This document shows positions 1-64,000 of a stretch of DNA of 64,000 nucleotides, in pieces (within the stretch, counting starts at the first letter, position 1; every line of letters begins with the position of its first letter). The notes under the pieces are model-generated. The model worked only from the letters and a program-made list of their open reading frames with translations. It did not search any database and had not been told where the DNA came from. The DNA comes from a virus. Both the position numbers and the translations under genes were made by a program. The stretch spans positions 71,313 through 135,312 of IMG/VR virus record IMGVR_UViG_3300002026_000025; one strand, written 5' to 3'.

Positions 1-326
1 AACATAACTAATTCACCTCTTCTTACATCCGGAGCAGTTATTCTATTACTACCAGATAAACTTAACCATTTAGCATTTACTGTAACAGTTGTTTTTGTAT
101 CCGTTTCGTATTTTGCCTCAGATGCATCTTCACCTTTTGATTTATATTGTGTAATTTGGTCTGATATTTGTCCATCTACATATGACAAATCTTCAATAGG
201 TAACACTTCAATTGTTTTTTCAGTTAATAATTTATTAACTGCGACTAAACCTAATGAATAAAACCTTAACTTAGATAAGATTAATTCTGTTGGTGCATAT
301 TTAACATCAGCGATATATGGTTCCAT
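1..326 (-). CDS. Tail spike/baseplate tip protein, phiKZ gp164-like (5' part; runs off the window)
   Basis: Not in the ORF track. Manual translation from ATG at 326: MEPYIADVKY...FYSLGLVAVNK...IEVLPIE...AKWLSLSGSNRITAPDVRRGELVM, open to base 1. Motifs and the position next to sbcC recall phiKZ gp164. Confidence 0.7.
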   Translation of the reverse strand, partial: MEPYIADVKYAPTELILSKLRFYSLGLVAVNKLLTEKTIEVLPIEDLSYVDGQISDQITQYKSKGEDASEAKYETDTKTTVTVNAKWLSLSGSNRITAPDVRRGELVM

Positions 327-395
327 GGTTCACTCTAAAAATATTGTTTCTACACATTTCATGTGCAGGAGCAATATTTAAAAAGGTTATAACTC

Positions 396-3300
396 ATGAA
401 AATATTATATATAGAATTAATTGGTTTTAAACGATTTATGTTAAATCAAATAAATTGTTTTGAGATGGTAATAAATAATCCAATGCAAATTATACTAGGG
501 TCAAATGGTAGTGGAAAAGCAGAGCCATTAGATTCTTTAATTAAAGTACCTAATGGATGGCTTAAAATGGGTCAGATGGAGATAGGTACTGAAGTCATAG
601 CTAAGGACGGTACTACTACTACAGTTAATGGAGTATTCCCACAGGGGCTTAAAGAAATATTCAAAATAACTTTTGCTGATGGTAGAAGTGCAGAGTGCTG
701 TGCTGATCATTTATGGAAAGTATACATCGGAGGAAAACAATATCCGATTGTTCCAAGAATAATTAGCACTTTAGAATTAATTAAATGGTTAGAAACGAAA
801 ACATATAGTAATTTATTATGGGTAGATTTAATTGATTCTGAACAAAATGCCGATGTTGAATTACCTATTGATCCTTATTTATTAGGTGTGTTTTTAGGAG
901 ATGGTTGCTCCCGAGGTTCACCTGATATCACTACACCTGATACTTTTATCATAGATGAAATTTCTAAAGTAGTGCCATCGGAATGCATGATATCTAAAGG
1001 ATATAGCCGCAAAATAAACACAATAACCGGAGAAGATTGTTATACCTATGGTATTGTAAAGAAACCAGATAGTAAAGTGAATACCTTTACTAAAAAATTA
1101 ATAGAAATGAAGTTGTATAACAAATTGAGTTATGATAAATTTATTCCTGAGATTTATTTACATGCGTCTACTAAACAAAGACTACATTTATTACAGGGAT
1201 TGTTAGATACAGATGGCTTCATTGGAAAAAACGGATCAATATCATTTAGCTCTAGTAGTGAGATGTTATCCAGAGGTGTGCAATATTTAGTAAGGTCATT
1301 GGGCGGAATAGCGAAATTATCAACTCGTATTCCTCATTACACATATTTAGGTCAAAGATTAACAGGTAGATTAGATTTTAGAATACATATTAGATATAAA
1401 AAACAAAGTGAACTTTTTAGGCTACCTAAAAAGAAAATAAGAACCAATGACATTAATCAATATGCGTCTATTTTAAAAAATAGAATAGAAACAATAGAAT
1501 CTATAGGTTTTAAAGAAGCCCAATGCATTTCTATTAAACATCCGGAACACTTGTATGTTACAGATCAATTTATTGTAACGCATAACTCTAGTCTTCTACA
1601 ACAGCTTACGCCATTACCACCGAGTGCATCAGACTTTTTAAAAACAGGTAGTAAACATATTACCATTAGTCACGATAATGTTATTTATAATTTAAGAAGT
1701 GTTTTCCAGCCTAGCCAAAAACACAGTTTTATAAAAGACGATGTAGAGTTGAACCTAGGTGGAACAATTACCATTCAAAGGGAATTAGTTAAAACACATT
1801 TTAATATTACACCAGATATACATTCATTAATGTTAGGCGAAGAATCTTTTGATAGCATGTCACCAAGCAGAAGAAAAGAATGGTTTATTTTTCTTTGCGA
1901 TACAAATTACGATTATGCAATTAATGTTTATAATAAACTCAAAGAAAGATTTAGAGATGTAACTGGTGCACTCAAGTTAGCTAAGAAAAGATTAATTAGT
2001 GAAACTGAAAAAGTATTAAAGACAGATGAAGAAAACAAAATAAGACAAGATACACAAATACTTCATGATAACCTTAATTTTTTATTAGAAAATAGAAAAC
2101 CATTAGAATTTGATACAGATGTATTATTTTTTAAACAAACTGAGCTAGAGTCACATTTACTAAAACTTTGTGTAGCATTGGATAAATTACTCTCTGATGG
2201 AAAAGCAATACAAAGTAACGATTTCCACTTACTTAGAATTAATAAGGAAAATGATAAAATAACAATTGCACAAGCATTCATTTCAAATATATCCAAAGAA
2301 TTTGAAATGAATCAAGACAAAATAGACATTTTAAAAAAAGCAGAAAAACAAACGATATCAGAACTTATTGCTAAATTAGATAACCAAAAACAAATAAAGA
2401 AAGAATTAAAAAATACTTTAATTTTTACTGATGATACATTTGACCCAGTGTCTGCAATGAACTCATTTTTATCTATTAAAGAAACCCTTAGTGATATATT
2501 TACAAGTATACCTATTAATAGTGATAGAAAATATAGTAGTGATAATTTATCCAAAACAAAAGAATTACACAGTCAATTATTAATCAAGAAAAAAACAATG
2601 CTCGATGCATTAGAAATATGTATACAAAAACAAAAGCATATGCAAATGCATAAAGATAAACCTGATCTAACTTGTCCAAAGTGTCAATATAATTATTCTT
2701 TATATTACGATGAAAAAACAGATAAAATAAATGAAGAGAAAATACAATCAATACAAAATGTTCTAGAAATAACTGTAAACCCAGAAATAAAAAAATGTGA
2801 AGAATACATACAGTCGTGTTCCGAATATAGTTTATTATATCGTCGCTATATTCAGTGTACTAATAATTTTGTTATACTTAATCCATATTGGACTTACCTT
2901 AATGATAAAAATATTATTACCGATAATCCTCAATTTGGTATAACTCAATTAAATATAATAGAAACAGATTTAATTGGACAGAAAGATTATTTAGATGTTT
3001 GTAAAAAATGTTTAGATATCCAAAATATGTTAACCTCTTTAAAGGACGTAGGGGCCACAGATTTAAACACATTAATACAAACTAACACATCGTTACAAAA
3101 AACCCTAGAAGAGTACACTGGTGCCCTACAAATGGCAGTTAAAAGGAAGGAGAAAGAAGTATCTGCTTTAAATAGATTAAAAGATATTAAATCTTTACAA
3201 ATAAAGATTAAAGAGTGTACTGATAACAAATACAAATTATGTAAAGACCAAATAGAAACTACTAGAAGAGCACTTTTTAATGAAACAATTAAACTCATGC

Positions 3301-3947
3301 AAAGTGATTTAGCTAACAAAGAACATATTTTATCTAATGTTAAAACACAAAAAAGTATCATTGAAAATATTAATAATAACATTACTGAATTAGAGTCGGA
3401 GGAGTTAGCGCTATCTTTATTGATTAAACAACTCTCACCAGTAGACGGTTTAATAGCTGAAGGACTATTTGGATTTATAAAAAACTTTTGTAATCAGATG
3501 AACAGTTTAATAAAAAATGTTTGGTCTTATCCAATGGAAATTAAATCGTGTGAATTAGCTGATGACAATTCTGTAGATTTAGATTATAAATTTCCAATTA
3601 AATTAGCAAGTGATACAGTATCAGATGTTAGTAAAGGGTCTACTGGAATGATAGAGATTATCAATCTTGCATTTAAGATTGTTGCTATGAAATTTCTTGG
3701 ATTACAAAATACACCTTTATTATTAGATGAGTTAGGTAAAACACTAGATAGTACACATCGAGGTGGTATTATAATGTTGATTAAGAATATGTTGGAACAG
3801 CATATTTTTACACAGACTTTTATGATCAGTCATGATTTCTCTCAATATAGTGCTATGCTTAATGTGGATACTTGTGTGCTATGTCCAAACAATATTATTT
3901 TACCTCAAAGTTACAATGAACACGTGAAGATGGATAGTTTAAATTAA
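396..3947 (+). CDS. sbcC: SbcC/Rad50-like ATPase (phiKZ gp165-like) containing an intein
   Basis: Walker A GSNGSGK[intein]SS, long coiled coil with CPKC zinc hook, signature-like SKGSTG, Walker B LLLDE, terminal ISH. Confidence 0.9.
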   Translation: MKILYIELIGFKRFMLNQINCFEMVINNPMQIILGSNGSGKAEPLDSLIKVPNGWLKMGQMEIGTEVIAKDGTTTTVNGVFPQGLKEIFKITFADGRSAECCADHLWKVYIGGKQYPIVPRIISTLELIKWLETKTYSNLLWVDLIDSEQNADVELPIDPYLLGVFLGDGCSRGSPDITTPDTFIIDEISKVVPSECMISKGYSRKINTITGEDCYTYGIVKKPDSKVNTFTKKLIEMKLYNKLSYDKFIPEIYLHASTKQRLHLLQGLLDTDGFIGKNGSISFSSSSEMLSRGVQYLVRSLGGIAKLSTRIPHYTYLGQRLTGRLDFRIHIRYKKQSELFRLPKKKIRTNDINQYASILKNRIETIESIGFKEAQCISIKHPEHLYVTDQFIVTHNSSLLQQLTPLPPSASDFLKTGSKHITISHDNVIYNLRSVFQPSQKHSFIKDDVELNLGGTITIQRELVKTHFNITPDIHSLMLGEESFDSMSPSRRKEWFIFLCDTNYDYAINVYNKLKERFRDVTGALKLAKKRLISETEKVLKTDEENKIRQDTQILHDNLNFLLENRKPLEFDTDVLFFKQTELESHLLKLCVALDKLLSDGKAIQSNDFHLLRINKENDKITIAQAFISNISKEFEMNQDKIDILKKAEKQTISELIAKLDNQKQIKKELKNTLIFTDDTFDPVSAMNSFLSIKETLSDIFTSIPINSDRKYSSDNLSKTKELHSQLLIKKKTMLDALEICIQKQKHMQMHKDKPDLTCPKCQYNYSLYYDEKTDKINEEKIQSIQNVLEITVNPEIKKCEEYIQSCSEYSLLYRRYIQCTNNFVILNPYWTYLNDKNIITDNPQFGITQLNIIETDLIGQKDYLDVCKKCLDIQNMLTSLKDVGATDLNTLIQTNTSLQKTLEEYTGALQMAVKRKEKEVSALNRLKDIKSLQIKIKECTDNKYKLCKDQIETTRRALFNETIKLMQSDLANKEHILSNVKTQKSIIENINNNITELESEELALSLLIKQLSPVDGLIAEGLFGFIKNFCNQMNSLIKNVWSYPMEIKSCELADDNSVDLDYKFPIKLASDTVSDVSKGSTGMIEIINLAFKIVAMKFLGLQNTPLLLDELGKTLDSTHRGGIIMLIKNMLEQHIFTQTFMISHDFSQYSAMLNVDTCVLCPNNIILPQSYNEHVKMDSLN
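519..1586 (+). mobile_element. Class 3 intein (356 aa) with LAGLIDADG homing endonuclease, inserted in the SbcC P-loop
   Basis: Starts AEPLDS, ends VTHN followed by Ser. WCT triplet present (DHLW, AQCIS, VTHN). Endonuclease motifs LLGVFLGDG and LQGLLDTDG. Removal restores GSNGSGKSS. Confidence 0.92.
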
Positions 3948-4126
3948 AATCGTAATCTAGATTTTTTTCAGTCACATATACTACTTTTGAACTGATGCAA
4001 TGAATTATGGGTCTTAAGAGCAATGTTACAGGTTGGAAACCCGTTCTGGTTTCCTTCCTTATGCGCTTGGCATTCAAAGGACACGTGGCTAAAAGGATTA
4101 AAGTCCTCAAAGCTATGGCGAAATAA
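3947..4126 (+). other. Dispersed cassette copy 1 (divergent): promoter motif plus 39-codon ORF (4007-4126) or structured RNA
   Basis: AATCGTAATCTAGATTTTTTTCAGTCACATATACTACTTTTGAA matches the repeat at 17826, 40507, 44993 and 46008. ORF MGLKSNVTGWKPVLVSFLMRLAFKGHVAKRIKVLKAMAK has no clear RBS. Confidence 0.5.
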
Positions 4127-4127
4127 A

Positions 4128-4178
4128 CATACCTCATACCCTCACTAGCCCTAAAAAGGTTAGTGAGGGTATGGGTGT
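4128..4178. terminator. Long hairpin between convergent units, probable bidirectional terminator
   Basis: CATACCCTCACTAGCC...GGTTAGTGAGGGTATG inverted repeat. Confidence 0.7.
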
Positions 4179-4189
4179 AGAATTTGTTT

Positions 4190-4552
4190 TTAATGTTTTC
4201 TTAATGTAAACACACCAGTTCCAGCAGTACAATTTACTCTGACACAACTGATACCCGATGTATAACTTAAAAATTGTTTTTGTCCAGATGTCTGTGGTGC
4301 AGCATCCCAATCAAAAGGTGTAGCAGTATTATTATTACAATACTTTGGAAAGTCAGAACTAATTTCCACTTTACAGGTACCAGCAGTTACATGTAAAGCT
4401 AATCCAACATTATCTGCATTAGTAATAAACCAAGGAGATATTGTATTAACTACTGTGGCCTTTAGATTGTTAGGACCTTCTTCGACAGTAGTGGCTGAAT
4501 TAGATAAACTAGCACAAATTCCAAATAATAAACCGATCATTATTTTTTTCAT
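4190..4552 (-). CDS. Small Cys-containing protein with signal-peptide-like N-terminus
   Basis: Likely start ATG 4552 (MKKIMIGLLFGICASLSNSA) with AGGA upstream; ORF track starts at 4576. Confidence 0.6.
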   Translation of the reverse strand: MKKIMIGLLFGICASLSNSATTVEEGPNNLKATVVNTISPWFITNADNVGLALHVTAGTCKVEISSDFPKYCNNNTATPFDWDAAPQTSGQKQFLSYTSGISCVRVNCTAGTGVFTLRKH

Positions 4553-4562
4553 AGATTTCCTT

Positions 4563-5177
4563 CTACATTTTTGCAATGTGTTCTTCCATGTTCTTTACTT
4601 TAATAAGTAAAGCGCTATTTTGATTTTGTAAATCAACTATTTTACGTAAATTAGATTTATTATTAATTACGTTTAATTTTCTAGCTTCCTCTATTGCTTT
4701 ATGTTGATCCTGAGTAATAGTCCCTGGTATTCCATATACAACTGTTTTAATAGTAGACCTAACACCTATTCGATCAAATATGTAATCTTTTAATTCAGAT
4801 TTTATTGTAGCTAAATCAAAAGTATCTGGTAATGCAGATAAAGAAATACCTAATAAAACATTAGAATATTTAATACCATTGACATCGGGTAGACTGATAA
4901 TATTAATACCAGGTATCATCAATACATCACCTTTACTAGAGCGTAATGTGTATACTGGAATATTTTGATTATTATCAGAATCAAATCTTGCTTTAGTTAA
5001 ACCAGCTGGTAAATATATGTCATTGAATGGATCGCTACCTCTGTTAACTAAACTCTCTATATACTCAATGGATATACAAGTATAGTTCAATTGAGTATTA
5101 ATAAGCTTGTCAAATGGATCTGATAATAAATATTTTCCTTTTAAACCTATTGTTATAATACTATAAAAGTTAGACAT
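4563..5177 (-). CDS. Conserved phiKZ-like hypothetical protein
   Basis: 204-aa ORF with AGGA RBS, in an operon with 5188-6498; C-terminal coiled coil. Confidence 0.65.
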   Translation of the reverse strand: MSNFYSIITIGLKGKYLLSDPFDKLINTQLNYTCISIEYIESLVNRGSDPFNDIYLPAGLTKARFDSDNNQNIPVYTLRSSKGDVLMIPGINIISLPDVNGIKYSNVLLGISLSALPDTFDLATIKSELKDYIFDRIGVRSTIKTVVYGIPGTITQDQHKAIEEARKLNVINNKSNLRKIVDLQNQNSALLIKVKNMEEHIAKM

Positions 5178-5187
5178 ATTTTAATCC

Positions 5188-6498
5188 TCAGTAACTCGAT
5201 GTTGTACTTTTACATGCTATTAAATATTGTATTTTCTCGTGACTAAGTGATACATATATAGTATTATTTATCATTGTTCTTCTGTAACCTATAGGTAAAG
5301 ATGATGATGAATCCAGTGTCTCAGCAACCAAAATTACATTAGATAGCATCTGCAAAAATGATTGTGTCCTAGCTGACATTCGGTTGAAATCATTACTTGT
5401 TGTGGATACATTTATTATATCTGGATATAATTGCGTAATTTCAAAAATATTATCTCTATTGCTAAAATTACTTATAATATCAAAAAATATGTTTTTATAT
5501 GGGTTAGGCATTACACATGCGTAGTTATCTATATGTGCTGGCGGATATGACGGTAACATTTTTTTAATGTAAGCTAATTCTTTACTAATATTCACAATAG
5601 ATGAATATATACCAGAACTTACCGTCATATTTGGTATTGCATAATTATTCCATTTAGGGATGATTACAAATTCTGTTCTCTTAAAGATATCCGGTAATAT
5701 TGTTTTCCAATCATCTATATTAATAGATGTTTTAGTTATAATGTAATCTGTTATAGCTGCTATAACAAATTCGTAATTATTACCTTTGCTGCCATATATT
5801 AATACAGTCCAGTCTGTATTAATTTTATCACTGGAATTATGAGGATTAACCCAATCAAAAGATTCCGTTGTCAATAGTGTTTCAGGCCATTCGCCTCTAG
5901 CATAACCAATATTTTCTAATGTCTTAGATAAACTACTTTTCTCTAATTCAATTCTAAGGGCAGATGAAGTACCAAAAAATAGATTTAACGATTGGATTGG
6001 CGGTACCACTACAATTTCAAATTTATCATATTGGTTTCTAAATGCACTATCACTAAACCAAATTTTATTTCGATTATCTTCTGCTGCATATTCTCTATTT
6101 TTCCACATAACCCATTCTGGATACCAATTGCCATCTAATGCTTCTATAAAATCACCACAATCCATATAATCACATCTTACTACAAAATTACTTATAAAGC
6201 TATTTAAAAATGTATTCTTATTTGATGTTTTGGTAGTACCAGTTTGTTTACTATAAATCCAATTAGCTATATCTACACCTGTAGTAGTAATAATACTAGG
6301 TGGAGTTAAATAACCACCAGTGTTGGATTTTGTATAAAAACCAACTAATTTACATACACGATTTGTAGGATCAACATAAATCCCTTTGTCTTTAGCAAAA
6401 GTTGCACTATGTGCGCTAAGTTCTCCGATTGCAGATGTTGTATTAATTACATTATTTGCATACGTATCTATCTCTATAAAACCTTGAAATTCATACAT
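5188..6498 (-). CDS. Virion structural protein (phiKZ gp157-like)
   Basis: 436 aa, AAGGA RBS, N-terminal GF..I...N...GELS pattern, adjacent to RNase H as in phiKZ-like phages. Confidence 0.6.
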   Translation of the reverse strand: MYEFQGFIEIDTYANNVINTTSAIGELSAHSATFAKDKGIYVDPTNRVCKLVGFYTKSNTGGYLTPPSIITTTGVDIANWIYSKQTGTTKTSNKNTFLNSFISNFVVRCDYMDCGDFIEALDGNWYPEWVMWKNREYAAEDNRNKIWFSDSAFRNQYDKFEIVVVPPIQSLNLFFGTSSALRIELEKSSLSKTLENIGYARGEWPETLLTTESFDWVNPHNSSDKINTDWTVLIYGSKGNNYEFVIAAITDYIITKTSINIDDWKTILPDIFKRTEFVIIPKWNNYAIPNMTVSSGIYSSIVNISKELAYIKKMLPSYPPAHIDNYACVMPNPYKNIFFDIISNFSNRDNIFEITQLYPDIINVSTTSNDFNRMSARTQSFLQMLSNVILVAETLDSSSSLPIGYRRTMINNTIYVSLSHEKIQYLIACKSTTSSY

Positions 6499-6601
6499 CT
6501 GTTTTTTCCTTTAGTTAATCATTAATCATAAAATATCAGTCGGAATTTAAATATAAGAATTGTTAATATTTTGACTCGCATTTAACAACAAAGGTATTTC
6601 A

Positions 6602-8050
6602 ATGGTTACTAAAAATAAAACGGTGAAAATAGAAGATAAACCGACAGGATTAGTCGTTTATACAGATGGTGGATCTCGTGATAATTATGGTGGTTACGGT
6701 ATACACGGTTATGTATACAGCGATCAAAAAACAAATAAAGGTAGTGGTAATACATATCAGTATTTAACTAGTGACGGATATGTACCAAAGATAGATGTTA
6801 AAGATAAAACAGATTTTAAACAAGTTAAACCATATCAGTATATAAATGGATACAGTAGTTTTAACGGTAATATTACAAACAATGTAGCAGAAATAGCTGG
6901 AGCACAAGCTGGGTTAAATTTTGCAATTAGTAACGATATCAAAGACATAAAAATTATTACTGATAGTGAAATGGTAGTTAAGGGTGCTACTAAATGGTTA
7001 CCTATGTGGAAGAAAAATAATTGGATTAAGTCTGATGGCCAACCAGTTGCTAACCAAGCATGGTGGAAAGCTCTAGATAACAGTATAAATCTACTCAAAG
7101 AAAAAAATGTTAATGTAGAATTTAAATGGGTTAAAGGACACTCTACACATCTTGGAAATCAATTGGCTGATAAGTTAGCAACCATTGGTGTATTGCATTC
7201 CAAAGACGGTGTTATACATACTGAACTTAATATAGAACCAGCAGATAGCTATTGGTCAAATACTGTTGAGAGAAGTCCGTTTATTACACAGAAAAGATTG
7301 TTTTTTACAACTAGACCAGAAGGGATAGTTCCTGGGGAATATTACTTGGGTGATCAAGTCAAGGATGATGATTTGTTAGGTAAGAGAACCGCAGATGGTT
7401 GTTTTAGTTATATTAAATTAAAAACACCTGAACCAGTTATTGAATTACTCAGAAATAAACAAGTTAAATTAGCCGGTAGTTTAGATGTGATTATTATGGC
7501 TAGACTCGATAAGCTATATGAATCAGATGTATATAAGCACATTATGACTTATGGTGATGTTTGTTTTTATACGCAGTATCGGGATAAATTAGATTTAAGT
7601 TTTGTAGATAGTGAACCAATCACTAGGGAACTTAGGCCACCTAGGTTAGCAATGAGGGCAGTAGAATCAGTTAATATACTCAAAGGTATTTATCAATGTT
7701 ATATTCAGGGTAGAAATGAAAATCTAATTGAAACAGATGTAACAAATTTATTTTACGATATCGAAAATGGTTATAAATTAAAACCAGAATTTGTTACCGG
7801 ATTTACAAACATTGTTGTGGATGTCTTTTATAACAATGGTGATACATCGTCTAGAGATAAAATAGATCTTTGCATGGGTGTAGATTTACCAGAAAGAAAT
7901 TATCTCAAACGAATGGAAAAACATAAACCAGTTATTAAAGTACTTACTTGGATGGAATCAGAAAAGATGTTTAGATATGTTACGGTTATTACGGCCGGTG
8001 AAGATGCAGGTGTATTTGCCGGAATGTACTCTAACACTAAGTTTGTTTAA
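6602..8050 (+). CDS. rnhA: Ribonuclease HI with C-terminal extension (phiKZ gp155-like)
   Basis: VYTDGG, TNNVAEI, ITDSEMV, WVKGH, GNQLADKLA catalytic motifs. Confidence 0.92.
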   Translation: MVTKNKTVKIEDKPTGLVVYTDGGSRDNYGGYGIHGYVYSDQKTNKGSGNTYQYLTSDGYVPKIDVKDKTDFKQVKPYQYINGYSSFNGNITNNVAEIAGAQAGLNFAISNDIKDIKIITDSEMVVKGATKWLPMWKKNNWIKSDGQPVANQAWWKALDNSINLLKEKNVNVEFKWVKGHSTHLGNQLADKLATIGVLHSKDGVIHTELNIEPADSYWSNTVERSPFITQKRLFFTTRPEGIVPGEYYLGDQVKDDDLLGKRTADGCFSYIKLKTPEPVIELLRNKQVKLAGSLDVIIMARLDKLYESDVYKHIMTYGDVCFYTQYRDKLDLSFVDSEPITRELRPPRLAMRAVESVNILKGIYQCYIQGRNENLIETDVTNLFYDIENGYKLKPEFVTGFTNIVVDVFYNNGDTSSRDKIDLCMGVDLPERNYLKRMEKHKPVIKVLTWMESEKMFRYVTVITAGEDAGVFAGMYSNTKFV

Positions 8051-8075
8051 TAATCGTGCAGGCATATTGAGAAGG

Positions 8076-8130
8076 TGATCAGGTTCTAATATTAGAACCT
8101 GATCAAAAATAACCTTTGGGTTATTTTTTT
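8076..8130. terminator. Perfect 30-bp palindrome followed by an A/T-flanked hairpin
   Basis: TGATCAGGTTCTAATATTAGAACCTGATCA (8076-8105), then AAAATAACC-TTTG-GGTTATTTTTTT, between convergent genes. Confidence 0.7.
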
Positions 8131-8290
8131 ATAATTTTTTCATTAAAGTAAAATAACTTTTATGTATATTTCTTAAGAATTCAGATTGTATATCAGCGAT
8201 GGCTTTTAGTATAATATCTATAAAAGTATTACGACGTTTACGTTCTATACTTTTAATAATACTCTCTAATTCTTTTTCATCATTATTCAT
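8129..8290 (-). CDS. Small hypothetical protein (53 aa), not in the ORF track
   Basis: AAAGGA RBS then MNNDEKELESIIKSIERKRRNTFIDIILKAIADIQSEFLRNIHKSYFTLMKKL*. Confidence 0.55.
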   Translation of the reverse strand: MNNDEKELESIIKSIERKRRNTFIDIILKAIADIQSEFLRNIHKSYFTLMKKL

Positions 8291-8331
8291 TTTCAATATA
8301 TCCTTTACTAAAAATAGGTCGTTATTTACTA

Positions 8332-9165
8332 TTAATCATATACACTAAGTATATGTTTTATTGTATTTTCTATTGATCCATTAAGAGCGAGAACACGATA
8401 ATATGTTGTAGCCATCATTTCTAATTCTTTTGCTACGATGTATGCGCCGTTAGATAAACGTTGCGCCACTTCTCTTGTTGTTTTATTCATTTGTTCTTTA
8501 CTTAAATTATCTTGAATAATATTCAAATAATCTACACATTGTTTAACTTGGCGTTTAATTAGCTCACGATCTATAGTTTGCATATTTGCAATACAAGTAT
8601 TGAGTTGATTAAATACAGGTATAAAATCGTTATTTCTATCTACAACATTCTTAACAATTGTTTCGGCTTTATAAGAATCTTTTACATACATTTTTGAAAA
8701 TGCTTTGTATATTTCCTCACTATCTTTTTCAATTTTATCGTATGTTATTTTGTTATTATCTGTAGAAACAGATGCTAACTTATCTGAAACTAATTGTGCT
8801 AGAAATAATGTATAAGGCTGCATTATTTCATTTTGTAAATTTTTAAATTTTTCAGTAACTGGTAATAAAACGTGTAAATATTCTAAGTATTTTTTACCCA
8901 TGCCCTCTGGTGTATAAGCCTTTAATTGACCTATTTCTGTAAAAGGTATTTCGCCAAGAACTTTCATTAGCTTAGATTGATCTTTATTTAATGGTATCAA
9001 TACTGGTAAATCGCTGGATGTATTACTGTTACTAAATGCATTAACAATACCTGGCATTAATTTCTTCAAGTAATCAGTAGCTGGAGTTATTGATAAAAAT
9101 TCTAATGCTAAACTATCTTTAGCATGTTTTAAATCTTCAATAGATGTATATTCAAATTTTAACAT
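8332..9165 (-). CDS. Head protein (phiKZ gp153-like)
   Basis: Lies between RNase H and UvsX; N-terminal SIE and ALE match the S/A/G-X-E prohead protease site; helical. Confidence 0.6.
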   Translation of the reverse strand: MLKFEYTSIEDLKHAKDSLALEFLSITPATDYLKKLMPGIVNAFSNSNTSSDLPVLIPLNKDQSKLMKVLGEIPFTEIGQLKAYTPEGMGKKYLEYLHVLLPVTEKFKNLQNEIMQPYTLFLAQLVSDKLASVSTDNNKITYDKIEKDSEEIYKAFSKMYVKDSYKAETIVKNVVDRNNDFIPVFNQLNTCIANMQTIDRELIKRQVKQCVDYLNIIQDNLSKEQMNKTTREVAQRLSNGAYIVAKELEMMATTYYRVLALNGSIENTIKHILSVYD

Positions 9166-9271
9166 TATATTTCCTTTAGGGTGTAAGCATATGATTTAAG
9201 TCAAAGGAAAATTTAAAATATTACTTGATAATTTGAGTGAGTAATAATTCTTTTGAATAATTGGAAAATAA

Positions 9272-10729
9272 ATGGCTAACTTTAACTTAAAATCAGATCT
9301 AACCCAGGCACCTAGTATTAAATTTAGTTACAATATCGGATGCCTTTTTGATATACCGACATCCAGCGGAAGTTATGAAATTGGAAGATATGGAGAGAGT
9401 ATACTCAATGGTGGACTAGGTAATATTTCCGGAATCGTTGGGATTGGAAATAATTTTAAAAGTACGATATTATTTTATATGCTTTTGTCAGCCATGTCAA
9501 AGTTTGAAAATAGTGCAGCGAGCACTTATGATACAGAGATCAATATTTCTGAAAATAGACTTAGGACATTAGCATCAAAAATTCCCGAATTTAACAATGA
9601 AGATGTTTTGTGTACTGGCAGATGGGTAATTACTGATAAAACAGCTTATTTTGGAAACGAGTGGTTTGAGTCAATTAAGAAATACATGGATTCTAAAGTC
9701 GCAAATGCAAAATCAATTACAGTTGAGTCACCATTCATGAATAGAGATGGTAAAACATTATTACCTATGTTGATACCGACTTTTACTGCTATAGATAGTC
9801 TCACTAAATTTGATACTCGTAATTCTAACTCAATGCAAGAAGAGAATGAATTAGGTGACAGTGGTGCAAATACATTGTATATGCGGGAAGGCCAAGCCAA
9901 AAAAAGAATGTTAAGTTATCTTCCAAAACCAGTGCAGCAATCAAATAACTACATACTCATTAGTGCTCATATTGGTAAAAACATTCCAATGGACCCACGT
10001 GCAGCGCCAATTAAAAAATTGCAGTTTTTAAAGAATAATGATACATTAAAAGGCGTAACGGATGACTTTACATTTTTGACTACAAATTGTTGGCAATGTC
10101 AAAACGCCACACCTTTAATTAACGATAGTACCAAGGGACCAGAGTACCCTAGGAACAGTGATGATAACATGAAGGGTGATACAGACTTATTTTTAGTGAC
10201 AATGATACAACTCAGAAGTAAAACAGGTCCATCAGGATTAATAATGCAAATTATTGTTTCACAGCAAGAAGGTGTATTACCATCTTTAACTGAATTTCAT
10301 TACATTAAAACAAACGATAGGTATGGAATGAGTGGTACGTTGCAAAATTATACTATGGATCTGTATCCGAGTGTGAAGTTGTCTCGTACAACTGTAAGAG
10401 GTAAGATTGACAGTGACTTGTTATTAAGAAGAGCTATTTTGATTACATCTGAAATGTGCCAGATGAAATACCTGTGGCATGATCTACCTGCTGGTTTATT
10501 GTGTACACCAAAAGAGCTCTATGATGATTTGACAGCTTTGGGTTATAACATAAATGACTTACTCTATACCAGATCTTGGTGGACAAGTGATAATGATAAA
10601 CACTCAATTCCTTATTTAAGTACATTTGATTTATTAAAAATGAGAACAAAGCAATATGTTCCATATTGGATGAAACCAGAACAAATACCAATTGCTTGTA
10701 AAGATATCCCTAGACTTAATATTTCATGA
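9272..10729 (+). CDS. uvsX: UvsX/RecA-like recombinase (phiKZ gp152-like)
   Basis: GCLFDIPT, P-loop GIGNNFKST, YDTE, IDSLT, RSKTGPSG. Confidence 0.85.
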   Translation: MANFNLKSDLTQAPSIKFSYNIGCLFDIPTSSGSYEIGRYGESILNGGLGNISGIVGIGNNFKSTILFYMLLSAMSKFENSAASTYDTEINISENRLRTLASKIPEFNNEDVLCTGRWVITDKTAYFGNEWFESIKKYMDSKVANAKSITVESPFMNRDGKTLLPMLIPTFTAIDSLTKFDTRNSNSMQEENELGDSGANTLYMREGQAKKRMLSYLPKPVQQSNNYILISAHIGKNIPMDPRAAPIKKLQFLKNNDTLKGVTDDFTFLTTNCWQCQNATPLINDSTKGPEYPRNSDDNMKGDTDLFLVTMIQLRSKTGPSGLIMQIIVSQQEGVLPSLTEFHYIKTNDRYGMSGTLQNYTMDLYPSVKLSRTTVRGKIDSDLLLRRAILITSEMCQMKYLWHDLPAGLLCTPKELYDDLTALGYNINDLLYTRSWWTSDNDKHSIPYLSTFDLLKMRTKQYVPYWMKPEQIPIACKDIPRLNIS

Positions 10730-10785
10730 GTATTTTTTATTTAAAAAAGATTAACTAGTAAATAATGTGGAACGCATAGTGATTT

Positions 10786-11127
10786 TTGAAAGAAATAAAA
10801 ATGATAACGTCGAATGTTTTTTATGAAGTGCGACAACCAGGTGATATTAATTTAGTCACCGAAATAGTTAAAATATTTGAGAAAATAGGACACCCTAATC
10901 CGATGAATTGGATAAACGATCCAATGATGAGAGAAGCGATAGATGCACATCCTAAACTACAACGATTTCTAATTAATAGATTCTGGAGAGTTCAATTAGG
11001 TTTATGTTCTGAGAGTACAACCAGAGAAAGATTTAGTTTAGTTGACACTGGTACTTTCAATGAATATCTTAGTATTTTTGAAGCAGCTGTGGCCCCGAGT
11101 ATTATAAAATATAAACTAACTTTTTGA
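10786..11127 (+). CDS. Hypothetical protein
   Basis: ORF downstream of uvsX; start may be ATG 10801. Confidence 0.6.
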   Translation: MKEIKMITSNVFYEVRQPGDINLVTEIVKIFEKIGHPNPMNWINDPMMREAIDAHPKLQRFLINRFWRVQLGLCSESTTRERFSLVDTGTFNEYLSIFEAAVAPSIIKYKLTF

Positions 11128-11163
11128 TTCCAGAATATTAAAATGACATATTACTAATTTGGA
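11127..11163 (+). promoter_or_regulatory. Putative early (vRNAP) promoter motif
   Basis: ATTCCAGAATATTAAAATGACATATTACTAATTTGG; core resembles the phiKZ early promoter core TATATTAC and the other copies here. Confidence 0.55.
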
Positions 11164-11169
11164 ACGAAT

Positions 11170-11403
11170 GTTGAATTCAACTAGCGCTAAAAAATATTTT
11201 TAGATTCAACGATAGTTATTCTTACAACTGTCGTTGTTATAACTAACATCATAACTGGGAGAGAATGATGGTTCTTTTCAGTAATTATGATTACAAAGTA
11301 CAATAATGCATAAGGTTAGTATAACCACTCTACATCGGTAATCGGTGAGGGTGGTTATATTAATAACGGTCACCACCATGAAATAATCGTGGTGACCGTT
11401 ATT
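11170..11403 (+). ncRNA. Candidate structured non-coding RNA (tandem long hairpins)
   Basis: No substantial ORF; stems at 11207-11236, 11250-11289, 11320-11359 and 11362-11403, directly after a promoter motif. Confidence 0.4.
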
Positions 11404-11439
11404 GAAATAAATAAACTAATAATTTTCAAATATATAATA

Positions 11440-11943
11440 ATGCAAGTTATCATTTCAACTAATTTAAAATTACTAAGGTGCGGCGGTGCTATTACAGGAC
11501 ACGTAGACGAAATAGCAAAAAAATTATATGACAGTAAAAGAAAAATTAAAAACGAAAACGATTACGTCATTGTCATTAGTACACACCTAAAAAGAAATTT
11601 AAGTGATGACGAATTTAAAGCAATTTATTATCATGAGCTCGGGCATTTTTCTTTAGGTCATTTATCCGGTCACAAGAAAACATTAACAGAAAGCATTAAA
11701 GAATTAGAAGCTGATATGTATGCTGTTAAATACACTAGTGCCAAAATTTTATTATCTGCATTAATTAAAATACCTTCGATAGTTAGGAAATGCAAATCAT
11801 TAAAAAAAGAAAGTATTAATAGATTAGCAAATGATCAGTATGATGAAAAAATGAATATTTTTTTAAGCAATATTGAAATGAAAATGCAACCACGGTATAA
11901 TGCATTACAAAAATTAATTTTAGAAAGTGAATATGTCAAATAG
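11440..11943 (+). CDS. HExxH zinc metallopeptidase-like protein (M48-like)
   Basis: LSDDEFKAIYYHELGH and ELEADMYA; ATG 11440 preferred because GTG 11389 lies in a hairpin. Confidence 0.7.
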   Translation: MQVIISTNLKLLRCGGAITGHVDEIAKKLYDSKRKIKNENDYVIVISTHLKRNLSDDEFKAIYYHELGHFSLGHLSGHKKTLTESIKELEADMYAVKYTSAKILLSALIKIPSIVRKCKSLKKESINRLANDQYDEKMNIFLSNIEMKMQPRYNALQKLILESEYVK

Positions 11944-12604
11944 AAAAAATACGGAAGACTTTATAATTGAATATATTGGAAAATTAACAAAAGGAAATAA
12001 TGATAATATAAATTTATATAAAGATTTATTCTCTAAAATGTCTGATGACGAATTCGATACATTTATGTTAGATCTGGATGCAGAAAAAATTAACTTAGTC
12101 ATTACTACTCCTAACTTTGGTAAATGTAAATTAACTACCGCTAATAATTTAGAGTTAGCAAAAGAACTAGGTCATAACTTTTTTCAAAGAGTTTGGATAC
12201 CGGCACAAAATGGAAACCCGTCGTATCTAACACCTGTACCTTATCTTATCATGGATATTCCTGTTAGAAGACAAGCACAATTATTATCAAAGAAAATAGC
12301 TATACCTGAAGACAATAACTCAGTAGATGATTTTACAGGTCAACCTACAGGTAAATCAAAAGGTAGTGCAATCACTTATCCGGAATTACAAGTGCTGGCA
12401 TCAATTGGTCTTAATCAAGGTTTAACTGAATTACTAAAGTTTAGAGGTGGTGATGAAAAAGGATTTAATGCAATGAATACAATGATAGACAGGACAGGTA
12501 GTGTTAGTATTGACGCGATTGAAAAATACAGCTCTGGCGTAAAGTCTACCCATTCTTTAAAAACTTTTCTCACTTGTTTACATTTGTCAAATTCTTTGTC
12601 ATGA
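11927..12604 (+). CDS. Virion RNA polymerase beta subunit, C-terminal part (phiKZ gp149-like)
   Basis: PVRRQAQ...K, TGQPTGKSKG, ELLKFRGGD motifs. Confidence 0.85.
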   Translation: MNMSNRKNTEDFIIEYIGKLTKGNNDNINLYKDLFSKMSDDEFDTFMLDLDAEKINLVITTPNFGKCKLTTANNLELAKELGHNFFQRVWIPAQNGNPSYLTPVPYLIMDIPVRRQAQLLSKKIAIPEDNNSVDDFTGQPTGKSKGSAITYPELQVLASIGLNQGLTELLKFRGGDEKGFNAMNTMIDRTGSVSIDAIEKYSSGVKSTHSLKTFLTCLHLSNSLS

Positions 12605-12624
12605 TCTAAAAATATAGGTGTAAT

Positions 12625-13029
12625 ATGGTACAAGTTAAAGCACAAACGAATCAATCATTAAACTTACGTGATTATAATAAACGAGTTATTGTGGCAGGTA
12701 CTAGAGGCTATAACGATAGAGTCATGTTTCATAATGTAATCTCATCATTTGTTAATGATGAGATAGAACCGATTCTATTTATATCTGGTGCAGCAGCCAC
12801 TGGCGCAGACAGATTAATAATTCAATGGTGTAATAAATTTGTTTACCCATGTTTAGAATACCCAGCTGATTGGGATTTAGGTAGAAGTGCGGGCTATAGA
12901 AGAAATGAACAAATGGCTGAAGTAGCTACAGGTCTAATTGCTTTTTATGATGGTACATCACCTGGTACAGGACATATGATCGATTTAGCTAATGAGTACC
13001 AATTGCCAATAAAAGTTATCAAAATATGA
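12625..13029 (+). CDS. SLOG superfamily (YspA/DUF2493-like) protein
   Basis: VIVAGTR, ISGAAATGAD, PADW, AGYRRNEQM, FYDGTSPGTGHMI. Confidence 0.8.
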   Translation: MVQVKAQTNQSLNLRDYNKRVIVAGTRGYNDRVMFHNVISSFVNDEIEPILFISGAAATGADRLIIQWCNKFVYPCLEYPADWDLGRSAGYRRNEQMAEVATGLIAFYDGTSPGTGHMIDLANEYQLPIKVIKI

Positions 13030-13766
13030 AATCAGAAAAACATATTAAGACTGTACTAGTATCATTAGACTCTATGTTGGATACTAGATTTGGAACCCTG
13101 ATTTTAATAGACCCCGAGTTTGCAGCCAGTGTAACTAGTAAGGAAACTTACTATACACGTGAGTTTGACGTATTCGGAGACGAAGAATCAGGTATGTTAA
13201 ATAGGGATTTATATAAACAATTTTACACTAGGTATAAAAACGATATTGTAAGATGTTCTATGCGAACAGAGATGAACAAATTTTTATTTGAACTCTGTAA
13301 TAATTTAATTATCCGTGCAATTAATACACCATCATCTGGTGGTGTAGAAGTTGTAATTAATGTATACCCTTATGAGTTTACTAAAATTGAATTAGCAGCT
13401 ATTACTAAATCAATACACAATCTTTTAAAAAATAAATTTCAAGTATCTATTACTAGAATATCTAAAGAAGATCTCACTTGTAGTTATGTAAAAGATAATT
13501 ACGACATGCTAATTATGTATGATTATTATGAATGGTTAAATATTCATACTAAAGATTTAAAAACAAAAATCCTTCGGGATACTGCATTATACGTACCAGA
13601 GCTAAATTTTATTAGAAATCTAAACGAAGAAGAAAAACAATTGTTCCTTGCAAATGACACCGACCCTTTTGAATTTACAACAAAATTGTTATGTGATTAT
13701 ATATTGATTCAATTTTTACCTATTAGAGTTTATTGTGTTGATAATAAAGCTCAATTTAATACCTAA
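13026..13766 (+). CDS. Conserved phiKZ-like hypothetical protein
   Basis: 246 aa, N-terminal LDSMLDTR and INVYPY; ATGA overlap with the upstream gene. Confidence 0.65.
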   Translation: MKSEKHIKTVLVSLDSMLDTRFGTLILIDPEFAASVTSKETYYTREFDVFGDEESGMLNRDLYKQFYTRYKNDIVRCSMRTEMNKFLFELCNNLIIRAINTPSSGGVEVVINVYPYEFTKIELAAITKSIHNLLKNKFQVSITRISKEDLTCSYVKDNYDMLIMYDYYEWLNIHTKDLKTKILRDTALYVPELNFIRNLNEEEKQLFLANDTDPFEFTTKLLCDYILIQFLPIRVYCVDNKAQFNT

Positions 13767-14170
13767 TTCATCTTTCGCATAAATGTTTCGTAGTCTTCGG
13801 CCCCAGTTAAATTACTTGTCTCGCCGTCTAAAATATCGGAGTTATCAATTTCTTTACTTAATTGAGGTATTACTCTATTAGTATTATCCGGAAACTTACC
13901 TATATTTTTTATGCTAGAGTTATTAAATATACTAGCTATTAACTCCATAGCATGAATTTGTGTATTACTGTTATTGTTATCTACTTTAAGTTTCTTTTTA
14001 CTCAAAGAAGTTCGGTCCATGTCAGATAAAGCAACAAGTATAGTTTGGATCTCTTTAATATCTTTAGGTGTTCCATTTGACATCATACTGTCAATTATTT
14101 GTTTTCTTTTTTCTCTAACATATTCTATATCTAAATCGTTTTTATCCATACGACAATTTTCTGATTCCAT
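13763..14170 (-). CDS. Hypothetical protein
   Basis: 135 aa with AAGGA RBS. Confidence 0.65.
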   Translation of the reverse strand: MESENCRMDKNDLDIEYVREKRKQIIDSMMSNGTPKDIKEIQTILVALSDMDRTSLSKKKLKVDNNNSNTQIHAMELIASIFNNSSIKNIGKFPDNTNRVIPQLSKEIDNSDILDGETSNLTGAEDYETFMRKMN

Positions 14171-14191
14171 ATTTTTTCCTTAATTAACTTA

Positions 14192-14225
14192 TATTTTTTT
14201 AAAATCACATATTACTAATATGTGA
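14192..14225 (+). promoter_or_regulatory. Putative early promoter motif
   Basis: TTTTTTTAAAATCACATATTACTAATATGTGA upstream of the 14257-16441 gene run. Confidence 0.55.
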
Positions 14226-14256
14226 GAACTATTTTAACACTAACTAAAGGACATCA

Positions 14257-14736
14257 GTGTGGTTAAGAAGATTACTATTTAAATTGAAAATACAATGGAT
14301 TACAATTTCATATCCTCTGGAGCATACCAATGAACAAAACTTAGCGTACATAAAAGCACTCGATACAGACATGTTAAGATCATGTTCAATAACAAATATG
14401 TGTATGTATAAGTTTGATACTATTTATCCAAATATACAGATATACATTGAAAAAATAAAACTATTGAACATATATTTGAGCGCAGGTAGAACAATTGAAA
14501 ATAATTGGTGTAAGTACAATTATTCACAAACAACAATGTTAGATTTCCTAACAAAAGACAATATATATATAGATACAAAGTCAGCACTAACGGAGTTTAA
14601 ACAAGAATATATAGTCTATTGTGAATATATCTTAAATACAGATAAACATGAACACAATGCTAGAATATTAAGTTTATTCTCAGAACACTTACGTTTAATT
14701 ACACTATGTTTACTAAGGTACAATTGCAATGTCTAA
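14257..14736 (+). CDS. Hypothetical protein
   Basis: 159 aa, AAGGA RBS before GTG. Confidence 0.65.
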   Translation: MWLRRLLFKLKIQWITISYPLEHTNEQNLAYIKALDTDMLRSCSITNMCMYKFDTIYPNIQIYIEKIKLLNIYLSAGRTIENNWCKYNYSQTTMLDFLTKDNIYIDTKSALTEFKQEYIVYCEYILNTDKHEHNARILSLFSEHLRLITLCLLRYNCNV

Positions 14737-15166
14737 AACACCAGTTAAAAGCGATATGGATCGCATTCTAAAATCACCTAACAAATGCATTAATGATGTA
14801 CAAGGAGTCGGTGGTATTATAGCTAGGCTATGGAGAATAATGCTTTTAGATCTAAATATAAATGGATCTCAATTTGAAGTATTATTAAATGATTTTATTA
14901 TAAATGCTAAAAGAACAATAGCTGATAATAGAGTAGCTAAACTATTTACACGAGGAAATTTAAGACGGGAACTAGAAAGACCTGAGATGACATTTAAAGT
15001 GTTTATTAAAGGTTTAAAAGTTTTAAAAATGAAACATCTAAAACTAGCTGTAGAACTTACTAGCAATTCTGGAAAAACATATATTTTTCAAACAGCTGTG
15101 GATTTAAGTAGTTTAGATATAAATGAACAAGAGGATGCAGATGATAAAAGCGTTATCAACGAATGA
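14729..15166 (+). CDS. Conserved phiKZ-like hypothetical protein
   Basis: 145 aa; ARLWR, RGNLRREL...MTFKVF pattern; overlaps neighbours. Confidence 0.65.
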   Translation: MSKTPVKSDMDRILKSPNKCINDVQGVGGIIARLWRIMLLDLNINGSQFEVLLNDFIINAKRTIADNRVAKLFTRGNLRRELERPEMTFKVFIKGLKVLKMKHLKLAVELTSNSGKTYIFQTAVDLSSLDINEQEDADDKSVINE

Positions 15167-15665
15167 AATGGGAGATACATTATCTTTATTTACAAATTGC
15201 TTTAATACTGTACTAGCAGAACATTCTGAACAAGAAATAATATCAATCAATCTTTTTATTCAAGACTTAGCATTAATGGTCCCGTGCTATTCGTTGCGTC
15301 CTGATAAAATGCGATTGTTAAATGATAGTATATTTAATAATACTATAGTAACAGAATTTATCTTGGATTTGTCTTTTAGATTTTTTACTCTATTAGGTGA
15401 TGAAACCACATTTATCAAATTAACTGGTAACTTATCGTTAGGATTAAGTATAGATGGAAGTAATATACGTAAAAGTATTATTCCTTTATCAATAGCTCAA
15501 TCTTGTCCGTGTAATATATTTAGTGTGTCAGATGTAGAAATATTTCCGGAATCATTCTTTAGGAAATATATTCTAAGAAAACCAAAGAATTATTTACAAG
15601 ATTTTTTAATTAACAATAAGCACATTGTAGTGCTTTATTTAGTTCATATCATAAACCAAGGTTAA
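15123..15665 (+). CDS. Hypothetical protein
   Basis: 180-aa ORF in operon; exact start uncertain. Confidence 0.6.
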   Translation: MNKRMQMIKALSTNEMGDTLSLFTNCFNTVLAEHSEQEIISINLFIQDLALMVPCYSLRPDKMRLLNDSIFNNTIVTEFILDLSFRFFTLLGDETTFIKLTGNLSLGLSIDGSNIRKSIIPLSIAQSCPCNIFSVSDVEIFPESFFRKYILRKPKNYLQDFLINNKHIVVLYLVHIINQG

Positions 15666-15667
15666 AA

Positions 15668-16441
15668 ATGGAAAATAATTTAGTTCAAAATGAAATTAAT
15701 GCAGTTGTTTCGGATACAACCGAAACGGTTAACACTGAATCAGCTGATAAAAATCATCCATTGGAATTGAGTAACTTAAATGCATTATTAGATAAATTCG
15801 GTAAACCGAAAAAAAATAATAACAATAATAACAATAATAACTTAAATGAAAAGATAAGTAACTTGGCTCGCATTTCACCGCCTAGTCGAGCTGCAAATAG
15901 TTACATTGAAAAAGCATTTAAGAATACGTTACCTGGTAAAGAAGTTGACGGTGTTGATCATATCAACATATCGTATTTTGCTAAAACACGTTTAGGTAGA
16001 TTCTTAGATATAAATGCATTCGCGCCTTTTCACCATAGGGAATTATTAAATTTTAATTCTGTTGGTGGTTTATGGTATTATGTTAAATGCGAAGAACCTG
16101 TCGATGTATTTAGGCATATACATGGAGCAGATTGCAGAACTGAAGGCAGAAAGCACAGAGTTCGTGATGTAGATGGATTCAGAACTATTATTTCGGATGC
16201 CACCTGGATTAAAGTTAATACCGTTCCAGAAGTAATTGCAGATATGATTGAATCCACTTTACCGTTTCAAAATTATTTCTATACTGGTGAATTAGGTTTA
16301 AAGAAACAAACACCAGAATCACTTTGGTATATTGATGCGGTAGAGGAAATTCGCCGCACATTAAAAGAAATTAATGCTACTGGTGACATTAGTCTTATTC
16401 CAGATTTTAGCGCAATTGAATCGAAAAAATATCAGTTTTAA
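15668..16441 (+). CDS. Conserved phiKZ-like hypothetical protein with poly-Asn tract
   Basis: DGVDHINI...TRLGRFL, FNSVGGLWYY; nine consecutive Asn codons near 15815-15841. Confidence 0.65.
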   Translation: MENNLVQNEINAVVSDTTETVNTESADKNHPLELSNLNALLDKFGKPKKNNNNNNNNNLNEKISNLARISPPSRAANSYIEKAFKNTLPGKEVDGVDHINISYFAKTRLGRFLDINAFAPFHHRELLNFNSVGGLWYYVKCEEPVDVFRHIHGADCRTEGRKHRVRDVDGFRTIISDATWIKVNTVPEVIADMIESTLPFQNYFYTGELGLKKQTPESLWYIDAVEEIRRTLKEINATGDISLIPDFSAIESKKYQF

Positions 16442-16457
16442 ATAAACGTATACAACA

Positions 16458-16510
16458 CCTCATCAACCATACTCAAAAATAGTATGGTTGATGAGGAAAT
16501 TGTTTTTTTT
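16458..16510 (+). terminator. Intrinsic terminator
   Basis: 16-bp stem CCTCATCAACCATACT / AGTATGGTTGATGAGG followed by a T tract. Confidence 0.75.
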
Positions 16511-16524
16511 TTAGGAGTAAATCA

Positions 16525-17811
16525 ATGGGATCTAGATTAAGAGACACTACCTTTGTAGGTGGTGCAGATAATGAATTAATTACAGTAGATGCTTATAATA
16601 AAGAAGATTCCATATCTGTAAATAAAGATCCTGGTTCTAGTGATACAGCAAAACCAGATGCAATGGAAGCAGTCAAAGGTGGTAATAATCTACCAGAGAA
16701 TGCCGCCGAAGATATGGCAAAGGAAATGAATAAAGATAGCGCTGGTTCGATAATGAGCCCTGAAGGTCTTATGGACGGCGTCGTTTCAAACAATCCTGAT
16801 TTACTAAGTAGTTTTAAGAGCTTATCTTCCGATGTACAAAATAAACTTTTAGAAGTTAAGGATGTATTAAAACCAATACAAGGTTTAGCGTCAAATATTT
16901 CTAATGGTGTTAATACAATTAAAAATATTAAAGCAACTGTAGATGGTATTACAAAAAACATTAAAAACGCAAATTTAGATACATTAGAAAATCTAAGTGG
17001 TTTAATTAATAGTTTATCAAATAATACGGCATCATTAGTAAAGTTTACCGATATTAGTGGGTTATCTACTTTATCTAGTAATGTTATTAAAGTAGCGAAT
17101 GCATCTGGTATACCGGACGCATTTAATAATGTATGTAAAGGTATTGATGACTTAGATGTCATTAATAATATAACTAAAAACTTAATTCCTGATATTATTA
17201 ACAATAGTAGTACTTCATTATTATTACAAGTTGCTAATGGGACCGCAGGTAAAAATATAACAAATTACTTACCTAATTTTATAAACGATTTCACAACAAA
17301 TTATACAAAACCTATATTTAATGTAACCAAAGATATTGTCAATGAATTTAATAATTTAAAAACATCATTTACTGCTATAAATCCAAAATGGAATATAGGT
17401 AGAATTGTTAATGACGATGCATCAATTGATGCATCGTCATGGAGTAACGCTAGTAATGATTTTATATATGTAGTACAATCAGCTACAAAGTTAAATGCAG
17501 ATGATATTACTACATATAATCCAGCTACAATTGATACTTCCATGTGCATTAAAGACGAGGTCTTTATGTTATTAACTTATGATATAAAAACACCGGACAT
17601 ACTGCAAGAATTAAATATGAAATTTCCTACAGTTATACATTCCAGTGATTCTAATATATATAATCTAACGAGTAAAAAAACGATTGTAGAAAAAGAACAA
17701 GAAATATCTGAACCTATATATAATCAAAGTATAATAGATTATAAAGAATGTTTAGAAAGAATAAATAAAGGTAGTAAAGAAGTCTGGTTAGGTGATGTTC
17801 CAGAATGGTGA
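16525..17811 (+). CDS. Probable virion structural protein
   Basis: 428 aa, AGGAG RBS, Asn/Ser-rich helical sequence. Confidence 0.55.
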   Translation: MGSRLRDTTFVGGADNELITVDAYNKEDSISVNKDPGSSDTAKPDAMEAVKGGNNLPENAAEDMAKEMNKDSAGSIMSPEGLMDGVVSNNPDLLSSFKSLSSDVQNKLLEVKDVLKPIQGLASNISNGVNTIKNIKATVDGITKNIKNANLDTLENLSGLINSLSNNTASLVKFTDISGLSTLSSNVIKVANASGIPDAFNNVCKGIDDLDVINNITKNLIPDIINNSSTSLLLQVANGTAGKNITNYLPNFINDFTTNYTKPIFNVTKDIVNEFNNLKTSFTAINPKWNIGRIVNDDASIDASSWSNASNDFIYVVQSATKLNADDITTYNPATIDTSMCIKDEVFMLLTYDIKTPDILQELNMKFPTVIHSSDSNIYNLTSKKTIVEKEQEISEPIYNQSIIDYKECLERINKGSKEVWLGDVPEW

Positions 17812-17825
17812 TATCATAACAGTAT

Positions 17826-17934
17826 AAATCGTATTCCAGATTTTTTTTCAGTCACATATGACTAAATTGAATAGGTATAGTAATGTCTTACTAATACTGT
17901 TATTCATTAGCGTATATACGCTGAAAGGTCCATC
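17826..17934 (+). repeat. Cassette leader copy 2: promoter, leader hairpin and RBS
   Basis: 17826-17910 matches 46008-46091 except for T-run length and one substitution; AGCGTATATACGCT hairpin then GAAAGG. Confidence 0.9.
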
Positions 17935-18051
17935 ATGTTTTCAACAATCGGTAAGGTAGTGGTATCCTATATAATTATCAAAGTGGTAGCGCAATTGGTG
18001 CACATTGCTGTTGCACCAGTAGAAGATAAATTCTACTCTAATCGCCGTTGA
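17935..18051 (+). CDS. 38-aa hydrophobic peptide (cassette cargo), not in the ORF track
   Basis: MFSTIGKVVVSYIIIKVVAQLVHIAVAPVEDKFYSNRR*, GAAAGG RBS; N-terminus paralogous to 45095-45193. Confidence 0.7.
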   Translation: MFSTIGKVVVSYIIIKVVAQLVHIAVAPVEDKFYSNRR

Positions 18052-18105
18052 GTAGCTAATAGTTAGCTACAAAAAAATAAACCATCTGGGCTCTTATTTT
18101 TTTTT
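18052..18105 (+). terminator. Cassette 3' element
   Basis: GTAGCTAATAGTTAGCTAC hairpin then AAAAAAATAAACCATCTGGGCTCTTATTTTTTTT, a variant of the motif at 40863, 45329 and 46222. Confidence 0.7.
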
Positions 18106-20298
18106 TTACGGGTTAGCTGTATCCATTGTACCTCTACGTGTACCTGCGCCCATAAATAATGCACCTAAAAGATTTACACCTGGTACGTTTGCCATTTTCA
18201 TACCTATACTCGAAGGTGTAAACATTTGTTGTATGTTAGCTACTTTATGTTTTATCCGTTTTTCTAATATAGGTAACCTTTGCTCTGAATCTCTTAGGCT
18301 CAATGATGACAATGTCATCATGTAATCAGCAAAAGAATTTTCGCCATCGAACAAACCTTCAAAAGGATTAAATATACTGAAACCCTGGCTAATAGGCATT
18401 GTTAGAATTGTGGACATATCCACGATAGAAAAAGTTACATCTATTGCCATAGCTTCACCTTGATTGTTAAATCCTAAATTAGCAGTACCTCTTTGTATTG
18501 ACATTTGCTCAATAATACCCAATCTAGTAATAGATCTACCTCTATCGTAGAGTTCGCATAGGAATGGAGCAGTATACGATTGTTTACCAGTTGCCAATGG
18601 TAATGCACCAGCTAGTAACATACAAAGAGGCATATATATACTAAACAACTGCGAAATAGGATTTCCATATGGACTAATAAGTGTAAGTGTGTAACTAGCT
18701 CTAGGTAATATTGCAGATGCAGATTCCCAATGTTTAGGTATATCTACAATAGCGTTTCCTGCAAACGCAGCAAGTCCACCTATTTGTAATAAATTAGCAG
18801 TGCCTTGCACTATTGCACCTAAACCATCATAAATTGTTTTGGTTATTCCTAGACTATCTATGTTGCCATCAGCAAAATTAATTTTTATATTTCTAGCAGT
18901 ATTAGAAACATCATTTATTTTTTGTGCTAATGTGGATTCACCAATAGTGTTTTGAAATGACTCACCTGTAGGGCCAGTATAATCTACTCTAAAAGATGCC
19001 CAATCTGCACCTTCTGCCAAATTAGCAACAGATGCCTTAAAAGTTGATTCTAAAAAACTTTCAGTTTCAGGTCGTACTTTATAACTAGCACCTTCTACTT
19101 GTGGTTGTTTTTCGGATGCCTGCCTAATCCCTAACTCTAGTCCACTTGTGTCACTATCTTTTTTCGGATCGGATTTACCCCATAATGGCTCAATAATATA
19201 CCTCGATACTAAAGATTCTAATGTATTTTTTGTACGCCTCCCTCCTACAGTATCATTTGTTAAGCCAGCTACACCGTCACTGTAGCTTTTTACAATACCA
19301 AACCATTTTGCTGGATCTTCGTTACCTGGTTCGTTATATGCTTCATACATTTTTTGCAATAGTACACGATGCTCAGTCTCTATTACTTTAGAACGTGTTG
19401 CAATATAATAAACATCAATCATACCTGATTTTGACATCCCTGGAAATATAGAATTCATGACGCTAAATTGATCATCACTAAACATATATTTTTCATTAAT
19501 CAATTTATCGCCTTGTGCTACTCTACCTGCATAATTTATTATGCCTTTATTTGCACCTATTTGATTAACCATATTGGAAACTGCTTTCCAATAGAGTGGC
19601 ATAGCTGGTTTCAAATAATAAAATTTACTATCGGGCCATTTTGCAAAATAACGGATTGCTGCACCTAAACCCATAATCGCTATAGGTATAATCAAAAGAG
19701 GTAGCATAGCTACCAGTAATACGCTTTCAGCTGCTTTAAAAAACGTTTCAATAATATTACTGTCTACTCTGCCTGTTCTAGCCATATTAGATGCATGAGA
19801 GTTAAAAAATCCACCACCTACAAAAAATTGAGTTAATGAATTATATTGTGGAACTCCAAACCTCATGTGTATCACTTGCGAGTTATCGTCAATTGCCTCA
19901 GAATAATATCTACCCATTCCACCATAACCAGTTTTATACTCTAAAGATGTATATTTACCTTCACTTGAGTTTATAACAGAGTCACGTATATCTGCATATC
20001 GAGTAAATTGTGCTGGTGGATTTATACAAAAATTACCGCCTAAACTGGAATCAGTAAACTTAAAATAAGCAGAGGAATAATTTTTATTTAATTCATCGGA
20101 TTCTTCTAAATTAACAGTTGTAACGAATGATTTATTTATCCAGTTTTTTGTACCGGTTATAAATGATTGTCGTGACCATTGATCATCTCTTGGCATTGCA
20201 TCAGGATTACTATCAGTTGACTGGGTAGATAATAAAATATCTTCAACTTGAGCATCAATGTAACTACCGTTTTTTAAATTAATGTTTTCTTGCGCCAT
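18106..20298 (-). CDS. Virion tail/baseplate protein (phiKZ gp182-like)
   Basis: KFTDSSLGGNFCINPPAQFTRYAD, GRYYSEAIDD, SPYGNP motifs; follows the giant tail gene. Confidence 0.7.
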   Translation of the reverse strand: MAQENINLKNGSYIDAQVEDILLSTQSTDSNPDAMPRDDQWSRQSFITGTKNWINKSFVTTVNLEESDELNKNYSSAYFKFTDSSLGGNFCINPPAQFTRYADIRDSVINSSEGKYTSLEYKTGYGGMGRYYSEAIDDNSQVIHMRFGVPQYNSLTQFFVGGGFFNSHASNMARTGRVDSNIIETFFKAAESVLLVAMLPLLIIPIAIMGLGAAIRYFAKWPDSKFYYLKPAMPLYWKAVSNMVNQIGANKGIINYAGRVAQGDKLINEKYMFSDDQFSVMNSIFPGMSKSGMIDVYYIATRSKVIETEHRVLLQKMYEAYNEPGNEDPAKWFGIVKSYSDGVAGLTNDTVGGRRTKNTLESLVSRYIIEPLWGKSDPKKDSDTSGLELGIRQASEKQPQVEGASYKVRPETESFLESTFKASVANLAEGADWASFRVDYTGPTGESFQNTIGESTLAQKINDVSNTARNIKINFADGNIDSLGITKTIYDGLGAIVQGTANLLQIGGLAAFAGNAIVDIPKHWESASAILPRASYTLTLISPYGNPISQLFSIYMPLCMLLAGALPLATGKQSYTAPFLCELYDRGRSITRLGIIEQMSIQRGTANLGFNNQGEAMAIDVTFSIVDMSTILTMPISQGFSIFNPFEGLFDGENSFADYMMTLSSLSLRDSEQRLPILEKRIKHKVANIQQMFTPSSIGMKMANVPGVNLLGALFMGAGTRRGTMDTANP

Positions 20299-20344
20299 GT
20301 TTATTCCTTTTTAAAAATAGTCATTTTATTGCTCAATTAAATCA

Positions 20345-20389
20345 TAAATCCCAATATAGATATTACTCTATATTGGGATTTATTTTTTA
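20345..20389. terminator. Hairpin between the giant tail gene and the gp182-like gene
   Basis: TAAATCCCAATATAGA / TCTATATTGGGATTTA inverted repeat. Confidence 0.55.
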
Positions 20390-23300
20390 TTATGCTATCG
20401 ATTTCATCATTGGAATTGGAACCCGAGGTGCAATATATGTACCTTGTTGTTGAGGTTTACTTGTATTTTTTTGCACTATTGGTGCTTCTTTAGTTGGCAT
20501 ATCTTCTTTATTAGGTGTATTAGTGCTCATAACACCAAACATTTTTTTCAGTACATCTAACATTTGTTTTTCAACCTCTAATGATTGACCTAATAGAGTT
20601 TCGGTTGTTTTGAATAATTCTTTACTAATTACATTTTGGTTAACTTCTTCTTTCTTGTTAAAGAGAGCTGGGTTAAATCCATAGTTTTCATTCATAGGTG
20701 ATTTACCTAAACTTGACATAGTTTCTTTTGCGGTTGGTTTAGTTTGTTTTATAAGTTTATCAGTTGGTGTATTGTCTGTTGTTTCTTCATCGTGTGTTAA
20801 TAGTTCAGTATTAGCACTTTTAACGTTATTTGGGATTACGTTATCTCTTTTAACATCTAACTTTGGTGCATTAGTTGTACTAATATTTGGACTACTGTCA
20901 CTCTGTACTTTTTGTTTAACATTGGTTGACTTGGTCTTATTACTATCAGGTAAATTTATACCATAAAGTTTAGCTTTTTCATTTACCTTATTCTTCAAAT
21001 AATCATATATTTCACCTATTGTTCTTGGCCTCGATTTATCGTAGAAAATATTTTTATTTGATTTAGCAGCAGCACTAAATAATTTTGCACCTATTTGACT
21101 AGGGTCTGAATCACGTGCCATTAAAAATTTAATTGCACCACTTAACCCCAAGAAGTGACTTAAGTATATCTCTGTTGGACCTACTTCGCCCTTTATATTT
21201 TTACTAAGGCTAGAATTGTTTTGTTTAATGTAATTCGCACCTAATATGGAATTTGCTTTAGCATCAAAAGGACTAGCGTTTGTTTCTAATCCATATTTAT
21301 TTCCATATCTATTTAATTGTTCATCCCAAGTACTGTCTAAAAATTGATACAAACCTTTGGCTCCTGCCCCACCGCCACTTGCGTTTGGTTTAAAATCTGA
21401 TTCAACTGCTACTGTACTTAAAGCTATGTTTTCATCAACACCAACAAATTTAGCAGAAGCTTTAACGACTTCCTTAACACCTTCAACTCCTGGCTTTGTA
21501 ATGGCTGGAATTTTTACAGTTGGGTCAGCTGGCATTTTATTTTCTTTTTTATCCAAATCCGCTGAACCAACATCAGTTACTGGTGCCGGTTTATTTTCAC
21601 CATTAACAGGTTCTTCTACAGTTGGTGCAACATAAGCTGTTTGTGTATTTTTTTCTTGGTCATACGCATTTGCTTCTTGTGTAACATTGCTTGGGTTTAT
21701 ATTGCCGCGTCCTGCGCCAATATTAGTCACAGGTAGACTACTGTTTATTTTTTTGTCAACTTCATCTTTTACATTTGGGTCTGTTGGTGCACTCAGTAGT
21801 TTCATTGCCATTGCAGTGTTACGAGAATATCGCTTAGCACCTGGTACTGTACCTAAACCGCCACCACCTCTACCGACACTAGATTTAATAGCCTCACTTG
21901 CGCCAGAATTTCTCTTAAACCCATCGGGTCTTGTTTGTAACCCTGCTGGTTCAATATGCCAATCTTCACCACCAACTGGTCTTGTTAGGCCATATTTTTT
22001 CATTAAACCTAATTTTTCCATCTCGTCAAGTGCATCTGAATCAGCATCAATAGCTAACCCAAATTCATGCATGCTATTACCTGGTGTAGCAGCGCTAGCA
22101 CCATGTTTTTTCTTAGCAGCCACTTGCTGTTCATATGTTCTAAAACCAGATGTAACGATGATATTTTTCTTTGTTTTCTCATTATACTCTTGGACCATTC
22201 CATTGAATAATTTTAGAAATTCAGGATTTACACCATCTAACGATACACCTTTATCCAGTTTGATAGCATTCACACCACTGGAACCATCTGCTAGTGGACC
22301 ACCTACCATGGAAGGTTGTTGGTAACCAGCTATATTACTTTTCTCACTAACTATGTTAGTGGTTTTTTTTGGTTTTACTTCTGCGCTTTCCGAATATATT
22401 TCATTATTATAAACGGTTTGTTCTGGTTTTTTTACATCCAAAACACCTTCAGTTTTTGGAGTATTTAGTTTTGGGTCAACGGTTGGTTTTGGAGAATATG
22501 CTTTTTTATCTTCGGTTATTTTTGCTTCCTTAGCAACGCTCTTTAAAAATTCAATGTTATATACTACGCTATTTGAATCTGTATTTAATATATATCCTGG
22601 CCACGGACTACGGCTTGAAGACCAAACTCCAGATAATCCAGAAATTACTACAGAAAGATCTACTCTTTGTATAGGTTTAAGTAAATTGTCACTCGAGTTC
22701 TCATTTGCTGGCTTACCGGTGTATACCATAAAACCAGTAAGATAGCCAGTGTAAACAGGTAAAAATCGATTAGTAAACCAAGATGCCCAATCACCAGCTT
22801 CTTTTCCAAGAACGTCAGTAATCCCAAAAGAACCTAACATCTTATCTAAGAGTTTAATCGGACTTCCGTTCCATCCAGCAATTTTGTTATCTTTATATGT
22901 AACTTCTAGATTTACTTCTTTTTCTAATTGTTTTAATGCTCTTACTTTACCTACATCAAGTTCGACTAATCCATATGCTTTAAATCGAATAGCTTCTAAT
23001 GGAGATGCTTGATTATCACCAACTAACATTTTCTTAGTGACGGACGAATTAACATCAACGGTCTTATCCATTGCTTTTAGTTTATCTTTATTATCTTTAT
23101 TTAATAAACTATCTTTATCATTTGCTGGATTTTGTTCAGCATCTGATTCTTCTGTATTTAACGGTGGTGCAGTTTTATTTGTATCTTTCTTTTCTTCAAT
23201 GAGTTTTTTCTCACCTTTAGAATCATCTAGTTTTAATTCCTTAAGTACTTCTTCAATAACCGCTGTTACTTCTGCTGAACCAGATACTTTATAATCAGAA

Positions 23301-26300
23301 TCTAAATCCTTACTGGGTAATCTGGTGAAACCATATGGTCCTTCTGGGAACTTAATGGAATCAATGTATTTTTTCTTTTCTTCGTCTTTAAAATCACTAA
23401 ATTTACTTAAATCTATTTTACCAGTAATGCCTTTCATTGCTGTACAATGTGTTATATAAACTGGTTTAAATCTTTCTTGAAACCACTCCATGAATAAAGC
23501 AGTATCTTTTTCATTTTTTGAATCTAAACCAAACGGGGACATCATTTCTTTGATATCAATTTTCGATCCATTAATTATTACAGAACCACTTGCTTCATGT
23601 ACAGTTACAAAATCACTTATGTAACTCTCTAATCCTAAAACTTTTGATACGTCATCTGTTTTATTTTTATCGAAACCATATTGAACATATCTAATTTTCT
23701 CAATTGGAGACATGTTATTTTTTGTAAAGTATTTATACCCTTTGTAAACACCATATCCGACTAATGCAGTAGCTGCAACCGCCGCCACTACGGGTAAACT
23801 AATAACTCCTGCAACCGCCGCTGCTCCACCAGCTATAGTTGTTCCTGCGGTACCTAATGCAGCGCTAGCTCCAGCTACTGTTCCACCCATTGTAGCATAT
23901 GTTAATGCAGCACCACCAACAGCCATCCCTGTGTCAAGCGCACCATCAACATAATTACCTTCTTTGAAGTTGTTATATGCGCTATACCCACTATATCCAG
24001 CCATAGCGGTGCCAGCTAGAGGACCGAGCATACCTAAAGATGCTCTACCACCCATACCGGCCATTCGTCCAGTTATGCGGCCACCCATACCTCCTCTGCC
24101 TGGAATTGTTCTACCTGGTCTTGTTCTACTTCCTCTACTTTTATTCTTTTTATCAGGACCATCTGGTATATCTGGACCGCCACCACCAATAGTTTGTTTT
24201 GCTAATAAATATTTTATTTGAGTAAGTTGATCTAAACTATCTTCGGCTACTTCAATAGCAGGATCTTTTTTACCAAAAAATTTATCATACATTTTACCTA
24301 GTATACCGGGTAATTTAAAACTAATTCCGGCTTCGTCCGCTTTCTTTGCTATTTTATCTTTGATAGTATTTGCTGCACCTTTAAGTTTATCTTTACCTGC
24401 TTCTAAAAGACCTTTCTTTCGTATAAGATCTTTAACTGAATTCTCACGAACACCGTCACCATCTGTATCGCCTATGATTTTTTTAGGTTTAAATTTAGAT
24501 TTAACTAGATTTAAAATTTCTGTTAAAACACCAGTTGTTTTCTCTGTGTTAACTGCGGTAGCTTGTTCTTCGGGTGTACTTACACTTGTATTGGGACCTA
24601 ATACACTGCTTTCTTTAACAGCAGCAGATGCTGCTGCTTTAATTTTAATTCCACTTGGTTTTGTCAAAGATTTTGTGGATTTTTTAGTTCCACCAACCGG
24701 TAACTTCTTTAGCTTCTTAGTTGGACCTAATACACTAGGTGTAGCTTTCATTGGTGTTACAGGTGCTGCGCTTTCAGGTACCGGCGCACTCAGTTTAGCT
24801 GGATTAATTTTTTCTTTTAAAAAAGTAAAAATATCAGATAAAATATTATTTGTTTTCTCAACTTTTCCGGTAGTTCCTTCAACCGCTGCTACTGTTGAAT
24901 CCTTAGTAGGTTCAGTTTGCACATCTTCCGGTTTTTTACCGATAGTTGTCCTAACACCTTTAAGCGCTCTTTTGTAACTGAAAAATCTATTAACTTTCCC
25001 TAGTACTTTTCCGATTGTTTGGAAAATTTTAGTAGTCAGTGAAAGTTTAATTGGTCGACCTTGACCATCAATTAAACCTTCTTTGATATCTTCTTCACTT
25101 ATTTTAACTTCACCTTTACTGTCTTTTACCTCACCATCGATATCATCGATGACGCAAACAGTTTTACCGGATTTAGTTACATATTCACCTGTCTTCATTA
25201 ATTCACCACGAAGCGCAGGGTCTTTAGGACGACTGACTACATAAACATCACCCGGTTTACTTAACCAATTAAATGTTTTCTTAATGCCTTGACCTATAAA
25301 GCCTAACATTTTCTTAGATGCCCAAAGACCACCTTTAAACATACCTCCGATTACTGCTTTACCTAAGTCTTTAAATCCCTTTGCAAATTTCTTAGTAACC
25401 CAACCTAATACTCTAAATGGTATTCTTAATATAGAATTAGAAACTTGTAGCTTATCTAAATCTTCATCAAAGAGTTTAACTTGATCGTTTTCATCTATTA
25501 CTTCACCTATGATGTCATTTTGGTGATAAATTACTTTGTTAGTTTGTTTATCTCTATAGTGACCTAACTCTAGTTTAGTGGCATATAGTCTTGGTTCCCG
25601 TTCTCCATCAACAAAAACATCTCTAACTTTCTCTCTTCCAAACAAAAGCTTACCTGTAGCTTTAAGCCCCTTACCTAACATTTTAAAGTTCCATGCTACC
25701 ATTTTAGGTGCCACTACTGTTTGAAAGTGCCACAGCGGTTTAATTATGGATTTAATAATTCTACCAGCTAACCTTAATGGTTTAAACCCTTTTGTTTCAA
25801 TATTAAATGTACTCAAAGTTTTCAATTGATCTCTTCTAATAACAGTATTGTTATGTTCATCAACTACTTCGCCAGTAATATCACTCTGATGGGTTATTAC
25901 TTTATCTGTATTTTTATCTCTGTATAAACCGTCTTTTAATTTCTGTGCATATAAAACTGGATCACCTGATGCTTCAGCATACACATCCATCACTTTATCT
26001 TTAGCATCACTAAGTGCATCTTTTGCTTTATCAATAACACCAGTTACTGCATCCTTAACATTGATTGGTATCAAGTTAGTTGTATTAGAAACAATGGAGC
26101 TATTAGCTGCTGACCTTACTGTGTTACCAAGTTTCTTAAATATTTTATCCTTTACATCAAGATAATTAAGTTTAACTACTTCTTGTGCAGATATAACCTC
26201 TTTATCGAGTTCATCGATAACTGCACCTGTAATATCTTTGACATCTTTAATTGTAACTTTAGTTATTTTATCTCTATACTGCCCTAATTTTAATTTCACT

Positions 26301-29300
26301 TCAGTAATACGAGGATCGGCTTCACCTGCTACATAGATATCTTTTAATTTACTTTTAGTTTCTTCAATTATTGATTCCGCTTTAGCTTTGAGTTCATTAG
26401 CTTTTGTTTCTAGACCACTTGCTGATTTTGGTTTTGGTTCTTCTATTGGTGCCGTTTTATCTTTGGTTTCAACTGTAGTTTCTTCAGTTTTCTTTGTTTC
26501 ATCTTTTGGTGTAAAATCAATGTGAGATGATATATCTTTATTATCAAACCTATAATAAAGAAAATCTCTAATTTGTTCTAAAACGGTTAAACTTTTTTTC
26601 CCGTTTATTTCAATAGAAAATTCACTAAAGAAATTACCTAAAACTTTGGATGCTTTCTTTCCAAAAGTTTTTACTCCCTCCCACGCTAAAGCACCTAAAC
26701 GAATACCATCTTTTATAGCACCACCTAGTACGCCTTTGAGTTTATCCAGTGGTGTTTTAATTGGATCACCATTATGGTCAACTAGTCCTTTTTTAATGTG
26801 GTCTATTGACAATATAGTGTTACCGTCCGCGCCTTTGATTGGACCGTCTATTTCACCTGGTCTAATAACAGGTTTACCTGTAAGACATGAAAAATAACCA
26901 CCACTTTTCATTATTATCGCAAGTAGTGTTGGTAACTCATCTCCTTTTACGTATATATCGATTGGTTCATCTATAAAAGAATATGCTTTATTGGAAAACG
27001 TTTTTACATTGCTCCATGCGCCTTCAATCAATTCTTTAGAAAATTTAAAAATTGATGGGGTGTATTTTGTAATTAACCCGCCTGCTGATTTTAAACTATC
27101 TCCAACTTTGTTAAGTAATCTAAATGCCAAACTCTTTGGGTTCCTAGTATATAAACGAGGGAGATCTTCTTCACTTATTAATATCTTACCTAAATCATCT
27201 TTATGTGCAATAGGTCCAGTTATTTCTCTTTGGTGAATAATAATTTGTTTTGTTTTTAAATTAAAATATTGACCATTTAATATTTTAATAGCATATAGTC
27301 TTGGAGTTTTTTCGCCTTCAAAATAAATATCATAAACATCATTTACATACCAAGCTTTTGTATTAGTAAATGTTTGAATTGCTTTTTCACCAATTGCATC
27401 TTTTGCAGTTATAAGTTTATCTTTAACAATTGGTGCATTTTTCTTTACATTATCTTTTGCACTGTTGTACACTTTACCAGTGCCCCGTGAAAAATTATAA
27501 ATGAGCGAAGCCAATTTCCCAGGGAATGTATTATCAAAATGTTGTTTATCATCACTTACATCTTTATTTTCTTTTGATTGTTCATCATCATTTTTTACCT
27601 CTTTTTTATTTGCAAATTTATTAACTGTATCATTTGTTTTATCTTTTATATTATCATACCATTTTTTAAATGAATCAAATTTAAAACCACCTGTTTTAAA
27701 CTTACCAAAATCAAAGTTAAAATTTGTAGCATTTGAATCTAATGAAACAGCAACACCAGCTTTACTAACATCTCTTATTTCTTCAAGTAAGCACCTTATA
27801 TTTAACAGATGGTCATTAAGAGAATCGTCTATTCCAGTTAAATGACTTGTTTGTTTTTTATTATTTCGAATTGGTTCTTCTTGTTGTTGTTTATCTAGCT
27901 CTTGTATAGCTGCCATATTCATGCCGTTCATTGTTACCAAATCTATTTTATTTGCATTTGGTGCAGCATCTGGACCCATTGTCTGGTTAACGGTTTGCGC
28001 CATAGGTCCAACATGAGACGCTTCATCACCTTTACCTTTTTTATAATTCCATGCAGATACTGCTGTTTTTCGGATTGCATCAAGCGCCTTTGCACCTGGA
28101 AATCTTTTGAAATCTTTTTTTGCATTTATATCTGACGGCACTGTTCTACCAACTTTACTGCGGCTAGGTTTTAGTCTTCTAGGTGTTGGTGTACCAACTG
28201 GTTCTTTCTCTTTTACACCTAACTCACTTATATCTACATTACCGGTTAATGCTTCTAGATAGTTTTCTTTCTTAAATTGATTTCTATCATCGAGTAATCC
28301 AATCTCTCTTACTATGTCCGAATCTCCATGACTTACCATACTCTGGATTTCACTTCTTGGATCAGAAATATTATCACTAAGTGAATTGTGTTTATTTATA
28401 AATTCATCTCTTTGATTTTGATTGCTATTCTTGTTAAAAAAATCTGAAAGTAATTTAGTTATTTCAGCTCTATTTTCACGACTAAGTCCCTGAGTTAAAT
28501 TTTTCTCATCTGCAAAATTGTTATCAGTGCTGTTTTTAATTAACTTTGTTCTAAATTCTTTTTGTGCAGATTCGGATAAATTACTTCCATCAATCATGTT
28601 CATTAACACATCTATATCTTTAGCTTTATCTCCACCTGTTTTAGATCTAGATAGTAAAAGTTTCTTAAGTTGCTTTTTTATTTCAGGAGATAAAAGTCTA
28701 CCACTCGGGTCTAGTTTATTAATTAAACCACCAATACTTGAATTAGTAATTTTTTCTTCATTAGCTAACAATACCTCTTTTATTTTTTCTTTGGTATTAG
28801 CTTTTATTTTTTCACCGGTTGGATCCAAAGCTTTAAGTAATTCATCTACACTTCGATGATCTTCTTTAAAATCCTCTGTGTTAAATAATCTTTTCTTCGC
28901 ATTTATTATAGCTTGGCTTCTAGTCACGAATTCATTTTTATTAAAGTCGTATCTCGTTGCTTCAATGTTATTATCACCAGTCCTGATAACTTGCACCTCT
29001 CTTAATATTCGAGACAAATATCCAGGTATAATTTCGTTAAGTGTTTTATCTGTTCTTCTAGTTAATACAAACGGAGAATCCATATCCCGATTATTTGTAG
29101 TCTGCATAGCTACATCTGTACCTTGACCCGGCATTGCTTCTTGTGCCGTTCTCATGAACCAATTAAATACTTTTTTAGTCCAAGGTTGTGAGTCATCGTA
29201 TGTTTCTTGATACTTATCACTTTTCCTAAAATCATTTAAATATCTGTCTTTATTATCAATAAATTTTTCTGCTTGTTTACCCAAGCGTTGAATACCTTCA

Positions 29301-30421
29301 TGCGGATCAATCAGGTGCTTTTTAACTTTTTTACCTAACCAACTGGCTGCTGTTTGTGAAGCAAGAGTACCACCAACATTACCAGCTAACTCTATATTAC
29401 TCGGCCCACCTATTTCTACTGCATCTTTAGCTTGGTCTGAGGCCATATCTGCCATCCCTATCCCCACCCGAAAGTCATTCATGGTGGAACTGACTTTATC
29501 AACAATAGATGACTTAACACTCTTAAATATGTTGTCTAAATAATCACCATTACCACCAAATAAACTATGGGACATAGTCTCATAAAACTTATTTTTAAAT
29601 ACTTGACTTCTAAATTCGGAACCATTGATCTTAACATAATCAGGAAGAGCTGTGTTCTTAACTATTTTTTCGTAAGAAGTATTATGTAACGCAAAACTTC
29701 GCTTTGATTCTTCTAGAATATCCTGCATTGCAAACAACTGGCGAAACTGTACTTCAAGTGTCTTCTTTTGAAAATTAAATGTTATGTTTCTTTGATACTG
29801 GTCTAAACTAGATAAAGATTGTGCAGCAGCATTTGTAGCTCCGAAAATATCCCGGTGACGAGATAACTCTATACCTTGTTGTAGTCTTGTATCAGCAGTA
29901 TCATCTGATCTATCTTTAGCTGCTTGTACAAATTGTTCTTTAAAAGCTTCGGTTAGTTGTATATTTAATATGCTCTCCCTTTGCTCATCTTTACTAGCTG
30001 CTCTATAATTATTATCTTTTTCTTCTTCCCACCGTTTGAGCATATCTGCCACCGATTTAGGTACAAATGAAGAATCTTTTGGAACTATTTTAGCAGCTAT
30101 TTTTTTAAATTCTTTTAATGCAGGCTTTATTTCTTTAACGCTATCGTCATATATACTTTTAACATTTTGACTAATTTTATCAGAAAAATCCATTGTTTTT
30201 CCGAAACCTGGCGGTAATGTATCTTTAAGAGTTTTCTTTATAAAACTGGTTGCTGACAACCCTTCTTTAACACCTTGAAGTGCACCAGCTCCAAGTTTTG
30301 TAACAGGTGATCTATCATCTTTAGGTGGTTCCGTATCGAAGTCAAAATCACCCATATCTAAATCGGAGTCTAGTTTGAAACTATCATCGATAATTTCATT
30401 TTTAATTTTACCTTTTTTCAT
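20390..30421 (-). CDS. Giant tail-associated protein (phiKZ gp181-like): internal S74-type domain, six internal repeats, M15 peptidase and lytic transglycosylase
   Basis: SLT motifs AVESDF, GLYQF...TW, YLSHFLG; M15 motifs SGFRT, SMHEFGLAID, EDWHIE; S74-like SDINAKK...WNYK...GPMAQ...AAIQEL; divergent from the vRNAP genes as in phiKZ. Confidence 0.88.
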   Translation of the reverse strand: MKKGKIKNEIIDDSFKLDSDLDMGDFDFDTEPPKDDRSPVTKLGAGALQGVKEGLSATSFIKKTLKDTLPPGFGKTMDFSDKISQNVKSIYDDSVKEIKPALKEFKKIAAKIVPKDSSFVPKSVADMLKRWEEEKDNNYRAASKDEQRESILNIQLTEAFKEQFVQAAKDRSDDTADTRLQQGIELSRHRDIFGATNAAAQSLSSLDQYQRNITFNFQKKTLEVQFRQLFAMQDILEESKRSFALHNTSYEKIVKNTALPDYVKINGSEFRSQVFKNKFYETMSHSLFGGNGDYLDNIFKSVKSSIVDKVSSTMNDFRVGIGMADMASDQAKDAVEIGGPSNIELAGNVGGTLASQTAASWLGKKVKKHLIDPHEGIQRLGKQAEKFIDNKDRYLNDFRKSDKYQETYDDSQPWTKKVFNWFMRTAQEAMPGQGTDVAMQTTNNRDMDSPFVLTRRTDKTLNEIIPGYLSRILREVQVIRTGDNNIEATRYDFNKNEFVTRSQAIINAKKRLFNTEDFKEDHRSVDELLKALDPTGEKIKANTKEKIKEVLLANEEKITNSSIGGLINKLDPSGRLLSPEIKKQLKKLLLSRSKTGGDKAKDIDVLMNMIDGSNLSESAQKEFRTKLIKNSTDNNFADEKNLTQGLSRENRAEITKLLSDFFNKNSNQNQRDEFINKHNSLSDNISDPRSEIQSMVSHGDSDIVREIGLLDDRNQFKKENYLEALTGNVDISELGVKEKEPVGTPTPRRLKPSRSKVGRTVPSDINAKKDFKRFPGAKALDAIRKTAVSAWNYKKGKGDEASHVGPMAQTVNQTMGPDAAPNANKIDLVTMNGMNMAAIQELDKQQQEEPIRNNKKQTSHLTGIDDSLNDHLLNIRCLLEEIRDVSKAGVAVSLDSNATNFNFDFGKFKTGGFKFDSFKKWYDNIKDKTNDTVNKFANKKEVKNDDEQSKENKDVSDDKQHFDNTFPGKLASLIYNFSRGTGKVYNSAKDNVKKNAPIVKDKLITAKDAIGEKAIQTFTNTKAWYVNDVYDIYFEGEKTPRLYAIKILNGQYFNLKTKQIIIHQREITGPIAHKDDLGKILISEEDLPRLYTRNPKSLAFRLLNKVGDSLKSAGGLITKYTPSIFKFSKELIEGAWSNVKTFSNKAYSFIDEPIDIYVKGDELPTLLAIIMKSGGYFSCLTGKPVIRPGEIDGPIKGADGNTILSIDHIKKGLVDHNGDPIKTPLDKLKGVLGGAIKDGIRLGALAWEGVKTFGKKASKVLGNFFSEFSIEINGKKSLTVLEQIRDFLYYRFDNKDISSHIDFTPKDETKKTEETTVETKDKTAPIEEPKPKSASGLETKANELKAKAESIIEETKSKLKDIYVAGEADPRITEVKLKLGQYRDKITKVTIKDVKDITGAVIDELDKEVISAQEVVKLNYLDVKDKIFKKLGNTVRSAANSSIVSNTTNLIPINVKDAVTGVIDKAKDALSDAKDKVMDVYAEASGDPVLYAQKLKDGLYRDKNTDKVITHQSDITGEVVDEHNNTVIRRDQLKTLSTFNIETKGFKPLRLAGRIIKSIIKPLWHFQTVVAPKMVAWNFKMLGKGLKATGKLLFGREKVRDVFVDGEREPRLYATKLELGHYRDKQTNKVIYHQNDIIGEVIDENDQVKLFDEDLDKLQVSNSILRIPFRVLGWVTKKFAKGFKDLGKAVIGGMFKGGLWASKKMLGFIGQGIKKTFNWLSKPGDVYVVSRPKDPALRGELMKTGEYVTKSGKTVCVIDDIDGEVKDSKGEVKISEEDIKEGLIDGQGRPIKLSLTTKIFQTIGKVLGKVNRFFSYKRALKGVRTTIGKKPEDVQTEPTKDSTVAAVEGTTGKVEKTNNILSDIFTFLKEKINPAKLSAPVPESAAPVTPMKATPSVLGPTKKLKKLPVGGTKKSTKSLTKPSGIKIKAAASAAVKESSVLGPNTSVSTPEEQATAVNTEKTTGVLTEILNLVKSKFKPKKIIGDTDGDGVRENSVKDLIRKKGLLEAGKDKLKGAANTIKDKIAKKADEAGISFKLPGILGKMYDKFFGKKDPAIEVAEDSLDQLTQIKYLLAKQTIGGGGPDIPDGPDKKNKSRGSRTRPGRTIPGRGGMGGRITGRMAGMGGRASLGMLGPLAGTAMAGYSGYSAYNNFKEGNYVDGALDTGMAVGGAALTYATMGGTVAGASAALGTAGTTIAGGAAAVAGVISLPVVAAVAATALVGYGVYKGYKYFTKNNMSPIEKIRYVQYGFDKNKTDDVSKVLGLESYISDFVTVHEASGSVIINGSKIDIKEMMSPFGLDSKNEKDTALFMEWFQERFKPVYITHCTAMKGITGKIDLSKFSDFKDEEKKKYIDSIKFPEGPYGFTRLPSKDLDSDYKVSGSAEVTAVIEEVLKELKLDDSKGEKKLIEEKKDTNKTAPPLNTEESDAEQNPANDKDSLLNKDNKDKLKAMDKTVDVNSSVTKKMLVGDNQASPLEAIRFKAYGLVELDVGKVRALKQLEKEVNLEVTYKDNKIAGWNGSPIKLLDKMLGSFGITDVLGKEAGDWASWFTNRFLPVYTGYLTGFMVYTGKPANENSSDNLLKPIQRVDLSVVISGLSGVWSSSRSPWPGYILNTDSNSVVYNIEFLKSVAKEAKITEDKKAYSPKPTVDPKLNTPKTEGVLDVKKPEQTVYNNEIYSESAEVKPKKTTNIVSEKSNIAGYQQPSMVGGPLADGSSGVNAIKLDKGVSLDGVNPEFLKLFNGMVQEYNEKTKKNIIVTSGFRTYEQQVAAKKKHGASAATPGNSMHEFGLAIDADSDALDEMEKLGLMKKYGLTRPVGGEDWHIEPAGLQTRPDGFKRNSGASEAIKSSVGRGGGGLGTVPGAKRYSRNTAMAMKLLSAPTDPNVKDEVDKKINSSLPVTNIGAGRGNINPSNVTQEANAYDQEKNTQTAYVAPTVEEPVNGENKPAPVTDVGSADLDKKENKMPADPTVKIPAITKPGVEGVKEVVKASAKFVGVDENIALSTVAVESDFKPNASGGGAGAKGLYQFLDSTWDEQLNRYGNKYGLETNASPFDAKANSILGANYIKQNNSSLSKNIKGEVGPTEIYLSHFLGLSGAIKFLMARDSDPSQIGAKLFSAAAKSNKNIFYDKSRPRTIGEIYDYLKNKVNEKAKLYGINLPDSNKTKSTNVKQKVQSDSSPNISTTNAPKLDVKRDNVIPNNVKSANTELLTHDEETTDNTPTDKLIKQTKPTAKETMSSLGKSPMNENYGFNPALFNKKEEVNQNVISKELFKTTETLLGQSLEVEKQMLDVLKKMFGVMSTNTPNKEDMPTKEAPIVQKNTSKPQQQGTYIAPRVPIPMMKSIA

Positions 30422-30527
30422 TTTTTTGACTTTCTTTAAATTAAAATATTTTTGACCAATTAAATGAGTTCATTTATATCATAGTCAACTCATAGGTTGT
30501 CTATTTTTAATAGGAAATATTTTTACT

Positions 30528-31976
30528 GTGAAATCTTCAAACATCCCATTTAACTTAGACATTTTAAAATTAACACCGGAAGTAACTAGTCGATTAAGAG
30601 CAATAACATCTTTAGATATATATACTTCTGCTACAAAAAATTTTCACCCAGATGGGTTGTATAGCACATTAACTTTCGGTACTGTAGGTAGCGAAGCTAG
30701 ATCTTCGAGATATGGATTTATTGATTTAAAGATATCGGTATTTCAACCTACTATTTATGGTGCATTACTAAAACTTAAAAGCTTTTATGGTGATATTATA
30801 TCCGGTAGAGAATTTGCATTATGGGATATTGATTCTAGTGATTTTATTAAATCAAATTCATTAGAAGGTCAAACTGGCTTTGAATTTTTTGTAGAACATT
30901 GGCAAAAAATAATATTCCCTAGTAGACCTAGTGTCACTCGTGAACAAAATATTGCCATGATAGAGAAATACAAAAAAGTAGCTTTAACAGATAAAGTTAT
31001 AGTAATGCCGGCGGGTTACAGAGATATGGAAATTGATGATACTGGAAGAGAGAGTTCAGATGAAATAAATAAACTGTATTATAAGCTAATTGCAATATCA
31101 AATACAATTAATGCATCTACTGTAAAAATATCACCAGAAGCGTACAATGGACAAAGGATATCTTTACAAAATACATTTGTAGAAATATATGAATATATAT
31201 TAGCTATCATTGAAGGTAAGAAGAATTTACTAATGGGTAAATGGGCTAGTAGAAAAGTTTTTAATGGTACTCGTAATGTAATTACGAGTATGGATACTAC
31301 CAGTCAATTTTTAAATGGTGCAAACAATGTTAGCATTAATGATACTGATGTTGGTATTTATCAATGCATGAAAGCAATGCTACCTGTTTCAAGATATCAA
31401 CTCAAAAATGGTTTCTTGTCCAGTGTATTTACTGGACCTAGTGCACCAGCTCTATTGACAAATAAAAAAACATTATTATCCGAAAGAGTAAATATTAAAA
31501 CTGATGTTTATAATGAATGGATGACTAATGAAGGTTTAGATAATTTTATCAGTACTTATAAAGAAACCAGTATTCGTGCAAATCCAATAATTATTGATGA
31601 TTGCTATTTGGGATTAGTTTATAAAGGTCCGGATGGTACATTTAAACTTATTCATGGTATAGATGAATTACCAGAAAATAGAAAAAAAGAAGATTGTATA
31701 CCAATATCAATGGTGTATTTATTTTATTGTAGTATTTATTATATTGCTAATAAATATCCTGGTTATATAACACGCTACCCAATCTTAGGTCCTGGTTCAA
31801 TTTATCCAAGTCACTTGCGTTTAAAATCTACAATCAAAACAGAAGTAAGAAAAGAATTAGGTGAAGATTGGGAACCTTTAAGTGAGGATAGAGTAGCGTA
31901 TGAATTCCCAACAAATACAGATTACTTTAATTCTTTTTCACCACATTCTTGTAGATTGTCAAAATTATCAGCTGAT
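30528..31976 (+). CDS. Virion RNA polymerase beta' catalytic subunit (phiKZ gp180-like), exon 1 (483 codons, ends ...LSAD)
   Basis: FHPDGLYS, GKWASRKVFNGTRNVIT, TRYP; ends at the AD of ADFDGD, with U at the 5' splice site. Confidence 0.9.
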
Positions 31977-33957
31977 CATCTTTAAATTAATATTTTGGAC
32001 ATTTTGAAAACATATAGTATGTGTAAACAAACTGAAAGTACTGTATGTTGAAAGAATATGTTGAGATAAATGGTTTTATTCGCATACCGTTGACAGCAGG
32101 TCGATACTGCATTTCTTTAGATGGAAAAGTCATCGGTGAAGACGGTAAGGAAATATTGAAAACCATAGATGAAGATGGAGATCTTCAAATATGGGGAGAA
32201 TTATACAATGGTTACCAGTTTTACAAAGTTGCTTTGTTATCGGTTATATGTTTTAAATCAATTAAGATTTCTTGGCAACAATGGGATAAACTCGGTGTTA
32301 TGTTTATTGATGGCAATAGGTTAAATATCCATCCCAGTAATTTAATATTAAAACTACCCAAGGGTGGTTTAGAGCACCCTAAACACAATGGGTTTTATTA
32401 TATACCAGGATGCAGTTATTACCTAATCGATAAATATGGGCGTGTGTACTCTAGGACCAGTGATAGAATGATAACTATATATAACCTTGAGTCAGGGTAT
32501 CGTTCCTACAGTATACGAACAGATTTAGGTGAAAAATATACACTTGGCAGACACCGTGCGTTAGCATTAGCTTTCTTAGAATACACTGCAAATGTAGATG
32601 ACCTCGATGTTAATCACATTAATGGAATTCGAGGAAGCGATGATTTATCTAATTTAGAATGGTGCACACGACAACACAATTGTAATCACGCATATGCTAA
32701 TAATTTACGAACAGATAATAAACACATATTAGTGAAAAATATTTATACTGATGAAATAATAGATTATTATAGTAGAGGTGATTGTTCAAGGCGAACAGGT
32801 GTATTAGATGTAACAGTTGATTATAGGACCAAAACAGATGGTCAGGTTGTTTTTGACGACTGTTTTTTATATAAGAAAAAAGATAGCTTATCTGATTGGA
32901 TTGATTTAGCTACAGCGATATCCACTAATGCATTCATTAGATTCAAAACACCAGTTAAAGTTAAAAATGTTTTAACGGGTGAAATAGTAGTCTACGAGAG
33001 CATAACTGCGGCAGCCGCCGCTACTGGAATTGAAAGGGGGACAATTGATCTCAGATTGGTTAAAAATGCAAATACAGATTACGTTTTTGGATACCAATTT
33101 AAATCAATTGAAGATAAAACAGATTGGCTAGATATTAAAAATTCTACATTGGTTAATTTAAGAACTGAAGTCAAAATTAAAGACATAAAAACTGGTACTA
33201 TTACAACTCATGATAGTATCAAAAGTGCGAGTATATTTACAAATATACCCAAAAATAGAATTGAATATATACTTAAGACTAACAATGAAAAAGCATATAT
33301 GGGTTATCAATTTAAATACTTTCTTGATTCAACTGAATGGCTTGACATAACCGATATAAACTACGGTTATAAAAAAATCAATGCTTCTAGAAAAGTCGAA
33401 TGTTCGGATACTTCCACAAACAGCATTAGAATATTCGATACATTAAGAGAAGCGGAGAGAGTAACTGGAGTTTCAGTTAGAACAATTAGAGAGCATTTAT
33501 CTAACCCGGAACATAAAAGCTATAAAAATCTGAAATTTTCAGAAAAACTAAATTAATTATATCGACTTGAAATTTATTTCATGGATTAATTTATTGCGAA
33601 TAAATCTTTTTATAAAGATATTAATTTATAAACAGGTCCTACTATTCAGTAATGGATAGATAGAATCCTTTTGAATTGCTGGAACCACTCGCTAGACTAA
33701 TATACTACAATAGCCACGAAAGTAGACTATGAAAGTTTGAAAAATATTAGGTAGAGTCAATCAGCCCCTAAGCTCCTCTATGTAGAAATACAGTGGAGAA
33801 AGATCAACGGCCATCCCGTAGCTGGGAGTAGGGAACAGTGTTCCCGAAGTGGAAGGCTTCCAATCTATTGGAAGAAGATATGGTCTGCTCCTGTGCGAGA
33901 GTACAGGCAGGTGTTGTAGCACACCGGGTTAGAGTAACGAACTAACCGGACAATAGG
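31977..33957 (+). mobile_element. Group I intron 1 (IA-like) carrying an HNH endonuclease gene
   Basis: Core elements: P AATTGCTGGAA 33674, Q AATCAGC 33759, R TCAACGGCCA ~33804, S AAGATATGGTC ~33875; terminal G at 33957; splicing restores the frame. Confidence 0.88.
32045..33556 (+). CDS. Intron-encoded HNH homing endonuclease with NUMOD-type DNA-binding repeats
   Basis: HRALALAF...VNHINGIRGSDDLSNLEWCT..N..HA; a degenerate earlier HNH-like unit (FIDGNRLNIHPSNL); four C-terminal repeats of type VKN..TGEI..Y.SI..AA..TG. Confidence 0.9.
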   Translation: MLKEYVEINGFIRIPLTAGRYCISLDGKVIGEDGKEILKTIDEDGDLQIWGELYNGYQFYKVALLSVICFKSIKISWQQWDKLGVMFIDGNRLNIHPSNLILKLPKGGLEHPKHNGFYYIPGCSYYLIDKYGRVYSRTSDRMITIYNLESGYRSYSIRTDLGEKYTLGRHRALALAFLEYTANVDDLDVNHINGIRGSDDLSNLEWCTRQHNCNHAYANNLRTDNKHILVKNIYTDEIIDYYSRGDCSRRTGVLDVTVDYRTKTDGQVVFDDCFLYKKKDSLSDWIDLATAISTNAFIRFKTPVKVKNVLTGEIVVYESITAAAAATGIERGTIDLRLVKNANTDYVFGYQFKSIEDKTDWLDIKNSTLVNLRTEVKIKDIKTGTITTHDSIKSASIFTNIPKNRIEYILKTNNEKAYMGYQFKYFLDSTEWLDITDINYGYKKINASRKVECSDTSTNSIRIFDTLREAERVTGVSVRTIREHLSNPEHKSYKNLKFSEKLN

Positions 33958-33966
33958 TTTGACGGT
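33958..33966 (+). CDS. vRNAP beta' exon 2: 9-nt micro-exon TTT GAC GGT (Phe-Asp-Gly)
   Basis: Preceded by G, ends in U; GACGGU pairs with GCCGUC (33977-33982) with a U.G at the splice site; supplies the missing FDG. Confidence 0.88.
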
Positions 33967-34304
33967 AAATATCACTGCCGTCACTAAAACTTTTCTAATT
34001 GCTGGAAACTCTTGAAGATAAAACAACTACTGCGAAGCGAAAGCTAAAGCGAACTCTGTAAGGAGTCTAGAGAATTTATTCTCTAAAAGTTTGAAAATGT
34101 TTTATTATAAGACAATCAGCAGCCAAGACCCTAAAGCCAAATGCCATGGGTAAGGTTCAACGACTATCCCGTAAGGGAGTACATCCAAGTGGATGGAAAT
34201 GGAAGTTACTATTTTTATAGTAAAGATATAGTCTGTTCTATATGGAGACATATAGCTGTATTAATTATACGGGTGGGGATTAACGAACCCTATTGAACAC
34301 AAAG
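33967..34304 (+). ncRNA. Group I intron 2 (338 nt, no ORF, IA-like)
   Basis: P1 as above; P AATTGCTGGAAA 33997, Q AATCAGCAG 34114, R GTTCAACGACTA 34155, P7.1/P7.2 hairpins, S AAGATATAGTC 34223; terminal G at 34304. Confidence 0.92.
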
Positions 34305-34463
34305 GATACAAGTTCATGCACTGTTGCTTATTCCGATGAGTCTATAAAGGAAGTAGATGATTTTTTTAAATCAAAAATTGCTTATATTGGGACAGACGGA
34401 AAATTTTCTGCAAATTTAGAAACCGATACTGTGAAATTCATACTACAAAATCTAACGAGTTAA
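34305..34463 (+). CDS. vRNAP beta' exon 3 (52 aa), not in the ORF track
   Basis: DTSSCTVAYSDESIKEVDDFFKSKIAYIGTDGKFSANLETDTVKFILQNLTS*; the spliced product is 538 aa with LSADFDGDT and stops 2 nt before the next gene. Confidence 0.9.
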   Translation, partial: DTSSCTVAYSDESIKEVDDFFKSKIAYIGTDGKFSANLETDTVKFILQNLTS

Positions 34464-34465
34464 CC

Positions 34466-37400
34466 ATGATTACATATCAATTATTTTATAGAAAATACGG
34501 GATTAGATTTGTTCAACAAATAATGACTCCGCCTATTTCAGATGTAATGTTATTAGATTTACCTATGAAATCTATTTATCATTATTTTCCAACAGATGGT
34601 GTTAACGATGGACCGCCTAGTGATGAATACTTGTTTAGAAATATAAAAAAGCCAATATTAATAAATAATGTTTTTGATGTAGGTTCTCAATTAGGGAGTC
34701 CAAGAAAACAAACAATTAATATTAATACAGCTGTTAGAGATTATTATAATCAAAACAGAAGAATGCGACCATTGAGAAATGTAGTTTTGGCCAGTAAGGA
34801 CCCAAATACTTTAATTGTTTGTAACTACTGTTTAATTAATAAATCGTACAAATATGTAAGAAGTTTTTATACCGAGTATTACAAATGGTATAATATTTTC
34901 TCCGCAGTAGTTAAAAATATTGCAGAGTTATCAGCTGAATCAAGTAACCATCATTTTATTTTAAGTGGTTCGCCTAAAATTATCCCAAGTTTAAATCAAC
35001 TCAACTTAGCTAGTGGCGCTGAAATGAGTACGGGTTTACTTAAAACATTTAATTCAAATGAAGCTTATTTATTATTAGAACTTTGGAAGTGGTTAAGTGA
35101 AAATAGGCAGAATAGCTTATTTGCTAAAATACCAAATAATAAAATAGATCTTGTAAATATTATCTATATTGAAACTGGTAAATGGTGTATTTTAAACTTA
35201 GGTGTTCTTAATAGTTTTAGAATGTCCGTAGAAGAAAAAAGTGATGATAAATTTATTATTGAATCTAAGATAACATTATCGCCAGAACAAATACAAAAAC
35301 GTTTGTTAAAGATGACCATGACAATCATGGAGTGTAGAACTATAACAACGAATGTCAGTGATGTGGTTGCAGATGAACCAAAGGAAATATCTGTAATAAC
35401 AGGTAATGCTATTGAAATTGATGATGAAATTCAAACTGATTCATTTGACAATGACAAAGAAATTGATGTAACTGAAATTAACAATTTTACCCCAATTGAC
35501 ACAGTATCACCTGAATCAGATATGCCTATAGATGAACAGTTGATAGTTTCGGATGATACTGAGTTTCTAGAAGAAGATCAGGAAATTATAAAACAAAGAA
35601 TTATTGATGAAGATGCACTTATTGACAAAGATCTGGCACAGTTAAATGATATTGCAAAAAAACAAGATGAAACTGAAGAGCAAGACATAAACACATTTAA
35701 AGATATTATCAATGAGCCAATACAAACATTGGAAAATGCAATACTCAAAAAATGTGATAAATTAGCAGATGATGGTTTATTGACTGCTGGTGAATACAGA
35801 AGATTTTCTAAACTAGCTAATTCATATAAACAAATACTCTCTCCTGACGATGTTACCCTATTATCCGAATTTATTGTTATTAAACCAGGAGATTTAAAAA
35901 TAACTGAATCATCTACAATGGTAGATAACACTGCAATCATCGATAAAACAATGTTGAAATCTAGTTTAATTGATTTTGATAGTAGATATATTAAAAACAT
36001 TTTAGCTAAAGATATTGCTAATGCAGTAATGTCTGTACAGAGAGCGGGTATTGCAGTTACAAATTACAAAGTGGAAAAAGTTGAAGATATTACTGGTGGC
36101 TTTGAAATACATACAGTTAAACTTACTCCAATTGAAGGAGCACCTTCTACTTTGAGATTTAAACTACCGTTAATTAATACAGATAGTACGTGGACTAGTT
36201 CAGACGTGAAATATTGTTTACGTAAACAGCGCGGTGACCTACCGATACGAAAGACAGCTTACAACAAAGTAGCACTCACTAGTTACTATGGCAAAACATT
36301 TATTAACCGAGCCAGAAAGAAAAATGCAAATTACAGCTATTGGTTACAAACTTTATTAATGCAAAAAGGTATTGACGATAACGATTTAGACATCACTGAT
36401 ATTGTACCTTCAAATGTATTTGATAATGCACTTAAATCACCTAAAGCTTATTCATCTATATCCATGGCATTTAAATCTTTTAAATGTAAAAATTTTACAT
36501 TTATGTTTGATAGGAAAGAAGTTTTATTAACTTATCCTGAAACAGTTTTAAAACATTTTGAGAAAAATGGTTCATTGGTTATTGGTTCTAATACATCAGG
36601 TGTTTATTTGATATTAGATAATAACAATTCTGTTTATATTACAGATAACTTGGAGTTAAAATTATTTGGTACAATTGAACAATTCTTAAATATTTCAACA
36701 CAAAACTCACCGGTGGAATATGCTGATATAAATGTATACGGTAAAGAAATCCCTATCGGGGTTATTTTGGGTTATAAAATTGGTCTGGATAAATTAATGG
36801 GGTTATTAAAAGCCGTACCAAGAAGAGTCAATGCTGGTAGTAGGTTAAATCTTGATAACAACGAATACGCAATAGCCTTCAGTGATGAGACATTAATTTT
36901 CAGTAAAGATGATAAATACGCCAGTATTATTCTATCTGGTTTTAATGAATATCATAGAGCTATTAAGATGTTCAGTGTATATAGTTTTGACAAAAGAGGT
37001 GTTTATCTTAACTTGCTAGATTCTGCTAACTTAGGTGTCAGGTACTTAAGAGAGATAGATTTAATGTACGATATGTTTATAGATGATATCACTAAAGATC
37101 TATTAATCGAAATGAAAGAACCTGTTACGTTTCAGGGTTTATTATTTCGCGCGTGTGAGATGTTAATGACCGACGAACATCCAGATGAACTCGATCCTAG
37201 ATTCATGCGTATCAAAGGTTACGAGAGAATTAGTGGTGCTGTCTACACTGAACTAGTTCAAGCTATTCGTGTACATAATGGTAAATTAGGCAAGTCTAAT
37301 AAACAAATTGAAATGAATCCATATGCAGTATGGAAGAGGGTTTCAGAAGATCCATCGAAATCACAAGTCAATGAAATCAATCCAATTAAAGCTTTGAAAG

Positions 37401-38791
37401 AATTGGAAGCAGTTACGTTATCTGGAACTGGTGGTAGGAATAAACGTAGCATGACAGCACCTACTAGAATTTATCATAAAAACGATATGGGTACAGTATC
37501 AGAATCGACAGTCGATTCTTCAGACGTAGCCATTAATGTGTTTATGAGCGCTGACCCACAGTTCAATTCTTTACGAGGTATATCTAAACCCTATGATTTT
37601 AAAACAACTGGTGTTACTGCATTATTATCAACATCTGCATTAACTGCTCCTGGGTCAGACAGAGACGATCCACGTCGTGTCAATTTCGTCGCTATACAAC
37701 AAGAGCACGTTATTGCTTGTGATGGTTATAAACAAGCTTCAGTTAGAACTGGATACGAACAAATAATTCCACAAAGGAGCGGTGATTTATTTGCAATGAC
37801 AGCTAAGAAACCTGGTATTGTTAAATCAATAACTGAAACAGGTATCGTCGTTGAATACGATGATAAAGAAACTGTTGGTTATGAATTAGGTACCAGATTT
37901 GGCAAAGCAGCCGGTTTAATTATTCCGCATTCAGTAGTAACACAATTAAAGGTAAATCAGAAATTTGTACCCGGAGATGCAATCTGCTATAATGAAGGGT
38001 TTTTCGAGCCAGACTTTTTTAATAAAAATAGAATTGTATTTAAGAATTCTACCACTGCTAAAGTTGCATTTTGGGAAAGTCATCAGACTTTAGATGATTC
38101 GTCTGCACTTAGTGCTAAGATGGCAGATAAGCTTATGACAAAAATAACTAAGATGAAAACCATTGTAGTTAGATTTGATCAAGTCATTAATAGATTAGTT
38201 AAAGTTGGTGATAAATTAATATCCGATAGTGCGTTATGCATTATTGAAGATTCTATTACTTCTACTAATAAACTATTTGACGAAAAAAATTTAGATACAT
38301 TAAAAATAGTAGGCGCACAAGCACCGAGGTCACATGTGGATGGCATTGTTGAAAAAGTAGAAGTATTTTATAATGGTGATAAAGAAGACATGTCTGCATC
38401 ACTATTGGAAATTGTCAACAGTGGAAATAAGTTACTTAAAAAACATGCAGATAGTTTAAATAGAAAACCGTTTACTGGTAGCGTTGACGGTGGATTTAGA
38501 ACTGAAAATGATCCATTAGGTATAGATTGTGCAGCTATTCGAATCTATATATCCACTAATGTACCTAGTTCTGTAGGTGACAAAATAGTGTTCTCTAATC
38601 AGTTAAAGAGTGTAACAGGTAGTATTTTAGATGGTGAATATATCACGGAAAACGGTGATGAAATAGACGCTTTATATGGATATAAAGGTGTGAGTGATCG
38701 AATAGTGTCGAGTCCGTATATTATAGGCACAACAACAACACTATTGAAAGTAATTGCAAAACAAGCAGTTAAGATATATAAAAGTAAGTGA
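34466..38791 (+). CDS. Virion RNA polymerase beta subunit, N-terminal/large part (phiKZ gp178-like)
   Basis: RKQRGDLPIRK, RIKGYER, GTGGR, SESTVDSSDV, DDPRRVNF, GDKIVFSNQLKS. Confidence 0.9.
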   Translation: MITYQLFYRKYGIRFVQQIMTPPISDVMLLDLPMKSIYHYFPTDGVNDGPPSDEYLFRNIKKPILINNVFDVGSQLGSPRKQTININTAVRDYYNQNRRMRPLRNVVLASKDPNTLIVCNYCLINKSYKYVRSFYTEYYKWYNIFSAVVKNIAELSAESSNHHFILSGSPKIIPSLNQLNLASGAEMSTGLLKTFNSNEAYLLLELWKWLSENRQNSLFAKIPNNKIDLVNIIYIETGKWCILNLGVLNSFRMSVEEKSDDKFIIESKITLSPEQIQKRLLKMTMTIMECRTITTNVSDVVADEPKEISVITGNAIEIDDEIQTDSFDNDKEIDVTEINNFTPIDTVSPESDMPIDEQLIVSDDTEFLEEDQEIIKQRIIDEDALIDKDLAQLNDIAKKQDETEEQDINTFKDIINEPIQTLENAILKKCDKLADDGLLTAGEYRRFSKLANSYKQILSPDDVTLLSEFIVIKPGDLKITESSTMVDNTAIIDKTMLKSSLIDFDSRYIKNILAKDIANAVMSVQRAGIAVTNYKVEKVEDITGGFEIHTVKLTPIEGAPSTLRFKLPLINTDSTWTSSDVKYCLRKQRGDLPIRKTAYNKVALTSYYGKTFINRARKKNANYSYWLQTLLMQKGIDDNDLDITDIVPSNVFDNALKSPKAYSSISMAFKSFKCKNFTFMFDRKEVLLTYPETVLKHFEKNGSLVIGSNTSGVYLILDNNNSVYITDNLELKLFGTIEQFLNISTQNSPVEYADINVYGKEIPIGVILGYKIGLDKLMGLLKAVPRRVNAGSRLNLDNNEYAIAFSDETLIFSKDDKYASIILSGFNEYHRAIKMFSVYSFDKRGVYLNLLDSANLGVRYLREIDLMYDMFIDDITKDLLIEMKEPVTFQGLLFRACEMLMTDEHPDELDPRFMRIKGYERISGAVYTELVQAIRVHNGKLGKSNKQIEMNPYAVWKRVSEDPSKSQVNEINPIKALKELEAVTLSGTGGRNKRSMTAPTRIYHKNDMGTVSESTVDSSDVAINVFMSADPQFNSLRGISKPYDFKTTGVTALLSTSALTAPGSDRDDPRRVNFVAIQQEHVIACDGYKQASVRTGYEQIIPQRSGDLFAMTAKKPGIVKSITETGIVVEYDDKETVGYELGTRFGKAAGLIIPHSVVTQLKVNQKFVPGDAICYNEGFFEPDFFNKNRIVFKNSTTAKVAFWESHQTLDDSSALSAKMADKLMTKITKMKTIVVRFDQVINRLVKVGDKLISDSALCIIEDSITSTNKLFDEKNLDTLKIVGAQAPRSHVDGIVEKVEVFYNGDKEDMSASLLEIVNSGNKLLKKHADSLNRKPFTGSVDGGFRTENDPLGIDCAAIRIYISTNVPSSVGDKIVFSNQLKSVTGSILDGEYITENGDEIDALYGYKGVSDRIVSSPYIIGTTTTLLKVIAKQAVKIYKSK

Positions 38792-38862
38792 TCGCCGACA
38801 AATACTTTGAGCCTATGCCGGTATCTACCGGCATATCCCCATTTCGTTTTAAGGAAAATATA

Positions 38863-39066
38863 ATGCATTTGAAATCAGAAAAAACAGTGCTAACAATCAG
38901 TAACGCTATTGCTTTAAGCGCAGCTATTATAGAAAAAATAGCTGGTAATGAAATAGCAAATACTTTAAATGGTTCTACATTAACTAGCTCTGCACTGCAC
39001 GACATTATCGGAAGTCAAATCAATAAGAACTTCTCTAATTTTACAAATCAAGGAGTACCAGTATGA
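38863..39066 (+). CDS. Small hypothetical protein (67 aa)
   Basis: AAGGA RBS before ATG 38863; ATGA overlap with the next gene; hairpin ATGCCGGTATCTACCGGCAT upstream. Confidence 0.6.
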   Translation: MHLKSEKTVLTISNAIALSAAIIEKIAGNEIANTLNGSTLTSSALHDIIGSQINKNFSNFTNQGVPV

Positions 39067-40505
39067 TTCCGATGACAGCAGCGACTGCTTCTATAGGTGT
39101 GGCACAAGAGTTTGATAAACGCCAATTAATGCTTGATGCTGTACCAGGTACACCATTAGCAAAAATAAACGAATGTACTGCTTTAAATAAAGTCGATATT
39201 GTAGATGCAATTAATTATGAACCTAATGAAAAAGATTTATTTAATCAAACTAGTAACTACGGAAGTACAAATGGGTCTATTCATAGCACTACGGTAGATG
39301 CACTAGCGGAAGATATATCTAAGTTTGTGCAATCTCATTTAAATTTTGCGAAAAATACAGTAAGACCATTGATTGAAGAATTGGTTAATGAAGTCAAAGC
39401 AGATATTGAAGCATTACCATTAAATTCACAATACAGTACAGAGATAATTATCTCTGATTTACCAGAACCTATGAGTGTATCATCTTTTGAAGATGCAGTT
39501 ATGGAGTATAAAAATATAGATTATTGTCCAATTAATAATTATATGTCGTTACCAGGTCAAGCTGTAGCCGATGTAATTGCTAATTTAACTACAGGTAACT
39601 CTAATCTAGATAAGGCAGTTAGTACTTGGATTGCTAAAAAAGGTGATTCATTTTTCCAACATGTTTGGGATTGTGTCTTTACAAGTACACCAACTGAACA
39701 AAGATTTGAGAATCTCATTAATGATCCAGATGAAGGTATTGATGCAGCTGTTGCAGTTTATTTAATTGCATCTAGATTATTTGATAATCCAATGGACGGT
39801 GTACAGTTATCTTTAATGACTTACAATAAGCAAATGGCTGAATTAAGAAATCAAGCAGCATTGCGAATTGTTCATGCATATGAAGAATATGTTAGATTCA
39901 AGACAACTGGTTTATTAGTAAAAAGTAGTATTAATAACCGGGTAGTGGTAATGGGTGATGAGTATCGTAAATGGATCAGCGAAGGTGGCAACAATGCTGT
40001 TCTTTTTGGTAATTCATTAACTACAAATCCAAGTAAATTCACTAATGATATTAACGAGAAAAAAGCAGATTACTTAGCGACATGGGAGAGACAAAATTGG
40101 ATGCTCACTGTGGCCGAAAGAAACAAGAAGTTTGTTTATTATAAAGAAATTTTAAGAAACAGAACTTTGAAATTGGTGATGGATAATTACCAAAAATGTT
40201 ATAGTCATTTACGTGAAAATGGTGTAACTGATTCTAATATGCCCGAGTATTTACAATTTCAGAAAAATCTAGATGAATTCTTACCATGTGTTAAAGAAAG
40301 TGATTTTAAAGATATTTGGAATTTGGCTTTAAACACTATCTGTACTTGTGTATTCTACTATACAGACGCGGGTAAAATTTTAAGCGGAATTGAGCAAGCA
40401 TGTTGTGAAAATGAAGGTATTCATGTTAGAGAAGCTGCATTGATTTCTACGATCATGTATGTCGTTGATTATGTATGCGATCAAATGAAATTGAGTAGCA
40501 TTTAA
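39063..40505 (+). CDS. Conserved phiKZ-like protein (gp177-like by synteny)
   Basis: 480 aa, AGGAG RBS, PGTPLA and HLNFAKNTVRP; lies between vRNAP beta and the protease cluster. Confidence 0.65.
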   Translation: MIPMTAATASIGVAQEFDKRQLMLDAVPGTPLAKINECTALNKVDIVDAINYEPNEKDLFNQTSNYGSTNGSIHSTTVDALAEDISKFVQSHLNFAKNTVRPLIEELVNEVKADIEALPLNSQYSTEIIISDLPEPMSVSSFEDAVMEYKNIDYCPINNYMSLPGQAVADVIANLTTGNSNLDKAVSTWIAKKGDSFFQHVWDCVFTSTPTEQRFENLINDPDEGIDAAVAVYLIASRLFDNPMDGVQLSLMTYNKQMAELRNQAALRIVHAYEEYVRFKTTGLLVKSSINNRVVVMGDEYRKWISEGGNNAVLFGNSLTTNPSKFTNDINEKKADYLATWERQNWMLTVAERNKKFVYYKEILRNRTLKLVMDNYQKCYSHLRENGVTDSNMPEYLQFQKNLDEFLPCVKESDFKDIWNLALNTICTCVFYYTDAGKILSGIEQACCENEGIHVREAALISTIMYVVDYVCDQMKLSSI

Positions 40506-40506
40506 G

Positions 40507-40612
40507 AATAGTATTTCAGAATTTTTCAGTCACATATGACTATTTTGAATAGGTATAAGAATGTCTCTTGTACTGTATGTTTACAATTGCACATTGTGCT
40601 GAAAGGTTTATC
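40507..40612 (+). repeat. Cassette leader copy 3
   Basis: AATAGTATTTCAGAATTTTTCAGTCACATATGACTATTTTGAATAGGTATAAGAATGTC...GCACATTGTGC hairpin, TGAAAGGTTTATC, GTG start. Confidence 0.85.
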
Positions 40613-40855
40613 GTGACACCATGCAAACAATTCACTTCGTTTAACGAAGTGTTCAGCCTTAGTAAAACCGAAGCCAGGACGTTAAACTCATTTGTGGTTA
40701 ATGATTTTGGTGCAGGTAGCACTAGGGTTGTAATAGTAGATTTCTCTACAGCGGATAATACCGCATGTGGAGAAGATAGAGCGCAGTTGGAGGCCGCACG
40801 ACCATTGCTCCAAAAGAACCGAAACTGCTGCCCATTCTTCGTCAGAACAATCTGA
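40613..40855 (+). CDS. 80-aa cassette cargo protein
   Basis: GTG at the same position as the ATG of other cassettes; MTPCKQFTSF...NRNCCPFFVRTI*; visibly GC-richer than its flanks. Confidence 0.65.
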   Translation: MTPCKQFTSFNEVFSLSKTEARTLNSFVVNDFGAGSTRVVIVDFSTADNTACGEDRAQLEAARPLLQKNRNCCPFFVRTI

Positions 40856-40862
40856 CGAAGAG

Positions 40863-40897
40863 AAAACAACCCGGTGGCGGGCTCTGTTTTTTTTTTT
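40863..40897 (+). terminator. Cassette 3' element
   Basis: AAAACAACCCGGTGGCGGGCTCTGTTTTTTTT, identical to 45329-45360. Confidence 0.8.
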
Positions 40898-40918
40898 ATT
40901 TTTTTTTTTGGAGTAAAC

Positions 40919-41644
40919 GTGGACATCAAGCAATTAGTCCGAGACCCCGAGAAAGTCAAGAGTGTCTTGGTAGAACTTCCGGATGGACGATTGACAACTA
41001 AAGCGTTAGTCAAAATTTATATACCTACCAGGTTTGCAGAACGAGATCTTGCTTATATTGGTGCTGATAACAACATTGTGGGTATCTGCGCAATTACATT
41101 AAACGATGATAGCTACGCCATCATGATGGTCAACGCTATGGTCAATATTGATCCGTCTTCTATAAACCGTGTCTCTATTGAAGATGATCAGTATTTTGAA
41201 TTTACATTTAATCCAGGTGCTACTGTTTTTAAATCAGTGAATTTAATTAAAGATGATATCTTAGTATACAAGATATATGATGAAATTATATCAAATGGAA
41301 ATGTGCCTTGGTATTTGACTTATTCTGATTTAGGTAAAATATTTGATACTGCACCATATCACGGTGGTGCAAATATCGGTAATAATAAGGAAGTCACAGA
41401 ACTTATTGTATCGCTTATTGCAAGAGACCAAGCTGACAGGACAAAATACTATAGGACAGCGTTAAACTCTATGGCTGATTTAAAGAAGAGTGAGCCTGTT
41501 TATGTAGGATTAAAGAGTGTCGTGTACTCTGCCACTAACACACTCAATCGGTTAGGTGGAAGCTATATGCAAAGTGGAATCACTGCTTCTTTAGTCAATA
41601 AAACAGAAAGAGTGGAGCGCATTGAATCTATACTCTGCCGATAG
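40919..41644 (+). CDS. Conserved phiKZ-like protein (gp176-like)
   Basis: GGAG RBS before GTG 40919; GNVPWYL, ARDQADRTKYYR, GGSYM; directly upstream of the protease. Confidence 0.7.
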   Translation: MDIKQLVRDPEKVKSVLVELPDGRLTTKALVKIYIPTRFAERDLAYIGADNNIVGICAITLNDDSYAIMMVNAMVNIDPSSINRVSIEDDQYFEFTFNPGATVFKSVNLIKDDILVYKIYDEIISNGNVPWYLTYSDLGKIFDTAPYHGGANIGNNKEVTELIVSLIARDQADRTKYYRTALNSMADLKKSEPVYVGLKSVVYSATNTLNRLGGSYMQSGITASLVNKTERVERIESILCR

Positions 41645-41821
41645 TAAAACATTGATATTAGTACTTTTCAATCATATATCACCTTATTGATAATTATAAA
41701 TGGTTAACTTCCCTTAATGAAAATTTTGTTAAATGCGAATACGGTAATCTAACTAGAGATTATTGCGGAATATCTGCAATCTGTAAAAAAGAATTAAGTA
41801 ATTTTATAAAGGATAAATTAA

Positions 41822-42571
41822 ATGAATAATACTATTGGTTTTTCTTGTGCTGCTTTAAATGGAACCGGTAAGCAAGGTAGGTTACCTAAAGACTCTGATG
41901 GGTACTATACATTGCCAGTAGGGGCCCTCAACTCATGGAATTCTGCAGGAGATTACTATCCATATGAAGCAGCAAAAGAATTATTTACTGAATCTAGTAG
42001 TTTCATGCGAAGAGTAAGTACAGGTTGTTTAAAGAGTGAGTTAGGTCACCCTAAACCACTGCCTCAACAATCGATGGAATCTTTTGCTAACAGAGTTATG
42101 GCAATTGAAGAAACTAGAGTGTGCGGACACTTCTCACAAATCTGGTTAGATTTCAATGCAGTCAAAGATGAAACAGGTAGGCCAGTAATTGCTATTATGG
42201 CAAAAGTAGCACCTAGTGGACCATTCGCTTTATCATTAGAAAAGTCTTTAGAAAACATTAAGGAAGATGTTTGTTTTTCAATTAGGGCATTTACTGAAGA
42301 TGTGCCAGTTGCAGGCATCAAACACAGAATGCTAAGACAAGTAGTGACTTTTGATAATGTAGTAGAACCCGGAATAAGTGTCGCTAGAAAATATAGATCT
42401 CCTACATTGGAATCATATTCAGATAAAGTTTTCACTAAAGAAGATATTATCAAAGCATCTATTCCTACTGGTGATGGTATATCGATGGAATCTACTAAAC
42501 AATTAAACAACGACTTATTAAGTATTCTAGGTTGGAATCAGTTAGATAAACCAAATTTTATTAAATGGTAA
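41822..42571 (+). CDS. Prohead/head maturation protease (phiKZ gp175-like)
   Basis: DGYY, GALNSWNSAG, SELGHP (His), CFSIRA (Ser), VTFDNVVEPGI; C-terminal TLES/SMES candidate self-cleavage sites. Confidence 0.9.
   Translation: MNNTIGFSCAALNGTGKQGRLPKDSDGYYTLPVGALNSWNSAGDYYPYEAAKELFTESSSFMRRVSTGCLKSELGHPKPLPQQSMESFANRVMAIEETRVCGHFSQIWLDFNAVKDETGRPVIAIMAKVAPSGPFALSLEKSLENIKEDVCFSIRAFTEDVPVAGIKHRMLRQVVTFDNVVEPGISVARKYRSPTLESYSDKVFTKEDIIKASIPTGDGISMESTKQLNNDLLSILGWNQLDKPNFIKW
42540..42571 (+). repeat. 32-bp direct repeat, copy 1 (3' end of the protease gene)
   Basis: AGTTAGATAAACCAAATTTTATTAAATGGTAA. Confidence 0.95.
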
Positions 42572-42588
42572 TTTAAAGAAAGTAAAAA

Positions 42589-44070
42589 ATGAAAAAAAAG
42601 ATTATGGCTAATATAGTTTTAGAATCTGCTTATGATAACGTCAGTGATGATGAATTATTTGAGTCTAAAATTGATTTAGAAAATAAAAATAACGATATAG
42701 AAAACAGAAATGATGCTATTAATGAAGCAGTAGATGTAGCTAAATCTCTTGAATCTATCGCTATTGCATTAGAATGCTCGCCTGGTTTAGAACCACACGT
42801 GGCTAATGCTTTGAACATTGCAGTAAGTCATATGTGCAAACAGATCGGTTACCGCAAAAGAGTAATACCGTCAATGGAATCATTTGGAGGTCACTCTACA
42901 AAAAAACAAGCTACTATGGAATCTGTAGAAGGGCTTAAAAATACAGCTATAATGATTTGGGAAAAAATCAAAGCAACTATTATTGCATTGGGCCAGAAAC
43001 TCAAAGAATTCTTTAAAAGTATTTATGATTATTTTCAATCATTTTTTAATAATACACAAAAAGAAGCTGAAAAACAAGAAAATAATCTCGGAAATCTTGA
43101 AGATGAAGTAAATGAATTCCTAAAGAAAAACAAAAATAGGAATAATGATAAACATACAGATACTAAACAAGAAGACAAATCGTATAAAGATAATAAAACA
43201 ACTAGTGATAATGAACCTAATGATGAAACAATAAAAAAAATATTATTGTTAACACATGAAAAAAAATTGCCAATTAATTCACATGAATTAGCAGGTGATT
43301 TTGATGGATTAAATGTTATATCTAAAGATGTATTAGAGACTTTAGGTTACCCTAATGGTGAAGCAGCGCGTGCATTAACTTCTGATTTCAGTTCCTACTT
43401 TAGAGTAAAGTGCGGAGTATATACTAAAGCTGTTATCGGTTTATATAAAGAAATACAAAAAAGTTTTATAAATTTATCATCTGGAATTAATAAAATATCG
43501 GATTCAGACTTTGAAATTAAGTTAAATGAACATAAAGAATTTGTTAAAAAGTTAATTAGCAATAATCAGCTCACATTAACAATTCCATTTGGTAATTCTA
43601 AATGGTACATTGAACCTAATGGACAAGGATATCCAAAAATAAAAATTAGTTCGGATCCAAATGCCTCTCTTTATTTATGGCATTGCGCTGGTACCAGTAT
43701 TAAATCAAATATTTTACCAACACTAGATGAATTTGGAAAAGATTCATTTATTGATATTTTTACAAAACAAAGTGAGCAATTAACTAGTTTTATAAAAATG
43801 ATTATTAATAAAGATGGGATTGATTTTGATGACCCAGCTGATTTACTCAGAGCTAAAAGACTAGATATTTTAGTTGTAATGATGAGTTCCTTTACAAATC
43901 AAATGGCGTTTAATTGTAAAATTTTAACTTTTTATACTAGCAGGGCTATTAAAGCAATGCTAAAATACACACAATTATCTATATCTAATACTAGGGTTAT
44001 ATGCTCATATTTACAAAAAAGAGATGGGTATATTCGTGATTTAGAAGAACTCAAAGGTTCTTGGTTTTAA
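42589..44070 (+). CDS. Internal head protein with cleavable acidic propeptide
   Basis: SLESI, ALECS, PSMESF, TMESVEG sites followed by an IWEKIK...LKEFFK helix typical of phiKZ-like inner head proteins. Confidence 0.7.
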   Translation: MKKKIMANIVLESAYDNVSDDELFESKIDLENKNNDIENRNDAINEAVDVAKSLESIAIALECSPGLEPHVANALNIAVSHMCKQIGYRKRVIPSMESFGGHSTKKQATMESVEGLKNTAIMIWEKIKATIIALGQKLKEFFKSIYDYFQSFFNNTQKEAEKQENNLGNLEDEVNEFLKKNKNRNNDKHTDTKQEDKSYKDNKTTSDNEPNDETIKKILLLTHEKKLPINSHELAGDFDGLNVISKDVLETLGYPNGEAARALTSDFSSYFRVKCGVYTKAVIGLYKEIQKSFINLSSGINKISDSDFEIKLNEHKEFVKKLISNNQLTLTIPFGNSKWYIEPNGQGYPKIKISSDPNASLYLWHCAGTSIKSNILPTLDEFGKDSFIDIFTKQSEQLTSFIKMIINKDGIDFDDPADLLRAKRLDILVVMMSSFTNQMAFNCKILTFYTSRAIKAMLKYTQLSISNTRVICSYLQKRDGYIRDLEELKGSWF

Positions 44071-44078
44071 AATCCACT

Positions 44079-44110
44079 AGTTAGATAAACCAAATTTTAT
44101 TAAATGGTAA
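44079..44110 (+). repeat. 32-bp direct repeat, copy 2
   Basis: Exact match to 42540-42571. Confidence 0.95.
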
Positions 44111-44113
44111 AAG

Positions 44114-44148
44114 TATCCTAATAGGTCTATAATAGACCTATTAGGATA
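44114..44148. terminator. Near-perfect palindromic hairpin
   Basis: TATCCTAATAGGTCTAT-A-ATAGACCTATTAGGATA. Confidence 0.65.
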
Positions 44149-44155
44149 TATGCTA

Positions 44156-44192
44156 TTTTTAAAATTTATCAATCGTATATTACTAATATGTG
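44156..44192 (+). promoter_or_regulatory. Putative early promoter motif
   Basis: TTTATCAATCGTATATTACTAATATGTG contains TATATTAC. Confidence 0.6.
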
Positions 44193-44218
44193 TTATCAAT
44201 AGAAATGCAGATTTAACT

Positions 44219-44587
44219 ATGAAAAAGGAAACTGAAATGAAGGAAACTGATTGGAACGTAAACCCGCTATACAAACCAGAACCTAATTTTACATTTGAAG
44301 GAGGAGAAATCTTGGAATTTGTAAACCCGAAATATACAAATGAATTAATTTCGGAAGGAATAATTTTTGACTTTAAAGGTGTGAAGTATTCATACACATT
44401 TAGAATAAACGGTATAGCGCCTGAAGAAATATACAAAGAATTTGGTATGAACGACCAATGGCGCAATCGAATAGCAATACCTATTAAAGGTTATACTAAA
44501 TACGTCAGGTTGAAAAAAGATGATCCTAGAAATATAGAAATAAGAGAGAATAAGTTATTCAGAAAGAAAGTAGAGGCTGAATTCTAG
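44219..44587 (+). CDS. Hypothetical protein (probably early)
   Basis: The ORF-track start at 44150 overlaps the promoter motif; ATG 44219 or 44237 (AAGGA upstream) is more likely. Confidence 0.6.
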   Translation: MKKETEMKETDWNVNPLYKPEPNFTFEGGEILEFVNPKYTNELISEGIIFDFKGVKYSYTFRINGIAPEEIYKEFGMNDQWRNRIAIPIKGYTKYVRLKKDDPRNIEIRENKLFRKKVEAEF

Positions 44588-44671
44588 AAATTGCATTCTA
44601 TATTTTTCAATTATACATTATTTATTTAGATTATTAACCATAATGCAGTTATTACTGCGAAAGGATTTGTT

Positions 44672-44989
44672 ATGTTTTCTGTTTCAACAAACGAGTATAT
44701 TATCATCGTATCAATTGCTTTTGTCTTGACAGCAATATGTTCGATATTCTATAATGAGGCATTAGACATCTCGGTTTCAATGTACCCATCTAAGTATCGC
44801 TTTATTATCAAAGCGGGCAGTGTGTTATTTTGTTATGCAATTAACTTCTGGTTACCAATTGCAATGATGACAATAATTTTATTTATCCCGTCAGTATACT
44901 TGGCCAAATGGTATACTGATTATTTAAAGCAAGAAGCTGCGGTTCGCCGTGCCGATCGTAATTGGAATACTAGGCGTTTCAATAATTGA
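44672..44989 (+). CDS. Small membrane protein
   Basis: Two to three hydrophobic segments; preceded by a promoter-like motif (44595-44630), a GCAGT..ACTGC hairpin and GAAAGG. Confidence 0.7.
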   Translation: MFSVSTNEYIIIVSIAFVLTAICSIFYNEALDISVSMYPSKYRFIIKAGSVLFCYAINFWLPIAMMTIILFIPSVYLAKWYTDYLKQEAAVRRADRNWNTRRFNN

Positions 44990-44992
44990 TTT

Positions 44993-45094
44993 AATCGTAT
45001 TCCAGAATTTTTCAGTCACATATGACTAAATTGAATAGGTATGGTAATGTCACTGTACAATTCGATTTAGCGTCTTTACGCTGAAAGGTTTATC
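44993..45094 (+). repeat. Cassette leader copy 4
   Basis: AATCGTATTCCAGAATTTTTCAGTCACATATGACTAAATTGAATAGGTATGGTAATGTC...AGCGTCTTTACGCT GAAAGGTTTATC ATG. Confidence 0.9.
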
Positions 45095-45193
45095 ATGTTT
45101 GCAACAATTGGAAAAGTAGCAGTGGTATTAGTAGTTGTCAATGTAATACTGACAATCATAAATGCTGATGCCCAAAAACAAGAAAAAAAATGA
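45095..45193 (+). CDS. 32-aa hydrophobic peptide (cassette cargo)
   Basis: MFATIGKVAVVLVVVNVILTIINADAQKQEKK*. Confidence 0.65.
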   Translation: MFATIGKVAVVLVVVNVILTIINADAQKQEKK

Positions 45194-45321
45194 AAGACTT
45201 CACAGATAAGTACGGGGGCGCAATCGAGAAAGCGTTTTTTGCTGGCTGTGTAGCAGCAGCAGCAGTAGCGCCAGTATTATTTACAATCGCTATATACAGC
45301 AGGCTTAAAGCCGCCGTATAA
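45190..45321 (+). CDS. 43-aa hydrophobic peptide, ATGA-coupled to the previous ORF
   Basis: MKDFTDKYGGAIEKAFFAGCVAAAAVAPVLFTIAIYSRLKAAV*; fills the space up to the 3' element. Confidence 0.55.
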   Translation: MKDFTDKYGGAIEKAFFAGCVAAAAVAPVLFTIAIYSRLKAAV

Positions 45322-45328
45322 TCAACAC

Positions 45329-45362
45329 AAAACAACCCGGTGGCGGGCTCTGTTTTTTTTTT
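45329..45362 (+). terminator. Cassette 3' element
   Basis: AAAACAACCCGGTGGCGGGCTCTGTTTTTTTT. Confidence 0.8.
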
Positions 45363-45462
45363 GTTTAAATGTAATCTAAAATAATTCAATCATATATAAC
45401 TTATATGAATGAATATATAGATTGTCTAATTATTTGTTCAATTAAACACGTAAGGAAATTTT

Positions 45463-46002
45463 ATGCACGCAACTTTTGAAACAATAATTGGTAAACTTAC
45501 AACAGTACTGATTGAGGCGGGTGTTGAGTTGACACAAGAGGAAACCGTAATGATAGATGACTTGATGGGTGTTTTAGATATCCATCAAACTAATGTGACA
45601 TGTGTTATAGATGATGGCACTTTAGTATTGGATATTCTTTTGTCGGTTGAACAATCGGAAAAACATAATGAGATATGTGAAGCTTTGTTAGATCTAGCTG
45701 TTAAAGACGATTTTAAAATCGAAAATTCTTTAATAGAAGGAAAGACAAATTTCACTCTGACCAAAACTAGGTTGACTTCGAAACCAGATGCAACAGCTAA
45801 GACAGAGCCAGAACAAAAGGAAAAGAATAGTGAACCGGAACCAGAAAAGAAAGCAGAAAAAACTGAAAGTGTTAAACCCATTAATCCACTCAGTTCAAAA
45901 CCAGTTAAAGAGTTTCAAATTGCAGCAGCACTTAAAACTGGTGTTTTAGTAGGAACTTTCTTGATGGGAACAGCTGCATTATTTAAAGCGTTTAAAGATT
46001 AA
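45463..46002 (+). CDS. Acidic protein with C-terminal hydrophobic anchor
   Basis: AAGGA RBS; promoter-like motif at 45374-45412; P/E/K-rich linker then IAAALKTGVLVGTFLMGTAALF. Confidence 0.7.
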   Translation: MHATFETIIGKLTTVLIEAGVELTQEETVMIDDLMGVLDIHQTNVTCVIDDGTLVLDILLSVEQSEKHNEICEALLDLAVKDDFKIENSLIEGKTNFTLTKTRLTSKPDATAKTEPEQKEKNSEPEPEKKAEKTESVKPINPLSSKPVKEFQIAAALKTGVLVGTFLMGTAALFKAFKD

Positions 46003-46007
46003 GTTCT

Positions 46008-46091
46008 AAAATCGTATTCCAGATTTTTTCAATCACATATGACTAAATTGAATAGGTATAGTAATGTCTTACTAATACTGTTATTCATTAG
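46008..46091 (+). repeat. Cassette leader copy 5
   Basis: Near-identical to 17826-17910; lacks the hairpin-GAAAGG segment. Confidence 0.9.
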
Positions 46092-46104
46092 TGTAAATCT
46101 GGTG

Positions 46105-46209
46105 ATGGAGCATAAAGCAGAGGCAGCTGCGATTGCAGCTGCTGGCGTTGCTGTGTACAAAACGGCTACAGTTGTATACTCGTACTTTGCTACTAAGACA
46201 GCTGCTTAA
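46105..46209 (+). CDS. 34-aa Ala-rich peptide (cassette cargo, possibly truncated)
   Basis: MEHKAEAAAIAAAGVAVYKTATVVYSYFATKTAA*; weak RBS; the frame is also open back to ATG 46039 inside the promoter motif. Confidence 0.4.
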   Translation: MEHKAEAAAIAAAGVAVYKTATVVYSYFATKTAA

Positions 46210-46257
46210 TAAGCAGCTGTTAAAAAACAACCCATGCGGGGCTCTGTTTTTTTTTTT
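46198..46257 (+). terminator. Cassette 3' element
   Basis: ACAGCTGCTTAATAAGCAGCTGT hairpin then AAAAAACAACCCATGCGGGGCTCTGTTTTTTTT. Confidence 0.75.
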
Positions 46258-46292
46258 CTAAAAATTTATAACCACATATTACTAATATGAGA
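46257..46292 (+). promoter_or_regulatory. Putative early promoter motif
   Basis: CTAAAAATTTATAACCACATATTACTAATATGAG. Confidence 0.55.
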
Positions 46293-46368
46293 TGTGATAC
46301 GTGTATTTAAATATTCTTTAAAGCAATGTGTTGCATTAACTTAAACCTTAACATTAAAAGGAATCAAA

Positions 46369-46713
46369 TTGGCTAGCTTTACTTTTCGCGGTGAAAAATA
46401 TGATATCGCTTTAATTGATAAATTATCTTCATCTGGATATTTAACTTTAGTGGATCGAAGTGATGTGGTTGTTACTGGTACAGGAAATAAACCATCACAA
46501 CCAATTGTTATTAAAATAGATGGAAAGTATTATTTGTTGCGAGGTATGCTTGCACTAAATGAAGATAAAGTTACTGTAAGATGTATAAGTAAAATTACAT
46601 TAAAAAAATGTAAAATAGAACCACCACCACCTGTTGTTAGAGAAACATTTCAACAAAGGTGGAATAATGCTAATGCTAATAATGGTGCAAATAGAAATTG
46701 TTTGCCTTATTAA
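46369..46713 (+). CDS. Hypothetical protein
   Basis: AAGGA RBS before TTG start; 114 aa. Confidence 0.65.
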   Translation: MASFTFRGEKYDIALIDKLSSSGYLTLVDRSDVVVTGTGNKPSQPIVIKIDGKYYLLRGMLALNEDKVTVRCISKITLKKCKIEPPPPVVRETFQQRWNNANANNGANRNCLPY

Positions 46714-46777
46714 ACTTTGTCGGTAAACTGTTTGGTCTAATCAGTACTTATTAGACCGTTTAAAAAGGAAATTAAAA

Positions 46778-47245
46778 ATGGCATCTTCATATAAAGAAGA
46801 AGTTAAAGAAGAAGTAGCAAAACTCTCAAGTAAGCTATATGCTGACCTGAGTGTAGTCGATGGTAAACCTGTACCTGTAGAAAATATTTATTCAAAACAT
46901 TTTCCAGATGATGTTACAATGGGTACGGTTAAAGCTGTACATCGGTATGATAATATATTTCGTCCAGCAATGGTAGATGCTACCGGACGAAAATCAATTG
47001 AGATGATGAAAGAGGATCCGTCACTTGACCAGGTTAAACTAAGTGTACCACTCATTGAAAAAGATCACTTTGATGTTATTGTACACCGAAAACACCCTTT
47101 TCATAATCCAAAAGATGGGTCTGAAGTAATGAAATATGGCCATGTGGAAGCGCAGCTATCTACCTACTCAATGAAGAAGGGTGAAATGTCCGCAGTGAAA
47201 GATCGCCTATCCGCATTAGCACTAGAAACTTTGTGCGAAAAATAA
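46778..47245 (+). CDS. Hypothetical protein
   Basis: AAGGA RBS; 155 aa; followed by a hairpin. Confidence 0.7.
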   Translation: MASSYKEEVKEEVAKLSSKLYADLSVVDGKPVPVENIYSKHFPDDVTMGTVKAVHRYDNIFRPAMVDATGRKSIEMMKEDPSLDQVKLSVPLIEKDHFDVIVHRKHPFHNPKDGSEVMKYGHVEAQLSTYSMKKGEMSAVKDRLSALALETLCEK

Positions 47246-47261
47246 TAGTTACATGTTAAAT

Positions 47262-47300
47262 TCATAGATCCAATACGTTTTAGGCGTATTGGATCTATGA
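47262..47300 (+). terminator. Hairpin, probable terminator
   Basis: TCATAGATCCAATACG / CGTATTGGATCTATGA. Confidence 0.65.
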
Positions 47301-47327
47301 TATAGTTAACAATTATTTTTGTATAAA

Positions 47328-48281
47328 ATGAACGATTTAATATATATAAGTATTGCTTCTTATAATGATCCACTATTATTTTTTACATTAAACGAAATTA
47401 TTATAAAAGCTAAATATCCAGGTAGAATTAGAATTGGCATAGTGGATCAATCACTAGTTGATCAATTGGATGAAATAAAAGAGTTACATTATTCTAAACA
47501 ACTTAGATATGTACATATTGGTCTATCTTATACACAAGGTGCATGTTGGGCACGTAATTTAGCTTTTACTTTATACAATAATGAAAAATATTTATTACAA
47601 ATAGATTCACATACATATTTTGAAAAAAATTGGGATGTTACTTTAGTGAAGCAACACATTGATTTATTAAAAATTAGTTGTAAACCAATTCTTACACAAT
47701 ACCCAGAAGCATTTGAAATTGAAGACGGGAATCCAGTTTTAAAAAGAGTATACCAAAAAGGATACATATATAGACAAAGGCCAAGTGCTCAATATAAATT
47801 AACAGACAATAAATTATCGATGGGGTTTTCTGGGTATCCAGTTAAAACTGATATACCATTAATAAGTTGTCATATATCTGCCGGTTTTTTCTTTTGTAGT
47901 GGTGACTTCATTATGGAAATACCTTATGATCCATATTTGTATTTTACTGGTGAAGAACAAAACCTAACTGTTAGAGCATATACACATGGGTGGGATATAT
48001 ATCACCCAATAACAACACCTTTATTTCATAAATATAAATCAATGTATCGTAATAAAGGGTTAGTTCATACTGATTCAGGACATCAAAAAGACAGAAATTT
48101 TAGTGTGTATGATCTAATGAAACGCTCTGATAAACGATTATTAGATTTATTACATGGGGATGGTTTAAAAGGTATCTATGGTTTAGGCAATGTTAGAACA
48201 TTAAATGATTATATTAAAATGAGTGGAATAGATTATAAAAATTTAACAATTAATGATCCGGTAAATGATATGGTTGCATAA
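47328..48281 (+). CDS. Glycosyltransferase, GT60/'GlcNAc' (Skp1-hydroxyproline GlcNAc transferase-like) family
   Basis: IYISIASYND, GACWAR, LQIDSH (DxH), SAGFFF, PYDPYLYFTGEE, RAYTHGWDIY, YGLGNVRTL. Confidence 0.85.
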   Translation: MNDLIYISIASYNDPLLFFTLNEIIIKAKYPGRIRIGIVDQSLVDQLDEIKELHYSKQLRYVHIGLSYTQGACWARNLAFTLYNNEKYLLQIDSHTYFEKNWDVTLVKQHIDLLKISCKPILTQYPEAFEIEDGNPVLKRVYQKGYIYRQRPSAQYKLTDNKLSMGFSGYPVKTDIPLISCHISAGFFFCSGDFIMEIPYDPYLYFTGEEQNLTVRAYTHGWDIYHPITTPLFHKYKSMYRNKGLVHTDSGHQKDRNFSVYDLMKRSDKRLLDLLHGDGLKGIYGLGNVRTLNDYIKMSGIDYKNLTINDPVNDMVA

Positions 48282-48339
48282 TAGTTTGTAACCATTTTAT
48301 TAATATTTACTTAGTAATACTTTACTTCTTTATTTAATC

Positions 48340-48723
48340 ATGAATACCGATTTCAATAGTTTGACACCTAAATTTAACAATGTCCTGAGAAACATAGTTA
48401 ATAATAATGTAGCAGAAGAAATTGTGATAAAAGTCACAAAGTCCTGTATTACTTTTTATTACACCATTAAAACTCTAGTTAAGGATATACATCGTAAAAT
48501 CCTAAAAGGAGATTATTGTGATCAATGTGTCTCGAATGTTGTTAATGATGTTACACATATGAGAGTATCATTCAGTTTCGATAAAGCCTTAATTTATATT
48601 TCGGAAGCAGCTATTGAAACAACAGCATATACCATTAAGTATTTAAAGAACATGAAAATAACTAAAATTATAGAAGATTTTATTAAATCAATTAATCAAC
48701 ACAGATATCAACTGGCTGTTTGA
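48340..48723 (+). CDS. Hypothetical protein
   Basis: 127-aa ORF, weak RBS. Confidence 0.5.
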   Translation: MNTDFNSLTPKFNNVLRNIVNNNVAEEIVIKVTKSCITFYYTIKTLVKDIHRKILKGDYCDQCVSNVVNDVTHMRVSFSFDKALIYISEAAIETTAYTIKYLKNMKITKIIEDFIKSINQHRYQLAV

Positions 48724-48728
48724 GATAA

Positions 48729-48773
48729 CATAAATGACTACAGTTACCATTGTAGGTAACTGTAGTCATTATG
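48729..48773. terminator. Bidirectional terminator hairpin
   Basis: AATGACTACAGTTACC / GGTAACTGTAGTCATT between convergent genes. Confidence 0.75.
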
Positions 48774-48786
48774 CTGTAAATTTTAA

Positions 48787-49665
48787 TTACGGACGAATAG
48801 CAGTAGAACCAAGAGTTTCTGCACCTTCCTTGTAACCAGAAGATGGTTTTACACTTCCGTTTTCTACATCTGATTGAATCTTCTGTACAAATGCAGGTCT
48901 TGCAAATGGGTTTGCATTTGTTAAGTTGATCTTATCTAATAGAGCTTGTGCAAAACTAATCACGCCTAAACCAGTTTGTGATACACCAGTAAATTCAACG
49001 GTGAGTTCAGAGAGTTCACCACCTGAAGTCAAATCACGCTTACCAGTAATTTCACCGGTAGACTTAGGGAACATGTTTGTAGTCAACCATGCTTTTGCTA
49101 CTTTGGTATGTGTTGGATCAGGTTCAAAAAACAACATTGTAGCTGAATACATATCAGCCAATAAGTCCGTAGCTCGCTTACCCTTTTCCATCGTAGTAAT
49201 AGCAGGGATCTTACTATCAGGGTCACCAATCAGATTGATAATCCAATCATGTAAGAAATTTTGAATTGGACGACCATACATATCCACAAAAGTAAATGAT
49301 GGATTAGTCCGAGCACGTGTAACATTGACAAAATCCTGAAACATTTCGCCACCACCACTAACAGCGGTTTCTGCACCAGCATCCACCTCTAGACCAGATG
49401 CAAAGCCATCAATAGTCTTAGCATGCACTTCTACCATTGCTTTTAATGCATTCACCCAGAAATTAGGTTCTTCTAGTAATTGAAAACCTTTAGGTGCTTC
49501 AATCAAGAGGCACACTAGGTTTCGTCTAACGTAGTGAGTGGTACTTACCCATTCAGCTAGATTGGGTGCATAACCATTTTGACCGCCGTATTGCAAATCT
49601 AATAGAGGTGCTCTACCTTTTGCATATCGACCAGTAATCAGAACTTCTTCAGATAATCTTGACAT
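48787..49665 (-). CDS. Tail tube protein (phiKZ gp30-like)
   Basis: YGGQNG, YVRRN, DMYGRPI, LFFEPDP, AWLTTNMFP; 292 aa directly after the sheath. Confidence 0.85.
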   Translation of the reverse strand: MSRLSEEVLITGRYAKGRAPLLDLQYGGQNGYAPNLAEWVSTTHYVRRNLVCLLIEAPKGFQLLEEPNFWVNALKAMVEVHAKTIDGFASGLEVDAGAETAVSGGGEMFQDFVNVTRARTNPSFTFVDMYGRPIQNFLHDWIINLIGDPDSKIPAITTMEKGKRATDLLADMYSATMLFFEPDPTHTKVAKAWLTTNMFPKSTGEITGKRDLTSGGELSELTVEFTGVSQTGLGVISFAQALLDKINLTNANPFARPAFVQKIQSDVENGSVKPSSGYKEGAETLGSTAIRP

Positions 49666-49700
49666 AATAAATTACTCTTTTCTATAAATGTTTGAATTTT

Positions 49701-49733
49701 AATTCTACACACTTTTTTAAAGTGTGTAGAATT
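49701..49733. promoter_or_regulatory. Hairpin between sheath and tube genes
   Basis: AATTCTACACACTT / AAGTGTGTAGAATT. Confidence 0.45.
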
Positions 49734-49746
49734 TAGTTCTGACTAA

Positions 49747-51933
49747 TTACACAGCTGCGTAATCAGTCATACGATAGGCTTGTACTTGGAGGGTCATAAC
49801 CGTCTTCATGTTATTAGCATAAATTTTGATAGGCAGTGTCCAAGAGAATCCTCTTACTAAGTCTGCATCTGTCAGGTATGCCGCAGGAACGACTTTAAAC
49901 ATACCTGCGAAGCGGCCAACGGTGCGCTGCTCTACGTATGTATTAACTCGGTCCATAAGTTGTGCATTGGTCAATGCAACACTACCAGAAAAAGTTCTCC
50001 AAGCTTGTTCACCAACTTTTTGTAATTCAACACAAGCCATCATCGTAAAGAAACTGTTCAATACTGATGTATCATTGTCGTATACTGTCTTAAGTGCAGG
50101 AAAGAACAAGTTTCTACGAGAGAAAGCTTGCACCCAATTCAGACCTACGTCCCAATCTTTATTACGAACAGCAGCAGGCGTAAATGTGACATTTACGTCA
50201 TCAAACAGTTCAACTTCACTATTAGGTGCACGGTCAAATAACATTTCTGGTTTCCAGAAACCGTCCCCTGCGCCCATCATAGCAGAAGCTTTATTAGCAA
50301 CTTCGATTGTCAACGGGAGTTTCTTTCCATACTGATTATTACGCATTGTACCATAACGGCCAATAATCATACCACGCATTGTAGATGTGCCAAAATAATC
50401 ACTTTCTGGGTACATTTGTAAACGTGTACGTAACGCCACTGCAACAGAATGTTCTTCTGATGCAGACATTGGTGCACCATTTACATCGTAAGTAGATAAT
50501 ACGACTGCGGTATCTTTTCTTTCAGAGATAAATTTGCAAAGAGCTTTCTTTGTCTCTAATGGGAAACCGGAATCATATATAATAGATTCTGGATAAGTAG
50601 CAGTATCTAGAAAATTATTATTTGGATCAGCGTACTGTGCAACTCTATTTGCTACTAATTCAGCAAATGATTCAGGTGGTTCCGTCATAGGTGAACCTTC
50701 CTTAACCATAGATGCTTTAAGTGCAATTAAAGCATCTCCTACAACTGGTGCTTCGTACATTGTACCATCAAATCCTAACCCGGCAAATAGATTTGTATTT
50801 TCTGTTAAGTTGATGCCACCTGCATTAATGACGTATGTGTGATATGGTACATCATTGGAATTTTTACCAGTGAGAAAGTTAAACAAATCAGGATTAGCCA
50901 TTGAATTTGTTGGGGCTAGATCAAACAGATTTTGACCATGTGCAACTTCAGCATCGTAAAATTTATTAATAAGTAAATTAATATTATTTTGAAAAATATG
51001 TGCGCGACCAAAATCACCTAATTTAATAGGGAATCGTGTATCTTTGAGATTTTGATATTTATCAATAAAAATATCACCTAATGAAAACTTAGCATCCGTT
51101 GCAGGATTGATCTGACCTGGCTTGAAACAGAAATCAATATTACCTTCATTGTATTCAGTCGGTGTAATCACTGGAGTTGAACTAACACTTGCACGGCGTA
51201 CTACTGCAATTCTAAATGGATAAACACCTAATGATGACATAACCGTTGCGTTAATACCTGTGTCAATATTAGGAGCCCATAAACGAATACCACAATTATT
51301 AAAATGTGAGCCAAACGAAGATGCTTCTAATCTTAGGATTGGGTATAACATCGATGTGTTAGCTAAATTGGTTACTGGGTCAACTCCAACTTGAGTTCCA
51401 ATTTGTGCAGACACTGAAGTAAATGCACCAGCAGTAACTGTTGAGTTATAGTCATTGTACTGAGGAGTAGTGGCTACCCATTTTGCAACATAACCTGCAA
51501 CTGTAGTACCTGTGTCAATTTTTAAACCAAATGTATCTAGTTTATAAGTACCGTCTGTGTTTCTTTCGTATACCGGTACTTTTGTATAAAGTACATCTAA
51601 AGATAGAAGCAAATTAGATTTAAAATAAACATCATCTGGCAAGATACGCTCAATCATTTGAGCGTTACCTTTTGCATTTACAACATTTGATAGAACGGTT
51701 TGGTGTGTCGCATAGGGCATCCGTAAGTCAAATGTATCATCACCGTACATTTGATTTCTTGAGTTCCCAACAACTAGTTGTGGTGAAGTCGGTCCCTTTT
51801 GCGCGTAAATATAAATTTTCGGCAAATGTGTAGGGATAACTTCAGGTTCAATAAGTGGAGTACGAATAGATAAATCCTGGGTTCCCCGCAGGATGGTCAT
51901 TGGTGCGCCATTTACAATTATATTTGAAGCCAT
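49747..51933 (-). CDS. Contractile tail sheath protein (phiKZ gp29-like)
   Basis: NGAP...GTQD, PTHLP, YDSGFPLETK, YPESDYFGT, TVYDNDTSVLNS, YANNMKTVM. Confidence 0.9.
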   Translation of the reverse strand: MASNIIVNGAPMTILRGTQDLSIRTPLIEPEVIPTHLPKIYIYAQKGPTSPQLVVGNSRNQMYGDDTFDLRMPYATHQTVLSNVVNAKGNAQMIERILPDDVYFKSNLLLSLDVLYTKVPVYERNTDGTYKLDTFGLKIDTGTTVAGYVAKWVATTPQYNDYNSTVTAGAFTSVSAQIGTQVGVDPVTNLANTSMLYPILRLEASSFGSHFNNCGIRLWAPNIDTGINATVMSSLGVYPFRIAVVRRASVSSTPVITPTEYNEGNIDFCFKPGQINPATDAKFSLGDIFIDKYQNLKDTRFPIKLGDFGRAHIFQNNINLLINKFYDAEVAHGQNLFDLAPTNSMANPDLFNFLTGKNSNDVPYHTYVINAGGINLTENTNLFAGLGFDGTMYEAPVVGDALIALKASMVKEGSPMTEPPESFAELVANRVAQYADPNNNFLDTATYPESIIYDSGFPLETKKALCKFISERKDTAVVLSTYDVNGAPMSASEEHSVAVALRTRLQMYPESDYFGTSTMRGMIIGRYGTMRNNQYGKKLPLTIEVANKASAMMGAGDGFWKPEMLFDRAPNSEVELFDDVNVTFTPAAVRNKDWDVGLNWVQAFSRRNLFFPALKTVYDNDTSVLNSFFTMMACVELQKVGEQAWRTFSGSVALTNAQLMDRVNTYVEQRTVGRFAGMFKVVPAAYLTDADLVRGFSWTLPIKIYANNMKTVMTLQVQAYRMTDYAAV

Positions 51934-52106
51934 ATTAAATCAATCCTTAAAAAATGATAATGTTGTTTGTGTGTTATTTTATTCAAAATAAAATAATTCG
52001 ATAACTACTAAATGTAAAATTAACTATTTTCCAATTATATACATGTGGCATACAATTGTGCCAATAAAGTAAAACTGTGTTTAAATTTTAATTAATGGAG
52101 CTATAA

Positions 52107-53060
52107 ATGGCAATCTTTAAAACATCATACAATACCACTGCTTGTTCTGGTTTTAGAACTAAAGAAACAATTGATAAGCTAAAAATAGCGTCTATGTCAA
52201 ATTCGCTTAAAATAGTAAACATTACATTAGATAACTTTGAAACACCAGTTATTCTAAATATAGTTGAAGGTGGGAATTCGCATTCTGATGTAGTTCCTTA
52301 TTTTAACCACCCTATTTTTATGGTAAATAACGATAGTGGTGTTATGGTTGATGTGAGGTGTTTTGGTAAATGGAATTCACAGCAGGGTGAATTTACTGTA
52401 AGAAATAGACCGGAGCATGAATGGAATATCATGCGCAGTGTATTAAATTGTGTTTGGGTTAACGAGAGAACTGAAATTCTACGTGACGTCTCTATTATTC
52501 CTGCATCGGTATATGCTGCTTTAATTAGTGAATGTGTAGCTAGAAAATACGCTTTAGATGCTGCTGAGCAAATCAATATTTCTATTGTTTCTTGTTACTA
52601 TTACTATTGTTTATTTACTGATGAAAAGCATTTTAATGATTCAGATAAAAATAGATTAGCTGGAGCAATAGCTCGTGCTACAAAGATCCCAGCCGATAAA
52701 GTATTTAAAGTTATAGATGATTTAGTTGTATTAAATTCATTAGATGAATTATGCGAAGCCATTAAAACTAAAACAGATAGTGTTAGATTAGATGATTTTA
52801 ATGTTGGTGTTCTTATCGCAATCGCCAGCGGAAATTGGTTTGGTAATAATGCTAGAGAAAACCTGGCAACTGGTTTAGAGCACATACCTACATGGTTGAT
52901 GATTTGTTATGCTGCACTAAACGAAGCAACATTCAAAAGATCAGTATTAGCTAAATTAGTAGATCGGTTTGCAAAAGGTGGTGCTGGGTCAAATTTTGTT
53001 AAATCAATCGACACAATTTTAAATAAAGTTAATTTAGATAAAATTATGTACGGCCAATGA
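52107..53060 (+). CDS. Virion protein (phiKZ gp28-like)
   Basis: Divergent from the sheath; YNTT, FNHP, NWFG...LEHIPTW; GGAG RBS. Confidence 0.7.
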   Translation: MAIFKTSYNTTACSGFRTKETIDKLKIASMSNSLKIVNITLDNFETPVILNIVEGGNSHSDVVPYFNHPIFMVNNDSGVMVDVRCFGKWNSQQGEFTVRNRPEHEWNIMRSVLNCVWVNERTEILRDVSIIPASVYAALISECVARKYALDAAEQINISIVSCYYYYCLFTDEKHFNDSDKNRLAGAIARATKIPADKVFKVIDDLVVLNSLDELCEAIKTKTDSVRLDDFNVGVLIAIASGNWFGNNARENLATGLEHIPTWLMICYAALNEATFKRSVLAKLVDRFAKGGAGSNFVKSIDTILNKVNLDKIMYGQ

Positions 53061-53072
53061 TAAGGATTTATA

Positions 53073-55625
53073 ATGACAGATTTTTTAATAAACCACGCAT
53101 TAGCTAACACGTGGTGTAATCCAGATCAAGATAATCAAGCAATTTTTAAACCAGCTAGAATAACACCAGCATACGGTGTTTTTAATTCATGGAAGCTAAT
53201 GTGGACTACAATAGAGCTACCTATTAAGCAAACATTATTTCATATATTTCAAATAGGTCAGCTATACCCTGCTTTAGCAAACCTATTTGAGAGTAATGAA
53301 AAATGGACATTAATCTCTGAAGTATGTAATCTAAACAGCGTTATATGTGATATTTATCTTTCTAATGGAATTGAATTTCCTAGGTCACAAACCTGGTATA
53401 TGGTTACAGAAGAAAAGAATATTTTATTAGCATTAAAATACGATAGAAATATAAATTTTACTCCCCCCACACAGGATATTTATATTAGAGTATATAGAAA
53501 CGCTTTTTATGCAACCAGATGGAATAGTCATCTTAATGATATTATATTTGTAGAAGGTAAAACTATACTCAATAGTGATGAAATACTTGAGTATAATAAT
53601 AAAATTATCGCTAGAGAGTTATTACCGGGTGAAGTCTATTCTTTCTGTAACGGTTATAAAGTCAGGACACTAGATCCAACTACTGTTAAAATTGGTGATA
53701 CTGTCGAATATGTGTACGATTCATCTATAAAGAAAATAATTGACTTTAATATCCAGACACTAGGTACGTTTGATTCTATATTGGATAGTAAAGGTAAATA
53801 TTTATTACATTACCTAGATAATGAAGCAACTGATAGAATTGATTATAGAGATGAAATTGATTTATTTATAGTAGATATGATAAATCAAAAAGGAGTACGA
53901 TATCATAGAAACCAAGATGATTCATTAAGAATGTTAACTCATAGGGATTACTCTACTCCTGTTAGTTATGTCATGAGTTTCATAGAAAATAATCCCACTG
54001 TTTTAAATAAGAATCGTGCATATATTAGAATGCATATTAGAGACGGTGGTTATTTGCGTGAATGTGTTAATGAGCATAATCGAATAAAAGAATTATACAA
54101 GTTTGATGATACCACAGTAAGTAGAGCACTATTAGGAATTGACTCAACTGTCCCAAATTGGAGAGCGCCATTACTAGAAAACTCAAACTACCCTAAATTA
54201 ATGAGTGAAAAATATTTAAATGTTAATAATGCTCTAGTTGTGTCTGCTTATGGATATAATGCTGTTACTAAATTAATGGCAGATACACCTGTTAAAACAT
54301 TCTTATTTAATGACCAGCTAATTGCATCGGCCCCTGTTTTTTTCACGAATAATAGTACTGCTTTTGAATATGATGAAAATGGTTTGTTTCTCAAACATTA
54401 TACTCACACTGGTGGAGAATTATATAATTGCGTAAATATTAATTGTAAATACGTAGAATTTTTTAATGGTATTGCTACTTCTGTAATAGATGAATATCAT
54501 GATGCAACTATTGTAGATATAAATCCAAACTACGATTTCAGATTATATAAAAAAAGAAGGTACGATATAAATAGTCAATGGGAGGATGCAACTGATAATA
54601 CTGATTTTCAATATAATAGTAATAAAATTTCTTGGCTACAAGATCCGGCTATTGAAACATTATTTAGAACAGATAAAAATTTCTATATTAACACATTTCA
54701 AATTAAATTACCTGACGGTCTTTTTTCTTTTAATCTTACGACTGCAATTAAAGTAGGTGCGATATACGAAGACCGTGTAATGACAATACCAATGGGTGTT
54801 TTAGATATATTTTTGAATGGCCATTATCTAATAGAAAATCTAGATTATTATGTTAATTTCCCAAGAGTTATTATTGTTTCTAAAGATTATCTTAAAGGTG
54901 ATCCAATAACAACAGATCAAGAAATAGTCGTTCGTTTCTTAGGATTATGTAATAAAGATTTAAGTCGAATGAAACCAGCTGAAACTGGGTTTATTAGAAA
55001 CGGTGTGATATCTAATAATCAAATATACAATATACGCGATGATAAAGTTATTAGCGTCTATATTAAAGGCGGAATAAAAGCAAACAGTGATTTAAAGTTC
55101 AATGAAAGTAACCCTAGTTTTGATTTTACTGATGTCAATAACGGAAAACCGTATGTTATAAAAGATACTTTTATTCCTATTAAGAATATTGTAAAAAGAA
55201 ATGTTTACGAATATAGAGATTTATCGTTAATCATAGATAAATCAATATCTGATTACATGACAATAAAAATACCGGAAGTAGAACCAACTACATTAAATCC
55301 TATATTAAATTATCATAATGTATACAGCCCGTTTATATGTAAGATATTATTTGATTTAAGAAACGGTATACTAGATAGTCCATTATTCAATGGTCATTAT
55401 AATGATGATCAATTAAGAGATTTATTAACTCGTTATTTATATATTTTAGAACTAGATCCTATCTATATAAATAATGGTGTAGATACCGATTTTGTAAAAA
55501 TACATCCTCATCATTTATCAAATACTGTTGGCATAAGTAATAAACATTATACTTTTTTAAATAGAGTAGTAATTCTTTATGCAAGTGGGTTGGTAGATTT
55601 ATCGGCCAATGTAATAATAGTTTAA
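53073..55625 (+). CDS. Baseplate/virion structural protein (phiKZ gp27-like)
   Basis: HALANTWCNPDQD, IDYRDE, RMLTHRDYS, AYGYNA, LIENLDY, YSPF. Confidence 0.75.
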   Translation: MTDFLINHALANTWCNPDQDNQAIFKPARITPAYGVFNSWKLMWTTIELPIKQTLFHIFQIGQLYPALANLFESNEKWTLISEVCNLNSVICDIYLSNGIEFPRSQTWYMVTEEKNILLALKYDRNINFTPPTQDIYIRVYRNAFYATRWNSHLNDIIFVEGKTILNSDEILEYNNKIIARELLPGEVYSFCNGYKVRTLDPTTVKIGDTVEYVYDSSIKKIIDFNIQTLGTFDSILDSKGKYLLHYLDNEATDRIDYRDEIDLFIVDMINQKGVRYHRNQDDSLRMLTHRDYSTPVSYVMSFIENNPTVLNKNRAYIRMHIRDGGYLRECVNEHNRIKELYKFDDTTVSRALLGIDSTVPNWRAPLLENSNYPKLMSEKYLNVNNALVVSAYGYNAVTKLMADTPVKTFLFNDQLIASAPVFFTNNSTAFEYDENGLFLKHYTHTGGELYNCVNINCKYVEFFNGIATSVIDEYHDATIVDINPNYDFRLYKKRRYDINSQWEDATDNTDFQYNSNKISWLQDPAIETLFRTDKNFYINTFQIKLPDGLFSFNLTTAIKVGAIYEDRVMTIPMGVLDIFLNGHYLIENLDYYVNFPRVIIVSKDYLKGDPITTDQEIVVRFLGLCNKDLSRMKPAETGFIRNGVISNNQIYNIRDDKVISVYIKGGIKANSDLKFNESNPSFDFTDVNNGKPYVIKDTFIPIKNIVKRNVYEYRDLSLIIDKSISDYMTIKIPEVEPTTLNPILNYHNVYSPFICKILFDLRNGILDSPLFNGHYNDDQLRDLLTRYLYILELDPIYINNGVDTDFVKIHPHHLSNTVGISNKHYTFLNRVVILYASGLVDLSANVIIV

Positions 55626-55637
55626 AGGAAAATAAAA

Positions 55638-57359
55638 ATGCCAAATCCAATCAATACAGGTGGTATAGTTGGTATCGATAATGTATCACCAATTTATAAT
55701 GCAGATAGACGGTGGCAAATTTGGAATATGGATGAAATTTATTTAGGTGCAATAGCATCAAATAAATACGTTCCAAAAATAAACGATGTAGTATATGAAA
55801 TACTAGGTTTAACAATAACTAAATATATTGTACAGGACATCGATTTGTCAACATTGATACCAGTATTCCGCGAAGAAAACACAGTAAATCCAACAGTTAC
55901 ATTTACTAATGAAGATATTCTTTACGGTGTAGGTCCAGGTACTCAAAGTGATACATATCGCGTATATTTAGATAAATCTGTTTTACCATTTCGATTATCT
56001 GTAGATGCAAGATTAATGGTAGCAGGTTCTATGTGTAGGTGGGCTAAAATTTTTAAAGGATCCGTATTAAGTAATAGTGGTATAGTCATAAGTAGAATGT
56101 ATGACGCTACGGGAAACTTACTAAGTGAGAATATTCCTTTAGAGTTAGCTTATCAATCTAGTGGTACTCTAACTGATAACAAAACAATTAAGTCTGTTGT
56201 TCCTTGTTATACTAATGTTGATATGGATGACGGTGAATTAGTAACAGCTGTGTTCTATGATGATGCTGGTTTTGTTGTGTCAAAAAGACAATTGTTAGTA
56301 GAAAATACTGCGTTTATACGAACAGTGGATGTTGATACAAAATACATAATTGGTATTTCATTAAAATCACCATTTATAAACCAAAATAATAGTAAACTAA
56401 TACAATATCCTATTAACGTACCATTAAACGGATTAAATTTAATGGGCGTCGTTTCTTATAGTAATGGTGAAGTTGTTGAATATCCTGTTGATGGGACTAA
56501 ATTCTCTATTTATGGATTTGATAACTATGTAGCCACTTTACCTGGTCAAAAAATAAAAGTAGTTTTAAAATATACATTAGGACCCACTGAGTTTAACTAT
56601 GTTTCTATGACTGGTAGTGAATACCATATATCAGAAACATATGAAGCTTATACTTTAAATATCGATGGTAGTTATAATGTTAAACTGTTTGTCTCGCCTG
56701 TCTGGGTTAGTGAAGTAAATGGTTATACATTGGAATGGTTCATGTATAATTTAGATAGAAATATCAAATACAATGTAACACCTTATGTTGTTATTAATCC
56801 GGCATATGGTTCATTTAACCCGATCGGTTATGGTATTGTTCAAAGACTTAATGTTTCATTGAATATAAAAAATGCTAATAGTGCATACAAGAGTTACATT
56901 CATGTACAAACACTAAATATTGTTTTAAATAAACAAGGTAATGATCGAATTGATAACTGGTCAATTGGTTATACTCAAGACCAAAATCCCCGCTACGGTT
57001 TAGGTATCTATGCTAAAGTTTTATTTGTAAATACAAATCAATGGTTACTAAAATTAGATGCAGGTATAACTGACTTTAATATTTGGATAGAAAGATACTA
57101 TTATAGAACGTTACCATTAATGAATAACCATTATGATACTACTCCACCTATGCCAACACACTTTAATATTTTAATAAATGGAATACCGATAGTTTATGAT
57201 ATAACTGATTGGAATAAACAATTATCATGTAATGGAACATTTACAAATAATTCAACATTGTTCATACAGTTCTTTGCAAGAACATCTACGAACGATCTTC
57301 AGTTAGCTGTAGCTGGTATACCTCTTTATTTTATAGATAATACAGGAAACTATATTTAA
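55638..57359 (+). CDS. Baseplate/virion structural protein (phiKZ gp26-like)
   Basis: YVPKIND, GVGPG..SDTYR, LKSPF, YNVKLF, MYNLDR, PTHF; synteny. Confidence 0.75.
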
Positions 57360-57364
57360 ATATC

Positions 57365-60300
57365 ATGAATAAACCAATAGATACTACACCAGTTATTTTT
57401 AGAGCAAAAGACAGATTACCAATTGACTTTTCGGACGGGATTTCAGTCAAGGAAATCTTACTAGATAGTCCAGTCGGAAGTAAAGCAATTGGACATACAT
57501 TAGGTGGACCAGGCGGACAAGTAATAACGGTTTATGATTTCATGAACCTTATGACTGTTGCATCAGGTATTAAACCAACTGGGTATAATATACCTGTTTA
57601 CTACGAAGCTAATTTAGATGTAAGTAATGAATTATTTACTGTATTCTTTGAAGATTTACCATATAGAGCAAATCCAAGTAGCGTACCATTTGTTACAACA
57701 GCTGATTTCGACCAAAATAAATGGATAGAAATGCCAGCAATTGGGTCCTCTGTTACCGGTATTGGACCGCAAGGCCCAAGAGGATTAACTGGACCACAAG
57801 GTATACAAGGTGAACCTGGTTTAACTGGTGCTACAGGTCCTCAAGGTCCACAAGGACAACAAGGTATTCAAGGATTAGTTGGACAAACAGGACCACAAGG
57901 ATCCGCTGGTATTACAGGTTCAACGGGATTAACTGGACCACAAGGACCTACAGGTGCTACAGGTCCAATGGGTCTGACTGGACCGACTGGCTTAACAGGT
58001 CCAGCAGGTGCTGATTCAACTGTAGCAGGTCCACAAGGTCCACAAGGATTACAAGGTTTAACAGGTCCACAAGGTTTAACTGGTCCTACAGGACCAGCAT
58101 CAACAGTGCCTGGACCTCAAGGTCCGCAGGGAATAGAAGGACCACAAGGACCAATGGGTCCAAGTGGACTTAAGGGCGATATTGGTTTAACTGGATCACA
58201 AGGTCCACAAGGTATCCAAGGTATACCTGGGGTTGATTCTATTATACCAGGACCAATAGGACCACAAGGTGTCCAAGGGTTAACTGGCCCAGCTGGACCA
58301 CAAGGCGTCCAAGGGTTAACTGGTGCTATGGGTCCAGAGGGTGCTATGGGTCCAGAGGGTCCACAAGGCCCAGCAGGTGCTGATTCAACTGTAGCAGGTC
58401 CACAAGGTCCTCAAGGATTACAAGGACCAATGGGTATATCTGGTCCCACTGGACCAACAGGACCAGCGTCAACAGTACCGGGTCCGGCTGGTGCTATAGG
58501 TGCCACAGGTCCACAAGGTATCCAAGGGTTAACTGGTTACACAGGTTTAGATGGTGCTACAGGTCCTAAAGGTGATACTGGTGCTACAGGTCCAGCTGGT
58601 CCAGCTGGATCTCAAGGTTTAGATGGTGCTACAGGTCCAGCTGGTCCAGAAGGTCCACAGGGTCCAGAAGGATTAATGGGTGCTACAGGTCCAGCTGGTC
58701 CACAAGGTATCCAAGGCATCCAAGGTCCCAAAGGTGATACTGGTTTAACTGGTCCAGCGGGTCTAGCAGGCGCTGATTCAACTGTAGCAGGTCCACAGGG
58801 TTTAATTGGACCACAAGGCCCGGAAGGTATCCAAGGTATACAAGGCCCAGCCGGTCCACAAGGTTTAACTGGTCCTGAAGGTCCACAGGGACCAATTGGT
58901 TTAACTGGATCAATAGGCGCAGATAGTACTGTACCTGGTCCAGCTGGGCCACAAGGTATCCAAGGTATCCAAGGTTTAACAGGTCCAAAAGGTGATACTG
59001 GTGCTGATGGTGTTAGTAATATTCCTGGACCGCAAGGTGTTCAAGGTATACAAGGTATTCAAGGTGAAACAGGTGCCACAGGTCCACAAGGTTTAACTGG
59101 TGATACAGGTCCAGCTGGACCTACTGGACCACAAGGGATTCAAGGTATACAAGGTGATACTGGTTTAACTGGTGCCGATTCAACTGTAGCCGGTCCTCAA
59201 GGTCCGCAAGGCATCCAAGGTTTAACAGGTCCAGCTGGAGCACAAGGACCTCAAGGATTACAAGGTTTAACAGGTCCACAAGGTATTGCAGGAGCTAATG
59301 GTAATACTGGTCCACAAGGTATCCAAGGTTTAACAGGTCCAAAAGGCGATACTGGTTTGACTGGTCCAGAGGGTCCACAAGGTGTTGCAGGTGCTGATTC
59401 AACTGTAGTAGGCCCGCAAGGTCCTAAAGGTGATACGGGTCTACAAGGTATTCAAGGTGTTGCAGGTGCTGATTCAACTATAGCTGGACCGCAAGGTATT
59501 CAAGGTCCAAAAGGTGATACTGGCTTGACTGGCCCATCGGGTCCAGCAGGTGCTGATTCAACTGTAGCTGGACCGCAAGGTATTCAAGGTATTCAAGGTT
59601 TAACAGGTCCAAAAGGTGATACTGGTGCCGATGGTGTTAGTAATATCCCAGGTCCACAAGGGATTCAAGGTATACAAGGACCAACTGGACCAGAAGGCCC
59701 AATCGGTCCTGCAGGTCCAGCTGGGTCAGGTGGTGGTTCTAGTGTGTTTTTTAATAACATTTCCCGATATGTAATGGATCCTACTCCAGGCCAAGCGGTT
59801 TGGTGTGTTTCATCATCTACTGTTTTTACAACATTGGCATGGGTTAGAGTTGGTACCTTATTAACAATTACAAATCCATCACATGGAAGAAGTGTGGGCG
59901 ATAGAGTAATTATAAGAAATGCTTCATCTGATAATTTTAATGATTTAATAACAACCGTAACAACAGATACATTTACTTTACCATGTGCAGACATCGGTGG
60001 TTTATCTGGATCAGCAGCAGCTTATTCGTGTGGTTTTAAATATGCACATAATACAAATCTATTTAATATAACTGAAGGTACTTTAACAGCACCTGCGAAT
60101 GCAGATGTGCAATTATTGTCCATAAGAATTAGATTAAAAGCAAATACTAGAGCTGCATTGACTTATAGTGTTAATTTACCATCTTCAGTTACAAATGGTG
60201 CAGGTTTAGACACTAATATGGATACAATGTATTTACCATTCCAACAAGTAAGACAAGATAGTGATTCGTTGACAGCTGTAGGTAACACATATACAACAAA

Positions 60301-60382
60301 TGTATCAGGTAGATATTCTTCGTTTAGATTTTCTGCTTTACCTGCAATTACAACTGGTTTAATATTCATGATCCAATTCTAA
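57365..60382 (+). CDS. Collagen-like (Gly-X-Y) fibre protein
   Basis: Roughly 650 residues of G-X-Y triplets flanked by globular N- and C-terminal domains. Confidence 0.9.
57764..59727 (+). repeat. Collagen-coding tandem repeats with recurrent GADSTV(A/P/V) interruptions
   Basis: Many GGTCCACAAGGT units and GCTGATTCAACTGTAGC blocks; the [13 protein letters not shown] block occurs twice. Confidence 0.9.
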
Positions 60383-60410
60383 AAAAAGATTATGTAAATA
60401 AAAAGGATAT

Positions 60411-61103
60411 GTGATGGCAAGAAAGACAAATGGTTCACTTTACGTAGACGTATTTACACCTACAGAAAACGAAGGTGAATATACTTTTGAAAATGCATTA
60501 TTTAGTAATCAAGCAGATACGACAGGTAACGGTGCTTATGATATACAAGTAGGTTTTATTTTACATATACCAGCTACTGATATGAATACTTTCATGTTAA
60601 TACCTGGTTGTATAAGTAGATATAAATTAACTAATTTAACATATGTTGACAATGTAACAATATCAGGTACAGTTATATGGGATATGGGTTTACCGATTAC
60701 AGATATACCTACAAATGGTATATTTTGTATGATATCCGATACAACTGATATAAACAAGATAGCAATACCGCCTATAGATACGTTATACCCAGATATCATG
60801 ATTGGTAGCACAATAAGTGCAGTACTAAATGATATGGTGAACATCATAGATAAGTTAGGCGGAGGAAGTTCACCAACTAATAAAAATACAGTGCAATTGA
60901 CTGTAGAAAACAATGGACAATTAATATTTAATTTGCCACATGTACCAACAGATAAAACAAATACAATTGTTTTGATAAATGGTTTAATATATGCTTATGG
61001 TATGAATAACGATTACACTATTGATACAAATATCTTAACATGGACAGATGTGTCTTTAGTTCTAGACGTTACCGATAATATGGTAGTTAGCTACACGTAT
61101 TAA
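60411..61103 (+). CDS. Fibre-associated protein with C-terminal beta domain
   Basis: AAGGA RBS; C-terminal GQLIFNL...VLINGL...NDYTI...VVSY similar to the C-terminus of 61164-62276. Confidence 0.6.
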   Translation: MMARKTNGSLYVDVFTPTENEGEYTFENALFSNQADTTGNGAYDIQVGFILHIPATDMNTFMLIPGCISRYKLTNLTYVDNVTISGTVIWDMGLPITDIPTNGIFCMISDTTDINKIAIPPIDTLYPDIMIGSTISAVLNDMVNIIDKLGGGSSPTNKNTVQLTVENNGQLIFNLPHVPTDKTNTIVLINGLIYAYGMNNDYTIDTNILTWTDVSLVLDVTDNMVVSYTY

Positions 61104-61163
61104 AATTAACCCGCATTATAATATGCGTTAGCCTGTGTGTTTTTTTTATAGGAAATTTATAAA

Positions 61164-62276
61164 ATGAGTTCTACTACTATTCGTGGTTTACAAATTCGCC
61201 TAGCTACGATCCCTCGTGATCGTATTGATGCAGCTTTTGAAGCTGACATTAAGGCACTGGAAGATGGCTTGACAGCCGTTGAAGTTGGTGCTGGTCTAGA
61301 AACCAATGGTTCTTATGTAGTTGGTACTAGCAACTACCTTGGCACTTCTACCACGCTCAAGGCTTCTATCAATGCTCTTGACGCAGCATTGTTTGCAGCT
61401 GCTGGCACCGCCGGCACCGCTGTTCAAAAAGCTGGCGATTCAATGACTGGTAACCTGGTCATGACCGGTGGTACAGAAGTTACTGGTCTACCAGCTATTC
61501 CATCTGGCGCAACTGCTGCTGCTTCAAAGAGCTATGTTGACTCAATTGCTACTGGTCTGACATGGGAAACCCCAGTTCAAAGCAGTGGTGCAGCTACTCC
61601 AGCTACTGCTACTGCCGGTGACCGTTTCCTAAACCTTACCGATGGTAAAGTTTATACCGCTACTGCAACCAATGTTTGGAACACTGGTGAACTAATGACT
61701 GACGGTGCTGCTCTATTCGATGCAGCTACTGAAACTGGTTATGTTTATAGTGGTTCAGAATGGGTTCAGTTCACTGGTGCTGGTCAAGTTGTTGCAGGTT
61801 TAGGTCTACTGAAGACTGCTAACCAAATTGACATCAACATGGGTGCAGGTATTGCTGCCCTACCTACTGATGAAGTTGGTGTAGATGTTCTAGCTACTGG
61901 TGGTCTATTTACTACTGTAGACGGTACTGCAAGCAGCACCGATACCGCTGCTCAATTAGCTATTAAACTAAACGGTACTGACCTAGTTACTACTGTTGCT
62001 GGTCTAGCACTATCTACCGCAGCATCAAATGCTGTTGCAGATGCAGTACTACGTGCTAACTTCATTATCCGTGAAACACCAGTTGGCGCCATTAATGGTA
62101 CGAATGCACTGTTTACTATTGCTAATACTCCTTATGCAAACAGCGAACAAGTTTTCCTGAACGGTATGTTACTTGAGTCAGGTGTTGGCAATGACTATGA
62201 AATTACTGGAAAGGACATCACTTTAGCTGCTGCGCCACTCACTGGTGACCGCGTTAAAGTGAGTTATTTTCGTTAA
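61164..62276 (+). CDS. Fibre/decoration structural protein
   Basis: KAGDSMTGNL and AASKSYVD fibre motifs; C-terminal ETPVGAINGTNALFT...VFLNG...NDYEI...GDRVKVSY; Ala/Gly/Thr-rich. Confidence 0.75.
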   Translation: MSSTTIRGLQIRLATIPRDRIDAAFEADIKALEDGLTAVEVGAGLETNGSYVVGTSNYLGTSTTLKASINALDAALFAAAGTAGTAVQKAGDSMTGNLVMTGGTEVTGLPAIPSGATAAASKSYVDSIATGLTWETPVQSSGAATPATATAGDRFLNLTDGKVYTATATNVWNTGELMTDGAALFDAATETGYVYSGSEWVQFTGAGQVVAGLGLLKTANQIDINMGAGIAALPTDEVGVDVLATGGLFTTVDGTASSTDTAAQLAIKLNGTDLVTTVAGLALSTAASNAVADAVLRANFIIRETPVGAINGTNALFTIANTPYANSEQVFLNGMLLESGVGNDYEITGKDITLAAAPLTGDRVKVSYFR

Positions 62277-62369
62277 TGGTACAGAGGTAGTTTTAGGAGC
62301 AATCTGGGGTGATGCAAATATACTCTGGGGCGACATAAACGCTACTTGGCCTTAATAGGTTAGAATAAT

Positions 62370-62404
62370 AAAAGCCATTACCTCTAAACAGGATAATGGC
62401 TTTT
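62370..62404 (+). terminator. Terminator hairpin
   Basis: AAAAGCCATTA...TAATGGCTTTT. Confidence 0.65.
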
Positions 62405-62483
62405 ATGCTGTTTATTTTTAATAATATCATATGTAAGTCGTTATATAAAAATATAATGTTGTTTAATTTTAAGGATATTTATC

Positions 62484-62909
62484 GTGCCAGTTACTTCATC
62501 AATCAATAAAAAATTCCCTATCCCTGGGTCTACGATTTACGATACTCGGTTAAGCGATATGCAGGCAATTAAGTCAGCACTAGTGTCTATTGATGCCAGC
62601 TTAGTATCTAGTATTACTGCTAATTTTCCAGGTACAATTGCAGCTGCAGTAGGCACATCCCGCAACTATCCTAATAAAGACATTAAAATTAAATCGGTGA
62701 GCACTTGGGTTAGCGAAAACGCCACTACTGATGTTATTATCAATATTCGTAAAAATGGCGCTGTGACTCAAGCAGTAACCATTCCTACTGGTCAATTAAA
62801 AGTAACTGTTACACCTGTTACTCCTATCACTTTAACACCCATTGATTATTTAACAGTAGATATTGTCAGTGGCTCCGGTAAAGATCTCGTAGTTAGAATG
62901 GATTATTAA
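62484..62909 (+). CDS. Small beta-rich virion/fibre protein
   Basis: AAGGA RBS, GTG start; INIRKNG and DYLTVDI...GKDLVV patterns. Confidence 0.6.
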   Translation: MPVTSSINKKFPIPGSTIYDTRLSDMQAIKSALVSIDASLVSSITANFPGTIAAAVGTSRNYPNKDIKIKSVSTWVSENATTDVIINIRKNGAVTQAVTIPTGQLKVTVTPVTPITLTPIDYLTVDIVSGSGKDLVVRMDY

Positions 62910-62929
62910 TTTTTAAGGAAAAATATAAA

Positions 62930-63892
62930 ATGTATTTTAAATATTCTTGGTTTGTTGACACAACCACTATTAACACATATGCAGGGGATATTACGGCAAT
63001 TATTACAGGTACTAAAGATAAACAGCTTCTTAGCGCTGGATGTAATAAGGAGTATACAGAATTAATTGCCGATGTTGAACAAACAAATTGGGCTTTATAC
63101 GATGGCGCGGATGTACTAAAACCAGTATTTAGATCAATAGACAATGGTGGTGTGTTATATAAATATGTTCAAGCAATATTTACTACTAATAAAATCACAT
63201 TTAAATCATTTGAATCGTGGAACATTAATACGCATATTGGTGTAAATCAAACACATATGGGTGGTACAGCTACAGAAAATGTATTAGGTATAAATCTATC
63301 GGTACCCGGCTCTGTTTATATATTAGCTACCCCTACGTATTTATTTATGGCAAATACACCTGCTTTTGGTAATGGATTTATTGGGATAATGGAATACAGT
63401 AGAGATTCTTTCTCTACCGATGTAAACTATCCATGTGTTACTAATATGACCCAAGCATGTAATTTTATAAACGGTTATGGCATGCACGAAGGCCTTGGTT
63501 CACATTTTGGTATATGTAGAATAAAAAACCCACTAGTTGCCGTAGGTGATCTTATAGGGGCAAATATATCTGGTTCAACATTTTTAGCGTTTGGTTTAGA
63601 TAACCCAGGCATTATTGCACCAAACGGAAAACCATATACAAATCAACAACAAATTGGTTTATTTGGAACAGATGGCATCCGTCACATTCTTGCAATTCCA
63701 ATTATTTTAAATTATTTTTATGTATATCCTTACTATTCGCATATTAGTATATTAGGTAAGATTCAAGGTGGCGTAAAGTTTATACCGAATCACGGAATAC
63801 CATACACACAGTTAGACGAAATAGTTATAGATAATACTAATAATGTAATGTTAGCAGTACCAAACGGAACTTTAGTTTTACCAAAAGTTTAA
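62930..63892 (+). CDS. Putative tail-fibre-associated structural protein
   Basis: 320 aa, AAGGA RBS, aromatic/Gly-rich. Confidence 0.55.
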   Translation: MYFKYSWFVDTTTINTYAGDITAIITGTKDKQLLSAGCNKEYTELIADVEQTNWALYDGADVLKPVFRSIDNGGVLYKYVQAIFTTNKITFKSFESWNINTHIGVNQTHMGGTATENVLGINLSVPGSVYILATPTYLFMANTPAFGNGFIGIMEYSRDSFSTDVNYPCVTNMTQACNFINGYGMHEGLGSHFGICRIKNPLVAVGDLIGANISGSTFLAFGLDNPGIIAPNGKPYTNQQQIGLFGTDGIRHILAIPIILNYFYVYPYYSHISILGKIQGGVKFIPNHGIPYTQLDEIVIDNTNNVMLAVPNGTLVLPKV

Positions 63893-63893
63893 T

Positions 63894-64000
63894 ATGACCA
63901 TACTAACTGATAATTGTGCTTATCGAGATTATAATGTCGAATATGGTTTAGGAGTACCGCATGTTAAAAACAATACTATTAGAGTAGCGAATAATTGTGC
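63894..64000 (+). CDS. 5' part of the next gene (runs off the window)
   Basis: ATG 1 nt after the previous stop; MTILTDNCAYRDYNVEYGLGVPH... open to the end. Confidence 0.45.
   Translation, partial: MTILTDNCAYRDYNVEYGLGVPHVKNNTIRVANNC

Follow-up and report, generated by a model that had tools for sequence, protein, structure and literature searches.

Small-gene units framed by a shared promoter-leader and terminator in a phiKZ-like jumbo phage: candidate modules of gene gain, loss and exchange

Giant phages equipped with an RNA polymerase of their own have hundreds of small genes whose functions are unknown, and the gain and turnover of these genes are poorly understood. The DNA studied here, a 64,000-nt window of a 135,312-nt contig (G000; contig coordinates carry the prefix g), contains repeats that frame small open reading frames, which raises the question whether such repeats are ordinary regulatory signals or the ends of units through which small genes come and go. 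An earlier note on this DNA had described five self-contained cassettes of a recently active system that swaps small genes between fixed flanks.

The five copies were found to be real. A 30-nt core (up to three mismatches) gave 4 matches in the window where 0.00 were expected, and the fifth, degenerate copy at 3948 was detected only with the shorter motif AATCGTATTCCAGA (up to two mismatches), which had 6 plus-strand matches in the window (3948, 17827, 40507, 44993, 46010 and 16391) against 0.57 expected. The match at 16391 lacks the remaining motif and is no copy of the family. The family is larger than the five, as two more copies are located upstream of the window in the same contig (g24412 and g30422). 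We refer to the seven copies, all on the plus strand, as A1 to A7 (family A); A1 and A2 are the upstream copies, and A3 to A7 are copies 1 to 5 of the earlier note. Logan contigs from three runs of two studies cover parts of the A5-A7 region without differences (for instance, record 14 of run X2, 45333-46036, and record 23 of run X3, 46144-46508), which argues against an artefact of a single assembly; another of the runs, X1, may be the sample from which the contig came. Units start 0-15 nt past a stop codon and extend to the Shine-Dalgarno sequence (SD) and start of a small ORF. A3, A4 and A5 are placed between conserved genes, and A6 and A7 in a variable island.

The shared promoter-leader (P_A) is composed of an ATTCYAGA box, 13 nt and ATATGACT, followed by about 20 conserved bases predicted to be the first transcribed ones; in the P_A copies, CACATAT[G/T]ACTAA is preceded by T5-8. 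In the contig this two-part promoter occurs 11 times on the plus strand and never on the minus strand, and 5 of the 11 fall outside family A. Early promoters of jumbo phages were described as an AT-rich element of about 10 nt centred near -10 (PMC7598289) together with T-rich sequence upstream of about -19 (PMC8244752). The resemblance of the core to the phiKZ early promoter, already pointed out, fits these descriptions, and the phiKZ motif quoted for it, TATATTAC, is absent from the text of both papers. None of the 50 sigma-70-like sites in 38000-50000 falls on a P_A element. By its sequence, P_A would be an early promoter of the phiKZ type, used by the virion RNA polymerase, and its activity and early timing are presumed.

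The core could also be read as coding. Leaderless translation would then begin at the ATG in CACAT-ATG-ACT... and yield the peptide MTKLNRYSNV...; in A7 its frame joins that of the cargo (56 aa) and stays open up to the cargo stop. A2, A4, A6 and A7 have this ATG and the initial 10 codons in common, and A5 has them with changes. However, this ATG lies inside the presumed -10 element and so upstream of the expected start, judging from PMC7598289, and it is missing from A1, A3 and the copy at the A1 site of a related phage (G004). Moreover, the frame closes after 20-33 codons at varying places, A2 and A7 differ by a 1-nt indel, differences between copies show no bias towards synonymous sites, and according to PMC8244752 no leaderless transcripts were found in phiKZ. 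A coding leader is highly improbable.

The window units differ in what follows the promoter. A3 (3948..4191) has a degenerate promoter, AATCGTAATCTAGA-T7-CAGTCACATATACTAC (3948-3992), and its cargo may be an ORF of 39 aa (4007-4126) or one of 41 aa (4023-4148), both of which lack a clear SD; the unit is closed by a different terminator than the other units, namely its own hairpin (4135-4173) with a T-rich tail. In A4, P_A (17826..17887) consists of the ATTCCAGA box, a T8 spacer, CAGTCACATATGACTAAATTG and, as the conserved initial bases of the predicted transcript, AATAGGTATAGTAATGTC. Next come the 5'UTR hairpin AGCGT-ATAT-ACGCT (17909-17922), the SD GAAAGG (17923-17928), a hydrophobic ORF of 38 aa (MFSTIGKV..., 17935-18051) and a variant of the common terminator T (AAAAAAATAAACC-ATCT-GGGCTCTTATTTTTTTTTTT, 18071..18107), which abuts the stop codon of a convergent minus-strand gene (18106-20298). 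A5 begins 1 nt past the stop codon of the gene 39063-40505 with P_A (40507..40565). It contains the hairpin GCAC-ATT-GTGC (within 40589..40855), GAAAGG (40601-40606) and an ORFan of 80 aa with a GTG start (40613-40855), whose likeness to Calx-beta repeats is weak, and it ends in T (AAAACAACCCGGTGGCGGGCTCTG-T11, 40863..40897), identical to T of A6 and A1. A6 begins 3 nt past the stop codon of the gene 44672-44989 (P_A, 44993..45051) and has the hairpin AGCGT-CTTT-ACGCT with GAAAGG (within 45069..45321), two overlapping ORFs, a (MFATIGKV..., 32 aa, 45095-45193) and b (43 aa, hydrophobic in its C-terminal half, 45190-45321), and T (45329..45362). In A7, P_A (46008..46068) precedes an ORF of 34 aa (MEHKAEAAAIAAAG..., 46105..46209) that has neither a hairpin nor a clear SD, and T has the loop ATGCG (46222..46257).

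The hairpin directly before the SD is present in three of the seven units, the same three (A4, A5 and A6) in which it had been noticed before together with GAAAGG. The 3' ends of A5 and A6, previously called identical, are 95% identical over 39 nt and have a 34-nt stretch in common. Plain early-promoter-like motifs on the plus strand are located after T of A6 (45373-45407) and directly after T of A7 (46257-46289), and such terminator-then-promoter composites are found at 45329-45407, 46222-46289 and g24760-24830. As all seven units contain a promoter-like element, a leader, one or more small ORFs and a terminator-like sequence, the description as self-contained holds at the level of sequence.

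Six of the seven units end in T. In the contig, T was found as GGGCTCTGTTTTTT (up to two mismatches) in six copies, all of which close P_A units, and no T copy occurs apart from such a unit. Two further weak matches to GGGCTCTGTTTTTT (g125641 on the plus and g36763 on the minus strand) lack the hairpin context and are not T. The consensus AACAACCC-N4-6-GGGCTCTG-Tn folds with an outer A/U stem and an inner stem CCC(G)/(C)GGG; 97.7% of cells are paired, compared to at most 61.6% with the partner slid, and one pair covaries from C-G to U-A in 3 of 9 copies. GGGCTCT is invariant, and the GGTGGC loop is conserved across related phages. T thus combines a weak hairpin of conserved sequence with a long U tract and probably terminates transcription.

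The cargos are ORFan proteins of 32-82 aa. That the cargo differs from copy to copy does not hold throughout, as two pairs, A2/A7 and A4/A6a, are paralogues. A2 (ORF at g30492-30593) and A7 are 87.8% identical over 254 nt, and among 30 codons, 19 are unchanged, 5 carry synonymous and 6 non-synonymous differences. The near-identity of A4 and A7 that had been reported amounts to 93% over 82 nt of the leader (in A7 up to 46105), after which A4 matches A6 (74% over 78 nt) through hairpin, SD and ORF start. A4 is a mosaic, and its sequence marks it as the product of recombination between two other units, with the switch located in the leader. The G+C content of the A2 ORF (0.505), the A1 unit (0.466), A6b (0.462) and A5 (0.431), with the G004 cargos together 0.43-0.58, deviates from the contig (mean 0.323, sd 0.054, in 250-nt windows), and that of the A4 (0.385) and A6a (0.313) cargos is similar to the backbone.

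Short hydrophobic cargos behind structured 5'UTRs may suggest type I toxin-antitoxin-like modules, in which an antisense or leader RNA restrains the mRNA of a toxic peptide. Yet an antisense promoter motif is absent (0 of 11 two-part promoters on the minus strand), the A1 and A5 cargos are not hydrophobic, and no Rfam family was matched in the window except one group I intron. We regard this explanation as extremely improbable.

We compared the unit sites with two related phage fragments, G003 and G004 (40-85% amino acid identity to this phage), and with the fragment L012 and 10 distant IMG/VR relatives. G003 and G004 carry the same P_A and T. The A5 site was empty in all 10 distant relatives and in the closest relative, G003, and contained another insert in L012; the gene pair that flanks A5 is directly adjacent in 11 of the 12 relatives examined. 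Likewise, the A4 site was empty in G003, where its flanking genes are adjacent, and the A6/A7 island was missing from the syntenic place in G003 and L012. Conversely, two P_A units (G-1 and G-2) were present in G003 only, at places that are free of units in the window. The left flank (133 nt, 89%) and the right flank (35 nt, 94%) of the A1 site are common to G000 and G004, and this homology reaches inwards only as far as P_A and T extend; between them the sequences are dissimilar, with cargos of 82 aa versus 123 aa (blastp E 0.08). At the A2 site the left 68 nt are 91% identical, the cargos are unrelated (33 aa versus 75 aa) and G004 has another terminator. The search for empty sites and alternative cargos thus returned two empty window sites, two swapped sites and two units found in a relative only. 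At these distances (40-85% amino acid identity), and for tiny, fast-evolving ORFs, a swapped cargo is not strictly separable from divergence beyond recognition.

These data have to be weighed against a reading in which P_A is simply the strongest consensus class of early promoters and T the preferred terminator, both kept by selection, while relatives differ by generic indels and divergence independent of the ends. P_A and T are 89-94% conserved between phages with flanking proteins of 45-85% identity. As both are conserved across such divergent phages, down to the loop of T, regulatory selection alone could account for the conserved flanks. Moreover, T and box-type promoters also serve genes outside the cassettes: T follows directly after a 476-aa gene of the structural block in L012 and, in G003, ends a unit of several genes that spans 3.5 kb. 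In G000 and G004, a corresponding site has one and the same gene behind a sister promoter (type C), which indicates that parts of this kind are general regulatory signals and not marks of a dedicated element. phiKZ too has a sequence-conserved terminator motif, in 61 terminators according to PMC10914365, the relatives are too distant for junctions at nucleotide resolution, and two of the cargo differences are ordinary paralogy. What speaks against such a reading is that A4 is a clear chimera of two units, that T in the contig occurs only with P_A (6/6), that the A1-site homology does not extend from P_A and T into the cargos, which have no nucleotide similarity, and that units lie inside gene pairs adjacent in nearly all relatives examined. 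We therefore consider regulatory signals alone rather unlikely.

At the other extreme, the units may be actively mobile, integron-like or homing-like cassettes, with a phage recombinase or nuclease that recognises the leader or T (e.g. GGGCTCT) and moves circles. The conservation of GGGCTCT and of the GGTGGC loop exceeds what a weak hairpin requires, the units are precisely positioned behind stop codons, and a contig of run X3 joins a T end to a P_A start, a weak hint at 85% likeness with a 34-nt side. However, the Logan joints stem from de Bruijn contigs, which break at repeats, and the genome's own paralogous units account for them; no circular or deletion joint emerged. T and P_A also occur singly. 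In a non-systematic look at neighbours, no recombinase, nuclease or integrase gene was seen adjoining any unit, and reading of the unit edges revealed no target-site duplications or terminal inverted repeats. Active mobility is very unlikely. Of the mechanism claimed earlier, gene swapping between fixed flanks is supported by the unrelated cargos at two sites, the empty sites and the A4 recombinant, but the ends do not belong exclusively to a mobile element. Recent activity does not follow, as P_A, T and the GGTGGC loop are kept between phages with only 40-85% protein identity and identity of the flanks reflects function as much as recency.

The explanation that we favour, at a probability of roughly 60%, is that the units are PeSL-like or moron-like expression modules, whose genes would be gained, lost and swapped by recombination at conserved ends. 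The phage, a phiKZ-like jumbo phage from microbial mats, would use the repeats as standard expression parts for one class of its early genes. Each module would begin with a promoter in two parts, read by the virion RNA polymerase of the phage itself (ATTCYAGA box, 13-nt T-rich spacer and CACATATGACTAA, with about 20 conserved first transcribed bases after CACATATGACTAA), often continue with a small GC-stemmed hairpin directly before the GAAAGG ribosome-binding site, carry one or two small ORFan genes, mostly for putative single-helix membrane peptides, and close with T, whose weak hairpin and long U tract would end the transcript. Because these ends are common to many units, within the genome and between related co-occurring phages, they would act as homology patches, at which units could duplicate or recombine, enter the space between core genes, disappear or acquire a different cargo. 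We presume that the peptides are translated and that the mechanism is homologous recombination. A more far-reaching version, which we put forward only tentatively, is a lineage-wide expression socket of P_A with its leader and T, through which co-infecting phages would exchange or capture foreign, often GC-rich small genes by recombining at these ends, and in which the roughly 20 bases and GGGCUCU would have a second role in recombination or protein recognition. If true, this would be a counterpart of T4 PeSL shuffling that relies wholly on phage-RNAP signals and that operates within core virion and RNAP gene blocks as well.

Two defined regulatory ends with different small genes between them in related phages provide a handle on accessory early genes overlooked by gene callers, whose products likely act in host takeover or exclusion, and predict insertion points where new genes would not disturb their neighbours. 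No description of such a system in phiKZ-like phages was found within the literature searches made; modular cassette shuffling itself is no new principle.

Compared with the phiKZ early promoters, P_A has a similar AT-rich extended -10-like element, a T-rich stretch upstream and a restriction to one strand (PMC8244752 and PMC7598289), and differs by the extra ATTCYAGA box 13 nt upstream. T is similar to the phiKZ terminators in having a common sequence motif and not structure alone, with a hairpin and U tract, but the motifs differ (BCCYCCCCHWWDGGGRRGGBYTTATKYYGT in phiKZ, as given in PMC10914365, versus AACAACCC-N4-6-GGGCTCTG-Tn). PMC10914365 also notes single-gene 'moron-like' transcription units in phiKZ. 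As in morons (Juhala et al. 2000, cited there), the units would be autonomous promoter-gene-terminator units between genes that are adjacent in relatives, and the G+C content of several cargos (not A4 and A6a) deviates from the backbone. Classical morons, in contrast, bring their own unrelated signals and occur mainly in prophages, whereas here one promoter-leader and one terminator are shared and the cargo between them changes. Integron gene cassettes, to which the PeSL authors drew an analogy (PMC2839356), have an attC-type site and a nearby integrase, and no integrase was seen beside the units in the non-systematic look at neighbours.

The PeSL cassettes of T4-type phages (Arbiol et al. 2010, PMC2839356; Comeau et al. 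2014, PMC4122927) likewise combine an early promoter, a stem-loop and an SD, and frame small ORFan genes as transcriptionally insulated units, an insulation that our units suggest by sequence. In both systems, insertions, deletions and replacements between relatives coincide with the module, and copies recombine, here in the A4 mosaic; the formation of mini-circles through recombination of flanking copies is a further PeSL trait. The relatives compared here (40-85% amino acid identity) are far more distant than phi1 and RB49. The PeSL promoter is sigma-70-like, with -35/-10 consensus and an AT-rich upstream region, and its stem-loop, within or next to the promoter, stops upstream transcription, whereas the promoter of our units, of the phiKZ virion-RNAP kind, carries an additional box upstream, and their hairpin is located in the 5'UTR before the SD. 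In addition, the units are closed by a separate sequence-conserved terminator, and about 20 transcribed bases are also conserved. PeSL cassettes concentrate in hyperplastic regions; several of our units lie inside core gene blocks, and A6 and A7 in the variable island. The modules described here may thus extend the PeSL idea from the T4-type phages, which depend on the host RNA polymerase, to the host-independent phiKZ-like phages.

When the whole contig was scanned, seven units of promoter-leader (P_A), small-ORF cargo and terminator (A1 to A7) were found, all on the + strand. The five copies named in an earlier note on this DNA are all present as A3 to A7, the copy at 3948 (A3) being degenerate, and two additional copies lie at contig positions g24412 (A1) and g30422 (A2). 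The upstream 14-mer of P_A, with up to 2 mismatches allowed, matched 6 times compared to 0.57 expected, and the 30-nt core gave 4 matches compared to 0.00 expected. The terminator GGGCTCTGTTTTTT (T, a sequence-conserved hairpin with a U tract), searched for with up to 2 mismatches, is represented by six real elements in the contig, one each closing A1, A2, A4, A5, A6 and A7 and none elsewhere; the end of A3 is another hairpin, not T. An identical 34-nt T is common to A1, A5 and A6, and those of A2, A7 and A4 are divergent in the loop or stem. The promoter-leaders of A6 and A7 form direct repeats 1,017 nt apart.

The source record (G000, 135,312 nt, 32.3% G+C), of which the window is the final 64 kb, encodes an RNA polymerase beta subunit of 1,441 aa that matches PHROG 3148. 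Comparison of this subunit to phages by tblastn gave 312 phage records, every one below 60% identity, with Burkholderia phage FLC9 (44.6%) on top; the matches belong to phiKZ-like jumbo phages that infect Ralstonia, Xanthomonas, Pseudomonas and Erwinia. No match to isolated phages was obtained for 17000-19000 by megablast, and the phage DNA is present in three microbial-mat runs from two studies. Just 5′ of the beta-subunit ORF (34466-38791) lies a group I intron (33934-34255, +; Rfam RF00028, 85.4 bits, full-length model), which is preceded by a 503-aa ORF (32045-33556). A 32-nt exact direct repeat (42540-42571 and 44079-44110) flanks a 493-aa internal-head-protein-like gene (42589-44070); in the related phage fragment G003, a gene related to it is located elsewhere, between homologues of 40919 and 41822. 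Furthermore, a 1,005-aa ORF (57365-60382) consists largely of collagen-like Gly-X-Y repeats, and similar repeats are found further upstream in the contig.

Exact leader patterns had no match in IMG/VR (CACATATGACTAWWTTGAATAGGTAT) or in the JGI metagenome contigs (CACATATGACTANNTTGAATAGGTAT); the relatives carry a one-base difference there, and a looser pattern recovered them. One further match to the looser pattern, L045, was rejected as a chance match. The closest relative, G003, is an 80,723-nt fragment (loci L011, L038 and L042) with conserved gene order and proteins that are 40-84% identical, and G004, a 55,664-nt fragment (L043, L047 and L048), corresponds, at 45-85% identity, to genome sequence that lies 5′ of the window. 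Both fragments carry P_A. The locus L012 belongs to a more distant relative (59-77% aa identity).

The earlier note had proposed that relatives be searched for empty sites and alternative cargos, and both were found: the A4 and A5 sites are empty in G003, and the A1 and A2 sites hold other cargo in G004. At the A1 site, the ends are conserved between G000 and G004 (133 nt at 89%, comprising an upstream hairpin and P_A, and 35 nt that include T at 94%), whereas the interiors, of 82 and 123 aa respectively, are unrelated (blastp E 0.08). The flanking genes of the A2 site are orthologous in the two phages and 68 nt of P_A are 91% identical, with different cargos (33 vs 75 aa) and different terminators. 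The proposal of different small genes between fixed ends is thus borne out by the relatives. The A5 unit is located between genes 39063-40505 and 40919-41644, which are adjacent in 10 out of 10 IMG/VR relatives and also in G003, where 53 nt with one hairpin lie between them. In L012, T stands right behind the upstream gene and is followed by an unrelated 221-aa gene. Where A4 lies between convergent genes in G000, G003 has only a bidirectional hairpin. The island that holds both A6 and A7 in G000 contains a related box-type promoter and a gene of ~250 aa in G003, and two different genes in L012.

P_A units were also seen in G003 where G000 has none. Behind the homologue of gene 6602-8050, G003 harbours a P_A unit whose 79-aa cargo is GC-rich, where G000 has terminator hairpins only (8050-8332). 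Behind the homologue of 10786-11127, P_A of G003 drives a 34% homologue of window gene 44672-44989, followed by more hairpin-GAAAGG genes; these P_A-driven genes are absent from this position in G000, where 44672-44989 is located in the A6/A7 island. At g15091, a box-type promoter precedes the same gene at the same site in G000 and G004 (39% identity). G003 also has a 3.3-kb early-gene block inserted just upstream of the promoter orthologous to that at 11127. In L012, a T with stem and loop identical to those of A2 (3350-3414) lies directly 3′ of a structural-block gene, with no preceding promoter or cargo; this could be either a unit remnant or the plain terminator of that gene.

P_A appears to be a two-part early promoter. 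An ATTCYAGA box (1 mismatch allowed) followed after 11-16 nt by ATAT[G/T]ACT or close variants is found at 11 sites on the + strand of the contig and 0 on the - strand. Since these comprise six family-A copies and five others, family A is the most uniform subclass of this promoter. In the window, the box lies 13 nt upstream of ATAT[G/T]ACT, with copies at 11127, 17833, 40513, 44999 and 46016, and it is kept in G003 and G004. The promoter at 11127, which is of the box type, is followed by ~240 nt without an ORF ahead of the gene at 11389. Elsewhere in the contig, about 10 simpler motifs, CACATATTACTAAT[A/T]TG, follow AT-rich DNA, again on the + strand only. None of the sigma-70-like sites within 38-50 kb coincides with P_A. 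In jumbo phages that encode their own RNAP, early promoters are described as having an AT-rich element, conserved over ~10 nt and centred near -10 (PMC7598289); for phiKZ, the -10 is extended and a T-rich motif lies upstream of -19 (PMC8244752). The architecture of P_A agrees with these descriptions. An upstream box such as ATTCYAGA is not mentioned in the phiKZ promoter descriptions consulted. Because P_A fits these promoters, transcription is predicted to start near AATAGG, ~5-10 nt past ATATGACT, so that the conserved AATAGGTATAGTAATGTC would be the beginning of the transcript. These predicted first transcribed bases are included in the alignment of P_A, which covers ~55 nt in 11 copies from three phages. 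Reading the core ATG as the start of an upstream peptide was rejected.

The same terminator is carried by G003 and G004, with the same GGTGGC loop. The relatives have AATAA...CTCTATT where G000 has AACAA...CTCTGTT; a C-G pair of the outer stem is thereby exchanged for U-A, and the same change is present in A4. Across nine copies, 97.7% of cells are paired, compared to at most 61.6% after sliding the 3′ partner. With a folding energy of -5 to -14 kcal/mol T is only a weak hairpin, so it is conserved beyond its structure. In phiKZ, a sequence-conserved motif is reported in 61 terminators, with a sequence unlike that of T (PMC10914365). Scanning IMG/VR with the T pattern gave a single match, L037, an unrelated high-GC phage that was taken for a chance match. 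By eye, no complementarity was seen between the leader and the terminator loop. Because the ends are lineage-wide regulatory signals under selection and T serves other genes, the identity of the flanks is no evidence for the recent activity that had been suggested.

In A4 (17909-17928), A5 (40589-40606) and A6 (45069-45088), a GC-containing hairpin of 4-5 bp ends 0-2 nt ahead of GAAAGG, and the start codon follows another 6 nt on. With other stem sequences, the arrangement recurs in nine further early units of this contig, G003 (L042) and G004 (L043, L047 and L048). Among the 12 units from three phages, picked by eye, at least 8 stem sequences are distinct. A stem search found the hairpin in 12/12 of them and in 1.9% of random 20-mers, a descriptive figure rather than a test since the set was chosen for a visible hairpin and GAAAGG. 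RNAalifold gave no consensus structure for ten 5′UTRs because loop lengths are unequal, and no Rfam family was found on the units. The hairpin may have a conserved role in initiating translation or in stabilising the mRNA.

The cargos range from 32 to 82 aa, and every one tested is an ORFan. The A2 and A7 units are duplicates along their whole length (87.8% identity across 254 nt). Among 30 codons, 19 are unchanged, 5 have synonymous and 6 conservative differences, which favours a translated peptide of 33-34 aa. The cargos of A4 and A6a have in common MF(S/A)TIGKV and a hydrophobic stretch. Part of the cargo diversity claimed in the earlier note (A2/A7 and A4/A6a) is ordinary paralogy. The C-terminal half of A6b is hydrophobic, and the A1 and A5 cargos are not hydrophobic. 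No gathering-score Pfam match was obtained for 7 cargo and neighbouring proteins. The A1 cargo had no match beyond itself among 5.8 billion proteins; its single-sequence model is moderately confident and beta-rich (pLDDT 70) and had no structural match in PDB or BFVD at E ≤0.001, the best rows being a SANTA domain (E 0.01) and small uncharacterised phage proteins (E 0.006-0.1). For the G004 cargo at the A1 site, the search returned itself and two relatives at 64-65%. The A5 cargo (40613-40855) matched itself and, weakly, a 1,057-aa protein with 9 Calx-beta repeats (residues 23-61 vs the repeat unit, 43% over 40 aa, library-wide E 2e-5). Pfam called no Calx-beta domain in the A5 cargo, for which the structural model was poor (pLDDT 46.6). 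As a lead only, it may be a captured gene fragment.

Within the genome, the A4 leader (17843-17924) is 93% identical to that of A7 and only 63% to that of A6. From 17907 on, A4 tracks A6 at 74% over 78 nt (hairpin, SD and first codons) and shares nothing with A7. As the leader follows A7 and the rest follows A6, A4 is chimeric, switching from one to the other near 17905-17915. P_A/T joints and loose ends in contigs from the sequencing runs were discounted as evidence for circles or excision, since contigs break at repeats; the run contigs were placed at 85% likeness, joint sides are mostly ~30 nt, and one or more of the loose ends (that at 46095) can be traced to the A4 copy of this same genome. 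Higher summed depth over the repeats was set aside, as it is expected for repeats. Nothing in the analysis indicates a dedicated mobility mechanism. That P_A and T are ordinary regulatory signals and nothing else, around genes that simply diverged, is a less likely though serious alternative. The genes are small and the relatives distant, so replacement cannot be separated fully from runaway divergence. However, the cargos differ in length, homology ends sharply at P_A and T, and A4 is chimeric, and because of these three features recombination at the shared ends is the better explanation.

We favour, with a probability of about 0.6, PeSL-like or moron-like modules, and minor rivals share what the ordinary-signal explanation leaves over. 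A literature search, with most subscription journals outside its scope, yielded no account of phiKZ-like phages in which cargos are swapped within a common frame of promoter-leader and terminator; for PeSL (promoter-early stem-loop) cassettes in jumbo phages, it gave only a citation of Comeau 2014 or unrelated content. Single-gene moron-like transcription units have been noted in phiKZ (PMC10914365). The likeness to the PeSLs of T4-type phages, as drawn in the earlier note, holds in the comparison with relatives.

Follow-up and report, generated by a model that had tools for sequence, protein, structure and literature searches.

Group I introns are known from the RNA polymerase (RNAP) genes of phiKZ-like phages. 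For phiKZ, Mesyanzhinov et al. (2002, cited in PMC10914365) predicted a gp179 intron within gene 180, and a long-read phiKZ transcriptome is reported to show no evidence of its splicing (PMC10914365). In PhiPA3 the virion RNAP beta gene (gp211/209) contains an intron whose product, gp210, is described as an HNH nicking endonuclease that nicks phiKZ DNA and aids competition between co-infecting phages (PMC11620839). Tandem group I introns around a short exon have been reported in Twort, where introns 2 and 3 of orf142, described as highly similar, flank a 23-nt exon, and in Coxiella 23S rRNA, where they flank a 34-nt exon; exon skipping is documented in both, and in an engineering study differentiated splice-site recognition elements select exon inclusion (PMC10136302). 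Skipping of an internal exon is also reported for one SIOphi gene, given in the results text as the terminase, with skipping the dominant variant, and in the discussion text as the polymerase, with >47.2% of transcripts skipping (PMC11878797). In placozoan mitochondrial cox1, RNA-seq supports a 1-nt micro-exon between two group IB introns (PMC5436844).

The window analysed here (the whole 64-kb stretch of DNA) lies in a 135-kb metagenomic contig that is ~51% complete. From its sequence, the virion RNAP beta'-N gene (phiKZ gp180 type) is predicted to consist of three exons split by two group I introns, all on the plus strand. Exon 1 (30528..31976) has 483 codons ending in S-A-D, the last two being GCT GAT at 31971-31976, after which its frame meets a TAA at 31983-31985. 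It is followed by intron 1 (31977..33957, 1981 nt), a 9-nt micro-exon TTTGACGGT (33958..33966), intron 2 (33967..34304, 338 nt) and exon 3 (34305..34463), which has 52 codons plus a stop, begins D-T-S-S-C, and whose initial GAT ACA lies in the frame of a 56-aa ORF (34293-34463) and directly follows G34304. Both splice junctions fall between codons (phase 0). The coordinates and letters put forward in a preliminary description of the locus all agree with the sequence. Immediately downstream lies an uninterrupted virion RNAP beta gene of the phiKZ gp178 type (34466..38791, 1441 aa; phrog_3148, 1572.6 bits), so that the beta'-N/beta order is that of phiKZ, and the genes adjoining beta'-N match the neighbours found in FLC9, RP31, DT01 and phiKZ.

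The continuity of the protein supports the assignment of the micro-exon. In the 539-position profile phrog_2986, exon 1 matches positions 1-484 (E 1.8e-170) and exon 3 matches positions 488-539 (E 5e-11). Exactly three positions are therefore missing, and the micro-exon supplies three residues, F-D-G, which include the second Asp of the catalytic motif ADFDGD. Joined, the exons cover the full-length beta'-N profile, ADFDGD included, and give a product of 538 aa that aligns without gaps to the intronless FLC9, RP31, DT01 and L008 proteins, the last being an uncultured relative of the same 538-aa length with 78% amino acid identity. For exon 1, a tblastn search returned 313 phage records, with 41-46% identity among the matches listed first. 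The pattern G-TTYGAYGG-T occurs once on both strands of the 64 kb, exactly at the micro-exon, which is preceded by G33957 and ends in T33966; shuffled sequences gave an expectation of 0.35 per window. Chance is a poor explanation of the micro-exon. Moreover, no other pair of boundaries recovers ADFDGD while retaining U and G at the splice sites: the alternative for intron 2 would put a G ahead of its 5' splice site and make its last base an A. At the same places L008 has GAC and GGA, whereas the window has GAT and GGT and hence a U at both 5' splice sites. Neither a second copy of the beta'-N subunit nor a contiguous 15-mer coding for DFDGD was found in the 135-kb, ~51% complete contig.

Intron 2 is ORF-less and matches the group I model Rfam RF00028 over its full length (33934-34255, plus strand, model positions 1-253) with 85.4 bits, the gathering score of this model being 50 bits. 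Its minimum free energy fold recovers P1, P4-P6, P7.1, P7.2, P8 and P9-P9.2 (z -3.9). The guide region (33970..33983) contains GCCGUCA (33977-33983), which pairs with UGACGGU (33960-33966) to form a 7-bp P1 that takes up 7 of the 9 micro-exon bases and places a U33966.G33977 wobble at the splice site, and UAUC (33970-33973), which forms P10 with GAUA (34305-34308) of exon 3. The participation of GACGGU in this P1, noted before, is thus confirmed and lengthened by one base pair. An intervening sequence occupies the same site, FDG/D, in Aeromonas phage PS2.

Intron 1 is inserted at AD/FDGD, as are the phiKZ and Yong XC31 introns, and its RF00028 match (33620-33907, plus strand) scores 49.6 bits (E 5.7e-11), so that in the proposed covariance-model check intron 2 lies above the gathering score and intron 1 just under it. 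In an alignment of 12 related introns, 32 of 43 family pairs show compensatory changes, and intron 1 keeps 41 of the 43, breaking two at the nearly invariant P4/P6 junction (GCCCC versus GCAGC in the family); its P7 strands are unusual (GGCCA with UGGUC) but still pair. P1 comprises 4 bp between G31974, A31975, U31976 and C31977 and the guide GGUC (33635..33638), including a U31976.G33636 wobble with the U directly before the 5' splice site. The exon contributes only 3 bp (GAU with GUC) and a C/U mismatch stands at position -4, where the window exon has U and phiKZ has G, making P1 weaker in the window. The identical combination of exon and guide letters, GCUGAU with GUCC, is used in the relatives L055 and L059, while in Yong XC31 the pairing extends to a perfect 6-bp P1. 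The conserved guide GUCC closely precedes P2 in the window, phiKZ, Yong XC31, L017, L055 and L059. The P2 hairpin read from the sequence (33642..33659; 6 bp, loop AGUAAU) covaries in phiKZ, Yong XC31, L055, L059, L030, L069 and L092. A third intron is present on the contig, and its P2 hairpin covaries likewise. With a U in a U.G wobble before each 5' splice site and terminal guanosines at G33957 and G34304, both elements show these features of group I introns, as the three-exon model had proposed. The further suggestion that the micro-exon is fully used holds for P1 of intron 2; its UUU could serve as P10 of intron 1, but the 2-3 A-U/G-U pairs involved are no better than chance.

The loop of P1 in intron 1 contains an endonuclease gene (32045..33556, 503 aa). 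The product matches PF13392 HNH_3 (35.5 bits, cut-off 24.8, 7.7e-9), PF07453 NUMOD1 (57.3 bits, cut-off 22.8, 1.6e-15) and phrog_59 (8.9e-38), and is 32% identical over 357 aa to phiKZ gp179 (E 2e-60), with which it shares its first residues; an HNH domain with NUMOD modules, encoded within the intron, marks it as a predicted intron-encoded HNH homing endonuclease. Cofolding of the 5' and post-ORF segments gave a 14-bp long-range helix (31983..31996 with 33615..33628; z -3.4 versus shuffles) that closes the ORF-containing loop, and equivalent helices were obtained for phiKZ (z -4.7) and Yong XC31 (z -3.0).

The low score of intron 1, its 3-bp exon pairing and the two broken pairs at the P4/P6 junction could also indicate a decaying locus, in which the splicing of one intron, most probably intron 1, has been lost and the gene is a pseudogene of a defective or dead-end genome. 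Since the contig is metagenomic and only about half complete, a defective genome is possible, and the unseen splicing of the phiKZ counterpart in one transcriptome (PMC10914365) would fit. However, every frame is intact, in the three exons as in the 503-aa endonuclease, the U is kept at both splice sites together with nearly all family pairs, the weak exon/guide combination recurs in L055 and L059, and the contig holds no second copy of the subunit. Among the sequencing runs listed, none of them of RNA, two from a single study also contain the stretch at a word depth of ~10-14x, although these runs may be the contig's own source and are therefore not independent of it. Taken together, we regard decay as very unlikely.

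Interruption of this motif recurs among relatives. Fourteen of 80 uncultured IMG/VR relatives are interrupted within or beside ADFDGD and 66 are uninterrupted there; together with the window, pir03 and PS2, six different junctions are seen within ~15 nt. Twin introns are present in three of the 80 (L017, L055 and L059), the micro-exon measuring 6 nt in two of these genomes and 12 nt in one. In all four twin-intron genomes the guide of the second intron matches its own micro-exon (UGACGGU:GCCGUCA in the window, GGAGAU:GUCUCC in L017, CGAU:GUCG in L055 and L059), and in all four the micro-exon encodes exactly the missing residues, which points to selection for inclusion. The endonuclease gene of L017 is reduced to a 56-codon remnant (49% identity over 45 aa), the usual decay of a homing element.

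We consider it highly probable, on the sequence evidence, that this arrangement arose by two independent intron insertions into a hotspot, and that each intron is excised to give a three-exon mRNA and a normal subunit. Mobile group I introns would have entered the beta'-N gene on two occasions, at points 9 nt apart in the ADFDGD-coding DNA. Intron 1 belongs to the family that occupies this site in phiKZ and is still equipped with an intact HNH gene; intron 2 is of the same structural type but unrelated in detail. Both ribozymes are probably active, each finding its 5' splice site by its own guide, intron 1 through the pairing of GAU/C with GGUC aided by the loop-closing helix and intron 2 through UGACGGU with GCCGUCA. 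The excisions would be independent, most likely one after another, and would join exon 1, the micro-exon and exon 3 into the message for the 538-aa protein. Unspliced RNA would give a protein stopping three codons after AD, which without FDG would lack the second catalytic Asp; exon inclusion would be required for function. The endonuclease of intron 1 presumably targets intron-free motif DNA, the intronless L008 allele being a candidate target, and intron 2, because it lies only 9 nt away, may accompany intron 1 through co-conversion when the latter homes.

A different role for the twin introns had been suggested in the preliminary description, namely that skipping of the micro-exon would give an in-frame but dead enzyme and that the order or fidelity of splicing could gate production of infectious virions. 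On this view skipping, or an enforced order of the two reactions, would leave a proportion of the product without FDG and so tune or gate the supply of active virion polymerase. The arithmetic is sound, as both introns are phase 0, and skipping by tandem group I introns has precedents in Twort and Coxiella (PMC10136302) and in SIOphi (PMC11878797). The gating itself is very unlikely. The guides differ (GUCC versus GCCGUCA) and the exon 1 end GCUGAU does not fit that of intron 2; the cores are 57% identical, unlike the highly similar Twort pair; differentiated recognition elements of this kind are those reported to select inclusion (PMC10136302); the micro-exons supply precisely the absent residues in every twin-intron genome; and intronless L008 and the 66 uninterrupted relatives manage without such a device. 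Separate insertions at a hotspot account better for the arrangement. That no splicing takes place, the locus encoding three separate products (a shortened beta'-N, an endonuclease unconnected with any intron and the 56-aa protein) beside relic Rfam matches, is extremely improbable even with a possible TTG start at 34293 and public records that annotate homologues as separate genes, as the subunit would then lack the second catalytic Asp, the FDG-coding 9-mer falls precisely where a terminal G and a guide-paired U mark its limits, and whole ribozyme structures are conserved with covariation.

The reading of two independent insertions may be extended, tentatively and with rather less than even likelihood, to one in which the ADFDGD DNA acts as a multi-site landing pad. 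The micro-exon would then be squeezed to the shared minimum of the two ribozymes, 2 nt of P10 for the upstream intron plus 7 nt of P1 for the downstream intron, with exons between stacked introns of only 6 nt in relatives. As it is implausible that 9 nt could accommodate two ribozyme cores simultaneously, splicing would be strictly sequential, and introns 1 and 2 would form one composite mobile unit served by a single endonuclease.

As had been anticipated, standard annotation truncates this gene: the phiKZ, PS2, Yong XC31 and pir03 records have beta'-N ending at or just after the motif, and standard pipelines end the essential gene at AD, as in phiKZ gene 180. Because such pipelines cannot see exons of 6-12 nt, catalytic subunits of jumbo-phage polymerases are systematically mis-called. 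A natural 9-nt exon (6 or 12 nt in relatives) between different ribozymes also offers a test bed for the minimal P1/P10 exon and for whether neighbouring ribozymes interfere, cooperate or need an order. Six junctions in ~15 nt, with full, decayed and absent endonuclease genes in related introns, speak of repeated homing into one active-site sequence by an element of the kind shown in PhiPA3 to be a weapon between co-infecting phages (PMC11620839).

Compared with the described systems, the closest counterpart of intron 1 is the predicted gp179 intron; the preliminary description was right that group I introns occur in phiKZ-like RNAP genes. The two introns share their host gene, its surroundings (gp181-like, gp180, gp178-like) and the insertion point, GAT/TTY; in both the ORF sits in the P1 loop, ahead of the core, and the endonucleases are homologous, while the GUCC guide, the P2 hairpin and the 3' end also agree. 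However, phiKZ has this one intron, so that FDGD is contiguous with its downstream exon, whereas in the window another intron follows 9 nt downstream. The PhiPA3 gp210 intron is also an HNH-bearing group I intron of a phiKZ-like virion RNAP gene inserted at conserved Asp codons, but it is single and lies in beta (gp178 type); a 51-nt core stretch of intron 2 has a 96% identical match in PhiPA3, but in another of its introns, the one that separates genes 085 and 084, and not in that of gp210. Twort and Coxiella resemble the window in having tandem group I introns around a very short exon, which here is 9 nt and within a catalytic motif, compared with 23 and 34 nt; neither the high similarity that would let two introns work as a single large ribozyme nor the shared splice-site recognition associated with Twort-type skipping is seen in the window pair. 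In placozoan cox1, as here, the micro-exon results from a second intron beside the first and restores a conserved codon, although that case comes from an organelle, concerns another intron subgroup and has RNA-seq support where ours has sequence. Other phage genes contain two or three group I introns, and one small exon was found only via cDNA reads. On the sequence evidence, the twin introns in ADFDGD appear to be a very compact version of behaviour already known for mobile phage introns.

The window forms the final 64 kb of an IMG/VR virus contig of 135 kb from a microbial-mat habitat (estimated completeness 51%), and its local gene order is the same as in FLC9, RP31, DT01 and phiKZ. A gp181-like tail/lysin gene (3343 aa, minus strand) precedes the RNA polymerase (RNAP) frames, the first of which, a plus-strand frame of 483 codons (30528-31976; the frame stays open up to a stop at 31985), was assigned by PHROG and tblastn to the virion RNAP beta'-N subunit of the phiKZ gp180 type. 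The same strand carries a 503-aa endonuclease ORF (32045-33556), a 56-aa ORF (34293-34463) and a 1441-aa gene for the virion RNAP beta subunit (gp178 type; PHROG and tblastn), which is uninterrupted in the window.

A preliminary description had distributed the ADFDGD catalytic motif over three exons, separated by two group I introns around a 9-nt micro-exon (33958-33966), and on re-reading the sequence all of its letters and coordinates for the exon/intron boundaries proved correct. The beta'-N family profile phrog_2986 covers exon 1 with its positions 1-484 and the 52 residues encoded from 34305 onward with its positions 488-539, leaving a gap of exactly three residues. The pattern G-TTYGAYGG-T has a single occurrence on the two strands of the window (0.35 expected per window), at 33957-33966, between the ribozymes. 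Joined by coordinates, the exons encode 538 residues that align without gaps across ADFDGD with three intronless homologues. The closest relative found (L008) is uninterrupted, gives the same product length and shares 78% protein and 75% DNA identity with the window; at two positions where it has the codons GAC and GGA the window has GAT and GGT, so that the U needed by a group I 5' splice site is present at both junctions. An alternative cut for intron 2, also yielding D-G-D-T, was rejected: the 5' splice site would then follow a G and the intron would end in A, breaking the group I end rules, and hence the boundaries first proposed for intron 2 fit. Rfam covariance models gave an above-threshold group I match to the downstream element (33934-34255, 85.4 bits) and, under a permissive setting, a second one directly upstream that falls just short of the cut-off of 50 (33620-33907, 49.6 bits, E 5.7e-11). 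At the level of sequence, the twin introns in ADFDGD are confirmed as a real, unusually compact form of an already known type of selfish element. At 31966-31975 the end of exon 1 reads ATCAGCTGAT, a 10-bp palindrome with no mismatch; a single base separates it from the 5' splice site, and the intronless L008 does not have it.

Intron 2 (33967-34304, 338 nt) has no ORF. As had been proposed, the micro-exon supplies its predicted P1, in which UGACGGU (33960-33966) is matched to GCCGUCA (33977-33983) and the splice-site pair is U33966.G33977; for P10, the start of exon 3, GAUA, would pair with UAUC (33970-33973). An unconstrained fold recovered P1 together with the helices expected for a phage-type intron (z -3.9), and we take the intron to belong to subgroup IA2, judging by the two additional hairpins that separate P7 from P3'. 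Its core contains a 51-nt stretch with 96% identity to a group I intron of PhiPA3 (L007 3808-4113, 71.7 bits) that lies between genes 085 and 084 and not in an RNAP gene. Within 33943-33961, CUAACC, the 3' strand of the last hairpin of intron 1, could pair with GGUUUG across the 3' splice site (which follows GG); the Rfam alignment took this pairing as the 'P1' of intron 2, and such a fold might compete with the one above.

Of the nine micro-exon bases, numbers 3-9 take part in P1 of intron 2; P10 of intron 1 has just numbers 1-2 (or 1-3) to draw on, and the two portions do not overlap. It appears that two ribozyme cores would be unable to dock at once on 9 nt, and the splicing reactions would therefore take place one after the other; either order would leave the remaining intron a normal substrate. 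The suggestion that UUU acts as P10 of intron 1 is possible, but amounts to just two or three weak pairs in every member of the intron family.

The guide of intron 1 (31977-33957, 1981 nt) was identified by comparison with related introns. A search of the first 70 intron bases revealed no guide; when the whole intron was scanned, the top-ranking runs fell within the ORF or the core and were discarded as chance-like. A conserved GUCC is present a few bases 5' of a covarying P2 hairpin in the window, in phiKZ and Yong XC31, and in three IMG/VR relatives (L017, L055 and L059), with AGUAAU or CGAAAU as the hairpin loop in all six. This element replaced an RNAduplex pairing of GCUGA with UCAGU (33646-33650), in which the splice-site U faces a U; a hairpin at 33642-33659, considered as a P1 mimic, was likewise dropped, its phiKZ equivalent being without a wobble at that place. 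The resulting P1 would have six pairs in Yong XC31 (exon end GCGGAU, guide GUCCGC), four in phiKZ (GGAU, GUCC) and four in the window, where exon GAU and the first intron base C face GGUC (33635-33638), with a C/U mismatch at -4. Furthermore, the first ~20 intron bases pair with a stretch just 5' of the guide (14 bp in the window, 31983-31996 with 33615-33628; z against shuffles -3.4 in the window, -4.7 in phiKZ and -3.0 in Yong XC31), and since this helix closes the 5' end onto the pre-guide stretch, the endonuclease gene would sit in the P1 loop. RNAalifold predicted 43 pairs from a 12-intron family alignment, 32 with compensatory changes; intron 1 of the window keeps 41 of the 43, both breaks falling at the nearly invariant P4/P6 junction, and its P7 strands retain pairing with unusual letters. 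By its Rfam score intron 1 is marginal, and its P1 is short and its core contains two mismatches.

The occurrence of group I introns in RNAP genes of phiKZ-like phages, noted at the outset, holds in a precise form, since a phiKZ intron (92.2 bits) lies at exactly the point of intron 1. The annotated end of phiKZ gene 180 reads ...GAD; the intron opens with an in-frame stop and contains the HNH gene gp179, and FDGDTVSF follows its terminal G. Over 357 residues the window endonuclease and gp179 share 32% identity (E 2e-60), and Vibrio phage Yong XC31 has an intron at the same site. A third group I intron of the contig, outside the window (G000:C1:18368-18664, minus strand; locus L004 1501-1797; 103.5 bits), has a 472-aa HNH-type ORF 5' of its core and shares the GGUC guide, P2 hairpin and 3' end with intron 1; a 5' splice site between GAU and C was rejected for it, all three upstream frames being short (4-18 codons). 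Splicing of T4 introns reportedly requires translation. In the phage nucleus, as outlined in PMC12908238, transcription is kept apart from translation. It is known from publications that RNAP genes of the phiKZ type can contain HNH-encoding group I introns (PMC11620839 and PMC10914365), the nearest experimentally tested endonuclease being PhiPA3 gp210 in the beta subunit gene (PMC11620839). The predicted phiKZ introns were not seen to splice under the conditions of one long-read study (PMC10914365). Among the sequencing runs listed for this stretch there is none of RNA. In contigs from three DNA runs an allele lacking the introns and showing the exact junctions was not found, the joints seen there coming from other introns or organisms with common core sequence. 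Near and distant searches of isolated-phage DNA likewise gave nothing spanning the intron 1/micro-exon/intron 2 junction, just short core similarities to PhiPA3, phiKZ-like phages, Aeromonas, Enterococcus and Staphylococcus phages and 201phi2-1.

Interruption of the motif recurs among relatives. The region is contiguous in 249 of 288 matching records of isolated phages and not so in 39, five of which were examined in detail. The cut lies between AD and FDGD in phiKZ and Yong XC31, between ADFD and GD in pir03, and between ADFDG and D in Aeromonas phage PS2, where the 264-nt intervening piece (L012 3723-3986) has no Rfam match at E 0.01; a U precedes it, its last base is G and CGGU:GCCG offers a 4-bp pairing, and it could represent an intron of a small or divergent kind. 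In Photobacterium phage PDCC-1 (L015 3700-5420) the gp180 homologue ends ...GGD. The intron behind it contains a single ribozyme core (38.7 bits) and an ORF of 416 aa; between this exon end and the downstream exon, which would read VVDNKQ..., a search for a stretch encoding FDG yielded nothing, suggesting either unusual boundaries or a degenerate motif.

Among the best 80 of 328 IMG/VR relatives, 66 are uninterrupted, the metal-binding loop reading D[FYW]DGD in 63 and DHDGD in three (L031, L068 and L091). The other 14 are interrupted: nine between AD and F (among them L029, which ends before the 3' part), L066 and L022 within the Phe codon, after its first and second base respectively, and three by twin introns, around a micro-exon of 12 nt (FDGD) in L017 and of 6 nt (FD) in L055 and L059. 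Rfam, run on five of the 14 interrupted loci, placed cores side by side in L017 (32.9 + 79.3 bits), L055 (76.5 + 63.9) and L059 (78.1 + 79.9). In all four twin-intron genomes, the window included, the guide of the second intron fits its own micro-exon, a covariation of guide and insertion site. In L017 the first intron is intact apart from its homing endonuclease gene, which has decayed to a remnant of 56 codons (L017 7531-7698); over 45 aa this remnant shares 49% identity with the beginning of the window ORF. The first introns of L055 and L059 are without one. Further group I introns (55-90 bits) occur 4-5 kb downstream in L066 (11290-11593), L059 (12556-12861), L055 (11909-12198) and L022 (12143-12552), probably within the neighbouring gp178-type gene for the beta subunit.

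The simplest account is that mobile group I introns entered a hotspot twice, independently. The two window introns are 57% identical and no closer to each other than each is to introns of other phages; a recent duplication is therefore not their origin. The hotspot would be the highly conserved DNA for the metal-binding loop, and active-site codons are favoured targets of mobile introns, according to a review. The probable target of the endonuclease is the motif in its intron-free form. During homing, flanking exon sequence is copied along with the intron, so that the ORF-less intron 2, 9 nt away, should be carried along; such carriage alongside intron 1 would account for its persistence.

The preliminary description had proposed that exon skipping, through splicing order or fidelity, could gate the production of infectious virions. 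Skipping would indeed stay in frame and remove FDG, and tandem phage introns capable of it are described in PMC10136302 and PMC11878797. However, the guides of introns 1 and 2 differ, their cores are dissimilar, the coding sense of the micro-exon is kept in four of four twin-intron genomes and most relatives manage without such a device, which leaves the regulatory reading unsupported and makes adaptive gating highly improbable; low-level exon skipping as a by-product is possible.

In the literature searched, we found neither a description of twin introns inside ADFDGD nor a phage exon as short, although relevant cases may be listed in the supplementary tables on introns to PMC11878797 and PMC12880540, and the precedents found for phage micro-exons or tandem introns came just from Twort, Coxiella and Bastillevirinae. 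Short exons between tandem group I introns measure 23 nt in Twort and 34 nt in Coxiella (PMC10136302), a small exon lies between group I introns in phiNIT1 (PMC11878797), and in placozoan cox1 the exon between group I introns is a single nucleotide (PMC5436844).
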